A DNA stretch of 63,997 bases, the filler included, from Stramenopiles sp. TOSAG23-6 (Eukaryota): assembly GCA_900128565.1 (NCBI GenBank). It is 7 parts of 7 records of this genome, joined end to end, with 100 filler letters (N's around TTAATTAATTAA, not from the genome) between each part and the next. Parts side by side here need not be neighbours in the genome. Positions count along the whole stretch, not along the records: positions 1 to 9,346 come from LT636378.1; positions 9,447 to 18,762 come from LT636379.1; positions 18,863 to 28,173 come from LT636380.1; positions 28,274 to 37,583 come from LT636381.1; positions 37,684 to 46,988 come from LT636382.1; positions 47,089 to 56,392 come from LT636383.1; positions 56,493 to 63,997 come from LT636557.1. One strand, 5' to 3'. The translations under genes were made by a program, and so were the position numbers. Positions 1-63,997 of this stretch are shown piece after piece; position 1 is the first letter of the stretch; every line of letters starts with the position of its first letter. The notes beneath the pieces were generated by a model. That model worked only from the letters and a program-made list of their open reading frames with translations, was not told the origin of the DNA and searched no databases.

Positions 1-5
1 CAGAC

Positions 6-102
6 ATATCCTTGGAAAAAATTTTCAAAAAAAAAAAAAATTGTTAGGTACAAAATTTCGTATGAAAAAAAAAATCATACAAAAAAAAAAAATAAAACAT
101 AC
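6..102 (-). mobile_element. Introner-family intron (GT donor; 3' end approximate)
   Basis: AT|GTATGTTTT donor, TTCATACGAAATTTTGTACCTAAC core, TTTTTCCAAGGATAT end. Confidence 0.7.
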
Positions 103-1246
103 ATAACGTGTAGTAATCAACACCTCGTTTTTTTTGTACTGCGACTCGTATAAACCATTCTAGCAAGTTTGGCCATTGGCGGTCTAGAGCCAATACAGTT
201 TCAAAAGCATTTTCTGCTTGACTCGAATCACCAGATTCAAAGAAAATTATACCACGTTCAAAATAAGCCCGAGTAAATTGAGGTGCAATTAATAAAGCAT
301 TTTCAATAGATTGTAATGCATCAGTTGCAATTCGAGCTCGGCGATCACATTGAGCTTTCAATACATAAATACATGCAAATAGCCATTTCATATCATCTGA
401 AATTTCAATAGATTGTGACAATAATGTTTTGATGATTTCTTCATTTGTATCTTGAAATTGTAAGGCTTCAGAAAGTATTGAGGAACACTCTACATAATCA
501 TTTCTTTGTCGCGCTTCTTCAGCTTTTACCAATAGCATGTGCTGCCTTTTAGATAATATTGGAGAACGAAACAAAGTGGGACCATTGGTACCAATTAATT
601 GCCACGGAAGTTTTGTATGTACAATAAGATGATTATAAGCATGGAGAGATGATTTTTTTTTGTTTTGGATATGCATAGTTCCACCACTTAATTGTCGTAC
701 CATATTATCACTACCTATAAAAATTACTTGCCAAGGAAGTTCATCCAAATCTAACCCAGGAGAATTTTGAAGAGATGTATCAGTAGATTTCGCAGAACTG
801 GAATAATTCTTTTGATTACGATCAAGATATTCCCATCTTGTTCCAGCTCCTGGGATAATTGTAGCACCTTCATGACCAAATCGATCTCTACCAAGGTTAT
901 CAATAAAGACCCACTCTGTCTTTTCAGATCCGACTCTTTTAATACCAGAATCAATTTCAGGTGACTCTACGAGACCCATATACCACCCAGAAAAAACATG
1001 CTTATAAGCAAGCTGAAATATATGACGAATTGTCCTTGGTGTACCTTGAACAGCTCTATATGCACCATTCATGTCACTAATTGCAGACCCTGTCACGAAA
1101 AATCCTTTTGCAGGTTCTCGAACTCTGCCATAGGACTGGCGACGCTGACGGCCAGTATATGAACCCACAGCTCCTGGTCCAACCATTGAATTCCCCTTCA
1201 CTTTACATACCAAACATAGAAGACTTAAAAACAAAAAAAGTGACAT
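103..1246 (-). CDS. Signal-peptide protein with C-terminal TPR repeats (first exon; continues beyond an intron and the window edge)
   Basis: Hydrophobic N-terminus; TPR-like helices (ALQSIENALLIAPQFTRAYFERG); the ORF tail CMFYFFF is intron read-through; DYYTL at the exon end may start a J-domain. Confidence 0.6.
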
Positions 1247-1583
1247 TTTTTATTCAAGAGTATGACTGACCTCGGGATTATTCATATTGGATTTGTCCAA
1301 AAAAATATTTTCCTTGAAAAAAAACAAAATCCAAATTTTTTTATTTTTTTACTGACTCTCTTCTGGTATACGGTACCCAGTATTATACCCAGTTCCATTT
1401 TTGTTTGAGTAATTCACTCTCTTTTAAGTGATACTTTATAATCAATGTATGTTTCACGGTGTATGTAAATGAATATACAGAAGTAGCATAATACAAAAAA
1501 TCTATCAAAATAGTCAGAAAAAGCGAAATATTGAAAAATGTATAATAAAATAAAATTAAAAAATACTTCTTTTTATCAAAAAA

Positions 1584-3059
1584 TTAAATTATAGTAAAAC
1601 CAATCTTTTTCTCTGCTGCCATAACGACTTTACACTTATTTTTCATTTCATCTGAAGCATATTCCAAAGCATCGCCATGCTCTTTTACTGCTGCCATAAC
1701 AATTTCTAAATTATTCTTCATTTCATCTGAAGCAAATCTCAAAGCATTGCCACTCTCTTTCACTGCTGCCATAATAACTTTACAGTTATTCTTCATTTCA
1801 TCTGAAGCAAACTGCAAAGCATAGCCACTCTTTTTCACTGCTGCCATAACAATTTCTAAATTATTCTTCAATTGATATGAAGCAAACTGCAAAGCAGTAC
1901 CATTCGTTTTCACTGCTGCCATAACAATTTCTAATTTTTCCTTCATTTCATCTGAAGCATATTTCAAAGCATAGCCATTCTCTTTCACTGCTGCCATAAC
2001 AATTTCTAAATTATCCTTTATTTCATCTGAAGCATATTCCAAAGCAACACCATTCGTTTTCACTGCTGCCATAACAACATTCCAATTATTCTTCATTTCA
2101 TCTGAAACATACTCCAAAGCATAGCCACTCTCTTTCACTGCTGCCATAACAATTTCTAAATTATCCTTCATTTCATCTGAAGCAAATCTCAAAGCATTGC
2201 CACTCTCTTTCACTGCTGCCATAANAACTTTACAGTTATTCTTCATTTCATCTGAAGCATGTTTCAAAGTATAGCCACTCTTTTTCACTGCTGCCATAAC
2301 GACTTTACAATTATTCTTCATTTCATCTGAAACATATTTCAAATAATAGTTTTTTTTTGTCACAGCTCTTACCGCAAAGTTCTCATCATTTTTCAAAGAT
2401 TTTGAAGCCTCCTCTAGACAATCTCCGCCAATCCATTCTGAGAAATCTATTATAAATTGTCCATCATTTCTCAATTCTTCTGAAAGGTCATTACGAAGTT
2501 TGCGTCTAAATGATCTAAAGAAGTCATAATCTACATCTCCATCATCGAAATTACTTTCATCTTCATAAATGTTCATAACTCGAGCTAATGAGACCAAAAA
2601 GTCTTTATTCTTGAGAAGTACATCTGACTTTTTAAGATCTGTAAACATTTGATCCCAATTATCATCAAAACCTTCCATCCACCCGTTTTCCATTTGTTTT
2701 TCCATCATATTGTCCAAATAATCATGCCAGTTGTCTTCATCGACTTTTGCGTCAATGTAGTCAATTCCACACTTTGTTAACTCCTGGCATATACAATCTA
2801 TTTGTTTAGTGACCCTTTTCACTTGAATATTCACCCAGAATGATTTGACTAAACTTTGTTCAATGTTGAAGCACTTTCCAACAACTGTGACTAATTGTAT
2901 GTCACATTTAGTCACATATTCTACTATTAAAAAAACAACGGTCATAGGAATTTTATTCTGCAGGCTTTTGCACGACTTATCTGAAGACGTACTACTACTT
3001 GAACTTTCCCCCTCTACCCTGCGACTATCACTACCTCGACGTGAACTCTTTTTTGGCAT
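1584..3059 (-). CDS. DUF4116-type tandem repeat protein
   Basis: About 10 copies of a 25-aa repeat (ALxYASDEMKNNxEIVMAAVKxxG), i.e. a 75-nt tandem array at ~1610-2350. Confidence 0.8.
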   Translation of the reverse strand: MPKKSSRRGSDSRRVEGESSSSSTSSDKSCKSLQNKIPMTVVFLIVEYVTKCDIQLVTVVGKCFNIEQSLVKSFWVNIQVKRVTKQIDCICQELTKCGIDYIDAKVDEDNWHDYLDNMMEKQMENGWMEGFDDNWDQMFTDLKKSDVLLKNKDFLVSLARVMNIYEDESNFDDGDVDYDFFRSFRRKLRNDLSEELRNDGQFIIDFSEWIGGDCLEEASKSLKNDENFAVRAVTKKNYYLKYVSDEMKNNCKVVMAAVKKSGYTLKHASDEMKNNCKVXMAAVKESGNALRFASDEMKDNLEIVMAAVKESGYALEYVSDEMKNNWNVVMAAVKTNGVALEYASDEIKDNLEIVMAAVKENGYALKYASDEMKEKLEIVMAAVKTNGTALQFASYQLKNNLEIVMAAVKKSGYALQFASDEMKNNCKVIMAAVKESGNALRFASDEMKNNLEIVMAAVKEHGDALEYASDEMKNKCKVVMAAEKKIGFTII

Positions 3060-3449
3060 GCTGAACCAAAATAATTACAATCTCAATGCTTTGCCGTATC
3101 TATTGCAAACCTGACAAGGACAGCAATATTTCTGAAGATGTATTGAACAAAACTACATATACGGGAGACGTAGTTCGAATTATTCTGTCAAGACTCAAAG
3201 AGTACCTCATCTATCTATGCAGTGTATATCATGGTTTTTATGTTTCAGTAAAAAAAAATCAAAACTTTTTGAATAAATTATGAAGATTTGTTTGTTAGGG
3301 TTCGGGTTCCTAAACACGAAAAATGTCATTTTTTCAAACATCGAGTTCGCCTCGCGATTTGTGCTCCCAGCAGACGACGCAAACCTGTAAATTCGGTTTT
3401 TCGACAGTTCAACACTTTACTACAGTTCATATTATTCAACTAACTTTAA

Positions 3450-3869
<420 letters not shown>

Positions 3870-3937
3870 GCGTCAAAATCTTATATATCTATGACCATTT
3901 ATTATATTAGGGTCGATAAAACTTATTAACCAAAAAC

Positions 3938-3961
3938 GGTGTTTCCAATTAACACCACCCA
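3938..3961 (+). promoter_or_regulatory. Histone mRNA 3' stem-loop
   Basis: AAAAAC-GGTGTT-tccaatt-AACACC-ACCCA, ~70 nt after the H3 stop. Confidence 0.75.
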
Positions 3962-4058
3962 TTAAAGATTTACAATACTTCAAATTTGTACTTGTTTACA
4001 TTAGATGACTATTTTTTAGTTTTTCTAAGTTTCGAAATTTTTTTTTTAACTTTTTCTA

Positions 4059-4625
4059 TTACAGCACATCATTGTGAATTTCATCACTTGGAAACCCAGC
4101 AATACAAACTAGATTAATACAAAAACGATCACCAAAACTATCGGGTAAATTATGACCAAGATGAGTACCACAAACACTTTTCACTTCTCCATGTGAACTA
4201 ACTCTGATATTTTTTTCTATTATTTCTTTTCGTCTAAAAGATGGCCAACCGTGAGCAGAACTTTCAAGAAGAAAGTCATCTAGGGAACGTCCAACTGGAG
4301 CCTTAAAAAGAGGTTTTCCACACACAGAGTCATAAAAGACAACCTGTTGTGTAGTAGCACTTTGATTGTTGACGTCGATTGCATTAGCAACAACTTCGTC
4401 TTTTTTGATGAAAGATTTATAAAAGTTTTTTTTTTCTGATAAGTCAGAGTTATGGCAACATATCCAATCTGCAAGATCCCAATGTTCTTGAGAATGAAGA
4501 CCATATCTAAGCTTTTTCTGAACTCTGGTAGTACAGGAACTCCTTGATAGACGGTGTTTTCCACCCATCTTCTGTGCTGTGACTCCATACACAAAAATAA
4601 TTATTATTAGGGTTATCGCTTTCAT
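4059..4625 (-). CDS. MsrB/SelR-fold protein with signal peptide
   Basis: FYDSVCGKPLF, HGWPSF, CGTHLGHNLPD and RFCINLVCI motifs. Confidence 0.8.
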   Translation of the reverse strand: MKAITLIIIIFVYGVTAQKMGGKHRLSRSSCTTRVQKKLRYGLHSQEHWDLADWICCHNSDLSEKKNFYKSFIKKDEVVANAIDVNNQSATTQQVVFYDSVCGKPLFKAPVGRSLDDFLLESSAHGWPSFRRKEIIEKNIRVSSHGEVKSVCGTHLGHNLPDSFGDRFCINLVCIAGFPSDEIHNDVL

Positions 4626-4972
4626 CTACACACTATAAAGTTATATAAAGTTATAGACACTGACTGAATAAGTGTAATTTATTTATTGTGCCCTTTGCGA
4701 GGATTTTTAATGGCGAAAAACTCAAATTTTGTGTGTGTTTCGTTTTATCCATATAATCATTTTAACTCAAGAGTCAAGACAAGAGGATTTTTTGACAGCG
4801 TCACTCACTCATCGCCATCAAACAAAGCTGTTCAATTACAAAAATATAATAATATTGCAAAAACTTGGAAAATAACTTTTATACAAATAAAACATTGTTA
4901 AAGGTCCCATTAAATGTACAGTGTAGTGTATGAATATATTTATTAGCTATAAAGCAATAATTTATCAATTTC

Positions 4973-7900
4973 TCAGTGAAAAGGAGCTTTACTTTTTATT
5001 TGAGCTTTCTTTGCCTTTTCTCTTTTAGTTTGCAATAATTTAAGCATTCTATCTCGCTTTCGCTTGACACGATTTTCTGTAGGCTCTGAATTTGTAATAC
5101 GCCCCGCAATGGCCGCAGCTGCATTTGCATGTAGCATTTTTTTATCTGGATTATTTCGCATTTCTTTGCAATGTTTTCTTCTTTGTTCATTTCGTCGTTT
5201 TTGTTTAAGTTCATCATATGGTGATGATGATCGTGTTGAAGGTGATGTTTTCATTACATTTTCATTTTGAAGTTTTGTAGGTGAATGCACTTTATCATCA
5301 TTACAATGATTACATCGTATCGCTGCTCGTATAATTGACAGTCCAGACACAGTTTTTGCCCATAGAGAACGCGATGTATCTGATAGATCATTTTCTATCG
5401 CTGAAGATTGAAAAGACTGAAAAAAAAGTAGAAGTCCTTTCATTCCATCTTCATCTAAATTATATATTGTGAAAATATATTTCTTTTGTATAATTTGTTA
5501 GGTACGAAATTTTTATAAAAAAAAAAATAAATTCGAAATTGAAAAAATATAAAACATACATGTTCATTACAAAATTGTATGATCTCTTGTTGAATGTTAT
5601 TGATATTATTACCATCAATAGTAAATCCAAGATCGAACAATATACTTGAAACTTTTTCATTTGAGACATTTCTTTCCTGTAATCGATTTTTTTCTTTTGT
5701 TTGAAGTATTTCATAAATATACTTATATTTCATTACTTCACCGAGCAATCCATTATGATGGATTTCCTCTTTACAATTATTCCAAATTGTATCTACAGAT
5801 AATTGAAGTCGTGTAGCAATTCCCTGTGACTCTTGAATCATACTCTTGACTTCCTTCAATGCGACACGTCTAGCTTCTTCCAATTGTTTAACATATTGCT
5901 TACATGTATTTTGGAAAAATATTTGAAAAAAAAAACTTAATTTTTGTTAGGTACAAAATTTCGTACGAAAAAATAAATTCGAATTTGAAAAAAAAATAAA
6001 ACATACATCGTTGAGAAACTCCAGCAACAAGAGTATCAGACACGCGATTTCTTTCCGTTGTGGCTACACCAAGTTCATCCCATAAAGGTGAAAGATTGCT
6101 CAATGGAACAGCTATCTGTGATGCCATAGTAGCACAAGAGTTCTTAATTTCTAATTTAGATTGTAATTGACGATTTTTTTCACATTCAGTTTTAAGTTTT
6201 GCAGAAAGATTCGCAATTTCTTGATCGTTTTCTTCAGCTTTACTTGACATTCTTTGAATTTTTCTTTGTAATATTTTTTCTGAGGTTCGAAGGTAATGAT
6301 TTATCTTATTAGCGGCAATAAGACGTTCATCAATATCTTGTGGTTTCATCTTTATATGATCTATATTTGTGTTACTTATAGCTGGTGAATTAGGGTGTAC
6401 AGTACTTGGTGGTGGTGGTGTCGGCGGTGGCGCTTCAAAACACGGAGACCCTGAATTATGTGAAAAATCTCCACACTCTGTCGATGCATCTTGATGAGCG
6501 CTAATATAGACCAACATTCGTTCTTCAAAGTCTTGTGCTACTGCAGATTTTGCCATTTCAAATTTCATTTGAAGTGCTTTGCATGTTCTTTGTGCACTAC
6601 GGATATCTTCCGTTGCTTTTTTTGTACGTTCATCTGCCAATAACTTTTGTCTTTCAGATGTACGTAATTTAGTATTTACCTCTGCTATATTAGAAATTAA
6701 CCACTTAAAATGTTCTACTGTTACAGTTTTATCCGTAAATGTCTCTATTATATTACTTACATCATTATCTTCACGTAATAATTCTTTCAACTCTGACTTG
6801 GCTTCTTCTATACCTCCACTAGTACATGACATTTGAAGTTCTAGGGATTCAATTCTATCTTCTAAACTTTGAGGTTGTTCACCAAAACACCGATTATTAT
6901 CCAAACCAGCTTGGGTGTAGGTTTCTTCATCAAAGTCAGAAGTTTCCGGAATTAAAAATCCACATAGTTGTTTACCTATAGTAGTCATTGCACTTTTTAC
7001 ATATTTAACATCTTCACTGTGTTTGGAATTTAACAAATTACGATATAATTTTGTACATTGCCTAGTCAAACGACCATTTCTATTTCGAACTTTTCGTGTT
7101 GAAAAGATCATCGCAAAGATCGAAAGTTTTCTCATTATAGATGATCGTTTACTCTTATTCAAGCGCAAGGATATTAATGCCTTTAGTTGTCTTAAAAGTG
7201 ATTCTTGGCATTCAATTCCTTTTCGAATTGATATATTGTGAAAAATATTTTTTTTTTTGAAAAAAAATGTTAGGTATACAATTTTCTACCAAAAAAACAA
7301 AATTTGAAATTCATCTATGAAAACGTGCATGCTTTCGCCTCAAGAATTGATGTCTTCCGAAGAATTGCTGAATGTAATAATTCTCTCTGATGTATTGTGA
7401 AAAAATATTTTTTTTTTTTTTACCGAAAAAAAAGAAATTCGTTAGGTACAAAATTTTCTTAGTAAAAAAAATAAATTCGAAATTCAAAAAAAAACATACA
7501 TGTTCCATTACCGAAGTTTTTCGACTTGAAGAAGACTTTTTATCCTTATTTAGAGATTTCTTTTTCTTTTCATTTCTTTGCTCTTTTAACGATTTCATTA
7601 ACTGAGCCTGCGATTTCCGATATCTCTCATTAGCTACAATTAGAGCAGCTTTTCGACGTAAAAGTATTGTGTCTTGCACAGCCACCTGACGTTTATGAAT
7701 TCGCGCATCTTTGTCGCTTTTTTTGTGCTTTCGACGCAATATTTTAATTTCATTTTGTTTGGACATTTTCCAATTTTTATGACGTTTGGCTTCTGCCTTT
7801 TGCCTTCTTAATAAAGACACTCTAGCCTTCTTCAACTTTTCCAAATTCATTTGTACTATTTTACATTTTCTTGTCTCTTTCTCTGCCAAACGAAGTAAGT

Positions 7901-8789
7901 CTTGTTGTTGTTTGATTTGGCATTGTTTTTCTTTTAATTTATTCTTCATTACTTTCAGTCGCTGTTTTACTTTTTCTTTTGCAATATTTGCACCAACTGA
8001 CGCCCGTTGAAGTGTTTCATGTTCTTCTCTAAGTTTTTTTGCTTCAGCAACTAATGCATTCGATTGTTCTCGTGCCTTTATAGCAGCAGGCTGTAACTGT
8101 GCCAACTTTCTCTGAGAAGTTTCATGAAGATGCTGCTGTGTCACAATATAAGATCCCAAAGATGCTTCCTCTTCTGCAGCCTCAGCCTGGTCTCTCTGTC
8201 TATCTAAGTCACCCTTTTCAATAACTAAAAGTTGATGCATAATTTCTGAAGATTCAGAATGATCCTCACAATCTTCATCAATATTCTTTACATCTACATT
8301 TCCATTTATAATTTGCTGATCATATATTTTTGTATAATTGGATTTATTTTGTTTCTTACTGTCATCTACAATACGTTCCGCCAGAGATGTAACATTTTTT
8401 TCGTTTCCTCGGTAACTATTACCAACAAAATTTAATCGTTGAAAAACTTTCCTAGAAGATTTTAATTGTTTTTGTCTACTATTTGTACCTGGTAATGCAA
8501 CAAGTAAAGAATCTAATGAAAGACCATTGACTTTCATCATTAAATTACTCTCATTATCACTATTTGTACCATCTACAAGCAATTTAGTGACAAATTCTTG
8601 AGGAAGAGGAGTTTCAAGAAGTTTACGAAATATGTTTGGATCCAAGGGAGAAGATTTATTAGAACAGAATTTAAACCTCAAAGCTTCAGATAGAAAAATG
8701 CGACGCTCTGCGCGTAATCTTGCTAATATTGCAGCTCTGGGGTCAATATTTAAGACTGCTCTATTTTGGATGTTCCGTGCACGATTTGC
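4973..8789 (-). CDS. Kinesin-4 (KIF4/KIF21-like) neck, stalk and tail; exons 8789-7500, 7389-7329, 7232-6007, 5903-5560, 5461-4973; motor domain absent
   Basis: ANRARNIQNRAVLNIDP matches the end of a kinesin motor; KARVSLLRRQKAEAKRHKNWK...ILLRRK is the kinesin-4 stalk; frames join after removing four family introns. Confidence 0.75.
5462..5559 (-). mobile_element. Introner-family intron, GT-AT
   Basis: cat|GTATGT...CAATATAT|aat gives NEH-NLDEDGMKG in frame; the nearest AG leads to a stop. Confidence 0.8.
5904..6006 (-). mobile_element. Introner-family intron, GT-AT
   Basis: Near-consensus copy with ATGT at both junctions; gives QR-C-KQYVKQLEE. Confidence 0.85.
7233..7328 (-). mobile_element. 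Introner-family intron, GC-AT
   Basis: at|GCACGTTTT donor, TACCTAAC, CACAATAT|at; restores EAKAYQFEKELNAK. Confidence 0.65.
7390..7499 (-). mobile_element. Introner-family intron, GT-AT
   Basis: cat|GTATGT...CACAATACAT|cag. Confidence 0.8.
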
Positions 8790-8850
8790 CTGTATTGTGA
8801 AGAAATAGTATAGAAAAAAATTCGTTAGGTATGACATTTTGTATGAAAAC
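8790..8850 (-). mobile_element. 3' half of a family intron ending in AG, at the APC5/kinesin junction
   Basis: TTTTCATACAAAATGTCATACCTAAC...CACAATACAG|gca aat cgt; no normal 5' half. Confidence 0.6.
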
Positions 8851-9346
8851 ATCCCTATCATAGAGCAATCACCCGCAAGTGAAGGGCCAACAGCCACTAA
8901 TGCAGCCTCAGCAACAGCAAGTGATGATAACCCTGCTAATTCACGCATACCTAGATTTCGTGCTCTTTCAGCACAATGCTGTAATAACCATCCCGCATCT
9001 GGATCTCTAGATGCTATAGCTATACGGTGTAGCATAGATAGAGCAAGGGCTACACTATTATGTATTGTAAAAAATATATTTTTTTAAAATTCGTTAGTTA
9101 CAAAATCTTCTACCAAAAACAAATGTAGTAAAAATTTTAAATGTAAGATGGACACAAACATGATCTTCAGTTTCCTGCGCAGTATAAATGGCTTCCTGTA
9201 GTGACGTCACTGCTTCTTTTAAATGACCAAAATGATAATGTAAACCAGCGATACTCAGCGCAGAGTACTGCGGTCGAAAATTTTTGGATACGTCTGAAGA
9301 CAACTCAGTATTTGCATTGCGTGAATTTGAAACACCAGAACTAGTT
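8851..9346 (-). CDS. ANAPC5: Anaphase-promoting complex subunit 5 fragment (exons 9346-9160 and 9059-~8851)
   Basis: QYSALSIAGLHYHFGH..LQEAIYTAQETEDH-NSVALALSML and LLQHCAERARNLGM resemble the APC5 TPR region. Confidence 0.75.
9060..9159 (-). mobile_element. Introner-family intron, GT-AT (diverged copy)
   Basis: cat|GTTTGT...TAACTAAC...TACAATACAT|aat; keeps the APC5 DHxxxxxxLSxL register. Confidence 0.8.
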
Positions 9347-9446
9347 NNNNNNNNNNNNNNNNNNNNNNNNNNNNNNNNNNNNNNNNNNNNTTAATTAATT
9401 AANNNNNNNNNNNNNNNNNNNNNNNNNNNNNNNNNNNNNNNNNNNN
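9347..9446. other. Artificial contig linker
   Basis: N44-TTAATTAATTAA-N44. Confidence 0.98.
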
Positions 9447-9532
9447 AATATTTCAAAAAAAAAAAACTTAAATTTGTTAGGTACAAAATTTCGTACGAAA
9501 AAACATCCGAATTTGAAAAAAATAAAACATAC
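9447..9532 (-). mobile_element. Introner-family intron truncated by the contig end
   Basis: at|GTATGTTTT donor plus full core. Confidence 0.8.
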
Positions 9533-9998
9533 ATGCTTGAGAATCAATAATATTTTTACATAAAATAGTTTTTGTGTTTTTTGTAGTATTGCAATTATCA
9601 AGTTGAATCATATTTGTATTATCAGACATTATATTTTTTTCATTGTTTGTGTTTTTTGTAGTATTGCAATTGTCAAGTTGAATCATATTTTGATCGCCAT
9701 TCCTAAAATGACGCTGCGTACGCAAAAACTCTTGTGCTATATCAGGTTGTTCAAATCCATCAATTTGTTTCTTTTTACAATCCGGGCAAGTAATGTGAAA
9801 AATATTTTTGTTTTTCGTTAGTAAAAGAAATTCGTTAGGTACAAGATTTTCATACAAAAAATAAAAAAAAATTAAAAATGATGAAAACATACAAAACCAA
9901 TCGCCTTTGGGTAAACTAACGAGAATTGGTTGTAAACAAAACATATGAAACCCTCTATCACATTTATCACATAAAAGCAGTGAATCATCGTCGCTATC
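9533..9998 (-). CDS. PHD-finger protein fragment (exons 9998-9893, 9787-9533)
   Basis: [37 protein letters not shown]. Confidence 0.8.
9788..9892 (-). mobile_element. Introner-family intron, apparent GT-TT
   Basis: ttt t|GTATGT...CACATTACTT|gc ccg restores WFCPDC. Confidence 0.7.
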
Positions 9999-10106
9999 AT
10001 GTATTTTGAAAAATATTTCCAAAAAAAAAACTTAAATTTGTTAGGTACAAAATTTCGTACGAAAAAAAATCGATTTTTTTGTAAAAAAAAAAATAAAAAA
10101 AAATAC
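9999..10106 (-). mobile_element. Introner-family intron, GT-AT
   Basis: cat|GTATTTT...core...CAAAATACAT|gat. Confidence 0.75.
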
Positions 10107-10874
10107 ATGAGTGTGTTTTGAAGTGGATGGAAATGTGTATTTTTTCGTAAGTTCTCTTTTTGAAGCGCCTTTTAATGAATTTCCCTTTATTTTGGAATCT
10201 TCATTTTGGTTGCCATCTTTTTTTTCATTAGGGTTAGGAGAATCTTCAGGAAGTCCTCCTATCATATATGTATTTTGGAAAAATATTTGAAAAAAAAATC
10301 GTTAGGTACGAAATTTCGTACGAAAAAAAAAATTTCGAATTTGAAAAAACATAAAACATATACACTGGTCCACATTGAGATGGTTCCACATTTAATGTTT
10401 CGGGTGTTTTTTGACCATTACTATTGCCAGTTGTATTCCAATGTATTTTGGAAAAATATTTCAAAAAAAAATTTAAAAAAATTGTTAGGTACAAAATTTC
10501 GTACGAAAAAAAAATTGAAAAAAAAATAAAAACATACATTAGTAATTTCTGTGTTGAAATCTTCGGAAAATGCCAACGCCCATTGGAATACATCATTTAC
10601 AACTATACCAGTTTCAGCATGTATTGACGCTGCCATTGCGATTTTTGTATTCAATACAACTTCACCGGTTTTTGCAACTGTAACGATGTTATATTCATCA
10701 TTTTTTACAATCCATTGGCCTTTAGCATTTGCATGTATTTTGGAAAAATATTTCAAAAAAAAATTTGAAAATTTTTTAGGTACAAAATTTCGTACGAAAA
10801 AAAAAATGTAGACAAAAAATTAAAAAAAAAGATAAACGTACACCAATTGCAAAATTATTTGTTCCCGAACCCAT
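10107..10874 (-). CDS. Hypothetical multi-exon protein (10874-10842, 10732-10538, 10440-10358, 10263-10107)
   Basis: Open frame MGSGTNNFAIG-ANAKGQWIV..ITN-WNTTG..PVYM-IGGLPED after removing three family introns. Confidence 0.5.
10264..10357 (-). mobile_element. Introner-family intron (boundaries slide within a TATATG direct repeat)
   Basis: Full core; 94 nt must be removed to keep the frame. Confidence 0.7.
10441..10537 (-). mobile_element. Introner-family intron, GT-AT
   Basis: aat|GTATGT...CCAAAATACAT|tgg. Confidence 0.8.
10733..10841 (-). mobile_element. Introner-family intron, GT-AT
   Basis: ggt|GTACGTTT...CCAAAATACAT|gca. Confidence 0.75.
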
Positions 10875-11017
10875 AGATTGTTGAATAATATATAAATGCT
10901 TCATTTTGTTAGGTTTTGTTAGGTAAAAAATGTTGAATAATACATAAATGCTTCATTTTGTATTTGTATCTACAATTAGGTACAAAATGAAGTACAAATA
11001 TAATTTTTATTTTGGTT

Positions 11018-11674
11018 CTATATTGATGATTGTGTAGAGATTTTGGAAAAAAAAATCAAAAAAAAAAACGTTTTAGGTTTAGGTACAAAGTTTTCAAAAA
11101 AAAGAAAATAAGATGAATAAAAAACGTACATGATAAGAAAAGCATCCTGTTCAGCTGCTGCTTGAATGGTGACTGTTGATGCTATCATTCGGTTTTCTAC
11201 ACCACGGGCAATACTATCAAAAACGTTGGATATTTTATTTTTTGCTTTTTTTTCTGCTGTTGCTGCTGCATCGACAGCACGATTGACACTGCCACCAGGC
11301 ACAGCCATAGCACTAAGAGCAAGAGCAGGCAAAGCTTTATGTTGTGTCATAGACTCAACTTCAAGCATAGATAGACCATCTTGGTTATATTTGTTATATT
11401 CGTTGGAAGCTGTTTTCATTGAAGGAGACATTCCCGCGAGTTGTTCAAAACAATATCCTTGAGGGTCCTTGACACCCTTATCATATGAGTAGAAACAATG
11501 CATACCTGAAGTACAATCAGTATGAGAAGTACACGCGCGAAGTCCTAACTGATCAGCTGTTTGGTTAGTTGTGTTAATTTCAAGTGAATTTTCTAATTTT
11601 GAAGCAACGGCAAAGTCTGTTGACAAGAAGAAAGTTAAAAAGAAATGTAACTTATACAGTACTGCCACATCCAT
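11018..11674 (-). CDS. Secreted hypothetical protein with a small Cys motif; family intron near the 3' end (donor 11129, acceptor ~11036-11040)
   Basis: Signal peptide; CTSHTDCTSGMHC motif; at|GTACGTTTT..TTTGTACCTAAACCTAAAAC. Confidence 0.55.
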   Translation of the reverse strand: MDVAVLYKLHFFLTFFLSTDFAVASKLENSLEINTTNQTADQLGLRACTSHTDCTSGMHCFYSYDKGVKDPQGYCFEQLAGMSPSMKTASNEYNKYNQDGLSMLEVESMTQHKALPALALSAMAVPGGSVNRAVDAAATAEKKAKNKISNVFDSIARGVENRMIASTVTIQAAAEQDAFLIMYVFYSSYFLFFENFVPKPKTFFFLIFFSKISTQSSI

Positions 11675-11987
11675 CGTAGTGTTTATGGGGTTTATGGGTT
11701 GTATGGGGAGATATGAATTTAAATTATACTTATGATCTCAAGGATGAAATTTTTCTCGTCTATCCAGTTTGAATTGAAATTTGACTTTTTGTTTTTTTCT
11801 GCTCCTATATTATATAATATGTCCAGATTTCGTGTCATTTGACGCTTTTTTGATTTTTTTTCAAAGTTTGCTAAAGTTTGTTTTAAGTTCTTCACTTCAG
11901 GTTATTCAGAGCTGCTGCTCTCACTCCTCCTCTTGATCTACTATATTATCAATCAATGCAATCTTCGTATAATATATACAATCGTCA

Positions 11988-12641
11988 ATGAGTCAGACAG
12001 ATAATTTCTTGAATAAAGTTGCTCGTCGCTGGCGTGAAGCTGGTGGTCTCATAGTTATTGATGGTCCTAAACCTGTAAATAACAGCAGAAGAACAACAAC
12101 AGCTTCGTACTATATAGAGTCAAAAGAAGGAGAAGAAGCTACACTTCGAGAACAAGATTGGATGTACTTTGTAAAAACAAAAAATATCAACATAGAGGAA
12201 TTGAAAGTGAATTTTACTTCTGTTATAGATGCCAGTTTTGGACAACCAGCAAGAGAAAATATAGAATCATGGGGTGATTGGGAGCTTTGGATCCAACGAA
12301 TCAAAAAATCAAATTGCCCAGATTTAGCAACTGCTGCCATTTCTGAAATAGCAAATTCTGATTGGGATGAAACAGGTGAGATTGAAAATCATCCAGCTAC
12401 AGAAGGTGTTTTTTATATTAGTATGTATAGTGCAAAAAGTTGTCTTCGAAAACTTCAACCAGATGAAACAAATTGGGATTCAATTCTTGGCAACATTGCG
12501 ATAGATCTTGAACCGTCAACTTTTGGATGTGAAGACAAAAATCCAGTCGCAGCGATACAAGTAGAGAATGATGGAAATACTAGAATATTTTTTGTTGATG
12601 TTGGTGATAATCTTTATAGATTTTGTTATGAAACAAGTTGA
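11988..12641 (+). CDS. Hypothetical protein
   Basis: 217-aa intronless ORF with globular composition. Confidence 0.6.
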   Translation: MSQTDNFLNKVARRWREAGGLIVIDGPKPVNNSRRTTTASYYIESKEGEEATLREQDWMYFVKTKNINIEELKVNFTSVIDASFGQPARENIESWGDWELWIQRIKKSNCPDLATAAISEIANSDWDETGEIENHPATEGVFYISMYSAKSCLRKLQPDETNWDSILGNIAIDLEPSTFGCEDKNPVAAIQVENDGNTRIFFVDVGDNLYRFCYETS

Positions 12642-12823
12642 TATTAAATAAATTGTTTAAAATTGTTTTTCGTGTTTTTCGTTATTTTTTTTGATAGCAA
12701 ATTAAATTTGATAGTATGGTAAATCTCACTCACTCAAAAAGCAAAAAACTCTTCAATTTTCTTCGTTGTCTTCATTTGAAAGCTTCAAAAACATTTAAGA
12801 AAATATTACACAATTGAAATAGA

Positions 12824-13402
12824 ATGATACTTGACCAGTTGAATTTGAATGATAAAGGAATAGAGAATGGGGTTGTTACCTTTTCTAGTAGTGATTATAT
12901 AAAGACAGCAAAAGAGAATAAAATCTGTCGATCGTGTACACTCTGTGGTAGTCAAAACATTATTCTACACGGCAAAACGATCATCAAAGCTGAGGTAATT
13001 ATCCGAGGTGATCTTGCACAAGTTCGTATTGGGCGATATTGTATTATAAATGAGAATTGTGTGTTAAGACCTCCATATAAAGCGCTGCAAAGAGGTTTTG
13101 CATTTTATCCCATGCAGATTGGAAATAATGTTGTTTTTGGTAGTGGAAGTATCGTTGAAGCTGCAAGTATTGGTGCAAATGTTCGTATTGGGAAAAGGTG
13201 TATAATCGCCAAACGATGCATCCTTAAAGATTGTTGTGCTCTTCTTGATGACACAGTCTTAGCTCCTGATACAGTAGTACCGCCGTTTTCAGTCTTTGCG
13301 GGAGCACCTGGTAAACTAATTGCTGAATTGCCAGACTGTGTTCCAGAATTATTTGAAGCTTTGAGTGAAGAAATTTTCAGAAAATTTCAATCAACAGCAT
13401 AA
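12824..13402 (+). CDS. DCTN5: Dynactin subunit 5 (p25)
   Basis: LCGSQNIILHGKTII..IIRGDLAQVRIGRYC..LRPPYK; left-handed beta-helix repeats. Confidence 0.95.
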   Translation: MILDQLNLNDKGIENGVVTFSSSDYIKTAKENKICRSCTLCGSQNIILHGKTIIKAEVIIRGDLAQVRIGRYCIINENCVLRPPYKALQRGFAFYPMQIGNNVVFGSGSIVEAASIGANVRIGKRCIIAKRCILKDCCALLDDTVLAPDTVVPPFSVFAGAPGKLIAELPDCVPELFEALSEEIFRKFQSTA

Positions 13403-13603
13403 TATCAAATGAAGCTATAATTTGCATTTCTAGAAAGTAATGAATGCGAAAAGATGCTACAATACTAAAAGTAACCAAATACAAAAATTTGGTACGAAGT
13501 CTGAGTTATTAGGGTAACTTTTTTTAATTGAATAATAATAAACTAAACGAATGAAACTATATTTTCAAATTTTTCTACATTTTTCTTTGTCTGATATACT
13601 CAT

Positions 13604-14060
13604 TTATGAAACTCGAGATTGCTCTTCAACCATTTTCATCTCAATACGTTTCTGTGTTTCCATATATTTGGCGATACAACGATCAGTACAGCTTTTCTCT
13701 CCTAATTCGAGCTCAGGCTGGATTGTACGTCGTTATACAAGCATATTTCTTTGTGAGTCAAGGGTGATGCAATTATACGAAAAAAAATAGGTAAAGGAAA
13801 ACAATATAAATACATGCATAATTTGAAAGGTGTATGTCAATGTTTGTATTGAATACAGTACATATATAGAAAGGGAAACTTACATTTCTGACGTCTGTGA
13901 CACATTTCTTCCAGCACATTCTTGTCATACGGTTAAACATATCTTGAATACATTGAACTTCAATTTCTGCTACAGTCAGTGGATTTACATCTCCATTACC
14001 AAATTGTCCCTGTGGAGGTGGTGGTGGAGCCTGTGCTGCTGACGATCCAAACCAAGACAT
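13604..14060 (-). CDS. TIM10: Mitochondrial small Tim chaperone Tim10 (exons 14060-13884, 13717-13604)
   Basis: DMFNRMTRMCWKKC..N-PELELGEKSCTDRCIAKY twin CX3C motif. Confidence 0.9.
13718..13883 (-). other. Canonical GT-AG intron, not of the repeat family
   Basis: GTAAGT...TCCAG, 166 nt, restores Tim10. Confidence 0.9.
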
Positions 14061-14440
14061 TATTGTTTAATGTATATACAAAGAACGCAAGTTGTACGTC
14101 TACCAGACAACAAACAACAACACGATGTGTCAGTCAGTCCAATGCACTCAAGCTCAGAAAAAAAATTGAGGCTCTAAAACACGAAATTCCGATGATTTCC
14201 GATAAAGCTAATCGTCTTCGTCGAATTCCGAATTCTTCAAAAAAATTGGCTGGATGCGGATGTTGTTGTTGTTGTTTGTTTGTGGTGTGCGGCGGAGAGT
14301 TCCTCGCAAGCGCATCGAAAAATATTTCAGTGTTTATTGCTTCAATAGCGTATTAATCAAAACCCAGTACACTCCATTGGGAGAATTTCAAGTTATTTGT
14401 ACGAGCTACGCTTCATTTACCATCTTTTTTTTGTTGAAAC

Positions 14441-17131
14441 ATGGTAACTTTAAGAGCTCGAGTTCAGAGTGAATCCGATCCCCTGTCTAAACAGACAAAG
14501 TTGACGGATGAAGAAATTGTGTCGTGCTTATATAAGGAGTACGATCCTTCAAAGAAAATGATTACAATGACTGCAATTCGGAAACGTTTTGATGTGAATG
14601 AACCTCGGAGTAGAGTGATATTTACATCTATAAAACATTTGGTAACAACTGTAGTTAAAAAGGGGGATAAAGAAAATGGCACTGTCAGCCCAGTTCCCTC
14701 AACAGATAGTTCCTCACCTGATAATGCTACGAAGAAGAAATCAAGCAAAAGTAAACACAGGATACCAAAGAAAGAGAAGAAGGCTGATATGAATAAAACC
14801 TCTTCCTCTGAAGGTGAACAAGGTGATTCTTCCGTCAAGAAAGAAGTGAACAAAGATGCGAACAAAGATGGTTATAACAAACGAAAACGTTCTTCTCAGG
14901 TCAAAGTGTCCCCGCCTAAACGAGCACGTCATAATAATCGCTCCAATTCAGGACGTGATTTGTTCTTAGAACTTCATCCGATTGTACAATACAGATGTAT
15001 AGAAATGTTTGAGAGTAATTTTTTCAAGAGACATGACTTAAATGATAAATGTCTTAACTTAGTTTTGGAGTATACTCCTGAAGACGCCGTCCTCGCCCTA
15101 GATCTCCTCGGAGACCGCGACCCCAAAACAGTTCACAGTTTTAGTAGACTTCTCTCAGCATTACTCAAACGATATATAAAGATTAAAGATCGAAGGAATC
15201 GTCGACCACGTAGTTCTTCTCCACCTAGACGGTTTAATAGTGATCCACTGTCACGCAAATGCCGTGCAGAATTGAATAAGTTATATTCTAGAAATTTCTG
15301 TAAACCAGCCGATATTAGTGAAGAAGTTCTAGAACGTCTTGGTAAGCTTAGTGATCCCGATGGCTTAGAATCGTTACATCGTATTGGAATGAGAAATCCA
15401 ACAGATATTCGAAATTTTTCAAGGCTACTCTTGGCTATAATGGCACGATTTCCTGAAGAAGACCGTTCTCCCGCAGCAATGGCACGTCGACGTCACGAAA
15501 GAGAACGTCAGGATGAATTTAATAATCGACGACGGGAAGAAGTGAGACGCAGTGAATCAGATGATCACATACGAAGACCTTGGGGTCTTTTTGTTGGTCA
15601 AATTCCTGGTTGGGAAGCTCTTGAGCTTCGAGCTGCTTTCGAACCACACGGTAAAATTTTAGATTGTCACATTTTAAGACAAAAAAATAGGTCTTCACAC
15701 TGTGGCTTTGTAGTCTATGAAGATCCAGCGGAAGCCATTCGAGCTGCTAATATTTTGAATGGACACAAGAAAGGTCCTGCTTATAGACCTTTAGTTGTGA
15801 AAATCGCAGATACAGATCGTTTTGATTATTTTTTACAGGAGAATCCCCACGAAAGACGGCGAATTTTTGGTAACGGCATTCAGCCACTTCGCCCACCACC
15901 ACGACACGGTCAATTGCCCCCGCCTCGGCATCGTAATTTACCTCCAAATATGCCTCCAGCTCGACATGATAACTTACCTCCAAATATGCCTCCACAACGC
16001 AATGGTAATGTACCTCCAAATATGCCTCCACCTCGACATGGTAGTTTACCTCCGAATATGCCTCCATCTAGAAATGCTGCAAGTAGTTTACCTTATGATG
16101 AATCGATTCGTAATAGAAATCAATATACGCACTCTAATAACGGTTCTGTCTATCCACCACCAGCCACTAGTAACCCTAACGCATCACAGTCAATGTATGG
16201 TTCATCGTCAATAGCTCAACGTGATCAATATGGAGGATCTCGCACGAATACGGCAATGTATCCACCTCCAAATGGTGGTCCAAGAGTAATGGGGCAACCA
16301 AGCGTGTCAGTACACCAACAGTCGAAGTCGATGCAACCAACACTTCCTAATAATATGTTGCCTCAGCAACAACATTCAAGATCAATGCCGCCAACAATGA
16401 ATACACAACCGTTGATGAATAATATGCCACCACTTCACCAGTCAGGATCAATGCCACCTCAGCAACAACATTCAAAGCCAATGCCACCACAACAGCAACA
16501 ACATGTCGCTTCTGTTAACACATATGGGCAAATACCACCTGCAAACGCATATACTCCTCAAATTCCACCTACCACAATGACATTATATGAGAAAAATGAG
16601 TTTTCTAAATTATTAATGGGACTTACCATAAGTCAAACTAGTATTCAAGCCTGTTCAACATTTGTTCGTTCTAAGGCTAAACATGCTGAGTATATGGCTA
16701 CTGAATTTGTAAATCATGCATTACGAGTGAGTACATTTGATGCAAAATTAGCAGTTGTCTATGTTCTCTATGACGTCATCTTCAATGCGCGTAATAAATC
16801 TGCTAGTCCAGGTAATGATTTAAGAAGTCTCCAATTATTCATTGAAGCTCGTGTACTCTCTGTATTGAAGAGTACAAATGCTGCCGTGACAAGTGCGAAC
16901 GACAAAACTCGTCTAGATAAGACTATAACACGTTGTAAACAGCTTCTTCCTGACCAAGCTCATTTATTTGAACAACTTTCTTCGTTATCTTCAAGTAATT
17001 CCGTACATTCAACATCTAATTTATCTATGCCTAGACAACAACCTGGTTATATGACGTCAACAACGAATCAATATCAGAATGGAGTTACACCGCAACCTAA
17101 TTATACTCATCAGACTCAACAACGGTACTAA
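14441..17131 (+). CDS. RNA-binding protein with RRM, Pro-rich repeats and a C-terminal CID-like domain
   Basis: LFVGQIP and HCGFVVYE RNP motifs; LLMGLTISQTSIQACSTF..KLAVVYVLYDVI resembles a CTD-interacting domain; 33-nt repeats at ~15930-16070. Confidence 0.8.
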   Translation: MVTLRARVQSESDPLSKQTKLTDEEIVSCLYKEYDPSKKMITMTAIRKRFDVNEPRSRVIFTSIKHLVTTVVKKGDKENGTVSPVPSTDSSSPDNATKKKSSKSKHRIPKKEKKADMNKTSSSEGEQGDSSVKKEVNKDANKDGYNKRKRSSQVKVSPPKRARHNNRSNSGRDLFLELHPIVQYRCIEMFESNFFKRHDLNDKCLNLVLEYTPEDAVLALDLLGDRDPKTVHSFSRLLSALLKRYIKIKDRRNRRPRSSSPPRRFNSDPLSRKCRAELNKLYSRNFCKPADISEEVLERLGKLSDPDGLESLHRIGMRNPTDIRNFSRLLLAIMARFPEEDRSPAAMARRRHERERQDEFNNRRREEVRRSESDDHIRRPWGLFVGQIPGWEALELRAAFEPHGKILDCHILRQKNRSSHCGFVVYEDPAEAIRAANILNGHKKGPAYRPLVVKIADTDRFDYFLQENPHERRRIFGNGIQPLRPPPRHGQLPPPRHRNLPPNMPPARHDNLPPNMPPQRNGNVPPNMPPPRHGSLPPNMPPSRNAASSLPYDESIRNRNQYTHSNNGSVYPPPATSNPNASQSMYGSSSIAQRDQYGGSRTNTAMYPPPNGGPRVMGQPSVSVHQQSKSMQPTLPNNMLPQQQHSRSMPPTMNTQPLMNNMPPLHQSGSMPPQQQHSKPMPPQQQQHVASVNTYGQIPPANAYTPQIPPTTMTLYEKNEFSKLLMGLTISQTSIQACSTFVRSKAKHAEYMATEFVNHALRVSTFDAKLAVVYVLYDVIFNARNKSASPGNDLRSLQLFIEARVLSVLKSTNAAVTSANDKTRLDKTITRCKQLLPDQAHLFEQLSSLSSSNSVHSTSNLSMPRQQPGYMTSTTNQYQNGVTPQPNYTHQTQQRY

Positions 17132-17619
17132 ATTTTGATTTTGAGGTTTTTAAAGTGTTTTTAATGGTTTTTAAAGTGTTTTTAATGGTTTTTAATGGTT
17201 TTAGTAGTAGTTTGTTGTTGTACTGCTCTACAAATATTCAGAAAAAAAAAAGTCTTAAATCAAAGTATAGTATTTGTATTCTATAACTCATCAAACATAT
17301 ATAGACTCTATAATAATTTTATGGTCATTTTTGAAGTGTTTTGTAAGGTTATTATTTATTGCCAGACAATTTAATTGTATGTTTGAAATGCTTTGTATTC
17401 TAGACAATGTTACTAGGGTTAGGGTTATATTGATGTACTTCAATTGATCTGTTACACTCTTCAATATTGTATTTAAAGCAACATATGACAAACTTTGTCA
17501 TGGGAAGGTATCCACATTATACTATGATAATAATAATAGAAATAACTCTCAGAAAGGATTAAAATAGTACAATATTTTATTATTATTGAAGAATTAAACT
17601 GCATCAGTTCTACATTACA

Positions 17620-18650
17620 TTTTTCTTTGTTTTTTAGTTAGGGTTAGGGTTGTTGTTGTATTGTCTTCATCGCATCTTTTTTGTTTTTTTGTATTTGTTT
17701 TTGCACTTTTTGTAGATAATCCACTATCACTANTTCGTGNTTTTTTTNCCCACNGGTGCAGATTTAAATATAACTTTACGCAATGTTGTTGATAGTTGTA
17801 CAGGTTTTGTAAGTAAAACACATTGTTGGACATCAAATAAAGCCATATATTGAAATGCTTGTAAGGGAGGACATAATGGATAATTATCGTTTTTCGTGTT
17901 TTTGTATTTCGTATTTTTCGTATTTTTCGTATTTTTCGTATTTTTCGTATTTTCAAATACAATACTTTGTGAAATTTCGTCATTTTCAGGAAGAATAACC
18001 TCAACTATATAAGAATTCTCTGGTGCATCTTTTTTTGTATTTCTACGAAATTGTAAATTATCAATGTAATGTGTGGAAAAAATGACAAATATGTTTTTTT
18101 TTGTTAGATATTATAATATTATATTAAAAAAAAAAAAAAAAAATTTTGAAAAATAATTTTTTTTTCATCAAATGTAGTGTTAGTAGGGTTAGGGTTGCTA
18201 CTAGGGTTGTGTAATGTTAGGGTTAGGGTTAACGTACATAATTTGAACTTGAAATGAAGTACAAGATAAAAGCCATTCATCAAATGTATTAACAATGACG
18301 GCATCGTCTCTATACCATTTGCCTGTCTTTTTCAATGCATTTCGAACCATTTTTTTATTTCTGAATAAAATCATCGCTAAAGTAGGTTCAAATATTCCAC
18401 TTTTCGGCTTGAAAAGATCAAGATTTTTTAATGGCTCAACAACACTTCTATACAAAAAAAGACTAGGTGTACTAGGGTTAGGGTTCGTACTAGGGTTAGG
18501 GTTTACGTTATACAAAAAACCGGAATTTAAATTTTTTGTTATATTTAGTAGTCGACTTAATTTTTGACACCGTAAGGAAGATTCTATCCTCAATGCTAAT
18601 AATTTATTACGTACAATAGGTACATTACTGGACAAATCTGCTTTAGAAAA
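17620..18650 (-). CDS. Hypothetical protein fragment, ends approximate; diverged family intron at ~18115-18237
   Basis: Open frames on either side of at|GTACGTTAACCCTAAC; the 3' half of another copy lies at ~18651-18720. Confidence 0.35.
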
Positions 18651-18762
18651 ATAATTTGTGAAAAATATTTCAATTTTGATTTGTTTTCCTACATTAGGTA
18701 ACAAAATTTTTTTTACCAAAAAAAAAAAAAGATGCGATGAAGACAATACAACAACAACCCTA

Positions 18763-18862
18763 NNNNNNNNNNNNNNNNNNNNNNNNNNNNNNNNNNNNNN
18801 NNNNNNTTAATTAATTAANNNNNNNNNNNNNNNNNNNNNNNNNNNNNNNNNNNNNNNNNNNN
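18763..18862. other. Artificial contig linker
   Basis: N44-TTAATTAATTAA-N44. Confidence 0.98.
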
Positions 18863-18892
18863 TTTTTTTTTTTTTTTTTTTTCACAATATAT

Positions 18893-19730
18893 GGTTCATT
18901 ACGCTTCAATGTTGATCCATTTAACGAATCTACTGATGAACAAGTCTTACATGCATTATCCACAGTTGGTATTTCAGAAAATAGCAATTGGATTCAAACT
19001 TCAAATCAAAACGTTGTGGACAAACATGAAAAAACACGAAATCCGACAAACATGACAAACACGAAATATAAGCATTGTGTAATACATCCTTTATTAAGTA
19101 CGGAAATTAAAGAACATGGGAATAATCTAAGCGCAGGACAAAAACAATGCGTCTCTTTAGCAAGAGCAATTTTAAGAAAAACAGAAATTTTGATTTTAGA
19201 TGAAGCTACTGCAAATGTTTGTTTTCAATACTTATTTTCAATATTTATTTATTTATTTTTAATATTTATTTTCAAAAAAAAATTTCAGTTTTTAATGTTC
19301 AATTTTTAATGTTCAATTGTATTTCAAAAAAAAAAAATTTCAAAATTTTTAATTTTCAATATTTATTTTCAATTTTTTTAATGTTCAATTGTATTTCAAA
19401 AAAAAAAAATTCAAAAATTTCAAATTTTTTTTTGTATAGTACATTTCGTACCTAACATATTCACCAAACACTGAAAAAATAAAAAAAATCACAAAACATG
19501 TGGATTACCAAACTGATAATTTGGTACAAAATTTGATACGTAAATCATCCATTTTTCAAAAAGCCACAGTGATTACAATTGCACATCGTATTTCAACTGT
19601 TATTGACTGTGATGTCATTGTTGTAATGGAAAATGGTACAATTATTGAAATGGGATCACCTGAAAAATTGTGTAAGTTAGAGAATGGACATTTTAAACGT
19701 TTATTGGATGCATCAAAAAGAGAAAAGTAA
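18893..19730 (+). CDS. ABCC/MRP transporter, C-terminal nucleotide-binding domain (exons 18893-19216, 19500-19730)
   Basis: [39 protein letters not shown] and TVITIAHR motifs. Confidence 0.93.
19217..19499 (+). mobile_element. Introner-family intron, GT-AT, expanded to 283 nt by internal duplication
   Basis: aat|GTTTGT...TCGTACCTAAC...ACAAAACAT|gtg restores DEATANVD. Confidence 0.9.
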
Positions 19731-20011
19731 GCGTTAGTTTTATGTAGCCTACCTAGGGTTAGGGTTCACAAATCACGAAATCCTAACAAAAAGTGATGAA
19801 GGGAAATTTTAAAATTTTTTTTTTGAAATGTTTCGCATGTTTTTGGATACGATTTGGATTTGATTTTGAAATATATACGTATCCTATCGCACCCAACTGC
19901 AGCACACATAAAATCTTAATTCGAATTTTGATTTGTTCTCTGTATATCTCTACGGAATTGACTGAAAATATATAGAATACTTTCTCTTGTAGTGTTCTAA
20001 ACAACCACGCG

Positions 20012-21523
20012 ATGAAGCAATTCTACTTTTTAATTACTCTTCTACTTATTTCTTGTCATGCAACTGCTGGTTCAACTGAACCTGCTGGAAATGGAGAACT
20101 AGCAGACGCACCAGAAAATCAACCACCATATGGCGTGAAGCCACAACCGGATCAGCCCGAACAGCCACCCGCCGGGACGGTTGCAGCAGCTACTCCATCT
20201 GTTTCAAATGAAACACCTACTCCATCTGTTTCAAATGAAGCAAGTGATACAACCAAACCTAACGCAGCAGAAGAAAACAAAGCATTGTTAAGTAATGGAC
20301 GTACTGAAGAGGGAAAACAATTGCTAAAACAAACGGAAATTGATAAGGATACGGACAAAGCGGCAGTGGATGCAGCCAAGAAAGAGTTGAATGACGCCGA
20401 TGAACGTGTAACAAAGGCAGAAGAAGCAATAAAAGCGGCAAATGCTGAAAAAAAAAAGGCAATGGAAGACCAAGTGAAAGCACAGGAAGAGTTTCACAAA
20501 GCTGAGACAAAGTACGCAAATGTTCTAAAGAAATTGAAACATTTGAAGGAAAATTCTGGGGAAGGTAAACAGTATATTCAAAATGAAAATTGTGTCGGGA
20601 AAGACTTATATCTTGTTACATATCCAGAAGCTGACACGGATACCGAAGAGAAAAAGTCGGAATTTTGCAGATTGGTTTGCAACGTCGTTGACGGATGCTA
20701 TGGGTTTATCCTTACAAATAAGGGGAAAGGAACTACATGCCGTTTCAACACAAAGGAATGCCACAGCTTTATATCTAAAGTAGATGGTCCAAAAAGTGAG
20801 ACTGGGGAAGGTGACGAAGGTTCTACTGGTGCTGCTGGTGATGGCGAAGGCCAAGGTGACAAAGCTACTACTGGTGCTACTGTTCCTCCTCCTACTGCTC
20901 CTGCTCCTGCTGATACTGTTCCTGCTGATGGTGATTTAAAAGAAGTTAAACGATTCAGGTTTAGGGAAACCAATACTGTATATCACACGCGTATACATCA
21001 CAAGTCATCAGACAAAGCTGAAGCATTACAAGCTAAAGTACACGGAAAAAATGCCAGTAAAGCAAGTTCTTATACAAATAGTTTTGTGTTGACGAAACAA
21101 AACTGTGAGTATCATACATTATTTGAGGTGACAAGTTTTGTCAGAGAAGATGGAGAGTTGTATGAAGATTGTCAAAAAATGTGTAATAATCATGAAAAAT
21201 GTTTTGGTTTTTTAAAGGATGAAAAGGTATGCACAATGCAAACAAAAGATTGTAACATTACACCGAGACACGCACGAAATGGTAAATGCTTTTATCGTAA
21301 AGCAGCTTTAAAAGTAACTGGTTTGGATGACTCAAAAAGTTATGAAGAAACTGAGTGTCAAGCTTCCGGTGTCAATAAGCCGAAAGAAGTTTGGGTTGAA
21401 AGCACTCTACCTAAGACTGCAACAAAGGGTGCAGAAGAAAAATCAAAGACAAAAGTTCCCACGATGGTCACAAAGGTCGCAAAGAAAGAAACACCCAAAG
21501 AGAAAGAAAAAACATCATTTTAG
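20012..21523 (+). CDS. Secreted protein with coiled coil and two PAN/apple-like Cys modules
   Basis: Signal peptide; CRLVCNVVDGCYGF and CQKMCNNHEKCFGF. Confidence 0.7.
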   Translation: MKQFYFLITLLLISCHATAGSTEPAGNGELADAPENQPPYGVKPQPDQPEQPPAGTVAAATPSVSNETPTPSVSNEASDTTKPNAAEENKALLSNGRTEEGKQLLKQTEIDKDTDKAAVDAAKKELNDADERVTKAEEAIKAANAEKKKAMEDQVKAQEEFHKAETKYANVLKKLKHLKENSGEGKQYIQNENCVGKDLYLVTYPEADTDTEEKKSEFCRLVCNVVDGCYGFILTNKGKGTTCRFNTKECHSFISKVDGPKSETGEGDEGSTGAAGDGEGQGDKATTGATVPPPTAPAPADTVPADGDLKEVKRFRFRETNTVYHTRIHHKSSDKAEALQAKVHGKNASKASSYTNSFVLTKQNCEYHTLFEVTSFVREDGELYEDCQKMCNNHEKCFGFLKDEKVCTMQTKDCNITPRHARNGKCFYRKAALKVTGLDDSKSYEETECQASGVNKPKEVWVESTLPKTATKGAEEKSKTKVPTMVTKVAKKETPKEKEKTSF

Positions 21524-21708
21524 GTGAATAAAGACGATTGAGAGTGGAATAAAAAAACAAAGAAGCAAATAACGACTTCTTTTTTTTTAAATGTTGAAAA
21601 ACACTTTTTTTACTGTTGGTGCTGTATATAAACAGTTCTAATAATAAAAGTTTTATAATCAAAATCATTCGTTTATCAATGTACATTTGTTAAATAAAGA
21701 GATAAATA

Positions 21709-22122
21709 TTACTCGTTAGAAACTATTCGCCTCCAACGTACTTGTCCAGCTTTCTGAGTTGACTGACGACGTGCCATGACACGTGTGGCCGAAACAATAA
21801 ATAAAATGAGCATGCAAATTTCAAAGAAAATAAAGTGATACACACTTCCACCGTCTTTGATTTTTTGATTGTCAGGAGTACAACTTTGAAATACACGGTA
21901 ACCACCAATACCAGAAGTACCAGGCTTTTCAATGGTAGTATCGTTGCTATTTTCTTCTAGATGACAATTTACTTCAAGTCTCCACTGTGTAGCTTTACAA
22001 AAAGACATATCAAGCTGATCATTGCGACAGCGTGAGCATATACCTAATACTGTACAAGGTTGGCCATTACAAGCAGTGCAATTTTGAACTTTGTCTAATG
22101 TATGGGTAATAGTACCTTCCAT
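21709..22122 (-). CDS. JTB-like single-pass membrane protein
   Basis: Cys-rich domain (CSRC..C..C..FQSC), then FIFFE transmembrane segment and RRQ. Confidence 0.65.
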   Translation of the reverse strand: MEGTITHTLDKVQNCTACNGQPCTVLGICSRCRNDQLDMSFCKATQWRLEVNCHLEENSNDTTIEKPGTSGIGGYRVFQSCTPDNQKIKDGGSVYHFIFFEICMLILFIVSATRVMARRQSTQKAGQVRWRRIVSNE

Positions 22123-22558
22123 TTCTTCGACACTTGTTAAGGTTATATGTTTTTCGATTTACTACGTATTCGAATTTCGAAGAGAAGTTCGAACAATTNT
22201 TGAAAATTTCAAATTTCAACTGATACGGAACACGAAATCTCAAATCTTACTATGCAGATTATTCTGTATAGAAAATTCGTACCAAAATTTCCGGCTTGAA
22301 TATTGCGCTACAAGAAGAGTGCACCGGTCATGATCATCTCGACTTTGTTGTTTGTTGTTCATGATCTCTGACTGTAAGTGTGAAAGCGCAATTACTATTA
22401 GCGAAGTTTGTGTAATTCACAAGACTTACAAAAGCAATTAGGTTTTGTCTTTAATCATACGATCTACGGTATTCTGTGTATTTGTGGCTTAATAACATTC
22501 TTCATCAAGTCGTTTTTGTGTTTGTNTACTCAAACAGCACTTCACCACGGTGGTTGGC

Positions 22559-25500
22559 ATGGACAGAAATTGTGGTGGTAGCTCTGATGCTATCACCACA
22601 GACAATGTGACCAATGATATTAAGAGTATTTCATCAGTGTTATCACAGACAAAACAGAAGAGTCGAAAATCATATGCATCGAAGAATCTAAATAGTCTGT
22701 TAAAACCTGCCCAAAAGCAAAATAAGAGAAGACTAGGAGGATTGGCCAAACTAAGCTCCGTGGCATCGGCGCCAGCTACTGCAACAGTCACTAAAAAGAA
22801 ATCGAAACCATCTGCAGCACTTAGGCAACCAATATACGACCCGACGGCTAAAAATTATTCAAAAAGTGAATTTTCAGCAGCACCAAAACCTTTCAACACT
22901 AAAAGTCTCAAACTAGAAAATTTTGGTCAGGATGCGTCAGTCGCCATTGTCCCCGCCGGTGGGAAAGGTTGGGGCACAACTCCTCCTTCTAATGATAATG
23001 ATTCTACTGCAGATTCTAAACCAAAAGAAAACGTAGTGAAAATGTCAACACACGGTTGGAATGTAAGTAAGAACAATCTAACAAATGAAGAAAAAAACGA
23101 AAACCCTAATGATGACGAATCCACAAGTAAAAAAAATCAACCCACTTGGGCACCGGAAACAAATACATCTAGTAGAATGAATGATGTGTCATCTACAACT
23201 CATCAGCAAGAGAGGAATAATATCTATGATCGAAATTCTTCATATGAACGTCGTGATCGAAATTCTTCTTTTGATCGTCATGATCGAAATTCTTCATATG
23301 AACGTCGTGATAGCCGCGACCAAACTTATTCAACTAAACAAAACATATGTTATACTGATAGAGAATTAGAAGATGAAAGAGAAAGGGAACGTGAGAGAGA
23401 ACGTCAAGAGGAACGCCGCCAAATGATTACAACTGAAAGTCCCAACACATCATCTGATCGTGTAGCATCATCTGATCATGCCGAAGTGTCTCTTGATGAA
23501 CTTGATGTGGAAGATACAATGAACAATCAACTCAATAATTCTAAAAGTTCTAATGAAAATGAAGACAACTCTGAAGATGATTCAATGGCATCTATGATGC
23601 GTCGTAAAGCAGCTGCAGCTGTTGCTAGACGGAAGGAACGCGAACGAGAATTTGATCTGTCAAGAAATCGGGCAACAGAAAAATTGAGAGTTTTAGAAGA
23701 CCAATTAAATAATGAACGAAATTCCAAATTGGTTTCCCCTTGGACAAATAATGAAAGTAAACATGCACAGCATTCAAGATCTGTAAATTTTGTTGATTTA
23801 CAAAATGAAGAAGCTTTCGCATTGTCAGAATTAAAAAAACGCGAAAAAATTCTCCAAGATGAAGTTGAGTCAGAAATATCTAGAGTAGAACAAACCTGTT
23901 CAAATTTAAATTCAAATCCAAATTCAAATGTAGATGATTCAAATGGTGTAGTTTTTCATACATTAACACATAACAAAAATTCTCAAAATATTCAACAAAA
24001 AAGTGTTTCACAAAAGTCACAAAAATATCCGATTCCAGTGGCTAGGCGTTCAAAGTTAAGAAATGAACCAAACAGACAACAAAATACGTCTGAAACGTCT
24101 GAACAAATTGAACAAATTGAAAAAATTGTAGTAAAACCAAAAAGAGGATGTACGTTTTCACAATTTCAAATTTCACAATTTCAAATTTAATTTTTTTTAT
24201 TTTTTTTTTTTTGGTAAAAAAATTTTGTACCTAACAATTTTTTTTTTTGGTAAAAAAAATTTTCAAATATTTTTCCAAAATAAATGGAGTTTAGATTGTG
24301 ATCGATCTGGGCGACCTCTTGATAAAACACAATTAAATAGTGTTTTGCCACTTTCTAGATTATCTCGTGATAATTTACAACATGAAATCAAACCTACACA
24401 AAAACCCAGAAAACGACAATTGTTTGACCCTAAAAGTGGAAAGATGGTTGATATAAAAAAATCAAAACCAAAAACACGAAATAACTCGAGAAAGAATACA
24501 AAACCAAATCGAAGACAAAATTCTCAAAATTCTCAAAAACACAAAAAAAACAATACAAATAAAAATAATAAAAACAATAAAAACAATAAAAATAATACAA
24601 ATAAAAATAATACAAATAAAAATAATACAAATAAAAATAATACAAATAAAAACCCTAACCCTAACACCTCTCCAAACGCAAAGTTGGATAAAGAAGAATT
24701 TCAAAAAAGAGCAGAGAAAAATGATAAAAATAACCCTAACCCTAAAAAAAGACGTGAACATGTGAAAAATAGTTTAGCTGGTCGACGTCGATTGAATAAG
24801 AAAACTTCACCAACACACAAAAATAACCCTAACCCTAGGGTTAACCCTAGGGTTAACCCTACTCATGACGAGAAAAAGTCTAAAAAAACACGAAATCGAC
24901 ATCAAAAAAACAGTAATAAAAGTACAAAGAATGCAAAACACTCTAAAAAACATGAAATGAATAAATTGGACAAAAATAGGATGTTTTCAAGTGGACAGGT
25001 ACAATCGTCAAATCATGTTGTATCGACTGGAACGAAAAATCATGAAATGTTTAAGACAAACCCTAACCCTTCAAACCCTTCACACACGAAAAATAATAAA
25101 ATTTCAAAAAATGAAAAAAATGAAAATTTTAATCAAAATGACACGTGGCTTCCAACACACAATGCAGTACATCAATTAGATGATTCTTTATTATCCTCAA
25201 TGGCAACGTGGGCAGCAACAAGTGATACAAAAACTTTACCTCATACAACACGAAATAATGAGTTATCTAACTCAAATCAAAAATTTGAAGTTCAAAATTT
25301 TCAAAATCATCAAAAGTTTTCAAAAAATAAGATTGGCAATATTGGAATTGGGTTGAATAGTTTAACAGGTACAACTACATGGTGTAACCCTAACCCTACA
25401 CATTCATCTGGAGCTCAATCTGGTTTTTCTGGGTTAGGGTTAGGGTCAGGTTTTTCTGGATTTTCTGTGCCAACTGCTGTTGGAAATGCATTTTCAACAA

Positions 25501-25775
25501 CGCCAATCGAAGAACAAATTCAAAAATTCAAATTAAATCCGAATTCTACCTCATCTGTACAAAATAGCGTTGTCGTTGATCCATCCGATGTTACTCTTGT
25601 TGATTTTGGTACAAATTCATCTGGTGTGTCAAGTACCGGGTATCGTACTCGTCGGCCTCGTAGAGATGAAAGAAGTCGGAGATTATTCGAAACAAAACCA
25701 ATTGACACAATACAAGCAACACCATCAGTACCAAATCAAACTTCAAACAAAGAGAGCGATGCATTAGAAAAATGA
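22559..25775 (+). CDS. BAT2/PRRC2 N-terminal-domain low-complexity protein (exons 22559-24149, 24286-25775)
   Basis: PKPFNTKSLKLENFGQDASVAIVPAGGKGWG resembles BAT2_N. Confidence 0.7.
24150..24285 (+). mobile_element. Introner-family intron, GT-AT
   Basis: gga t|GTACGT...CCAAAATAAAT|gg joins two long ORFs (RG-W-SLD); the intron contains no AG. Confidence 0.85.
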
Positions 25776-27097
25776 ATACAACTGATAATGATGTCATTTT
25801 TTACTATGTACTAAACATTGAAATGAAACATTGAAATGAAACATTGAATTGAATTTGTTACGAAATTTCATACAAAAAAAAAATTGAACTGAATTTGTAC
25901 ATATCTATACAAGGGTTAGGGTTTATCTGGTCATTGTAGGCGATATGGTGTTTATGTAATACATATATTGCATGTATTTAATAATTAGGTTTTTTCAAGG
26001 TTTTTGTACTCAAAATTTGTATTTGTCTTTTTGTTAACTGAGTTGTAACTTGTAATAAATAAAGTTTCAAAATACACAATGCAAAATTGTAATTCAGCAC
26101 AAAAAAAATCGTTAGGTACAACATTTGGCACGAAAAAACATTCTTAACATAAATTGAATAAACAAAAACTTGAAATTGAAAATAAAAATTTCGAGACAAT
26201 TCATTTTTAACATTACATTCAAACAATAAATTTGAAATTGAAATGATATAATATATTATATATATATATAATGTATATAATGTGTTTTATATGTTTTATA
26301 TGAATTGGGCTATTGCTAACCCAAACGATAATCTTGATGATGTAATTTATTTTCATGGACATTTAAAAAAAAAAAAATTTTTTCAAGAAAATTTTCAAAA
26401 ATTTTCAAAAATTTAAAAAAATTTTAAAAAATTTTAAAAAATGAAAATTAAATCAATATTTTTGTTTTTACATTTTCACACAATAGGTACAAAAACCATT
26501 TTGGGCTTGGTGGTAACGCTATTGGGCTAAGGCTATAAAACATCTTCTTACAAAATGTTGTGAGAATACTAGCTAGGGTTAGGGTTTGCTAGACTCTGAT
26601 GAGATTCTCACTAGGGTTAGGGTTATATGTACAGTCAACAACACATATTTTTATATATTATATGACGTCATTGGGATACAATACTTTTTGTATATATCCC
26701 ATTATAATATATCATTAGAGTTGAAAATACCGAAATATAAATATTCAAAGAAATGTAAAACATTTTGATGATTTGAAGTATTGAAAACCCTAACCCTAAA
26801 AATTTAAATAAAATTCAGTGGTCAAAATATCATTTTTTTTATTAGGTACGAAAAAATGGTACAATCTGCTGTTGATATTTCGTGTGTCCGTCAAATGAAC
26901 TGTGTTTCTCTTGTCACTTTCTCCTTGCTCAAATCTTACTACGCTTCTACATGTTTAGTCGACAAATTATCATCGAGAGGTTGTGTACATTTTAACTACA
27001 AGATAGATACATTTATACATACATCTTTATCCATTCATCAATAGTATAGCTCATAGCAGTTCAATCATATNGTTTTTTATTATTCTTTACAAAGCTA

Positions 27098-28094
27098 ATG
27101 ACGACATACAAAGAAAAAACGTCTTCTCCCGTGCTTGATGCCATGGTTCGCTTTCTTTCTTCTGGCGTAGCTGCAACCTTTTCTGAAATAGCAACATTAC
27201 CCATCGATATCACAAAAGTCCGTTTACAAACACAAGGTATAATGCAATGTGGTAATCTAAAATATACAGGTCAGATGCAATGTGCAACAACTATCGCAGC
27301 GGAGGAAGGGTGGACATCACTGTGGAAAGGTGCGGCTCCCGCAGTGATGCGCCAATTCAGCTACACTGGTTTATCACTCATGTTTTATGAACCAATTCGT
27401 GATTTTATTGGTGGTGGTGAGAGTATACACACGTTACCATTCTGGAAGCGTGTTTTAGCTGGTGGGGTTGCAGGTGGCACGAGTATTTACCTCGTCAACC
27501 CAACCGATGTACGTTTTATTATTTTTTTTGGTTTTTNGAAAAAAAAAAAAAAAAAANCGAAATTTTTTTTTTCGTACGAAATTTTGTACCTAACAAATTT
27601 TCAAAAAAAAAAAAAATTTTAATATTTTTCAAAAATACATGTCATCAAAGCAAGAATGCAAAATTCACCAGTACAACTTAACATTATTCAAACTGTAAAG
27701 GAAGTATTTGCTCGTGATGGTATCAAAGGATTCTGGGCAGGTTCATCACCAAATGTAGCGCGATGTTTCATTGGTAATGCATGTGAATTAGGTTGTTATG
27801 ATCAATTTAAAACAATGTAGGTAACCCTAACCCTAATTTGATATTTTTTGAACCCTAACCCAAAGTACTTTTTCCAAAACAAATTTTTCTAACAAAATAA
27901 AAAATTTCAAAAAAAATATTTGTTCACAATGTATGGCACATCTACATTTGGGTATGTCCACAACCAGTGTAAATACGCATTTTATCGCCTCTTCTGGGGC
28001 AGGGTTTGTGTCTGCTATTTTCAGCACACCTGTTGATGTCATAAAAACAAGACTCATGGCTCAAGCTGGTACAAAAAATCAAGCATATAATGGT
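27098..28094 (+). CDS. Mitochondrial carrier, UCP-like (exons 27098-27508, 27641-27816, 27935-28094; 3' end lost at gap)
   Basis: Three PxDxxK signatures: PIDITKVRLQ, PTD-VIKARMQ, PVDVIKTRLM. Confidence 0.93.
27509..27640 (+). mobile_element. Introner-family intron, GT-AT
   Basis: gat|GTACGT...AAAATACAT|gtc restores NPTDVIKARMQ exactly. Confidence 0.92.
27817..27934 (+). mobile_element. Diverged GT-AT intron containing CCCTAA repeats
   Basis: aca at|GTAGGT...TTCTAAC...CACAATGTAT|g gca restores YDQFKTMAH..THFIASSGAG. Confidence 0.8.
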
Positions 28095-28109
28095 GTATGT
28101 TTATACTTG

Positions 28110-28145
<36 letters not shown>

Positions 28146-28173
28146 TTTTTAAATTTTTTTTTTCACAATTTTT
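28095..28173 (+). mobile_element. Probable family intron truncated by the contig end
   Basis: ggt|GTATGTTT followed by A/T tracts. Confidence 0.55.
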
Positions 28174-28273
28174 NNNNNNNNNNNNNNNNNNNNNNNNNNN
28201 NNNNNNNNNNNNNNNNNTTAATTAATTAANNNNNNNNNNNNNNNNNNNNNNNNNNNNNNNNNNNNNNNNNNNN
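28174..28273. other. Artificial contig linker
   Basis: N44-TTAATTAATTAA-N44. Confidence 0.98.
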
Positions 28274-28349
28274 CTTAAATTTGTTAGGTACAAAATTTAC
28301 TATAAAAAAATAAATTCGATTTTTTTGTTAAAAAAAAAATAAAACATAC
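28274..28349 (-). mobile_element. Introner-family intron truncated by the contig end
   Basis: at|GTATGTTTT...AAATTTTGTACCTAAC. Confidence 0.8.
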
Positions 28350-29638
28350 ATAGTGTTACAGATATTCCTACGCATTTCTTTCGATAATAGAGTTGATGCT
28401 TCTACTAACTTATTATGCGCTATATCTTCACTAAGTGATATCTGATTATTTATTATGTTTAGTTTTTCTTCATCCGTCATTAATGGATATGAAAGTCTTT
28501 GGCGTTGGCGATCTTGTTTTTCTTTAAGTTTTCTCTCATGATTTTTTTTCTTCTTTATCATTACACGTTGTTGCTCTAATTTTCGTTCTTGTTTCGAAAG
28601 TTTAGAAATACGCTTCTTTTCTAATTTTTTAAAATTACCCATTAAACCAATACCAAGCGGATCACCACCCAAATCACGTATAAACTTTCCTTCAGAGACT
28701 CTTTTCGCTCGACTTTGTTGTAACAAAGTTGTGCTTCGTAAGTCAATTAGTTCAGAATTGTATGGTTTCTTTATCAACTGGCTATATTTTCTATACTTTT
28801 GTTTTGATGTACGAGATTGGGGACCCTTTGGTTTCATAAAGTCGTGTTTTTGCTTTTGTTTTCCTGGTAATGATGAACCTTTTGTTATTTCCAGATTTGT
28901 TGAGGACGTTGAGTCATCTTTTCCTAGAATACTATTTAACTCTTCTCTCCAAGACTTTAACAAATGAAGAGAGTCTTGTGTACATTTTACTTGTTGTGCA
29001 TCAATTTGCCTTAAACGCTGATTATTACTTATGCGACGTATTTTTGTTTTCATTTTTACTTTTGAATCTAATGCTCTTACTTTACTTTGAAACTTCGCAC
29101 GTTGAGCGCGTTCGTCACTGTCATTGACAGGAGATAATAAAACTTGAGTTGTACTCTCCTGGCATTTAACCAAAGTTTCTTTAACTAGTTCATTTGCTAA
29201 TCGATATCGCATTATATCAGGGTCTTCGCGTACTATTACTTTTGGCTTTGTACCAAATACACTAACTTTTCGAAACTCTGCTAACCTATCTGGTGAAGGA
29301 TAAGCGGGTTCGAAGACACCACCTCCAGGATCTTCGAGATATATTGGTGGAACTCGCCAGGGTATACGACTTGTTGCTGGATGTATACTATCTAATGGAG
29401 AACCCATGATTGAGGCAGAATGTACAGCTGTAATTGCATAGTTTACACGTTTGGATGTTGATATCTGTGACGAACTTTCTTCATCACTTGAGAAAGAAGA
29501 AGAAAACCCGTCCCTTTCATTTTTTTCAGCTGCAGCTGCAGCCGCTACTGCCCCCCCAGGTCTAGGTCTAATCCGTGATGTAGGTCGCGGCATCACTGGG
29601 CGATTCCGCATACTGCGAGGTCGAAGTTTTAGTAGCAT
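28350..29638 (-). CDS. Hypothetical basic coiled-coil protein (first exon)
   Basis: Long ORF ending at a family donor. Confidence 0.6.
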
Positions 29639-29789
29639 CGACAGTTACAACAGTTACGCTCTTTTGACCTGTCAAAATCGTCAAAATCAATAAGACCGTA
29701 AACAAGACATTATAATATATTACTCTTATACAAATCGTGTTGTATCTAGTCACAACTACTACCAGCAATCGAGTCGAATACATTCCCCA

Positions 29790-32700
29790 ATGTCAAAGCT
29801 GGATCATCGAGCTTACTATGGTCCAAAAATCTCATCTGGGGAGAAAAACTGCGAGACGTTTGGTAGTTGGTATGCTAGAATAGACCCAGACAATCCTGGG
29901 CAAGTTTACTACGAGGATTCTATTACAATGGAGTCACGCTGGGATTTCCCGACTGGTTGGGGTAGCCCGAATCATGCGGATGTCAAATGGTTGGAGTGCG
30001 GTGTGTGTGATATTAGTGGTGTATGTTGGTGGATTAGATCTTTGCCTGGTGATAAAATTTGTTATGAAAACTCTAAAGGCGATGAAGCCAAGGAAGTATC
30101 ACCAGAAGGTCAGCTTGTTGTTTTGATTGACACTTCCAAGGATACGGTTGATGAACATGGCAATTTAGTTCCCGGAGAGATGACCTTCAAAATGCGGAAG
30201 AAATATCAGCAATTAATCAAGGATAAAATGAGTCTTGAAGAAATGCGAAGAAAAATGACGATTGAAGGAATCTCAGTAGCTCAGCAAGATGTGTTTTTTG
30301 GAGTAAAAAACGCCCAACTTGAAGAAGCAAAGCGTTTAGCGTTAGAAGAAAAGAAAAAAAGTAAACGTCAAACTCCAGTTGAACAAAATTCAGATGGAGA
30401 AATAAAATGTAAAATTGAAAAAAAGAAAACGAAAAATTTGTTGGAGGACACAGTGAATGGTGACTGGATCGCATATTACGATAGTTCGCCTTCGCATAAA
30501 TGTATGTATTACTTTAATGTAATAACTTTAACGTCTTCTTGGAAGAAACCTGAGAACTTTGCGCGCGTTAAAGATGCTGATAAAATACTTACAGCTTGTT
30601 ATATGATGCAATATCGTTGGCGAATGAAAGTAGGTTTAAAAGTTGCTGAAGAAGCCGTTAGTGGTGTCCCTGGTCGTCGCTCAAAGTGTCGAAAGTGTGA
30701 TAAAATTTTGAGTATCCCCCGAGGAGTTTCCTTCTACAAATGTCCTTGTAATGTAACAATGCGTGCAAAATACCTTTCAAAAGATGAAAAGTATGCAGAA
30801 GAAAGAGTGTATAAGCAGTATTTAGATTTACTCGCTAAAAAACAGGTAGATGCGGAAGAGAAAGCTCGGTTAAAAGAGGAAGATAGATTAAGGCGAGAGC
30901 AAGAGAAGGAGGCTGCAAGACAGATAGTTTTGGAGGAAGAGAGAAAAAAGGAAGAGGAAAGGAAAAAAATGAATATTTTTGATATCACTGCAGGAAACAG
31001 TTTTGAAACAGCAGTAGGCAATATATTTTCAGCAGCGGATGCCGACAATGATGGACAGTTAACACAATCCGAATTGAAAGTTGTATTTGAGACACAGACC
31101 AAAGAATTCGATGATTTCAAGAAATGGTTAAGTAAGACACAAGATGGTATTGATGCTGGTGGGCTTTTTAAATGGCTTGACTCTGATGGAAATGGTTACA
31201 TTGAACGTGGAGAATTTATCTTTGCATTGACTGCTGAGATGAAGCTTCGTGCTTTGTTCGTTGGTCTTGCTGATAAGAATGGTGAAACTACAGGGAAAAA
31301 AATTCTATCGAAATTAAAAGATCTTACATTTTGTCGAGAGCTGAAACGCCGAAGTGGAATGGATATTCTTCAATGCATGAAAAAGAATCCTAGAAGTAAG
31401 TTTAATGTTCGCTCTATTTGTAGAACATTTTCAAAACCGGCTTCGGTGTCGGCTCGTGCTGCAATGGAAAAAGAAGAAAAAGAAGATGCAGAGAGGCAAG
31501 CTAAAGAAAAACAAATTACATTAGATCCGGAAAAGTTGGAAAAAGAAAGATACGAGAGAATTTTTGATGAAGTTGTAGAAGTAGACCAAACAGTCCGCAT
31601 TCCAGGTATTGGAAAGATCAAAACAGATGATGACGCATCCTTTGATGTAGCGGCAAATAAGGCCGACAAAACGCTCGATTCTGACTTTGTAGCAAGGAAG
31701 CTGATTGAATTAAAAATGGATTGGCTCAAAGTAACATTGAAAGGCGCCATTGATCTTCCTAGTACAGATAAATATGGGAAGTTATGGCCGATTTTAGATC
31801 TGTATGTTGTCATGGTTGTATGTGAACGTGGAAGTGAAGTAGGGAAAGATGGGAAAATACTTACGGCAAAAGAACTTCGCGTTACTGCTACAATTGATAG
31901 GGCTCGTGCATCATCACGTTGCAAGTTAACTCTGGATCCAGAATGGAATGAAACATTCTTTTTTCGTGTCGATGAACCTGAAGGAATGGGTGGAACATTG
32001 AAACATCCTGTGTTACATGTGGCTGTCGTTGACTACAATGAAGACACTGATCATGAATTAGTTGCATCTTGTATGATCAAAATGCGGAAACTAAAGTCTT
32101 CTGATGGTGCCAAAGAATATACCTTAGGGCGTTTGAGTCAAAAAGATGGTGAACACGAAGAAGATGCCGGTGCAATTACTTTAGAATGGGAACGTTGCTA
32201 TCATCAGAGTATTTCTATGGAAGAATTGGCTGATATAACAGCCGTTGATAAAAATCATGCAATGAATCTACATATAGAGACAAGAGTGGATACTTCTTGT
32301 GGTCAGGCGTTTACTCGTGATCATTTCCTTGAGTTTTATGGAAATGAAGAAACATGGCTACAATCTGAGTTATCGGTTGAATCAAAGGCAGTGTATGCTG
32401 CTCGAGATGCAGCAATTGTCGCATACAAAACATTAGGTAGTGTGATGACACTTCAAGCTGCGATCGTAGCTCAGTCTGCATTGAAAACTGCGGCCTGGGC
32501 AGTAGGAAAGGCGCGTCGAATATTGATGGAAATAGACTCAGATTTAAAGGTAATTAAAATTCTTGGTAGTAAACAGAAAAGTTTTACGGAAAAATTGTTG
32601 GATCAGAAACATAAACTTGACACAGCAATTCGTAACGCCGAAATTGAAGCACAGGAAAGAGTCGATGCAATGGTTGCTGAAATGCAGGCGAAGCTAGATG

Positions 32701-35700
32701 CAGAAGAAGTAGAGAAGGAGCAGGATGCTATGAGGCGTTTCGCTGTTGCACAAGTTGCATCATCACTTCGTCGGAAATTACCTGCACTACGAGAGGAAAT
32801 GTTGCATAAAAGTATGTCAATTGAAGCGGCATCTTTTATCCAGGCAATGTGGCGCCGAGCTCAGTGGAATAAAAATATATCAAAGTTAAAAGATGCTATA
32901 CGTAGAAAAGAAATTGAAGCTGCTGCAGCCGAGAGAAAGCGTATAAAAGAAGAAGAAAGACAGAAGCAGTGGGAACTTGATCACCCAACATTAGACCAAC
33001 TTATTATGTCCCTCGAACGTGGTGGAGGTCATCATTGGATGCCTTGGGAAGAGTGCCTCCCAAAATGGCTTGCAGATATGAGCAAAGAGAAACAAAAAGC
33101 AATAAAAAGCCAAGTTGCAAACTATGCAGTTGACTTTGGTAGAAACTCTGGGATGCGTCCTTTTAAAGAAACAGGGAAGGATTTTGATCTATCTGGATCA
33201 CAGATTCGCGAATTACGAATGCATTTAGAAGCAGCAAATTATGTAAAAGAAGTATCAGATAAATTATGGCTGGCACTGGCAGCTGTTTTAGACACAGACA
33301 ACGGTCTTGAAATGTTAGGCCGTTTGCACGTGGAACTACAGGCAAGTTTATTAGTATTTGATTTATGCAAGGAGGAAGATGCTGACGATATTGAAGAATA
33401 TTGGAATCTAAAACAAGGCATACTCAAAGCTCAAAACACGTGGGATGGTTTAAAGGAGCTCCGACCAAAGACTCCGCCACACGGTGTCAAAATTACTATC
33501 GTACGAGCAGAAGATTTATTTAATCTGGAGATGCGTACTGGCTATGATGATGTCGAAAACAAAAGTGATCCTTTTATCATTGTACGTAGAATAACAAGAG
33601 AAAATATAGAAATTGGTCAACTGAATGCAGGCGAGGAAATATTTCGTACAGAGACAATTCAAGATAATCTAAATCCGGATTGGAACAGTTCATTTCTACT
33701 ACCAGTAAAATCTGATCAAATGGGTGTATGTACTAGCAAAGTTGGTCTTAGTTTTGAAGTATGGGACGATGATAAAGACGACCTTGGACTAGATTTACAT
33801 GCTGGACAAAAAGCGAGGAAGTTCATGGGATGGGCGTTTCTCCAACCTTGTCATAATAGAACTTGTTTACAAGGTGATACTTTTACCACAACACTTTTTC
33901 TTCAAAGTTATGATTACTTCGTTGAACATCGAGAAGAAACTACCGATGCTGGTCTTGGTAGTATCACAATAAATGTATCAGTTGGTTCACCAATCCGCTC
34001 GAAATCAAACGAAGAAGACAATGAAGCGGGGGAGTCTAATACTTTGGAACGTTTTGGTATTCAAGTAAAACTGAAGAAGTTAAAGCCACTTGAAAATGAA
34101 ATCACGTCCTTATGCAAAGATAACGCTAAACTAACAGCTTTATGGAATGAGATTGATGATGATCACAATGGTCGTATAACATTTCGAGAGTTGGAAAAAT
34201 TCATACAAAATCGTTGGAATGAAATGACGAGTAGAACAGCTATGCGTCGGGCATTTTATAAAACAATGAAATCTACTTTAGGAGATAATGAGAAAGAAGG
34301 ATCAATAGAACTAGATGTTCATTCTCATTCTATCAAGCGCAAACAATTTCGAACTTTATTGCGAAATATTTTCTTTTTTACACAAGCATTTTTTATATTT
34401 GAGAAAATTGAAGATACTGATTACAATGAGGTGAACGAGGAGGATGATAAAGATAGACTCGATCGTAGAGAGTTTAGCCGTGGTCTACAAATGCTAGGTC
34501 TATCATTGTCAGACCAACGTATAGAAGAAGAATTTAATGCTTGTGATAGTGATAATGAGGGTAGTATATCATTTGAAGAATTTAGTTCTTGGTTAGCTGA
34601 GCATATAGTACCCACACCTGTAGATGAAGAAATTATTCAATTTGAGAAAATGAAACAGGCAGCAGCGGAATCCGTTGCTAATCTTATGGATGCAAAGGCA
34701 ACAGTAGTTGTTCATTCCGAAGGCGTTTCAGCCGAGGAACTGGTAGAATTAGATTATAAACGTACACACGAACGCCATAAAGTAAGACATCAAGCATTAT
34801 CTGAGTGGAAAGAAATGTACCCACGTGCGCAACCTCTAGAAAGAGTAGCTTCCATGTACGTTTTTATCATCAATTTCCAAATTTATTTGTTTCATACGAA
34901 ATTTTGTACCTAATGAATTAGAAAAAAAATATTTTTTTACATTACATATATCAAGATCGGGAATATGATGACCCTGCATTGAATCCATTTTATGTAAAAC
35001 CGGAAATGCCTGAGGCTATATATATGGATGCAGCAACAGCACAGACGCTAGTACAACTAAAAAAACAGGATAATATATGGAAGAAACGAAAACGCATTGC
35101 TACTCGAAATGGAGGTAGAGGTGAAAAAGTAGGTGATCGTGGGTTTGGAGGAGCAATGCATGTACGTTTTATATGAATTTCTAATTTAATGTTTTTTTCA
35201 TACGAAATTTCGTACCTAATGATTTTTTTTTGAAATATTTTGTCAATATTCATGGTCTACGAGGACCGACAGCAGTTATGACTGTACATGGACTTCGTGG
35301 ATCAAAGGGGAGGCTACCTGCTCCAGTTACGTACCAAATATCTAACGATCCTCTTCTAGGTGGTAGAGAGTTGAAAAAGAAATCTGAGAAACGACGAAAA
35401 CAACAGCTCAAGTTTGAGAAACGATTAGAGTCACTCGGTAAGAAACTTGGTATGTTTTCATCATTAAATTTAAATTTATTTTTTTTCCTACGAAATTTTG
35501 TACCTAACAAATTTCGAATTTATTTTTTACAATACATGTGTTGGAGGAAATTCAATTGCATCAGCCCGTAAAAGAAAACAAAACCTAGAAGCAATGAAAG
35601 CAAAGCAGATTTCTCTTGATTTAAAACTCAAGCAAAAGCTAGAAATGGCAAATAAAAGGAGACAGTCACTAATGGAAAACCGTGTCAAGAAAATTAAGAA

Positions 35701-35764
35701 AAAGAAAAAACAAATAAATAATGGAAGAAATAATCGTACACAAGATAACGAAATTTCTAAATAA
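29790..35764 (+). CDS. Large WW / EF-hand / C2 / IQ calcium-signalling protein (exons 29790-34855, 34948-35161, 35254-35449, 35538-35764)
   Basis: WW (YYEDSITMESRWDFP, YYFNVITLTSSWKKP), EF-hands (DADNDGQLTQSE, DSDGNGYIERGE, DSDNEGSISFEE), two C2 domains (LDPEWNETFFF, LNPDWNSSF). Confidence 0.85.
34856..34947 (+). mobile_element. Introner-family intron, GT-AT
   Basis: at|GTACGT...CATTACAT|a tat caa, in frame. Confidence 0.75.
35162..35253 (+). mobile_element. Introner-family intron, GT-AT
   Basis: cat|GTACGT...AATATTCAT|ggt; the intron contains no AG. Confidence 0.8.
35450..35537 (+). mobile_element. Introner-family intron, GT-AT
   Basis: ctt g|GTATGT...ACAATACAT|gt; upstream exon ends in TG. 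Confidence 0.8.
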
Positions 35765-35860
35765 ATTATCAATCACAAAAATTATTGTAAATAGGTCAAC
35801 AAAGTTAAATAACTGTTATATTTATGTATATGGTATATACCACTTTACTTATAATATGTT

Positions 35861-36631
35861 TCATCTGGAGGAGATATCATGAAGCGTACCCACTTTACCT
35901 CTGCCTATCCAACCACCCACACTCTCATCTGAATCTGAAATATTACTGACACCACTACCACTACTTATACCAGGCGCTTTTTTTGGTGGTTTATAATCGT
36001 CAGAAAAGATACCATTACTTTCTGTACCTTCTTGGTTACCTGCATTGCCTTCGCTTTTATCGTTACTATTAGTACTATTACTATTTTTATTTGACGCTGG
36101 TTTTGAATCGTTCTTTCTTTTTTGACAGCCAGTTAAAGTGAACGCTTTTATACCTCTACTATTAACGTCTGTAGTCGCCTTTGCATTCTTACTAATCGAG
36201 CAGACAATCTGCGCTTTCCCAGTCCAACCTTTAGAACAAGCTACACCAGCATCACCACATGTATTACTCCACATACAGAAAGGGTCTTTAAATACATACC
36301 CCTCAAAAACTTGACTAAAGTCACGTGGGGCAATACACGTATTTCCTACGGAGAGCTTTTCTACAAGCGCAGATATCACAAAAGCTATTAAAATCATTGC
36401 ACAACAACCCATAAAGATACATTTGAATATATGATACTTAGAAGATACACTTTGTATACGATGTTTACTGCGGGTCGATACAGAAGCATAATCTCCGTTG
36501 TTGTGTCTATTTCGACTGGGTGCCATATCAAATCCTACACCGTCTTCGTCACTTTCTATAGAATATATTTGACCAACTTCGCTATTCTTGGGATTATTAG
36601 CCATTGTTCGATTGACAGGGAAAACCTGCAT
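35861..36631 (-). CDS. Single-pass membrane protein with Cys-rich ectodomain
   Basis: Transmembrane CIFMGCCAMILIAFVISAL, followed by six Cys. Confidence 0.6.
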   Translation of the reverse strand: MQVFPVNRTMANNPKNSEVGQIYSIESDEDGVGFDMAPSRNRHNNGDYASVSTRSKHRIQSVSSKYHIFKCIFMGCCAMILIAFVISALVEKLSVGNTCIAPRDFSQVFEGYVFKDPFCMWSNTCGDAGVACSKGWTGKAQIVCSISKNAKATTDVNSRGIKAFTLTGCQKRKNDSKPASNKNSNSTNSNDKSEGNAGNQEGTESNGIFSDDYKPPKKAPGISSGSGVSNISDSDESVGGWIGRGKVGTLHDISSR

Positions 36632-36929
36632 TCTCTAATCAGCAAATGAACCACTGAATCCTATTACATTCAATGACAAACAAATAACTACAAGTAAGCA
36701 AGCGCAAGCACAAACGGGTTTTCGTTCGAAAACAGTTACAAAATGTGTGGGAACCCGAAGGAAGGACAGCACACGAAATATCGTGGCGTGCGCACGTGGC
36801 ACCCACGATATAATATCATACCCGGTCGATCGAGTCAGTTTTTTTTATTTTTTTTTAATTAAGTAAACTGAGTAAACTTCACGGTGATAGAAACTTCAAA
36901 GAAAAGGACTCCGAAAGATTTCAAGAATA

Positions 36930-37583
36930 ATGAAGTGGTTAACACTATTAAGCTTGATTGCATTACATAAATCAGTCGCTGCAATGCACAGCCTCCGTAG
37001 CAACATGCCGGAACCAGAGCCCCTGGAACCAGAGCCCGAGGGACTTGGTCGGGTGGAACAACAGGTTAAATCAAGATGGGACAGCCTTGCGCAACAATTT
37101 AAGGACGAGAACTGGGATGTCCTTGTTTTAAGGGCACGTAAGCGCTTGGCATTTTTACGCGGCTTATTGGGAGATTCCAAAAATTCCGATGAACTTAAGA
37201 TTGATCATTCAATGGTAACAGACATTGCTTCTAAAAGCCTTGAGTCATGGAAATTTCCTTGGACAAAGCTAGCTCTGGACAACATTTTTAGAAAAGCTTC
37301 AGGTGTGAACCTTTCAAAACCCTGGCTACATGTCTTGAAATTTCTCCCAAACCAGGAAGAAACGTCCAAACTGTCGCTGTCAGCTTTCAGAAGAATGATA
37401 AATGCTCGTGATGTACCTCTTGACGTACCTGGTGATGAAGCACTTGCTGCTGGATTTGAAAGATACTTGAACAAGAAAAAAAGAGCTGAGAAATGGGAAA
37501 AAATGTCAGTGGAGGATAAGAAAAAACTCTTTACTGATCATGTCGAAACAGAANANTTNAAACTAGAGCACCCATTTGAAGAG
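36930..37583 (+). CDS. Signal-peptide hypothetical protein, truncated by gap
   Basis: MKWLTLLSLIALHKSVAA; open to the contig end. Confidence 0.55.
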
Positions 37584-37683
37584 NNNNNNNNNNNNNNNNN
37601 NNNNNNNNNNNNNNNNNNNNNNNNNNNTTAATTAATTAANNNNNNNNNNNNNNNNNNNNNNNNNNNNNNNNNNNNNNNNNNNN
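37584..37683. other. Artificial contig linker
   Basis: N44-TTAATTAATTAA-N44. Confidence 0.98.
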
Positions 37684-40600
37684 CTGAACGATGGGCCAAA
37701 GAAGACCCGAACTGGGCGATTCAATCTCTTTTAGAAGAAATCCAGTCTTCTCGTTATAAATATGCAATGATTATTCAACGCCGATCAAGAAAAATACTTG
37801 CACATCGTATTGCTGTTGACCTCCGCGAGAACTATTTGAAGTCGGTAATTGAATCTGTTACAAATCAGAATCGATTGGAAATTTACAAAAAATCATGTAA
37901 AACCGTTGAGGCGGAAATACCCATCGTGCAGAAAGCCCGGCGTGTAAAAATGAATCGAAAGTTGAAAAAATGGATGAAGCAAAATAAAGGTAGAATAACT
38001 GAAGCAAGGCACAGAGAATTTGTGCGTTTATTAGAATTTACAGAAAATGCCTTCTTTAGTATTCAGTCTGGTGCGACAATTAAGAAAAACATTCCAAAGC
38101 GACTATGTTGGCTACGAGTGGGCCAACGATATATATATAATAAAATGCTTCAGTATAATGCTGTGCCTTATAAGACGATGCGTCATCGATGCGACGTGGA
38201 TGATTCCAAGTTACATCCCTTAATTATGGCATGGCGCAAATTACGCGACAAAGAAGAACTTTTATGTGGTCTAAAAGTACATTCCTTGATATCAGGTGCC
38301 GCATGTAGAAATAAATACTTACGCCAGAAACAAGCTGCTTTAGCAATTCAGACAGGACACCGTGGCTATATTGCAAGAATCAACTTGCATGACAAACTAA
38401 TACACAATAAACAGACTAAATTAGATAAAGAAGAAAAAGCAGCGACTACAATTCAAAATGCTCAGCGATCTCGAGTTGCCAAGAAGGAATTGAATTTGCG
38501 CTTAGAATCAAAACGCATTTTAGAAGAAAACAAAATAAAGAATGCCGCAGTCTGTATTCAGAGTAGATTCCGATTGTATAGTGCCCAAAAATACACTAAA
38601 TTACTTCGACAAGAAACGAAATTACAAACCAATGCTGCTGTAAAGATACAAACACAATACCGAGGATACTATTCTCGCCAAACTTTTCAAGACATGAAGG
38701 AAGATAACTTTTGTGCGTGTACTATTCAGCGAGTATACCGCGGATATGTTGACCGTGAAAATGCATCTTATTTAAAAGAATGCCTAAAAGCGAGTCTGTT
38801 AGTCCAGCGTACCTTCCGGGGATTTCTCGGGCGTGAAAGAGCGCGTGAAATACGTGACAAAACATGGGCTGCAATTTCAATACAAGCCGTGGCACGAGGT
38901 GGAATATCTAGAGAGAGATATTATAATTTACTACACCGGCACGATTCAGCAACATCAATACAAGCAATTGTCCGTGGTGTAATTACCCGTCAATTGTATG
39001 GGAACATGGTAGATAGACATCGTGCAGCTATTTGTATCCAAACAGGCGCTCGTCATAGATCAGCTATTAAACGAGTCGCAGCTATACGAGAAGCTCACGA
39101 ATTAATAATGAAAGAAAAAATTGAAATGGAAGAGCAATTTGAAAAGGAAGAAAATGATCGTATTGCTAAAAATGAAAGAGCAGCAATTATTGTCCAGCGT
39201 GGATTTAGATCTTTTCAAAAGGCGAATAAAATTTACTGTGCCTTTGTGAAGTCTTGGGCAATCCACAGTGTTAGAAAGCACGCAGTAATGTTACGGGAAG
39301 ATATCCCTATCGGAAAAGTTGTAGAAACTGCAAGTTTAGATGCATTTGCATCACTGGGTTCAATTCGATGGAAACATTTATTTGGAAATGATGCAACTAT
39401 AACACAAACAGCATACCGCCAGCGTGCCGGTGCTACGTGTGTCATAGGAAGCGTCGTTGACGAAGAAGATTATTCAGTTGTTCTCAAACAATTTAATGAA
39501 TACAATAAGGAAATTGACATTAGTTCGAAGGGGGAATGGTGGCCACTGGAGTTAATACGACCAACTGGAACACTTTACACAGAGGAAAAGAAAAAGCGTA
39601 AAGAAGATTTCGACAAAAAAATGAACGATTTAATGTCTTTAGGGCGTATTACAAAAGGAATGACTGTACGCACAAAGTCCGAGGAGTACATCAAAAATAT
39701 ACCTCTATCCAGATGGATCCATTTATTTGATGAACATGCATCCGTACACAGAGGATGTTATCCACTTTGGTGTGATTCTTTAGCTATAGTGGAGGATATC
39801 GATGATTCTGATCACTCAGTGAAGCTCAAAAATTTTCTTCATTTCAATCCAAACTTACCAAAAATAGAAGGCGGAGCATGGTGGCCTGTTGAATCTTTGG
39901 ATCGAGCAGCAGAAGAGCATCAAATATATGAAGAGGATGAACACGTTGGTGGGGATACAAAGGAGGTGGAAGAAACGAAAAACTCTACTCAAGTCACGAA
40001 CGAAAGTATACAAACAATCCAAACAAATGCATTTACAATGCAATCGATAAAAAAAGAGGAAGCAGANGTAAAAATTGACACAAATAACTTAAATGATGCA
40101 AAGAATGTTCCAGATGATACGTGTTTGGAGAAAGTTATAACATTTGTAGCAGAATGTAATTCGATATCAGGAAAAATTGCACTTCTTGAAAAGAATGAGT
40201 TTTGTAGCAATGTAATAGGAGCGCTTAGTATTACACTCGGTGCTTTGTCTGCGCAGGTTGACATTATAAGCGGTGGAGATGATCCCGCAGCATTTAGAGC
40301 AACGCTTTTATTTGGACCCGATGAAAGTGGCACAGATCATGAAACTGCTAATGCTGCATTGCAGTTACTCAAAAGTTCAAATATCAATGAAACCATTTTC
40401 AATTCAAATTTTGGGTTCAATTCAAAACGATACGGAATAGTTACCCTTTTAAGTGCTGAAATGGATGAAAGTAATTCTCATGGAATGTTGTGGAAATCTG
40501 TCAACAAAACAATATCGCAAGTTGCGATAAAGAATGAAGAAGAAGAAGCCAATCGAATGCACCGAATAGCTTTACAGATGATGCACGTGGCACTTCAACC

Positions 40601-41687
40601 TGGTGATATTGTGAAAACAGCAAGTCATGATGAAATCGCACGGTTACCAGTATCTCGGTGGCGTGAGCTTTTCGATGAACATTGGAACTCCCATAGGACT
40701 GATTATCAAACGTGGAGCAATGTGTATGCTCGTGTTGAATCAGTTGATAATTCGGATCATTCGATACAGTTGAAGAATTTTACACTTTATAATAAAGACT
40801 TGCCCACTATTGAGGGAGGAGGGTGGTGGCCTTTAGAACTTCTTCACAAAATATCTTTTGAAGAGGAGCAAAAACTTGAACATAAAATTCGTACAAAGAG
40901 AATAACAAAATTACATCAAAAGGAATCTGGATTTTCAGGTTTTGATTCTCAAGATCATTCTGGTAAAGATATACCTTTAATTGATAAAAAAATTACCCGA
41001 GAAATTCATTCAATAATTAATAAAAATAAGAAACTTCTTAAGAAACGAATGACGGTTCGTACTGCAAAGAGAGCATTTATCACACGAATTCCTATGCAAC
41101 GATGGGTGGATCTATTTGCTGATGATGCAAAAAAGACAAGACGAAATTATGTTCTTTGGGCAGACTCAAAAGCCCAAATAGATGAGGAGATAGATTTCTC
41201 TGATAACTCTGTTTGTCTCAAAAATTTCAGGAAGTTTGATCCAAATTTACCAATAATTGATGGTGGTGCGTGGTGGCCTCTTGAATTAATTCAAATTGAA
41301 AAGAATACAAGCAATGATACACATACTAGCAATAACATACAAATGAATAGTACTAAACCAGAAACAAAAAAAATGAATAAATTTGATGGCAAAAGGAGCA
41401 TGCAAGATACATCATGGATCACCCCAGGTGTTACAGTAAGAACGGTCAATGCTGCTGCTATACACAATTTAGACATTGATCGATGGGAGCACTTATTTGA
41501 TAATGAAGCAGAAAAAATGCGCCATGGTTATGCTTTATGGTCAAAATCTCTAGCTGTAGTTGAAAGTATTGATCGGAGTGATAATTCTGTGCAATTGAAA
41601 CGATTCCGAAGTTACAATCCTGATTTACCTGAAATTACTGGAGGCGCATGGTGGCCAATTGAGTTAGTAGAAAAAACTCATCAATAG
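37684..41687 (+). CDS. Multi-IQ-motif protein with five C-terminal ~85-aa repeats (5' end probably truncated)
   Basis: More than 10 IQxxxRGxxxR motifs; five repeats ending in GxWWPxEL/S. Confidence 0.85.
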
Positions 41688-41809
41688 AAACAAGTAAATG
41701 ATTTGATGAAAAACAATAACAATTTATTGTTTGATAAATAAATAAATAAAATAATTTCGCATGAGTTTTTACACTCAACTTTGTATTACTTTTTTAAAAT
41801 CAGGACATA

Positions 41810-42298
41810 TTATGGAAGAAGAGCAGTTTTGTCAGGTCTACATTCACTAGCGACAAACACCCCGGTCAAAATCACAGCATAAACCTGAAGTATTCCGGCT
41901 ATTGCAAGAATGGTAAAGAAGGCCCAAAATTCGGTTCGCAATTCTTTAGAATAGATTCCGATGTCATGTTTTCCCAAGAAAGCGAAAAGAATAATAAAGA
42001 CATAGCCAATTATCCCCGTAGATACCACATATGAAAGGAACGATAAAATAATTGCTACATATCGACAAGCGACATTTAAAGAAATAAGAGAAAGTATACA
42101 TCCTAAAATCAAAGTTATCTCGTATGTGCCAAGGACGAATAAACCTTTATCATCCATAATTGCAGCAAGATCTTTAGAGCGGGTTTTCGTATGAAATAAA
42201 TCAAGTGCTATGACAAGGAATATTGAACTCATTATTCCCCATGCCAATAGTACTAGTGAAACACGCACAAGAGCATTGGTTTTAGCATTGGTAGACAT
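41810..42298 (-). CDS. Four-transmembrane hypothetical protein
   Basis: Four hydrophobic segments in 162 aa. Confidence 0.6.
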   Translation of the reverse strand: MSTNAKTNALVRVSLVLLAWGIMSSIFLVIALDLFHTKTRSKDLAAIMDDKGLFVLGTYEITLILGCILSLISLNVACRYVAIILSFLSYVVSTGIIGYVFIILFAFLGKHDIGIYSKELRTEFWAFFTILAIAGILQVYAVILTGVFVASECRPDKTALLP

Positions 42299-42680
42299 TT
42301 TGAAAATATTTAGTTTTTACTTTGGATTATTGCTAAGCTTTGTTTATGAACACTGCGTAATTCCCTTGGTAATACGTATGCCGACTGGATTGGTAGCAAA
42401 TAATTGTGTCGCAAAAGCCCATATAAGGTTCTCCGCGATTGGATCAGCTGCGCTAGATTATTTTAAAACCATTCCGATTTATTTCGTGTTATAATTCAAT
42501 AAGCTAAGTCAATACTAAGTTTCACTTCTGGAAAAAAAGAAAAAAAGTCAAAATTCTCGAACAATTTCTTTTTATTTCTTCTACTTATTAGAATAAACAG
42601 AATAAGCAAAAAAGTTGATTCAAAGTACATTGGGCTAAAATAAGTATTCAGCTAAATCTTTTTGCATTTGATTGCATTTG

Positions 42681-43251
42681 ATGTGTACAAAAAAACAGGC
42701 ATATCTCATTATACTAATATTTATAGGATACTCCAACGCGGTAGATTCGGAGTGTGAATCTTTAACCGAAGGTGGTTGTACACCAAATCCAATAATGGCG
42801 TCAGCTGATAAAAAAACAACAGTGTCGCATGCTAATACGTTGGGCTATAATTTTGAAGTCTGGGGAAAAGTTCAAGGTGTTTGGATGCGAAAACATTCCA
42901 AGATGAAGGCGGATGAGCTCAATATTACAGGTTGGATTCAAAATACGTCAGACAAAACTGTAAAGGGCCAAATGTTTGGCACAAGAGACAACATTAAAAA
43001 ATTCCAGAATTGGTTGGAAAAGGAAGGTGCTCCAAAGGCAAAACCAAGCAGAGCAAAATTCTCTGTCGTAGAAAATGTTCAAAATAAGGTTCTTTTCCAT
43101 GTATGTTTTCATCATTTTTTTCAAATTTATTTTTTTATACGAAACTTTGTACCTAACAATTAAAAAAAAAAAAAAAAAAAGTATTTTCACAATACATGAT
43201 TTCACAATTAAAAAAGTGAAACTTGCAAATGGTACAGAATGGGCAGTTTGA
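42681..43251 (+). CDS. Acylphosphatase with N-terminal signal peptide (exons 42681-43100, 43198-43251)
   Basis: FEVWGKVQGVWMR and GWIQNT..TVKG motifs; C-terminal DFTIKK is recovered by splicing. Confidence 0.9.
43101..43197 (+). mobile_element. Introner-family intron, GT-AT
   Basis: cat|GTATGT...CACAATACAT|gat ttc aca att restores the last acylphosphatase strand. Confidence 0.88.
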
Positions 43252-43413
43252 ATGAAGTAAGTATTGAAAATTACATAAACAACTTTTATTTTTANAACAT
43301 GTTTCATATAATGGGTACCAACATGTAGAGTGTACACCACCACACAAAATTTGAAAAGTTACAGTTTTGTTCCTAATTTTTTTTTCCTTTTTTGAAAAGT
43401 TACAGTTTTGTTC

Positions 43414-46400
43414 CTAATTTTTTTTTCCTTTTGTATGAGTTTCTCTAATAAGTTGAGCAAGACTTCGATTACGCTTACCCCAACCTCCACTAGTAGAACG
43501 ATCGCAGTTATTATCCTTCCATGCACTTTTAGGGTGTTTGGAGGTTTTAGGGCTAGGGTTAGTAGTATTTATTTTATGACTAGTCTCCTGAGTTGGAATT
43601 ACCCAGGATTTTTTCGTATAATTAGGGTTAGGGTTAGTTATACTCGATTTTCTACTGACCAAGTTTGGCGTGCTATTATTTGTTCTTCGTTTCACAATTT
43701 TTTTTGATTGTCTTTTATTTTTAGAATTTTTAGAATTATTTACTGACGCATTTTTTGGCGTGTTTGTAGCAGCACTGGCATAGGATTTTTTGATTGGAAT
43801 ATATCGAGTAGAAGAACTTTTTGAATCTTTACCAAATCCTATAGATCCTATACGGTTTTTCGTACCTAATGAATTTCGAATTTGTTGAGAATGTTTCGTA
43901 TTTAATTTATTGTTATTGCTCTTGGACAATTTCACGTTTTCCTGAATATTTGAGTTATTTGAGTTATTTGAGTGATTTAAGCTATCGCGAGTAGAAAGAC
44001 AAGCATAAGGTACAATAGGTACAGGATATTCCCGCACACTTAATTCATTGATGGCTTGTATTACAATATTTGTATTTCCATGTTTATAATTCTTTTTATC
44101 ATCTGATATTGGTGACATTTCAATATTATTAGGATTATTAGGATTATTAGGATTCGGACAAAGATACAATAAACGCTGAAAAAGTTCACCAAAAGCAACT
44201 TGAACGCGAAACATCATAAAAGATCCGGCTGCTGCATTAATACCAGGGTTTAGCGGATCTTCTATAAATATAGGAGATAAATGACGATGTTGGACTAGTT
44301 CCGAACCATTCCGAGAGAAAGACATTATGACGTCATTACCAATACAAATAGACTGTGAATCAAACGTGTGTAAAAAACCAAGTAACATTTGCCCTATATC
44401 ACTATAGTACCCATTTGAAACGTTCATCTGAAAAAAGAAAATCATTAATAACGACAACGCATAACTTCCCAACCCTCCGCGGTACACATTACTAAGACCT
44501 TTCGATACTAAATATCTTTTAATAACCATAACAAGAATCCGAAGCTCCGGCTTATTCTTTAATTGTTGTTTGATAAATTCACATGCAGCAATTCCATGAT
44601 GACCCCCAATCGCTTTATGTCCAATTGTGACATCAATAGGGACTCCAGATTTCAATTTTGCCTTCAAAACAGGCACTTCCGTTGTGCCAATTGTTTTTGC
44701 TGATATAACCCAAGGCTGTTCTTTCAATTCTTGTTCAAGAGAACGCAACAATCCTAGGGTACGAAACGCATCGATTGCGCCAGAGTGCTGCACACCAAAA
44801 TCAATATCAGAGTGACCGGGTAACCATAGACCAGTCGCAAAAGATCCAAAAGCAGCACATTTTGAGGATGGCCATAATCTTTTTATTAATTTTTGAATGC
44901 CATCGACTGCAACATTTGCATCTTTTCTAGAATAATGTTTATAATTTTTCCGGTGACTAAAATTTTCTATATTATTTTCTATACTAGTAATCATTGCATG
45001 TAAATCATGCGAAAGTTTCAATTCAGGTAAGGGTCGACTAGAGCATCCATTTTCATTTACATGTTTTACATTTTTTACATTTGAAGGTTTATGCGAGGGT
45101 GACGTTGAAGGAATATTCAATTTAGCACGAACAATGTTTGATGTCCACACAGATTTTCTATTATTTTGGGGTTTCGTGTGATTCAACTCGATTGTATTTG
45201 ATGGTTGTACCGTTTGTTTTTCAGAGTCACAAATAGATTGTTTTACTACTTTGTTGGGCATCTCACTCTTATGTTCACTGGCTGGCATCCCAAATCCAAT
45301 AATAACACGCACAGTCTCTGGTGGCATTGATGAAAAATTTGGTAAATTTATTTTCACCCACCTCATTTCTTCTAAAGTTACTTTTAATATCTGATGATCA
45401 GCACATAAAAGTGAAAAAATACTTTCATCACTTTCTTGTGCTAGTCTATGAAATTGATAATCTTTTCTTACCCAATAAAAATTGCCTAAATTACATTGCT
45501 GGATTTCTTGAGGATTAGGCATTCGAATATTTGGCATACTTGGCATATTTGGCGATATATTTCCAGTCTCTAGAGTAGATTTATTATACACTGTGAAAAA
45601 TATTTTTTGTTTGTTGGAAAAATTGTTAGGTACAAAATTTCGTACGAAAAAAAAATCGATTTTCAAAAAATTAAAACGTACATTGTGACTCACTGTCGTG
45701 ACAGACTTGCCATAAGCAATCTCAGGTGAGCATGATGATTCTGTACTTAATTTTGTACTTGATGGCGTGTACACTCGAGGAGTTTGAGGAGGTTTTGAAC
45801 AGGGGCAATCATGCATTATGAAAAAATATTATTGTAGTTAAAAAAAATGTTAGGTACGGAATTTCATCCGAAAATGTTTTTTAGTAAAAAAAAGAAAAAA
45901 ATTCGAAACGGGAGAAACATTCAATTTTGAAAACGTACATCGTTCATTGAATTGGCTAAGGCATTTTTTCTAGAATTCTTTTTATCAATATTTCGTTTTT
46001 CAATATTGGCATTGACTATACCTTGAGAAGATACACAAGAAATAGTTGCATTTCGTTCACAATCCTCCGCAGATTTACCATTTATTGAATCTGTACCAAA
46101 TTTCGTACTTGAAGAATTTCGGATCTCTTTATAATCATTATCAATATTATCCTTATTTTCATTCGGGTGATAATCTGTACCAAATTTCGTACTTGAAGAA
46201 TTTCGGATCTCTTTATAATCATTTTCATTCGGATGATATTCACTTGGTACATTTGAATTTGCATCCGTCGTATATTTTGAGCCCGACGAATTTCGAATTT
46301 GTTGAGTACGTGATATTTTTCCACTGTTAAGTTTTATTTGTATATTATTTTCTTCACAATCATTTTTATCAGTATCTTTTGTCCCAATATTTGTCCCTGT

Positions 46401-46928
46401 TTTACGTTTTTCTACATTACAATCGGATATTTTTTCAGATTTCGTTTTATTTTTCTCCTTTGATTTCAAAATTTTCGATTGCTTTTCATCATTTTCACAT
46501 TTCGTTTTATTTTTCTCCTTTGATGATTTGCTATTTTTGACCTTTGATACAACATTTCGTACGGATTTGTGTGTTTTTACTTCCATTGACGACTGATGTT
46601 TCTGTGCCAAATCATATTTTAATTTAGTTTCTAGTCTATGAATTAATTGCTTAATAGTTGAGTATAACTTCGCATTTATACCAACCAAACAAGATATTTG
46701 TATTGTTTTGTCACTTTGAGCTGCTATATCATTATTATCATTTGTAATATCAGTAGTATCATTATTATCATTTTTACAAGCATTTTGTACTGAAGCATCA
46801 ACAATTGTACCTAAATCATGACCCAACCAACCCAAATGATACAATAAAGTTTTTTCTTCAGCTTGAAGACTTTTAAGAGTGTTCATTATAGATTTGGGTT
46901 TAGACACTTTTACATCACTACCATTTGA
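43414..46928 (-). CDS. TRF4/PAPD5-like non-canonical poly(A) polymerase (exons 46928-45939, 45810-45682, 45585-43414; 5' end lost)
   Basis: AFGSFATGLWLPGHSDIDF, VPVLK, IDVT, VYRGGLGSYAL and IEDPLNP motifs. Confidence 0.88.
45586..45681 (-). mobile_element. Introner-family intron, GT-AT (96 nt, stop-free in frame)
   Basis: aat|GTACGT...CACAGTGTAT|aat; using the nearby CAG gives a stop. Confidence 0.75.
45811..45938 (-). mobile_element. Introner-family intron, GT-AT
   Basis: gat|GTACGT...CATAATGCAT|gat. Confidence 0.8.
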
Positions 46929-46988
46929 ATGAGTTTTGGAAAAATATTTCAAAAAAAAAAACTAAAATTTGTTAGGTACAAAATTTCG
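46929..46988 (-). mobile_element. 3' half of a family intron at the contig end
   Basis: CGAAATTTTGTACCTAAC...CCAAAACTCAT|tca. Confidence 0.75.
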
Positions 46989-47088
46989 NNNNNNNNNNNN
47001 NNNNNNNNNNNNNNNNNNNNNNNNNNNNNNNNTTAATTAATTAANNNNNNNNNNNNNNNNNNNNNNNNNNNNNNNNNNNNNNNNNNNN
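46989..47088. other. Artificial contig linker
   Basis: N44-TTAATTAATTAA-N44. Confidence 0.98.
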
Positions 47089-47139
47089 ACAAAATTTCGT
47101 ACGAAAATAAATTCGAAATTGAAAAAAAATAAAACATAC
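47089..47139 (-). mobile_element. 5' half of a family intron at the contig end
   Basis: at|GTATGTTTT...TTCGTACGAAATTTTGT. Confidence 0.78.
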
Positions 47140-50100
47140 ATTAACTCAATATCATGAGCAGCCTTCAATTGTAAAACATTTTGAATTTGACCTTGCAACA
47201 ACATCAATTTCTTTATTAGTTTGTCCACAAATTGAGAATCTCTTGCCCGTTGATTATCGATGGATGCAGTTAATTTCTGAATTTCGTCAGTATTATCTGT
47301 AATGATGATTGATTTTTTTTCTATTTCTAGTCGATGCATTTTGTCTTCTATTGTAATTTTTGCACCCTTTTCATAAAGTTCTATTTGTGTTTCGAGGCAT
47401 CGAATACAAATACGGATAGCATTTTCTTGGGTTATCATTTTCTTCTGCAGAGAGAGAGATTTTTCATGCTCCATGGCGAGCTGAGAGACTAAGGCATCCT
47501 TTTCTTTTTCAAAGAGCAATTCATTGACATATGTGTTTTCCTTGAATGTTTCAGAGCTATGTTTGTGTAATCTTAATAATCTTGCTTCCCAATCTTTGTA
47601 TTTGTGCTCATATACAGCGTCCGGGTGAGCGATATTAATAGATCCATGCTTCTGTTGCTTATCATGAAGGGAATAGTACATTGTCTTATTAATCGATTGT
47701 TGCTTTTGTTGCTTTTCAAGTGGGGAATAATACATTGTCTTCAAATATATTTGCATACGATTTAGGTTAGTATTGACCTCATCAATGTGTTCCCGTCTTA
47801 TGTCCGTTACGCGTTCTGACAAATAATCCTGCCATGATTGCTTTATCTGAACTTTATCTTCTTCATTTTCTAAAAATTGAATTTGCATTTCTTTCAGAAA
47901 ACATTCATGTAATGCAAAAAAAATATGTTAAATTCAAAATTTTTGTTAGATACAAATATTGGTACAAAAACAAATTTTGAATTCAATTTGAAAACGTACA
48001 TATTTATGGCATATTTCAATGTACAAAAGAGACAATTCAGTTTCTTGTGAATTGATTCTATGCATATTAATTTGCATCTGCTTTATAAAAGCAGATTGCT
48101 TTACCCTAAGACTGTGTAATTTCAATGGACAATCTTTGAGTTGATCGGAAATTTTGGTGAATTCAATCATACGGTTCTTTGAATAACTTTGATCATTTAT
48201 CAGTTGGACTTCCAAGTCTTCTATTTGTTTTTGTACCTCATATATATCCCTCTTAAATTGTACTTCTGATTTTAACACAGCATCTCTGTTGGAATTTTCA
48301 CGTTCTGTGCAATCATCTTCACGTTGTCGCTTGCGTTCTTTTTCCGTGGCAATCTGTTTTTCATAGAAATGTCTCTGTTCTCCATGTATCTGTTGCAGCA
48401 GTTCTGTCCATTCGGCCTGAAGTCTTTTAGTTACGCTTTCAATAGATTCTTTGCGCTTCCTCGCTTCTTCGATATACACTGATGTTATCATTTTCTCCAT
48501 ATGACGTTCTTCTTTTATTGATAAAAGTTCGTTGCATTGGGCATTCTTTTGTTCATATTTAGAAATCTTTTTATCAAATAAATCCCTTTCCATTTTGGCA
48601 GCGAGTTCCTCCACTTGGAGGAGCTCGCATTTACTGGAGAGAACAGATATTGACCCCCCAGTGGCCAAGGTTTTCTCCAAATCATCTTCAACTGTAGCAA
48701 GACGTTTATTCACATCATCATGGGCATTTTTGAGCCTTAATAAATCTATTTCATTGGCACTCGTAAGCTGTGCTTCCTTTTTACTGAGTTCCTCTTCACT
48801 TTGTTGTAAATCATGCTCACAAACCGCCTGTTTCGTTTTGAATTCTTCACCCAATTTGGCACTAAAGTTGAACATACAAGTCTTACATGCTGCAATCAGT
48901 TTCATATTTAATATTTTTTTATTTGCTCGCCGAAATTCATTCTCTGTTTTCTTATACTTTGCTTCCAGCCAAGTGAAATTATACTGTCGTAAAGTCTCAA
49001 TAATTTTCTTATCATGGTGTAGTTTTTGAGCAGCTGTAAGCATTTGCTGCTCATGTCGATCCAGTCGACACTGTGAATCAATCAACACTTGCTCAGATTG
49101 TGCTTGTGTTAGCTGCAGTTTTCTCAATTCTTGAATGCGTTGTTGTTTTTGTAAGTGTGCTGTCTCCAGCTCCTGATCATTCAAATGCGCACAACTTAAA
49201 AATTTATCCCGAAGATCATTGTTTTCAATATGCATAGACTGTATTAATTTTGCTTGTTTTGTGATGCAAACATCTAAAGCCGACTGTGCAGTATACTCAT
49301 CATGCTTTAATTCTTTGGCCTTTTCTTCATATTCGTATTTTGCATTCATCGCATTCTTCACTAGACTGAGTTCTCTCGTAAGGGTTATCTGCCTTTTCTC
49401 TTCCATCATCTTTTTTAAGTCGTCATCCTTTTTAGGATTTCGACTCACAAGTCTTTCGGATAATTTCATCGCTTTTTCTTGCTCAAGTTTACGGATAGCC
49501 TTTGAATTAGTATCTTGCTCGGCAGAACGTAATTCAATTTCCATTAATTGTAATGTCCTCCGCCATGCTGAATCAAGCAGTTTGCTTTCTTTGCTCAAGA
49601 CTGGCTCTGAAGAAGACATTATTAGCTTTTCAACATCATCAGTTTTCTCGTAAATGTGATTTTGTCCAGTGATATCATTGGTAAAGTCTTCGCTTGTTTT
49701 CTTTGATTGCTTTTCTGATAACTTGATTTGAGTAATTTCAGATGTTGTATCTTTTTCATACTGGCAAAGTTCAAAACAAATTTTCTCCTTCTGAGAGTCA
49801 ATCTTCCATTTGCGTTCGTTCAATACATTCCTGCGATGCATCGCATCCCTTTCGGCAGCAGCAAGATTTGCAAGAAACTCCTTTTGTTTCTGAATCCCAA
49901 TTCTTCCTAATCTAATTTTCCATAAGGCTTTTATTTCTTTGTAAGCTTCGGATTTTGGTTCACAGCATTCTTTATCACTTTCTAATTTACAAATTATCCC
50001 AATTTCATTTTGACTCCCCGCTTTTTGTATACAATCTTGGAGCTTAATGCGTTCGATACATTGACGTAATTTAGCATTGAAGCCTTCCCACAAAATCAGA

Positions 50101-53100
50101 TTTTGTTTTTCTAATTTTACTTCTTGTTGGGCTATGTATTTTTCATTCTGCACTATTTTTTTGCGGATCATCAAAATTGTTTTCTGGAGTTTATGAGCTT
50201 TATTTTCTAATTGTATCATACTTTTTGCATGCCTTTCTTGTAAAATACATTCTTTTTTGCAAAGCTCAGTTACCTCATGAGAAGCCATAGTATGATGTTC
50301 TTTTAGTTGGTGATTAATCAATAAAATTGCAGAATTGTTTTCCTTTACATTTAAGTCCATTTGAGTTTGGATCCGAGCAAAACGTCTCTCTACATTTTCG
50401 GTCATATTACGAAATCTGGTTTGCTGTGACCGTGCATTTTCTCTTGCTTTTACTTGCTGTGTATAAAAATCACTTTTATCTTTGGCGATTTCATCTTCTA
50501 TTTTTTTCATTGGGGTTATTAAATCTGTATCTTTGAAGGTTTTAGTTGCTTCCAACCGTTGCTTCATTTCGGCTCGTAGACTTTTTGTAGTTGTTTTACA
50601 TGCCTCAATCTCAATTCTATGCACACATTTCATGATTTCAATATCATGTTTATAAAAATCCAGGTCGTTTCTCTCTGTCATTATAAAGCGTTCTCGATTA
50701 ATCAGATTACTACATTGTAAAGATTTGAGTTTGATTCGTTCTGATTCAAGCTTTAGCAAATGGGCTTTGGAACGAAGAACTTTCATTTGTGCCATTTGCT
50801 TAGCCAACTTATCATTCTGAGCAATATGCAAAGCTTTCTGCTTTTCAACAAGTATCATGTATTCTGATTCACTCATTCCTTCTGTGATTTCTGATTCACT
50901 CATTCCTTCTATGATTTCCGCGTTTAAGTCTGATTCACTCATTCCTTCTGTGATTTCCGCGTTTAAGTCTGATTCACTCATTCCTTCTGTGATTTCAGCG
51001 TTTAAGTCTGATTCACTCATTCCTTCTGTGATTTCCGCGTTTAAGTCTTTGCGATCGAATAAATTCTTTAACTTTGTATGCTCCTCTAAACTCTTCTGCA
51101 AGTCAAGTATTTTGTTGGTATTCTCTAGTTCCTCAATGCTATTTTTTTTTGCTAGTGCGATACATTTCTGTTGGCCTTTTTCAGCTCGTTTTGAAAGTTC
51201 TGTTTCTCTCCTCACATGATCTGCTTGAATTGATATAATCTTGTCAGAAAACTCCTTCACTTTCTTTTTACTTAATGTTTCTAGCTTCCCTTCCACAATG
51301 ATCTTTCTCACAATCTCATTAATAGTTCTATTGTTTTTAAACTTGCTATTTTCTAATTGCAGAAGGCGATTTTCGTTTTCCTCAACTTTTTCCTGGTTGA
51401 TATGGTAAAAAATTGCCTTTTCAGACATGAAGGACTGGTGTTTACCAACAATTTCTTGTTCTTGATTCTCAGCAACTAAACGGTTGATATATAACTCAAA
51501 ACGAAGATTTAGTAATTGAATTTCAGCCTTTCTAGCTCCATTAATTGAACCAACGGTATCGAGCTTCTTCTGAAGTAAATTAATCTTTATTTTGAGATTT
51601 TTCTCATTTTCCTTGTAAATATTAGAATCAATATTATCTTGAGTGTTTGTTTCCCTTTCGCGTTCACGTAACTGCTTCTGAAGTGATAATAAAACACCGT
51701 TGTTCTCTGAGATATATTTTTTGAACTCAATGCGATTCCGCGGATCAAGTTCTTCCAAGCGCTTATTCCACTCGAGTTTCAAATAAGTATCATTTCTACT
51801 TTTACTTTGACTTTGTATGGATACTTGAACATTACTTAAATCATGTTCTATTTTTTGAAGGTGTGACTGCCATGTTGAAAGTGCAGCGTTGCAAGAAACA
51901 CTCATATTTGTTGCTAGATCAATTTGTCGCTGTTTTAGTTTTTCAAGCTTTTGTCTAATTTTCATGATATCCTCTTTAGCGGTTTTGTCTTTTCTCTCCA
52001 AAATTAAAATCTGGTTTTTCCATTTTAATTTAGGATCATTTACATTATCAATTAATTTCCCTATTTTATGTTGGGCTTGAATTATATTCTGTGGTATTCT
52101 ACGCTGCATATCTTTCAACTCGTGTGATGTTTTCTCGGCTAAAACTATTGCTTGTCTAAGTTCAAGATTTGCCCTTTTTATGGATGTATCTATGCTATCT
52201 AGTAAGTTCTTATAAGTATCTTCATTTTCTTTCAGTCTATGATTTAAATTATTCTCGCATGTATCGATACGAGATAAAAATGTTTTATATCGATCTTCCT
52301 TTATAAAAGCAGAAGAAGTCTCTATTTTTGTTCTTAGATACTTTATAATGAAAGTTCCAATCTTCCGACGGCGATCTGATTCCATTTTGCAAATATCAAT
52401 TTCATTTTGCTGAAGACAATGCTGCCAGTTTTTATCCAGCAAGATTTTCTCTTGCTTTAGACGAAAAGTAAAAGCTTTCACAGAATTTTGATGTTCCAGT
52501 AAGTCATTTTCATTATCATTTTGGGCAATTTGTAAATAATACATTCGTTTCTCAAGCTGTTCTTTATTTCTTTTGTCAGAATGGGCAAGATGTTCCGCCA
52601 GATTATGAACTTCGCTAGCTAGTTGGTTTCCACGACTGACTATGGCAGCTAAGCGAAAAGACTGTGATTCTTTCTCTTGCATTTCATGAACTTTAATTGT
52701 CTCGTTTTCTTGCTTCATTTGGATGTGACTCCTTGACACTTGCTTCATAAAATTAAGGACCTTTTCATCTTCTACTTTTGCAAGACGCTGTTTCCACTGA
52801 ATTTGCAATCTTTCTTCTATTTCCTTACTACTTATTTCTCGATCTTCTTGCTCCTGTCTTTGAAGCTCTAGTTCATGAGATACCAACTTTAGCCGCCACT
52901 TATTACACTGATCATCTCTTTCCTTTTGATGGATAGCTTCTAGCTCTTTTTCTTTTGCGAAATGTTCCTGTTCTTTACGCTTGCAATCGGCATCAAGAGT
53001 ATCAAACTGCGAATCTTTCTGATTCATATTCCATTGGTACTCAGTCCATTTAGCGTGATGTGCTTTTTGTTTGGCAACGAGTGTTTCTTTTACTTTTAGT

Positions 53101-54725
53101 GATGGTACTGAATTATTATTTATCCTACTGACATTCTCCCAGAGACTCTGCATACTTTTATCATGTTGTACTTGCTTCTGCAGATGAAGGACTTCGTGTT
53201 TCTTCCTTTCAGCTAATATTTTCTTCTTGGTTGCCAATAGTTTTAGTCCCTGTGTAGATATAGCTTGGGCCTGTTCCTCCTGTTTTTTGTATGTATCTTT
53301 ATGTTGAGCTACAATATTATTTTCACACTCTTGGACTTGTGACATAAAATCATCAGCTTTCCCCGCATCAATATTTTCCATGCGATTTTTCCAACTGTCC
53401 TTCAGATTTTTGTACACAACTGACGCCTCCATATGCACCGCCTTGTTTTGTTGTGGTACAATATTATTTTCACATGCTTGAACTTGTGACATAAAATCGT
53501 CAGTGGTTCCAGCTTTAGTATCAGTTTGATCCATCTTATTTTCATTCACACAATGAATTGATAAATGATTACAAATGAAATTAATGTCTCTGTGAGTCTT
53601 ACTTTGGATAATTTTTCGACTTACTGAGCGTTTCATCATCAACTTAAAATCCTTTTCTGTATTATCCTGTACTACTTGCTGACCTATCTGCGTTGTATGA
53701 AGTTTATTTACCCGTGAGCCGTGCTCATTTTTCGCAAAGGAGCCATTTAGAGGGATTTTCTTGCTTGACTGAAGACTCAATGAATCGAAAATGTTTTCCG
53801 AAATTGAATTACTTCTGCAACTGGATGAATCACGTATACTTTGTTGGTATATATCGTCATTTTTATCTTGATCTTCAAGTGCTGCAACTCGATTCCTTTC
53901 TCCTAAGTTTTTGCTTAATGTAATGTCACGCGTTTCAGGATCTTTCTTTGTTTCTATAATATGGCCATGTTTAGGAGTTTTATGAGACATGCGAATAGCA
54001 CGATCAATATCTGACATCCATTTTTTAAAGTTCTTTCCGTTGGGAACCTTACAACTATATACTTTATCAGGTGTAATGATATTAAATTTTTCACCAGACT
54101 TTCTAATTTCAACAATATGTCGAAGGTCAATGGACTCTATATGAGAATCGTCCTTTTTATTTCTGTATTGTAGAAAAGGCACTATAATAGAAAAATATCG
54201 TTTTTGCCATCTCGATATTCCAACTCCTGTGGACTTTTTGTACAGAAAACCTTCAAGAAAGTGGCCACTCTCATCTTCGTCATCTTGGATTTGTCTGCAG
54301 AGTTCTACTGGCATTTCTCGACGAACCTTATGAAAAATGAATGCCACTCGTGCCAACTCAAAAAGAGTTTGAATAACAGCTTCTTCACTCTTATTATCAA
54401 TGAGGTCATCTGGGTGAAATATAAATCTATTCCTTACTCCAAGTTTCTTTACTTTCACAAGAAACTCGTTGACATCTTTCCGTACAAACATTTCACTGCT
54501 TTTTGAATGTCGTCTATGTCTATGTCTACGCCGTTGTTTAATCTTTGTCTTCACCACCGATTCGGTATTGATTATTTCAACTACTCTAAGAAGAGTCCCA
54601 GCGGGATCTTTTCGTACAATTTTCATGAAATCGGCAATTTTTATGTCTCGTTTTATTAGACCAGCAATCCAGACACTAAGACATGACTTGGTTTGAAAGT
54701 GGTTCTTTGGTGCACCGTCAGACAT
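47140..54725 (-). CDS. Giant CH-like + PH + coiled-coil protein (exons 54725-48000, 47906-47140; continues)
   Basis: FIFHPDDLIDNKSEEAVIQTLFEL (CH-like); LEGFLYKK..WQKRYF..W (PH); about 2000 aa of coiled coil. Confidence 0.8.
47907..47999 (-). mobile_element. Introner-family intron, GT-AT
   Basis: tat|GTACGT...TATCTAAC...GCATTACAT|gaa. Confidence 0.8.
50862..51048 (-). repeat. 39-nt coding tandem repeat (DLNAEITEGMSES x ~4.5)
   Basis: Near-identical TCTGATTCACTCATTCCTTCTGTGATTTCCGCGTTTAAG units. Confidence 0.95.
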
Positions 54726-55161
54726 TTTCAAACAGTCGCTACAAATTACAGATTTCCAGGCAAACCTATTTGCTTATCAAATCATACATCAATTACACAT
54801 CTCAATTTTGATATGATTGGTGAGAACAACTGTTGATAACTTAATGTAAAATCAAGTATTATGCACTCTATTTGTAAAGTATTAGATACCTTAAAAACAC
54901 TTTTATCGGTTACCGTCGGTTATAAAAATCACGCGAATTTCTAATTTGTCTTAGGAGCCGGGCATCAAAAAGATCAAAAAGAAGGCAAAAAGAAGATCAG
55001 TGTTCTGCCGGCGCATGAGTCATTATTTTGTTATTTGCAATTGAAATGTACGCTATCCAATGACTTCCCCCCTCGTGTTCAATGAAGCCATACACTTGAC
55101 GATAATATGCAAGGGTATAGTCTTAAAAAAACTTCTTATTGGAAACTGCGTAGAATAGAAA

Positions 55162-56278
55162 ATGATGGGTAATACTCACTTGACTAAGGACTCAGATTCA
55201 ACTCTAACTTTGACCATGGGTTTATTATTTTTTGGTATATGCTTAGTATTTATCGGTTTATATTTCTTAGTCATTCTCCGGAAAGTCCGACGAAAATACG
55301 CGTTCTTAATAGCATTTGCTATACTCACTTTCATACCTATATTATCCTATATTGCTATATCCTCTGTTCCTTTGTTGAGTGAGCCAAGTCAATTTTACTC
55401 AGAGCAAACAAAAAGAGGAAAGAACTTCCAAGGAGAAGCACATAAGATAGATATAACAGAGAATCCACATATAGGCCATGGCATGTGTAAGTACACTAAA
55501 AGTTCTCGCCACAGAGTGGCTGATAGCAATGGGAAATCATGCTCCTGGAGGGATATTTTACCAAGTGGATGTTGTAACCCTAACCCTAATGTACCAACTT
55601 CGGTAACTAATGAACTTAAAAATATTTCATCAATAACAGTTCCTTTCTCAAATAGTTGCAATGGTTGTAATTTGAATAAAAAATCATGTTCCGAGTATGA
55701 ATATTGTGTGACGTGTTGTATGAAATTATATGAAAACCCAAAATTTAGCGTAAATGTTACAATTGACACGACACCTAACCCTAACCCTATTAAAACATCC
55801 AATAAAACAGACATTTCCAATAACCCTAATAATAACCCTAATAGTGCGAGTGTTGTAGGATTTGAAATGCCTCCAGGAACAGGACAAACTTGGACGATTG
55901 TACAAAATGTAGCGTCAATATATGAATCTCCGTCTACGTCGGGAAATGTTATCGGTCGATTTATAAAGGGGACAAAGGTACGATTTTCATAATGAATTTC
56001 AAATTTATTTTTTTTTTTTCTAAATATTTTTCGTACGAAATTTTGTACCTAACAAATTTTTTTTTTTTTTTTTTTTTTTACAACATGTACGATTTTCAAC
56101 TGAGAATAGGTCATTAGGGTTAGGGTTTCGTTCTACAAAGTGGGCAAAATTATCAAGTCGAATGTATGTGAAGCATTCGGCACTTGCTTCACTTCATGTT
56201 TCTCCATTTGATTATTGTCGTGATGATGTAGACCCTAACCCTAATTCTACATCAAATCCTTTACATTATTTTGAATAT
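55162..56278 (+). CDS. SPRING1/C12orf49-like membrane protein with an SH3b-like insertion (exons 55162-55977, 56087-56278; continues)
   Basis: VADSNGKSC..SGCC..SCNGC..CSEYEYCVTCCM cysteine pattern. Confidence 0.75.
55978..56086 (+). mobile_element. Introner-family intron, GT-AT, with a 12-bp direct repeat
   Basis: aag|GTACGATTTTCA...CAACAT|gtacgattttca. Confidence 0.8.
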
Positions 56279-56392
56279 GTATGTTTTATTTTTTTTTTTT
56301 TTTCCGGTAAAAAAAAAATCGATTTTTTTTATAGTAAATTTTGTACCTAACAAATTTTTTTAGATTTTTTTTCAAATATTTTTCCAAAATAC
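56279..56392 (+). mobile_element. Introner-family intron running to the contig end
   Basis: tat|GTATGT...TACCTAAC...CCAAAATAC. Confidence 0.8.
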
Positions 56393-56492
56393 NNNNNNNN
56401 NNNNNNNNNNNNNNNNNNNNNNNNNNNNNNNNNNNNTTAATTAATTAANNNNNNNNNNNNNNNNNNNNNNNNNNNNNNNNNNNNNNNNNNNN
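56393..56492. other. Artificial contig linker
   Basis: N44-TTAATTAATTAA-N44. Confidence 0.98.
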
Positions 56493-56493
56493 C

Positions 56494-56586
56494 ATGTATT
56501 TTGGAAAAATATTTCAAATGATTTTTCGTTAGGTACAAAATTTCGTACGAAAAAAAATTTCGAAATTGAAAAAAAATGAAACATAC
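56494..56586 (-). mobile_element. Introner-family intron, GT-AT
   Basis: at|GTATGT...CCAAAATACAT|g. Confidence 0.8.
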
Positions 56587-57320
56587 ATAACAAATCTCCT
56601 AACCCATTTTATAATTGTAGTAGACGCAGTATATCTAGTTCCAATTAAATCTTTTGCATCAACAAACACAGTTTCTAATCGTCCAATTAATCCTCCAATT
56701 TCACTAAATCGATAACCTATATTTACGTTGGGACCTTCTTCAAACGCAAGATCTGAATTCAGACCAACTTGACCATCAACTGTTTCAGGACGGCTGTGGA
56801 CTCCTTCATTGTTTTTGCTATTCTTCTGATTTATTTTTTTCAATTCTTCTTTCTCAGCACGTTCAACCGCTAAAGAATCTTCTAAAGTTTTCATACGGGT
56901 TAGAAGAGAAGAAAATTGTTTCTTTAAAGTTTGGTATTGCTCAACTGTTACATTATTAGTATATTCTGGAGTTTTCTTTCCACAGCGAGTAATTGGAGAC
57001 TGATTATTTACTATTGATGGAAGTTCAATGTTTTTTGTCCCTGCAATTCGCACACCATCTAAAGTGCCCATTGAGCGACCATGACTTCCTGCTCGAATGA
57101 CTTTTCCACGTGTAATACTCCGAGCAATAGATTGTTGCGCTTGTTGTTGTTGTTGAGAATTTGGCGTAGATTTAATGCGGGACTTTTGCGAAATTTCACG
57201 ATTGGGAGCAAATGCAGAAGGAAACGCTTTTCGGGTAAGTACCACCTCTTCAATACTTTTTGATGATGTTGGTGGTCGTCCTGGCACTTCGCGACTTTCA
57301 ACTTTCTTTAAGTTTTTCAT
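56587..57320 (-). CDS. Hypothetical protein (first exon)
   Basis: ORF ends at a family donor; short coiled coil. Confidence 0.6.
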
Positions 57321-57549
57321 CTTAAAGTCGTTCTTAAAAGAACTTTATGATCTTCCTCTTTTCAAGATTTGACTAGTTGGTAACGGCGGTTTCATTAAAA
57401 AAAAATGAATTTCGGAATTTTTTTTCAAACGCAAAAAACCGCAAAATTCAAACTATAAAGAACTAAAAAAAATAAGGCTTGCGCGTACAAGTTTGCGTTT
57501 GCTCATTTTGTTAAGTGAACCCTGGTATATTAGGTATTTGGTTTCCAAA

Positions 57550-58341
57550 ATGATAAGTGCTCTGACATTTAGAAAAGAGATCCACATTTTTTTAGATTCG
57601 ATAAGAACCAGTCTTCAAGAATTTCCTATCGAGTTATCCACTTTGCTCCTCGGAGTTTTCATTTTATGTTTCCTCAGCTACCTTGTAGTCTATGGGACAT
57701 TATCTTCAAACTTGAGTGACCCAGAAAAAAATAATTCACTCCACCAAAAAGTTAATGCACAAGAAAAACATAGCAAAAAGAAACAGAAAAGTAGAGTAGC
57801 TTCTGGTGAAGTGAAGAGAGTAAAAAAGAACCGCCGGCAAAGGGAAAAGGAAGAAACTTCTTTGAAAGATCAAAGGTTGGATTTTAGTAATTTTGTTACA
57901 CCAGACGAAAGAAATAAAAAGGACAGCCTTCAAAGTAAAGGCCCTATCGCAGTTGACAAGGCATCTACGTTCTTTGATGCGTGGCATTCAACTATTTCAC
58001 AACAGGAAGTTCATAATACACTTCGTGCTGTTTTCCTTCTTAATCATGACTTTGCTGATGTCAAGTTAGTTATAAGCGAAATGATACACGAAAAGTTCGA
58101 AGAAATAGGTATAGATGGAGACTTCGGCGTTAGGTGGATATCAGAGTCAGCAAAAGATGCATGGAAATCAATGCCAGATATGTTAGAAAGGCTCATGCTT
58201 TATGAAGATGAAGTTAAATTTCTCTGGAACACGCAGCTCGAAATTGAGTCTTCATTTTCTGGAAATAGTTTTCAACAACAACAACATACACACTCACATA
58301 GTAGTAATCACTCACATTCACATTTAAAAAAAACCCAGTAA
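57550..58341 (+). CDS. Hypothetical membrane-anchored protein
   Basis: One transmembrane segment, basic linker, His-rich tail. Confidence 0.6.
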   Translation: MISALTFRKEIHIFLDSIRTSLQEFPIELSTLLLGVFILCFLSYLVVYGTLSSNLSDPEKNNSLHQKVNAQEKHSKKKQKSRVASGEVKRVKKNRRQREKEETSLKDQRLDFSNFVTPDERNKKDSLQSKGPIAVDKASTFFDAWHSTISQQEVHNTLRAVFLLNHDFADVKLVISEMIHEKFEEIGIDGDFGVRWISESAKDAWKSMPDMLERLMLYEDEVKFLWNTQLEIESSFSGNSFQQQQHTHSHSSNHSHSHLKKTQ

Positions 58342-58368
58342 TACAGCATATAACTTTATATTATTCCA

Positions 58369-58692
58369 CTACTCTTTTTGTGCAAAGCAGTACTGCAGTA
58401 ATCCATATATTAGCATGCAGGCTGACAAAGAGACAAACATACGGCTATTGCTTCTTAAATAATCTTTTGTTGGAGGGAATGTAAAATTATCTACTGCTTT
58501 GAGTAATCTTGCGCCAAAAGGTCTTACTGGAGTCCATACTAGTAGTGGCTTCACGTTAGGTCGAATGTTTTTTCTATACATCTGAGACAAATAACTGCCC
58601 TCTTTAGCAGGCTTTGCTGTTTTAGCAGCCTGGACTGTAAGTGGAATGCAAGCAATAAACGTAATCCAAAGTGCACATTCCCACTTTCTCAT
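58369..58692 (-). CDS. Small membrane protein
   Basis: Signal peptide plus C-terminal transmembrane segment. Confidence 0.5.
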   Translation of the reverse strand: MRKWECALWITFIACIPLTVQAAKTAKPAKEGSYLSQMYRKNIRPNVKPLLVWTPVRPFGARLLKAVDNFTFPPTKDYLRSNSRMFVSLSACMLIYGLLQYCFAQKE

Positions 58693-59107
58693 TCTTACGC
58701 GTCTCGCTCTTCTATAGAGAATGTAAAACGCTGTTGGTTGTATGTGAGAGGATGCACAAAGTTTTGGTCTGCTGAGAAATTGAAAGTATTTTAATCTTTG
58801 GCCTCGAAACTCGAAAGAGTACTTTAGGTTTGGAGAATTTTGATATGATTTTTGATCAATTCAATATTGAATATCGAATATATATTTTTTTTTTTGTTTG
58901 GTTCGTGGGGCAGGTTTGCGCAAAATTATTTTGATTGTTGGAGGACTTGACAGAGTCAGCCTTGTGGAACTCGAACGAAATATACTACAAACGACTTACT
59001 GAATATAATATATTATACGACTTATTGAGCACTCTTCTATTGGAAAGCAGCACACGTGTCTGATATTGATACTGAAGTAGTTATTAAAGTGTATCTCTAT
59101 ATATAGA

Positions 59108-60555
59108 ATGCATAATTTTGCTAGATTTTACCATCGCTCCGTGGTCGCCTTGAAGGCGTCGCGAGGTGCCTTTCCATTAGAAGATTCCTTTCAGTTTGCA
59201 AGTTTGCGTTGTGTTCCGTCTTTATTAAATCGTCAGCATAATGCCTTATCGTTCTCTACTGCATTTTCTCGAGGCGAGCAATCAAAGTCGATCCAGCAAA
59301 CTCGAGCTGAGCAGATTCACGACTTTATAGAGACGACTATTGAAGACGGGAGTGTCTCAAAAGAGTTTCAAGGAAATCACTTAGCTTTGAACAAAGCTTT
59401 TGCTGCATACATGGACTGCAAACTTGAAGGGATTACTCCATTACCAGAAACACGCTTATTATTGTTAGAGTCTTCTACCCAAATGCAAGTAACACTACAA
59501 GTTCTTTCAGACATGGAATTAGAAGGAGAAGCCTTTGGCAATGGAGTATACAATACTGCCTTACACTCCTGTGCCATTGCTGGCGCAACTAAACCTGCGC
59601 TAAATATTGTGTCTCGCATGGGTAATCGAGATATATTTAGAACATATTACACATATCAGCTTGTTATTCGAGCTCATGCTCGTGCTAGATTACCAGGAAA
59701 GGCATTTGAGTTTTACAAGATATTACGGGAAAATGGAACCCATAAAAGTGAGGTTGTTATGTACGTTTTCATCTTCAATTTCAATTTTGTTTTCGTACGA
59801 AATTTTGTACCTAACAAAAATTAATTTTTTTTTTCGTACGAAATTTCAACTTCAATGTTTTTCATAGAAAATCTCATTTAGTTACATATCTAACAAATTT
59901 TAAATGTGAAAATATTTCCATACAATACATGACCGCAGCAATAAATGCATGTAATCCGTTTGATTACTCAAAGTCAAAGCGACAGCCTGATATTTCTCCA
60001 AAACAAGCACTTAAAAATGCAAAATTTGTATTTGGTGATTTTTTAGAGTTGTTTGGTGACTCACCTACAGTAACAAAAGGACCTTACAATGCTATTTTAG
60101 GAGTATCTAGTCGACTAGGAGATTTAGATTATGCTTTTGAAGTTTTTGATATTATGAACCAACAAGAAAGCACCGCACCTAATTCTAGTAGTTATGAGAT
60201 ATTAATGATGCAATTAATGTCTGAAATGTCATACACGAGGCGTGGAATCAGTAAAAAACAAATGAAAATCCCACATGGAGTAAAAAAAACTGATGAATGG
60301 TTAAAATCTATTGATTTTGAACGAAGTGTTAAATATGATACACGAAAGAAGCGGAATGAGAAAGTCCTGAGTTTGTTTGCTGAATTATTTGAAAAACATG
60401 TACCGCCTACTGATAGAATCATGGATTGTGCTGAAGCTTCGGCACGGTACCTCAAGAGTAGCGAAGCTTTACAAAAAGTTGAGTTAGGGCGAGAAATATT
60501 CAATGAAATGATTAATGACCAAAGCTGGAGACCAGATGTACGAAATGATCATTAA
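59108..60555 (+). CDS. Pentatricopeptide-repeat protein, probably mitochondrial (exons 59108-59760, 59931-60555)
   Basis: VYNTALHSCA, TYQLVIRAHAR, VVM-TAAINAC and YNAILGVSSRLGDLDYAFEVF repeats. Confidence 0.88.
59761..59930 (+). mobile_element. Introner-family intron with duplicated core, GT-AT
   Basis: at|GTACGT...ACAATACAT|g acc; two TTCGTACGAAATTT cores and two CTAAC motifs. Confidence 0.75.
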
Positions 60556-60824
60556 AGAAAATAAAGTGAACGTATTAATTATCGAGAAAATTTATTCGAA
60601 TAAAGAGAAAAAAATACAATATTGAATATCCTGTTTTTTTTGTGTAATACTGCTTACTATATACTTGACACATGGCATTGTGAACATCATACATATGCTA
60701 CAATGAAAGTCAAAATTGATTTTTTTTAAACCTGATGATATAATATTATAAGGGAGATTATTAGAGAGACAGAAAGTGTACGGTATATTATTTCTTTCAG
60801 AAAATATCTACCGCCGGATGACTT

Positions 60825-61409
60825 TTAATCACACATCATGTCCGAATCGCGTATGTAGTTCGCCAGCATAGCAGTTTTATACGCTTCTTGAAGCGGATTC
60901 TGTTCAAATTCAATGTCAAATTTAATATCATCTTTTACATCATCCATTTTATCCTCCATTTTCTCTTTTAGTTTATATTTAAGTTTCCTGAATTTCTCCT
61001 TTAATTCGTACCGTAGTTCCTCTTTTAATTCCTCTTTCAATTCCTCTTTTAACTCCTCTTTCAATTCCTCTTTTAATTCCTCTTTCAATTCCTCTTTTAA
61101 TTCCTCTTTCAATTCCTCTTTTAATTCCTCTTTCAATTCCTCTTTTAATTCCTCTTTTAATTCCTCTTTCAATTCCTCTTTCAATTCCTCTTTTAATTCC
61201 TCTTTTAGTTCCCCTTTTAATTCCTCTTTTAATTCCTCTTTCAATTCCTCTTTTAATTCCTCTTTTAATTCCTCTTTTAGTTCCTCTTTCAATTCCTCTT
61301 TTAATCCCTCTTTTACCTCTTTTAATTCCTCTTCTAGTTCCTCTTTTAGTTCCTCTTTTAGTTCATCTAATTTTTCTTCCAGCTCATCGCTTAATACCAT
61401 ATTTCCCAT
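60825..61409 (-). CDS. EELK tetrapeptide-repeat coiled-coil protein
   Basis: 12-nt tandem array GAGGAATTRAAA at ~61000-61365, varying at synonymous positions. Confidence 0.65.
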   Translation of the reverse strand: MGNMVLSDELEEKLDELKEELKEELEEELKEVKEGLKEELKEELKEELKEELKEELKEELKEELKGELKEELKEELKEELKEELKEELKEELKEELKEELKEELKEELKEELKEELKEELKEELKEELKEELRYELKEKFRKLKYKLKEKMEDKMDDVKDDIKFDIEFEQNPLQEAYKTAMLANYIRDSDMMCD

Positions 61410-61669
61410 GTTTGAAAATCCAATTTGAAAAAGTTCGCAAAAAAAGAAAAAAAATTCGAATTTAAGTATTTTGTTTCGAATGTTCGAATTTACCATCATT
61501 CGCCCAGATACTGCCATGGCCTGAATAGTTGGTACTTCCCCTAAAATTTAATAAGGTTTTGAAAAAATACATTATAATAACAATAAACCCTTCTTTATAC
61601 AAAAAAATCTCAATTGGAAGCTTTATTTCTAATGCCCACACAGCCCTCATAACATCATCATCTGCAGAG

Positions 61670-62929
61670 TCACAGATCATAATGAGAATAGGAGTTATCT
61701 TTTCGTTGCTCCTGTTCTGCAACTTTGTGTACTTCATCTTCACACCTCTGTATACTTACAGCCCATTTGCCAGTACTCACAACATTATTACAAAATCGTT
61801 CTACTGCCTGCTCTAAAGTCTCTCCATTATTTATCCATTCAAATGTGATATTTTCCCCAGACAGCACAAATATGCGCCTCAGGTGGACGTGTTTTCGCTT
61901 CATAGCTGTATAAACACTGTAAAGTATTTTTACATCTCTCTCCTTTCGCCAATAGGTGACTCCTGCACTCCCCGACACAAAGAGCATTGGTTCATTTATT
62001 TGATGAGTAGCACGAAACTCATAAACGGCTCTGCGACCACTTGCAACACAATAATCATCAATTATAACAAATCCTCCGATTTGAATTTTGCTATATAAAT
62101 TGTACAAAACATCCATATAACCTTCGTACATATCACAATCTATTCTTAAGACTGCAATTTTGTCAATTTCAGTCTTTGGTAGACTCTCATAGTAAAATCC
62201 TTCTATGAAATGCAAATTATCATCAAACAGATCTAATCGTTTAAAATTAGATTGAACACTATTCAATGATATTCTAGTTTCTTTCAAAAATTGCCAAAAA
62301 TCAAAATCCTCCACTTCAGACTTAATTGAGTGGTAGGGAAGCCCCTTAAAACTATCCGCAAGAATAATGCGGCGATTAGATTCACCAAGTGTTTTTAGAA
62401 CAGCTTGTGCAAATATACATGATCCACCTTTCCAGACACCTGCTTCGAAATAGTCTCCTGGAATGCCTTCACTAATCACAGTTTCTAAGGTGAAACGAAT
62501 GTTATCCAATGATACCTCTTCGAGCATAGTTAATTTATTCAGCGACCCAAATCTAAGCTGTAGAGCTTTATTCATTTTGTCTGTTATAGCCTTTGATGCA
62601 ACTGTATCTTTCAAGACTTTTTTCATAAGATTCAGGTAGCGATTTTCGCTAAATGACATGGTTGTAACAGGCGTAAGTTGTTGGCGCATTTTAATTTGTG
62701 TAGAAATTTCATCCAAACAGTTGAGTGCTTTAACTTTCCAATCGTGGCTATCACAAAAGCGAGCTGCCACTATTGTAGCATTATTAGCTTTTGTGAAGTC
62801 AATGCGGAAGTTTTCAAAATACACATGATTCAAGCCAAATGCTCCTATCTGACAGCCACCAAATAGATCTGCTGATGCTAGCGCCGCTGTGAGGAGTAAG
62901 AAAACTAAAGTTAGCATTCCAAATTGCAT
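61670..62929 (-). CDS. TylF/MycF-family O-methyltransferase with signal peptide
   Basis: IPGDYFEAGVWKGGS, LADSFKGLP, IEGFYYESLP, LRIDCDMYE and GGFVIIDDY motifs. Confidence 0.92.
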   Translation of the reverse strand: MQFGMLTLVFLLLTAALASADLFGGCQIGAFGLNHVYFENFRIDFTKANNATIVAARFCDSHDWKVKALNCLDEISTQIKMRQQLTPVTTMSFSENRYLNLMKKVLKDTVASKAITDKMNKALQLRFGSLNKLTMLEEVSLDNIRFTLETVISEGIPGDYFEAGVWKGGSCIFAQAVLKTLGESNRRIILADSFKGLPYHSIKSEVEDFDFWQFLKETRISLNSVQSNFKRLDLFDDNLHFIEGFYYESLPKTEIDKIAVLRIDCDMYEGYMDVLYNLYSKIQIGGFVIIDDYCVASGRRAVYEFRATHQINEPMLFVSGSAGVTYWRKERDVKILYSVYTAMKRKHVHLRRIFVLSGENITFEWINNGETLEQAVERFCNNVVSTGKWAVSIQRCEDEVHKVAEQEQRKDNSYSHYDL

Positions 62930-63164
62930 TTTCTTGAAAAGATTTACGGTATTGAATCCAATTTGAAATACTAAAATGAATGGTGTAGATAACCGGCGTA
63001 TCCTCCACAATGGAAAAATTTGAAAAAATTATTTAAAATCGTGAACCCTAACCCTAACGACGACCGACAATGTCGTACCGACTGGTCAAGACTCACTCGC
63101 GGCCAAAACGCCAACCAAAATTAAAGTCTTTGTATTGTGAATTTTAATTTATTAGTGATGCAAA

Positions 63165-63909
63165 ATGTCGAATTCAGTAATTTTAGCGACAGCTGGTTAT
63201 GATCACACTATCCGATTTTGGAAAGCTTCTAATGGAGTTTGTTATCGAACGTTGCAGTTTGCAGACTCACAGGTGAATCGCTTAGAAATTACTCCAAACA
63301 AGAAATACATTGCAGCTGCAGGTAACCCTCATGTTCGCTTATTTGAAATTGATAGTGGAAACCCTAATCCAATTTATTGCTATGACGGTCATACGGCGAG
63401 TGTTACTGCTGTAGGCTTTCAGAAAGATAGTAAATGGATGTACACAGGAAGTGAAGATGGGACAGTCAAAATTTGGGATTTGAGAGCTCGTGGTTGTCAA
63501 AGAGACTATGAGAGTTCTGCCCCTGTGAATAGTGTAGTTTTACATCCTAACCAAGCAGAACTTATTTCTGGCGATCGAGATGGTGTTATTAGAGTGTGGG
63601 ATTTGACTGCAAATAAATGCGTCAAAGAATTTAGACCGGATGGTAAGATGTTCGTTTTCATCATGAATTTCAAATTTATGTTTTTTTCGTAGAAAATTCC
63701 ATACCTAACGATTTTTTTTTTTTTAAATTTTTCACAATACATTGCAATTCAGTCGACTTCTATAGCAGCGGATGCTTCGTTATTTGTAGCAGCAACTGCA
63801 ACTGGGCACTGCTACGTATGGCGCCCACGTGACGATTACAAACCTGTTCAAAGATTCAAAGCACATAATGGCTATATTTTAAAGTGTCAACTCAGTCCGG
63901 ACTTGAGAT
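63165..63909 (+). CDS. LST8: TOR complex subunit LST8 (exons 63165-63649, 63743-63909; continues)
   Basis: [42 protein letters not shown]. Confidence 0.97.
63650..63742 (+). mobile_element. Introner-family intron, GT-AT
   Basis: aag at|GTTCGT...TACCTAAC...CACAATACAT|t gca restores PDGKIAIQS; the next AG is out of frame. Confidence 0.88.
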
Positions 63910-63997
63910 GTATGTTTTTTTTTTTTTTTTTCAAATTCGAATTTTTTTTTTCGTACGAAATTTTGTACCTAACGATTTTTTTTGAAATATTTTTCCA
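63910..63997 (+). mobile_element. Introner-family intron cut by the window end
   Basis: aga t|GTATGT plus full consensus core. Confidence 0.85.

Follow-up and report, generated by a model that had tools for sequence, protein, structure and literature searches.

What is the short, AT-rich sequence that recurs in unrelated genes of an uncultured marine eukaryote (Stramenopiles sp. TOSAG23-6), and how does the splicing machinery of its host deal with it? The window, that is, the whole stretch of DNA analysed here (63,997 nt, 35% GC), consists of 7 short contigs joined by linkers of the form N44-TTAATTAATTAA-N44 at 9347-9446, 18763-18862, 28174-28273, 37584-37683, 46989-47088 and 56393-56492. The recurring copies form a family with GT...AT termini that is abundant, breaks the assembly and is removed from mRNA. 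We favor the reading, at a probability of roughly two-thirds, that they are an introner family with its own donor and branch site, removed by a spliceosome that accepts YAT, the last AT possibly being a duplicated target. The family offers a natural system in which to study how introns multiply and how cut sites are chosen during splicing.

A family of related introns on all seven contigs

Motif searches of the window with the 25-nt core TTTCGTACGAAATTTTGTACCTAAC returned 18 matches at up to 3 mismatches, against 0 expected, and the core is preserved exactly in 10 copies. The block CAAATTCGAATTT was found 11 times at up to 1 mismatch, against 0.96 expected, some sites being tallied on both strands because the motif is palindromic. 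An nhmmer profile seeded with 16 hand-picked copies recovered 32 loci at E<=1e-3, the 16 seeds among them, and gave no matches in either of two decoys, the reversed window and a block-shuffled one. By hand we tallied 38 family loci (Table 1), close to the 37 or so claimed by the first-pass annotation, which had rightly described a high-copy family: 25 are complete with the core, 9 are cut by a contig end and 4 are degenerate or partial. Besides these, 3 CCCTAA-rich introns have the same termini and a different interior. The examples singled out in that annotation (5904-6006, 10441-10537, 63910 onwards, 9060-9159 and 27817-27934) all have correct coordinates, although 27817-27934 lacks the family core. 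Lengths fall at 88-136 nt, the range it had given for most copies, in 23 of the 28 complete introns, and are 165, 170, 174, 257 and 283 nt in the rest.

As had also been claimed, copies are present on 7 of 7 contigs and in mutually unrelated hosts (TPR, ABCC, mitochondrial carrier, C2/EF-hand, poly(A)-polymerase-like, PPR and SPRING1-like). Within ORF-defined genes, 34 of the 38 loci lie in gene sense, as do the 5'-truncated copy at 18650-18740 and the 3' end at a contig start at 18863-18892; the only family loci in an ORF-less stretch are 25852-25888 and 26060-26170. The gene-sense orientation first noted where the host is clear holds for all copies within recognisable genes. Sequence likeness between copies ends at the intron borders, with a mean ungapped pairwise identity of 0.52 over the 30 nt at the start of the introns and of 0.57 over the 30 nt at their end, against 0.30 and 0.27 over 30 nt of flanking exon. 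Pairwise identity among copies has a median of 0.71 and a maximum of 0.91; conservation peaks at the donor, branch site and acceptor, and the T/A-run spacers vary in length. Of the 12 internal contig ends, 8 are inside a copy or at most 5 nt away from one, as are 10 of all 14 ends, which upholds the proposal that the repeat fragments the assembly and that most internal ends fall in a copy.

Table 1. Family copies and similarly bounded introns in the window. A slash within a sequence or joint marks a splice junction; the two values for open codons are those on either side of the spliced junction.
Position	Strand	Feature	Remarks
6..102	-	Complete copy, GT...AT, exon flank AT	5 nt from contig start
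47..1249		TPR-repeat host ORF of 6..102
5462..5559	-	Complete copy, 98 nt, GT...AT, phase 0	1125/162 open codons spliced
5904..6006	-	Near-consensus copy, 103 nt, GT...AT, phase 1
7231..7328	-	GC-donor copy, GCACGT...ATATAT, 98 nt, phase 1
7390..7499	-	Complete copy, 110 nt, GT...AT, phase 0	In-frame CAG 3 nt downstream, so may end in AG instead
8791..8875	-	Degenerate short copy, GG for GT, CAG end	Stop-free, in frame with host ORF; either exonised or an in-frame intron of 63/66 nt
9060..9159	-	Diverged copy, 100 nt, GTTTGT...ACAT, phase 0
9447..9532	-	Copy cut by contig start, 5' part kept
9788..9892	-	GT...TT copy, 105 nt, phase 1	Exon flank also TT
9999..10106	-	Complete copy, 108 nt, GTATTT...ACAT, phase 0
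10268..10361	-	Copy with A at intron position 1, ATATGT...ACAT	RNA contig joint 10262/10357
10441..10537	-	Near-consensus copy, 97 nt, GTATGT...ACAT	Exact skip in polyA RNA, joint 10440/10538
10733..10841	-	Complete copy, 109 nt, exon flank GT, GT...AT, phase 0
10873..11129	-	Long intron, 257 nt, family 5' part and core, then internally duplicated tail, CTAT end
18064..18237	-	CCCTAA-rich intron, family-type ends AT/GTACGT...CATTACAT/	Not a core-family member
18450..18614	-	CCCTAA-rich intron	Frame needs cut after ...TTTGTAT, not at AG 2 bases on
18650..18740	-	Copy without recognisable 5' end, CACAAATTAT at 3' end
18863..18892	+	Copy 3' end at contig start, T-run then CACAATATAT	ABCC exon directly after
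19217..19499	+	283-nt intron, family core, tandem duplications inside	Splits ABCC ...DEATAN/VDYQTD...
24150..24285	+	Complete copy, 136 nt, GT...AAAT, phase 1	551/496 open codons
25852..25888	-	Short core fragment, ORF-less stretch	Profile E 0.0087
26060..26170	-	Degenerate copy, ORF-less stretch (intergenic or untranslated region)	Profile E 3e-6
27509..27640	+	Complete copy, 132 nt	Splits mitochondrial-carrier signature
27817..27934	+	CCCTAA-rich intron, GTAGGT...AATGTAT	Mitochondrial-carrier gene
28095..28173	+	Copy cut by contig end
28274..28349	-	Copy cut by contig start
34856..34947	+	Complete copy, 92 nt, phase 2	C2/EF-hand/WW gene
35162..35253	+	Complete copy, 92 nt, TCAT end, phase 0
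35450..35537	+	Complete copy, 88 nt, exon flank TG, GT...AT, phase 1
43101..43197	+	Complete copy, 97 nt	Stop after only 17 codons; probably last intron of its gene
45586..45681	-	Complete copy, 96 nt, GTAT end	Poly(A)-polymerase-like gene
45811..45938	-	Complete copy, 128 nt, GCAT end, phase 0
46930..46988	-	Copy 3' part, cut by contig end
47089..47139	-	Copy 5' part, cut by contig start
47907..47999	-	Diverged copy, 93 nt, branch motif TATCTAAC, phase 0	Preceding exon 2258 codons
55978..56086	+	Complete copy, 109 nt, exon flank AG, GTACGA...ACAT	Following exon opens with the same 12 nt as the intron
56279..56392	+	Copy cut by contig end	2 nt short of expected 3' end
56493..56586	-	Copy with 3' end at contig start
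59761..59930	+	170-nt composite (copy and partial second copy), GT...AT, phase 2	PPR-repeat gene
63650..63742	+	Complete copy, 93 nt, GTTCGT...ACAT
63910..63997	+	Near-consensus copy cut by window end

Abundance and likeness beyond splice signals

From a seawater DNA run (X3), 7,618 contigs align to the 8.3-kb stretch, including 4,413 that do so in two locations. Summed contig depth, which is not the same as copy number, is 10,825-40,602 in bins holding near-consensus copies versus 3.4-9.0 in the copy-free bins of 11109-17732, and is consistent with a very large excess of copies.

One might instead see here old, independent introns that share strict, unusual splice signals and AT-rich filler, with no mobile element involved. 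The position of the conserved blocks, the variable spacers, the median identity between copies and the recurrence of the same termini on introns with unrelated interiors all lean this way. Part of the family likeness could indeed be splicing constraint, because the best-conserved blocks are the donor, branch site and acceptor, and the termini may be general splice signals of the organism and not the ends of a transposon, because the 3 CCCTAA-rich introns have the same ends. However, the 17 conserved bases upstream of CTAAC, together with the CAAATTCGAATTT block, far exceed known signal needs, and the exact 25-mers, the lack of profile matches in decoys of the same composition and the contig ends at copies argue for a family, as do the thousands of metagenome contigs that stack on copies and not on neighbouring exons. 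We consider independent old introns highly improbable.

Copies are removed from mRNA

The copies are real introns. A polyA-RNA contig (X9 record 25) aligns to 10538-10681, 10357-10440 and 10123-10262 with adjoining record positions, and 10441-10537 and 10263-10356 are therefore skipped exactly; this direct RNA support comprises 1 contig at ~97% identity from 1 metatranscriptome and covers 2 introns. Removal of 10263-10356 or of 10268-10361 gives an identical mRNA.

Reading frames across the 28 complete introns agree with removal, a junction being counted as open if at least 30 open codons lie on both sides. Cutting at the family-aligned ends left 26 of 28 junctions open, while shifting the 3' end by +1, +2, -1 or -2 left 2, 6, 8 and 2, respectively, and reading through without removal was possible in just 3. 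In addition, 3 junctions are consistent with solved ABCC and mitochondrial-carrier homologues. The ABCC exons around 19217-19499 align to adjoining residues, 1466/1467 in 9c12_A, 1458/1459 in 9lg6_A and 1359/1360 in 8wi0_A, and removal of 27509-27640 rejoins NPTD/VIKARMQ, the carrier signature P-x-[DE]-x-x-[KR]-x-[KR].

Nearly all the introns end in AT

Among the 28 introns with definable ends, the first two bases are GT in 26, GC in 1 and AT in 1, and the last two are AT in 27, TT in 1 and AG in none, the exact cut being ambiguous by at most 2 nt in 22 copies owing to the AT repeat; the pair GT...AT, in place of the near-universal GT...AG, occurs in 25. Exon positions -2 and -1 are AT in 22 of 28, against a background of 0.094 (p = 5e-18), and exon position +1 is G in 17. 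From the branch motif to 40 nt past the AT end, in-frame AG is absent in half of the introns (14/28), including 3 of the 4 for which RNA or homology pins down the junction exactly; in the remaining one, 10268-10361, AGs occur in frame at +9, +12 and +24. At 18450-18614, where an AG follows 2 nt after the AT, the frame is kept only by the AT cut.

Read two bases to the left, 13 of the 28 copies can be written as ATGTAYGT...AC, formally AT...AC, and software that permits AT-AC introns would label them as minor-spliceosome (U12-type) introns; ACCTAAC also loosely resembles the U12 branch consensus. That assignment strikes us as hardly credible. The 5' end of the copies is ATGTAYGT, whereas the U12 consensus is RTATCCTT, and GTAYGT with CTAAC is the classical major-spliceosome pair. 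In the shifted register AT starts 22 of 28 introns and AC ends only 18, a poorer conservation pattern than in the GT...AT register. The branch motif of compact family copies lies 29-51 nt from the 3' end, a greater distance than U12 introns tolerate. Thus donor and branch consensus, branch-to-acceptor distance and conservation pattern do not fit the U12 class.

How the family may have spread

Under the introner reading, many copies of one short, non-coding, very AT-rich element (~90-135 nt) would lie within protein-coding genes in gene sense and leave the mRNA as spliceosomal introns. Each would bring its own donor (GTAYGT, within GTAYGTTTT), a branch site GTACCTAAC (ACCTAAC) preceded by the palindrome TTTCGTACGAAA, and a 3' block AATATTTTTC(C/A)AAATACAT, and would be bracketed by AT, one at the exon end and one at the intron end. 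Splicing would take out the element plus one AT and therefore restore the original frame exactly. Since the acceptor is YAT and not YAG, the major-type spliceosome of the host must accept U for the last G, which suggests a changed 3' specificity. Spread may have occurred by non-autonomous DNA transposition with duplication of a 2-nt AT target, the duplicated AT then serving as the 3' splice dinucleotide, much as Micromonas introners recruit an AG from their target duplication.

The sole transposon marks are the 2-nt AT direct repeat at the copy borders and a 6-nt inverted terminus (ATGTAT and ATACAT), and the former is indistinguishable from a target or splice-site preference. A longer, transposase-encoding element with the same ends, which the first-pass annotation had thought worth seeking, did not turn up: the window contains no autonomous element and no transposase among the 30 ORFs scanned, and apart from two degenerate copies none is clearly intergenic or antisense.

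A duplication of no more than 2 nt, an inverted terminus of only 6 nt and the lack of a transposase in the window fit an RNA route, in which an excised intron reverse-splices into a different transcript at ...AT/G..., is reverse-transcribed and recombines into a gene; the terminal AT would then be the intron's own, and the exonic AT a target preference of reverse splicing and not a target duplication. The insertion context AT/G equals the canonical AG/G proto-splice site with one base changed, and the copies in recognisable genes all run in gene sense. However, sense-only exonic copies are also expected from selection after random DNA insertion, and two loci, a degenerate copy and a fragment, fall in sequence with no visible ORF. 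Moreover, the elements contain DNA-type palindromes, CAAATTCGAATTTG and TTTCGTACGAAA, and in 3 loci TTCGAA is replaced by ATCGAT, again a palindrome, for which an RNA-only signal has no evident need. On balance we judge the RNA route unlikely.

Relation to known introns

The primary papers on the introners of Micromonas and Aureococcus are reportedly Worden 2009 and Huff 2016. As described in PMC11282704, introners of Micromonas pusilla and Aureococcus anophagefferens are MITE-like and, like the copies studied here, are short, non-coding, high-copy, spliced out of unrelated genes of a marine unicellular host, and carry one splice site; in Micromonas IE1 it is the target duplication from which the 3' dinucleotide is recruited. 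The same description gives them GT/GC...AG ends, 3-nt duplications and clear inverted ends, which set apart our family with its AT acceptor, 2-nt repeat and 6-nt inverted terminus. The original likening to these introners thus probably holds as regards an introner family, but not for the GT...AT ends, which had been missed and are the most unusual feature of the family.

The non-canonical introner elements of the parasitic dinoflagellate Amoebophrya (Farhat et al. 2021), in the account of PMC7789003, resemble ours as repeated introns of a marine protist with non-GT-AG borders, short direct repeats over the exon/intron boundaries and a proposed mobile-element origin. That account reports no dominant dinucleotide pair, hairpin-forming inverted repeats of 8-20 nt, no detectable U1 and a GC content of ~54-58%. 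In contrast, our family has a fixed GT...AT pair, an intact GTAYGT donor and CTAAC branch site, weak predicted RNA folding (z -2.5 to +0.7) and 35% GC.

The introns of the tunicate Fritillaria borealis (Henriet et al. 2019), which PMC11282704 and PMC13326754 describe, are likewise transposon-derived with a non-AG 3' end (AG-AC, AG-AT), an exonic repeat that supplies one splice site, and a major-type spliceosome of altered tolerance. By that description they start with AG and lack a canonical donor, whereas our family has a textbook GTAYGT donor and an acceptor that departs in the last base only. Finally, the non-conventional introns of euglenids and diplonemids, as presented in PMC11282704 and PMC12621601, share non-GT-AG borders, short junction repeats and a proposed MITE origin; there they are said to lack U1-complementary donors and to need a stable end-pairing structure, with G/C-rich ends in diplonemids, unlike the canonical donor, AT-rich ends and end helix of at most 6 bp seen here.

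Host genes and sequence setting

The seven contigs are about 9.3 kb each (the last 7.5 kb) and are joined by linkers of the form N44-TTAATTAATTAA-N44, with an overall GC content of 34.7%. Genes in the window are eukaryotic and closely packed. Those recognised include histone H3, dynactin subunit 5, the tail of an ABCC transporter and a mitochondrial carrier, and further proteins are of the C2/EF-hand, IQ, PPR and hnRNP-Q/CID types. Among DNA runs, two small libraries from 2015 match the stretch best and may be its source sample; it is also present in seawater metagenomes and metatranscriptomes of other studies. Protein-cluster look-ups for two of the genes gave generic TPR clusters and dynactin-5 clusters made up mainly of animal sequences. 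ORFs of 4.0 and 6.8 kb are free of introns, as is the canonical histone H3 gene, and several coding tandem repeats bear no relation to the introns. An Rfam scan of the window returned no match, and no snRNA was seen in it.

Positions of introns and other features discussed in the text
Positions	Feature	Observation
3296-3308	Telomere-like motif	About 150 nt upstream of the histone H3 start codon
3460-3870	Histone H3	Canonical, intronless
1491-2465, 60943-61386, 50851-51084, 15915-16094	Coding tandem repeats	Types include 75-nt DUF4116, 12-nt, 39-nt and 36-nt units
7390-7499	Intron	In-frame CAG 3 nt downstream of the AT, a possible alternative end
8791-8875	Short degenerate copy	GG for GT, ends in CAG; stop-free and in frame with the host ORF
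9447-11129	Cluster of copies	Seven within 1.7 kb of one gene
9788-9892	Intron	Flanked by TT, ends in TT
10123-10262, 10357-10440, 10538-10681	Exon segments	Covered by X9 record 25, record coordinates adjoining
10263-10356	Intron	Skipped exactly in X9 record 25
10268-10361	Fixed junction	In-frame AGs at +9, +12 and +24
10441-10537	Intron	Skipped exactly in X9 record 25; in-frame AG absent
10873-11129, 59761-59930	Longer copies	Composite or internally duplicated
17640-17690, 18720-18762	Stretch of about 43 nt	Two copies, opposite orientation, 1 kb apart
18064-18237	Intron	CCCTAA-rich interior
18450-18614	Intron	CCCTAA-rich interior; AG 2 bases beyond the AT, yet frame kept by the AT cut only
18650-18740	Intron copy	Expected 5' end replaced by the second 43-nt stretch
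19217-19499	ABCC intron	Composite or internally duplicated; in-frame AG absent
27509-27640	Mitochondrial-carrier intron	In-frame AG absent
27817-27934	Intron	CCCTAA-rich interior; colinear with UCP2 within one residue
34856-35537	Cluster of copies	Three in 0.7 kb at a gene 3' end; first 5.1 kb of the gene without copies
55978-56086	Intron	Its first 12 bases reopen the following exon (55978-56100)
17414-17426, 18184-18230, 18473-18503, 24651-24837, 25386-25447, 26574-26624, 27823-27835, 43623-43635, 55576-55789, 56115-56243, 63044-63056	Telomere-type sites	Examples

A family of related introns

Introners are well known in marine protists, and the first-pass annotation had proposed a family of about 37 such related introns here. 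Our analysis confirms this family: a hand tally gives 38 loci (25 complete copies that contain the core, 9 truncated at contig ends and 4 that are degenerate or partial), and a profile built from 16 copies matches 32 loci in the window at E<=1e-3 and none in either decoy, the reversed or the block-shuffled window. The 25-nt core, TTTCGTACGAAATTTTGTACCTAAC, has 18 matches in the window at up to 3 mismatches, 10 of them exact, against none in shuffles. Three additional introns, outside the 38, have family-type ends around a CCCTAA-rich interior. With 38 loci in 63.5 kb, there are about 0.6 copies per kb, and 6.3% of the window is family sequence. Each of the seven contigs carries copies, lengths of 88-136 nt account for 23 of the 28 complete introns, and 10 of the 14 contig ends fall in a copy or within 5 nt of one.

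Sequence likeness ends at the intron borders, and copies sit in non-paralogous genes of differing host families. Flanking exons are 27-30% identical, which is the level of unrelated AT-rich DNA, whereas the first and last 30 intron bases reach 52-57% without gaps; when 22 compact copies are aligned in pairs with gaps, identity is 0.71 at the median and 0.91 at most. Copies tend to cluster within genes, and adjacent copies tend toward the same subtype. The degenerate copy at 8791-8875 would add 21 odd residues if read through, and may be either an exonised introner or a 63/66-nt in-frame intron. The 43-nt stretch, which ends in CCCTAACCCTAAC and reaches a contig end in its second occurrence, may represent another repeat family.

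Abundance was assessed by placing contigs of public runs on an 8.3-kb stretch (9447-17732). From the seawater DNA run X3, 7,618 contigs were placed, of which 4,413 fit in two places. Summed over these contigs, depth reached 10,825-40,602 in the four bins that contain near-consensus copies versus 3.4-9.0 in the copy-free bins of 11109-17732. Such sums do not measure copy number, and other organisms may contribute to them, so the figures are read here solely as a sign of a very large excess, on the order of thousands. In the polyA-selected seawater metatranscriptome X9, the ratio of element to unique depth (90 against 0-5) was far lower than in X3, a comparison in which contig depth cannot rank parts; the low ratio would fit efficient splicing, and we do not lean on it. 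Element depth is high in two further runs, X6 and X7, which may include DNA. The many apparent joints in the DNA data are contigs of other copies aligned across copies, not deletions, and were left out of the evidence. The exact 25-mer gave no match in JGI metagenome contigs or in IMG/VR, and IMG/VR scans with the element core and termini gave no true match. Matches to a 19-mer at three metagenome loci (L001-L003) had nothing else in common with the element and were set down to chance, as was one IMG/VR locus (L004), ordinary coding DNA without likeness to the element, that was hit by a gapped pattern of termini and branch site.

The modest identity among copies, and the unrelated introns that share their ends, could suggest old introns whose signals have converged. 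This is very unlikely given the long conserved core, the empty decoy controls, the broken assembly and the pile-up of metagenome contigs on the copies.

The copies are removed from mRNA

Three independent lines of evidence, namely RNA joints, restored reading frames and colinearity with solved homologues, show that the copies are introns removed from mRNA. Record 25 of X9, a single 374-nt contig from a close relative (13 differing letters over 368 aligned), covers three exon segments whose record coordinates adjoin, and thus skips two introns exactly; RNA-level support spans these two introns in this one metatranscriptome contig. Protein searches of metatranscriptomes with an exon query ('longer' lengths) and with an 896-aa ORF query returned nothing at the chosen E-value cut-off.

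For the frame test, the 28 complete introns were cut at their family-aligned ends and at least 30 open codons were called for on each side. After splicing, 26 of the 28 junctions were open on both sides, many with hundreds of codons, and one contig 1 gene reads across five introns for more than 1,280 codons. Shifting the 3' end left far fewer junctions open (2, 6, 8 and 2 of 28 for shifts of +1, +2, -1 and -2, respectively), and only 3 of the 28 introns can be read through unspliced. Of the two junctions that did not open at the family-aligned ends, one belongs to a copy 5 nt from a contig end and the other to what is probably the last intron of its gene. Homology places the same cuts: exons around the ABCC intron match adjoining residues of three solved transporters (1466/1467, 1458/1459 and 1359/1360), and removal of the mitochondrial-carrier intron rejoins ...NPTD|VIKARMQ..., which we take to be the carrier signature.

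Introns end in AT rather than AG

The last G of an intron is among the most conserved bases in eukaryotic genes. AG is absent from the ends of all 28 introns defined in the window: 27 finish in AT and one in TT, and the final four bases are ACAT in 17, ATAT or GTAT in 6 and other in 5, with a pyrimidine at position -3 in 27. By comparison with the canonical GT-AG class, the copies have the donor and a CTRAY-type branch site but not the AG end. First bases are GT in 26 of the 28 (GC and AT once each), and 20 carry GTAYGT. The upstream exon ends in AT in 22 of 28 (background 0.094, p = 5e-18), and the downstream exon begins with G in 17.

With AT on both sides, the cut in those copies can be written as GT...AT, TG...CA or AT...AC, which leaves an uncertainty of 2 nt about its exact place in most copies. 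Copies with a different exon flank, among them 10733-10841, 18450-18614, 35450-35537 and 55978-56086, decide the register in favour of GT...AT, which is complete in 25 of 28, compared with only 13 for AT...AC. In 14 of the 28, no in-frame AG occurs between the branch motif and 40 nt past the AT end; these include three of the four junctions whose position RNA or homology settles to the base.

The AT...AC register raises the question of U12-type introns, to which the copies bear little resemblance. The U12 donor consensus is RTATCCTT and its branch site lies about 10-26 nt from the 3' end, whereas the copies begin GTAYGT (or ATGTAYGT if read two bases to the left) and place the branch motif 29-51 nt before the 3' end in the 19 family copies no longer than 110 nt, and 50-205 nt before it in longer or composite core-bearing copies. 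The pattern of conservation fails as well, and we regard a U12-type origin as highly improbable. GTAYGT and ACCTAAC are the classical U1/U6 and U2 targets, so on established spliceosome biology we infer that the major spliceosome removes the copies.

Repeated introns with non-canonical borders are described for Amoebophrya (PMC7789003), and for dinoflagellates and Fritillaria (PMC11282704, PMC13326754); such cases either show hairpins, no U1 and a wide variety of borders, or have AG-AC/AG-AT borders. The present introns differ from both kinds, since the Fritillaria type starts with AG and ends in AC or AT, and the euglenid/Amoebophrya type has a stable hairpin joining the junctions. Here predicted folding is weak (MFE z-scores of -2.5 to +0.7 against mononucleotide shuffles), and the sole recurrent feature is a helix of at most 6 bp, present in 8 of 23 predicted structures, that pairs the exon AT and following GTAT with the final six bases of the intron. 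RNA end-pairing is a weak candidate for the splice determinant. A branch-side hairpin, GTACGA/UUGUAC, was rejected as unsupported: it shows no compensatory changes and pairs no better than shuffles, with one of its pairs wrongly placed on a gap column.

In a search confined largely to open-access papers, without their supplements, no published family turned up that combines a canonical donor and branch site with a fixed AT acceptor. 'GT-AT' together with introner gave no literature match, and supplementary introner catalogues could hold the family. The word 'introner' is absent from the marine single-cell genome papers found, one of which mentions introns in its methods only (PMC5778133). Large published introner surveys work from introns already annotated and exclude any family whose splice sites are unfamiliar unless RNA backs it (PMC12130899), a design that would probably miss a family like the present one. 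In a survey of mirusviruses, one Demutovirales family, whose branch motif is WCTAAC, is enriched for AT-AC introns (PMC12768974); introns of the present kind would be labelled AT-AC, as in that survey.

Element anatomy and a possible origin of the AT acceptor

Read in gene sense, the exon ends ...AT and is followed by GTAYGTTTT, often CAAATTCGAATTTG, a T run, TTTCGTACGAAA, TTTTGTACCTAAC, a T/A run and (G)AAATATTTTTC(C/A)AAATACAT, after which the next exon usually begins with G. CAAATTCGAATTTG is a 14-nt palindrome (TTCGAA in 9 loci, with the palindrome ATCGAT in 3) and TTTCGTACGAAA a 12-nt palindrome (CGTACG in 13 loci). The branch motif GTACCTAA occurs in 28 of the 38 loci, which account for 28 of its 32 occurrences in the window. 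Two subtypes appear to exist, ending ...CCAAAATACAT and ...TTCACAATACAT. Inverted ends are limited to ATGTAT/ATACAT, plus TTTT/AAAA after a 1-nt offset; according to a review, terminal inverted repeats are not present in all published introners (PMC11282704).

Each copy is removed precisely together with one of the two ATs, and the host reading frame is thereby restored. By analogy with Micromonas IE1, whose 3' AG derives from target duplication according to that same review (PMC11282704), the element may insert at AT and duplicate it, with the downstream AT becoming the acceptor. The acceptor reads Y-A-T|G, the canonical Y-A-G|G with its last base changed. A direct AT repeat is present in 22 of 28 introns and TT/TT in one, the latter (9788-9892) fitting duplication; the third base shows no co-variation, and 2 nt can also be read as a splice-site or target preference. 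At 55978-56086 the repeated 12 bases include an A that departs from the family consensus, which points to duplication at this site alone, either local or of a much longer target.

The broadest reading is that AT has replaced the AG rule genome-wide, with essentially all introns derived from one introner superfamily, the duplicated AT target serving as acceptor, and the second-step machinery (together with U2AF-type recognition, if present) co-evolved to read YAU. We give this a probability of about 0.35, based on 28 definable introns in 64 kb, three of them with unrelated interiors and none ending in AG; mobility, age and genome-wide generality are extrapolated from these 64 kb. Spread through RNA by reverse splicing would account for the sense-only orientation of copies, the AT|G context of their sites and the absence of any long duplication; we consider this route unlikely. 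Palindromes of the DNA type speak for an element recognised as DNA. No transposase was found among the 30 ORFs scanned in the window.

YAT is where this lineage cuts tens of introns in the 64 kb, and probably thousands across its genome, and the donor and branch site remain of the textbook kind. The single variable isolated is the last base of the acceptor; in Amoebophrya and Fritillaria both ends vary, and the natural experiment is less clean. Should the AT be a target duplication, introners would be shown not only to borrow AG but to impose an acceptor that is new to the host. In practice, hardly any intron-bearing gene of this organism will come intact out of gene finders that assume GT-AG, aligners will label 13 of the 28 introns 'AT-AC minor-type', and the repeat shatters short-read assemblies.

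Telomere-type repeats

A telomere-type unit pair (CCCTAACCCTA) has 22 exact matches in the window, and with up to one mismatch the 13-mer is observed 27 times versus 0.03 expected. Both strands carry sites: some are intergenic, some fall in three of the introns, and others lie within ORFs, where they read in frame as TLTL, PNPN or LGLG. They are often paired 18-200 nt apart, and some of the pairs are inverted.

Follow-up and report, generated by a model that had tools for sequence, protein, structure and literature searches.

The locus raises the question of why an intron should end in AT, with a second AT standing immediately before its donor. The feature lies on the minus strand at 5904-6008 of the window, by which we mean the whole stretch of DNA analysed (~64 kb, seven contigs of about 9.3 kb joined by linkers). 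The preliminary description saw here an element with inverted ends, ATGTAT and ATACAT, flanked by a duplicated AT that would account for the odd acceptor. The inverted ends and the paired ATs are as described: the minus strand reads CGAT/GTATGTTTTATTTTTTTTTCAAATTCGAATTT...TCGTACGAAATTTTGTACCTAAC...AATATTTTTCCAAAATACAT/GTAAG, where slashes mark proposed exon-intron boundaries. The intron itself spans 5904..6006 (103 nt, GTATGT...ATACAT, phase 1), and taking it out links two open frames, of 426 and 148 codons; the exonic AT preceding the donor, the proposed upstream copy of the duplication, is at 6007..6008 on the same strand. An AG acceptor 71 nt into the intron was rejected, as it leaves the downstream frame wrong. 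The source name on a database protein of 100% identity points to a MAST-3 marine stramenopile as the host lineage.

A family of short introns ending in AT

The focal intron belongs to a single family of ~100-nt introns. Our curated list for the whole window holds 27 complete copies, seven in which a contig or window end leaves just the donor, and three that keep just the acceptor, one of them tentative; an nhmmer search of the window gave 35 family hits at E<=0.01. The common layout is (A)T/GTAYGTTTT...TCGTACGAAATTTTGTACCTAAC...T-rich...YAT/, with a median intron length of 100 nt (range 88-283), and the donor, branch and 3' blocks are conserved when 17 copies are aligned. Copies are spread over at least 12 different ORF contexts, so that introns similar along their whole length occur in unrelated genes, which is the similarity by which introners are recognised. 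Judged by its sequence, the family is of the introner type, one short sequence serving as introns across many unrelated genes, and a mobile origin for these repeated introns is likely. All 34 donor-bearing copies are sense to the flanking ORFs, and no antisense family copies were seen within the 64-kb window. Outside genes the same window holds at most two decayed copies, both on the minus strand of one ORF-free spacer: a weak or decayed one at 25800..25925 (nhmmer E 4.6e-4) and one with no intact donor at 26060..26160 (E 1.7e-8). Eight of the 12 contig ends adjoining linkers fall inside family copies.

Besides the focal intron, the minus strand carries copies preceded by exonic AT at 6..102 (at the window edge, AT/GTATGT...GGATAT/), 5462..5559 (98 nt, AT/GTATGT...ATATAT/, phase 0), 7231..7328 (98 nt, with a GC donor, AT/GCACGT...ATATAT/, phase 1, the phase chain being consistent), 7390..7499 (110 nt, AT/GTATGT...ATACAT/), 9060..9159 (100 nt, AT/GTTTGT...ATACAT/), 9999..10106 (108 nt, AT/GTATTT...ATACAT/), 10441..10537 (97 nt, AT/GTATGT...ATACAT/), 11026..11129 (near a gene's 3' end, AT/GTACGT..., tentative 3' end CACAATCAT/), 45586..45681 (96 nt, AT/GTACGT...CACAGTGTAT/, with an out-of-frame AG 5 nt before its end), 45811..45938 (128 nt, AT/GTACGT...ATGCAT/), 47907..47999 (93 nt, AT/GTACGT...TTACAT/) and 56494..56586 (at a contig start, 93 nt, AT/GTATGT...ATACAT/). 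The exon ends differently at 10264..10363 (100 nt, GT/GTATAT...ATATAT/), at 10733..10841 (109 nt, GT/GTACGT...ATACAT/) and at 9788..9892, where TT stands in both places (105 nt, TT/GTATGT...ATTACTT/). A diverged AT-type intron lies at 18064..18237 (174 nt, AT/GTACGT...ATTACAT/, with CCCTAACCC motifs inside). Unbiased scans for more introns, which were noisy, listed this one (18237-18064) together with candidates at 22250-22098/22125 and 61759-61521.

On the plus strand, copies were placed at 24150..24285 (136 nt, AT/GTACGT...ATAAAT/), 34856..34947 (92 nt, AT/GTACGT...TTACAT/), 35162..35253 (92 nt, AT/GTACGT...ATTCAT/), 43101..43197 (near the end of an acylphosphatase gene, 97 nt, AT/GTATGT...ATACAT/), 56279..56392 (AT/GTATGT..., the contig ending 2 nt before the expected end), 59761..59930 (a long copy in a PPR gene, 170 nt, AT/GTACGT...ATACAT/) and 63650..63742 (in a WD40 gene, 93 nt, AT/GTTCGT...ATACAT/). 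Two more follow an exon that ends in something other than AT: 35450..35537 (88 nt, TG/GTATGT...ATACAT/) and 55978..56086 (109 nt, AG/GTACGA...CAACAT/). After the latter, 12 nt of its start are repeated, and AG acceptors 18 and 23 nt downstream of it are also in frame.

Donor parts cut by contig ends begin AT/GTATGT on the minus strand at 9447..9532, 28274..28349 and 47089..47139, and GGT/GTATGT on the plus strand at 28095..28173; another, AT/GTATGT at 63910..63997 (plus), is cut by the window end. An ancestral origin of the GGT that ends the exon at 28095 was considered and dropped, the homologue alignment there being too variable. Family 3' ends survive at a contig start at 18863..18892 (plus, ...CACAATATAT/, ahead of an ABC-transporter exon) and at a contig end at 46929..46988 (minus, ...AAAACTCAT/). 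Finally, a shortened, decayed copy at 8790..8854 (minus, 65 nt, AG/GGATGT...ATACAG/) is stop-free and in frame within the ORF at 7311-9083; no GT...AT removal fits it and no GT...AG removal keeps the frame, and it is probably retained or exonised.

Among complete copies the intron begins with GT in 26/27 (GC in one) and ends with AT in 26/27 (TT in one, AG in none), and a pyrimidine, C or T, occupies position -3 in 25 of 26 tabulated introns. Exonic AT had been counted before 29 of 34 donors; our recount gives 28/34 (22/27 complete introns and 6/7 donor-only copies), which leaves the pattern standing with a slightly lower figure. The remaining exons end in GT (three), TT, TG and AG (one each). 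As background, AT precedes 10.5% of the 6,558 GT dinucleotides in the window, and the enrichment has a binomial P of 2e-21 when calculated for 27/33, one copy below the final tally. Other details were narrowed. The ends are reverse complements as ATGTAT and ATACAT only where position +4 is T (13/26), while copies with a GTAC donor share just ATGTA and TACAT. Likewise, ATGT was said to occur often at both junctions: the downstream exon does begin with G in 18/26, but with GT in only about 6/26.

Removal from GT to AT

Splicing was deduced from reading frames and homology. In all ten genes tested, GT...AT removal gave single long ORFs, covering 1287 of 1292 possible codons in gene A (five removals, with 8790-8854 kept), 249/249 in a mitochondrial carrier gene, and 1932, 1107 and 2530 codons in genes C, E and G. 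On both sides of the intron the flanking frames were open for at least 24 codons in 20 of 25 rows; of the five that fell below, two are at window or contig edges, one is near its gene's stop and two were scored at misplaced donors.

Three junctions are residue-exact against homologues, two in the mitochondrial carrier and one in an ABC transporter. For the carrier intron at 27509..27640 (plus, 132 nt, GAT/GTACGT...ATACAT/GTC), exons 1 and 2 abut at adjacent residues in 4/4 homologues; for the diverged AT-type intron at 27817..27934 in the same gene (plus, 118 nt, AAT/GTAGGT...CACAATGTAT/G), exons 2 and 3 are contiguous in the homologue P0004 (residues 188, 189 and 190). The exons flanking the long family-type intron of the ABC transporter at 19217..19499 (plus, 283 nt, AT/GTTTGT...AAACAT/) align with neighbouring residues of ABCC chains whose structures are solved: 1266 and 1267 in ABCC5, 1379 and 1380 in MRP1. 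A fourth junction, at 9892-9788, joins PKGDWF to CPDC, and the product reads W-F-C-P-D-C, which we take to be a PHD-finger motif. Four junctions are fixed in this way, three by homologue alignment and one by a motif, and the scarless excision from GT to AT that had been proposed is supported by these junctions and by the restored frames.

An AG lies between the branch block and the 3' end in 7/27 introns (a tally that omits three rows with a CTAAY match upstream of the family branch block), and its use would shift the frame in four of the seven (6006, 10106, 34856 and 45681). After an exon-terminal AT, cuts shifted by 2 nt (to AT...AC) would give an identical product, so the product stops short of proving the GT-AT termini at such sites. 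AT-AC as a general rule was rejected: the 3' dinucleotide would then vary, whereas GT and AT are near-invariant.

A conventional intron occurs alongside the family. It lies in a Tim10-like gene at 13718..13883 (minus, GTAAGT...TCCAG), and the Pfam zf-Tim10_DDP positions are contiguous (33 and 34) only with the AG acceptor. Because this gene has a normal GT-AG intron, we regard the AT acceptor as a trait of the family, not of the genome at large. In the window, at least 27 complete GT...YAT introns stand against one confirmed GT-AG intron. Exonic AT before non-family introns had been named in advance as an observation that would speak against duplication; the Tim10-like exon does end in AT (AAT), yet this is one exon, and the background rate is 10%.

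The sole public gene model that we checked, P0001, forces GT-AG at both carrier introns and loses conserved residues, reading NPTDVPRMQ at the first junction in place of NPTD/VIKARMQ and missing several further residues at the second. Were such misreading general, the published gene sets of the lineage would have to be re-examined, together with estimates of completeness and conclusions about gene decay. The window stretch is present in 13 sequencing runs, the four RNA runs among them holding small shares. Altogether, the family copies are predicted to be introns removed from mRNA, and on sequence grounds we consider it highly probable that they form a mobile intron family excised from GT to AT.

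Splicing machinery and the origin of the two ATs

Each copy is equipped with its own splicing signals. A donor resembling that of yeast, GTAYGTTTT, comes first; a conserved block with the branch motif TCGTACGAAATTTTGTACCTAAC at its end follows, then a T-rich stretch and the 3' block AATATTTTTYCAMAATACAT. That the element furnishes both the GT donor and a branch site had been proposed and is supported by these blocks. Excision from the RNA would run precisely from GT through the terminal YAT, which lies ~30-52 nt beyond the branch motif, with AG dinucleotides between the two skipped and the coding sequence rejoined without a scar. Because a normal GT-AG intron coexists with the family, we infer removal by the major spliceosome, which in this lineage would accept U for G as the last intron base and read YAU as well as YAG.

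As to the repeated dinucleotide, we lean slightly towards a terminal AT that is a fixed part of the element, its 3' splice site, with the exonic AT reflecting a preference of the insertion site or upstream exon and not a duplication. In its favour, AT closes four of the five introns whose upstream exon ends in another dinucleotide; no locus-specific match occurs at -6..-3 or +2..+5; the terminal AT (26/27) is better conserved than the AC before it; 34/34 donors are sense; and an exonic AT precedes the Tim10-like intron too. Against it, exonic AT at 82% exceeds the typical upstream-exon consensus, the ATGTAT and ATACAT termini are palindromic, and the intron at 9892-9788, the sole one not ending in AT, pairs TT with TT, for which the chance is 1 in 26. 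Permutation of the match between exon end and intron end at position -2 gave 394/5000. A further point against the lean is that 59-78% of assessable introner families show DNA-transposon signatures in one survey (PMC9860276). The same source treats repeats that are near-invariant across copies as an ambiguous duplication call; as both ATs here are near-invariant, the call is ambiguous for this family too. Taken whole, the combination of a mobile family, GT...AT excision and an element-borne AT is our best explanation, and we give it a little less than even confidence.

The preliminary description had instead proposed a MITE, that is, a non-autonomous element with GTAT...ATAC termini that inserts at AT (rarely at other dinucleotides) and duplicates 2 bp; the element would supply the donor, and the downstream copy would become the acceptor, behind which the spliceosome cuts. 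We regard this as a tentative alternative with a substantial share of the probability. Its mobile repeated family, its donor and branch site and its scarless removal hold up; the target-site duplication fares less well, with one locus-specific match against four mismatches. The exon end equals the intron end in 23/27, including the TT pair at 9892-9788, where the exonic TT lies within the W-F-C motif, and the four mismatches are exons ending in GT, GT, TG and AG paired with AT, with no locus-specific match elsewhere at -6..-3 or +2..+5. The ends are short and palindromic as the MITE would have it, but the inverted repeat measures only 3-4 nt inside the element (GTAT with ATAC, or GTA with TAC), the donor consensus takes in its 5' arm, and +4 is C in 12/26 without a compensating change; it reaches the 6 nt scored as a terminal inverted repeat only when the flanking AT is counted. 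Terminal inverted repeats of MITEs are typically at least 10 nt, and we know of no transposon superfamily that a 2-bp AT duplication would fit. The placing of 8/12 linker-side contig ends in copies suggests many near-identical copies, in favour of the MITE. Against this, no transposase was found among the window ORFs scanned against Pfam, and the copies in the 64-kb window lack the spread over both orientations and outside genes that marks DNA-transposon introners, with 34/34 sense and at most two decayed copies beyond ORFs. Intron phases of 10:3:4 compare well with the 8.0:3.9:5.2 expected from coding AT sites (p=0.61), which a MITE inserting at AT predicts and an element-borne AT predicts likewise. 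There is also precedent in PMC9860276, where some introner families bring a 5' site of their own and a duplication provides the 3' one. That an element making a 2-bp AT duplication invaded the genes of a MAST-3 lineage and, its duplicated AT standing where an acceptor is required, either drove or exploited a major spliceosome reading YAU beside YAG is conceivable, and we hold it to be rather doubtful; were it true, a new 3' splice-site dinucleotide, in use genome-wide, would have arisen from a transposon's target-site duplication.

The AT end might otherwise be the mark of a minor (U12-type) or otherwise specialised spliceosome that tolerates non-AG 3' ends. GT-AT is among the rare terminal pairs of U12-type introns, GTATGTTTT matches the U12 donor consensus, GTATCCTTT, at 7/9 positions, and the conventional GT-AG intron alongside would make two intron classes. 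However, U12-type introns have the donor RTATCCTT and a branch site about 10-26 nt from the 3' end, and the family has neither: its donor is exactly of the major type (GTATGT or GTACGT), and its branch motif, CTAAC, belongs to a CTAAY motif lying mostly 30-52 nt from the 3' end, beyond the U12 range. An Rfam scan of the window for snRNA genes returned 0 matches. We judge a U12-type or specialised machinery improbable. Non-spliceosomal removal, whether at the DNA level as with ciliate internal eliminated sequences or by an endonuclease and ligase guided by end pairing, is very improbable: a dinucleotide is repeated at both boundaries, the inverted ends are short and the intron ends pair in 4/6 minimum-energy folds, but orientation is strictly sense, major-type donor and branch motifs are conserved, the elements fold no more stably than shuffled sequences (z -1.9 to +0.6), their paired ends do not co-vary significantly (816 and 378 of 5000 permutations) and the elements are still in the assembled DNA.

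Significance and comparison with known systems

Under the preferred reading, a GT...YAT class outnumbering GT-AG in the window would be a new 3' splice-site code used with a major-type donor and branch site. With it, recognition of the last intron base during the second splicing step could be studied in a natural setting. On intron origin, the family is compact enough to ask whether splice sites created by an inserting transposon can later be adopted by the spliceosome. A metagenome scan with P0001 gave only two loci, L001 and L002; both are distant, with 57-62% identity across 27-28 residues, and lack family copies. Viral contigs scanned with the family core motif gave 0 matches, and a protein search with the exon adjoining the focal intron gave no match. 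A literature search on GT-AT intron terms, judged by titles and abstract openings, found no genome-wide GT-AT class, a search on MAST-3 and intron found no paper, and the word stem 'splic' is absent from the main text of one MAST single-cell-genome paper. The GT...YAT family thus appears to be an introner variant with no earlier report in the literature searched. According to PMC12130899, introner surveys take annotated introns as their starting point and look for 3' ends in AG or AC; this family would therefore escape them.

Several known systems share some of its features. U12-type introns tolerate a non-AG 3' end and coexist with GT-AG introns, as here, but differ in donor, branch consensus and branch-to-3' distance. 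The nonconventional introns of euglenids, diplonemids and Amoebophrya have unconserved termini and extended end pairing, in contrast to GT in 26/27, AT in 26/27 and fold z-scores of -1.9 to +0.6. Fungal introner-like elements are reported to have strong predicted structure, whereas folds of the present family are no better than shuffles. As described in PMC9860276, these fungal elements likewise have no clear duplications or inverted repeats and a strong gene bias, and are interpreted as spreading as RNA by reverse splicing; unlike the family here, they are canonical GT-AG.

The introner elements of Amoebophrya, again a marine protist, also have direct repeats overlapping the boundaries and inverted end repeats. 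In PMC7789003, those direct repeats are variable and 3-5 nt long and the inverted repeats, of 8-20 nt, form hairpins, whereas end pairing here is minimal; the terminal dinucleotide is not fixed, and U1 is described as undetected, whereas the donor here would suit U1 well. The MITE-derived introns of Fritillaria borealis (AG-AC, AG-AT) are likewise transposon-like with a non-AG 3' end that includes AT, and PMC11282704 says that they are removed by an adapted major spliceosome, rare GT-AG introns being kept at old positions. They differ in a 5' AG and diverse boundaries, where the present family conserves GT, a branch motif and a single 3' dinucleotide.

Closest in kind are the introners, transposon-derived repeated introns of marine protists such as Micromonas, Aureococcus and Chrysochromulina, as portrayed in PMC9860276 and PMC11282704. 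They use GY-AG where the family here has YAT, show locus-specific duplications of 3-9 bp where we find only an invariant 2-bp AT, and are scored for inverted repeats of at least 6 nt, compared with 3-4 nt within the element. They too are many similar short introns in unrelated genes, carry splice signals, and keep the mRNA unchanged through insertion and splicing, and in one surveyed type the element carries the 5' site while the duplication supplies the 3' one, the logic that the preliminary description had applied to this locus.

Boundaries of the family introns

The copy at 6006-5904 (-), preceded by an exonic AT at 6008-6007, reads CGAT/GTATGTTTT...TCGTACGAAATTTTGTACCTAAC...AATATTTTTCCAAAATACAT/GTAAG on the minus strand (slashes mark the intron ends). 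A profile search yielded 35 matches to this family of ~100-nt repeated introns within the window, and curation gave 27 complete introns, 7 with a donor only (truncated at the end of a contig or of the window) and 3 with an acceptor only, one of them tentative. The preliminary description's counts of exonic and intron-terminal AT proved essentially right: 28 of 34 donors follow an exon-terminal AT (22 of 27 in complete copies, 6 of 7 in partial ones; three of the other exons end in GT, and one each in TT, TG and AG), and the last intron dinucleotide is AT in 26 of the 27 complete copies and TT in one. The first is GT in 26 and GC in one, and C or T occupies intron position -3 in 25 of 26 tabulated introns. 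AT precedes just 10.5% of the GT dinucleotides in the window (binomial P = 2e-21 for 27 of 33). Two perfect 12-nt palindromes, AAATTCGAATTT and TTTCGTACGAAA, lie within the element core (e.g. 5955-5990 (-)), and in predicted folds a 6-bp hairpin, GUACGA/UUGUAC, adjoins the branch motif.

In all 10 genes tried, removal of GT...AT turned broken frames into one long ORF each. One gene, freed of five introns, yielded an ORF of 1287 of 1292 possible codons; other restored ORFs reached 1932, 1107, 1047 and 2530 codons, and the mitochondrial-carrier gene 249 of 249. Three junctions were fixed by homologue alignment, two in the carrier (introns 27509-27640 (+) and 27817-27934 (+)) and one in an ABC transporter: carrier exons 1 and 2 adjoin at neighbouring residues in all four homologues (NPTD/VIKARMQ), exons 2 and 3 are contiguous in the homologue P0004, and two ABC-transporter exons meet at residues 1266/1267 of a solved ABCC5 chain and 1379/1380 of MRP1. 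A fourth junction, in a PHD-finger gene, completes what we take to be the motif W-F/C-P-D-C. Judged by reading frames and homologue junctions, the family stretches behave as introns with exact boundaries. The public database protein for the carrier, P0001 (27098-28097 (+)), imposes GT-AG on both AT-type introns, and conserved residues are dropped. At AT-ending exons, cuts slid by two bases (AT...AC) give an identical product; we prefer GT...AT because these two dinucleotides hardly vary among copies.

The AT acceptor beside GT-AG introns

A Tim10-like gene carries an intron of unique sequence, GTAAGT...TCCAG, at 13718-13883 (-); AG alone keeps its frame, and the Pfam profile is then contiguous at 33/34. 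Since this intron needs AG, YAG and YAT ends coexist, and on these gene models the AT acceptor is a property of the family and not of the genome. Seven of the 27 family introns (filtered tabulation) have an AG between branch block and 3' end; splicing there would put four of these out of frame, one of them with its AG just 5 nt before the end. A JTB-like gene has an intron at 22098-22250 (-) whose donor is GTAAGA; three AGs and one AT (CCCATACAT/) could each serve as its acceptor in frame, so it may be of either type. Most likely, to go by the motifs, the donor GTAYGT would be read by U1/U6 and CTAAC by U2, and the second splicing step would use the YAU that closes a conserved 3' block and mostly lies 30-52 nt past CTAAC.

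Two copies are unusual. At 55978-56086 (+), following an exon that ends in AG, the 3' end may be set by AT or by one of the alternative downstream AGs; the first 12 bases (GTACGATTTTCA) recur directly after the AT end (55978-56110 (+)), possibly left over from a second copy or a rearrangement. A shortened copy at 8790-8854 (-), whose donor is GG and whose last dinucleotide is AG, keeps the frame of the long ORF around it and contains no stop codon; it is possibly a former intron that has come to be translated.

Origin of the terminal AT

We lean towards an element with a built-in terminal AT and a preference for insertion sites that follow AT. That the copies spread as a DNA element making a 2-bp duplication is credible, if not quite our choice; the preliminary description had proposed a MITE with GTAT/ATAC ends whose insertion duplicates AT, the downstream copy becoming the acceptor. 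In PMC9860276, introner duplications are recognized by at least one position that matches within single loci and differs among them, and a dinucleotide that is invariant both ahead of the donor and at the end of the intron is ambiguous. At position -2 we counted 23 of 26 within-locus matches against 21.2 expected, a value reached in 394 of 5000 permutations, and the small excess is a single intron (9892-9788 (-)) with TT at both places, the exon TT lying inside the W-F-C motif. This one match speaks for duplication, but four introns with exon ends GT, GT, TG and AG nevertheless end in AT, and a locus-specific match was absent at positions -6 to -3 and +2 to +5 of the family introns. The intron phase ratio, 10:3:4, agrees with how AT sites are distributed in coding DNA (p=0.61), as either model predicts. 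Exon-terminal AT before non-family introns had been named as evidence against the MITE; the Tim10-like exon does end in AT, which is one instance set beside a background frequency of 10%.

The claim of inverted ends stood only in part: they are at best GTAT/ATAC, the 5' arm falls within the donor consensus, and C occupies +4 in half of the copies, uncompensated at the other end. Co-variation of the paired ends was not significant (816 and 378 of 5000 permutations), predicted folds did not surpass shuffled sequences in stability (z -1.9 to +0.6), and no transposase was seen among window ORFs scanned against Pfam. The reported sense bias was borne out, with 34 of 34 donors sense relative to ORFs; only two copies lie in an ORF-free spacer, both decayed.

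Genomic setting and comparison with known introns

The window is AT-rich (G+C 26-41%) with gene-dense eukaryotic content. Its contigs, 9346 down to 9304 bp, are separated by linkers of 44 N, TTAATTAATTAA and 44 N (9347-9446, 18763-18862, 28174-28273, 37584-37683, 46989-47088 and 56393-56492), so neighbourhood across them is not biological. Family copies occur at 8 of the 12 linker-adjoining contig ends, as expected if the assembly broke at many near-identical copies. With carrier exon 1 as protein query, P0001 matched at 100% identity under the source name 'GSMAST32...', followed by carriers of pelagophytes and other stramenopiles at 54-58%; from this name and these relatives, we regard the organism as a marine stramenopile of MAST-3 type.

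A telomere-like 13-mer, AACCCTAACCCTA, is scattered window-wide (e.g. 24653, 25388, 26584, 27825, 43633, 55578 and 63046). CCCTAACCC occurs 26 times (12 (+), 14 (-)) in coding sequence (reading N-P-N-P), introns and spacers, which seems far above chance. At 10880-10965 (-), where the PHD-finger gene presumably starts, ~50 nt are duplicated in tandem (CAAAATGAAGCATTTAT.TATTATTCAACA...). An ORF at 61670-63028 (-) has a strong TylF macrocin-O-methyltransferase domain (E 4e-61) and would be lengthened by splicing of a candidate GT-AG intron (61759-61521). The TylF family is mainly bacterial, so acquisition by gene transfer is possible.

In searches of main texts on GT-AT introns, MAST-3 introns and non-canonical introners, we found no description of the family. 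Known kinds include introners and the MITE-derived non-canonical introns of Fritillaria and Amoebophrya (PMC11282704, PMC7789003, PMC9860276). Unlike these, the present family combines a fully canonical donor and branch site with one fixed non-AG 3' dinucleotide and, in the 64 kb of one genome that our evidence covers, outnumbers the GT-AG introns of the window.
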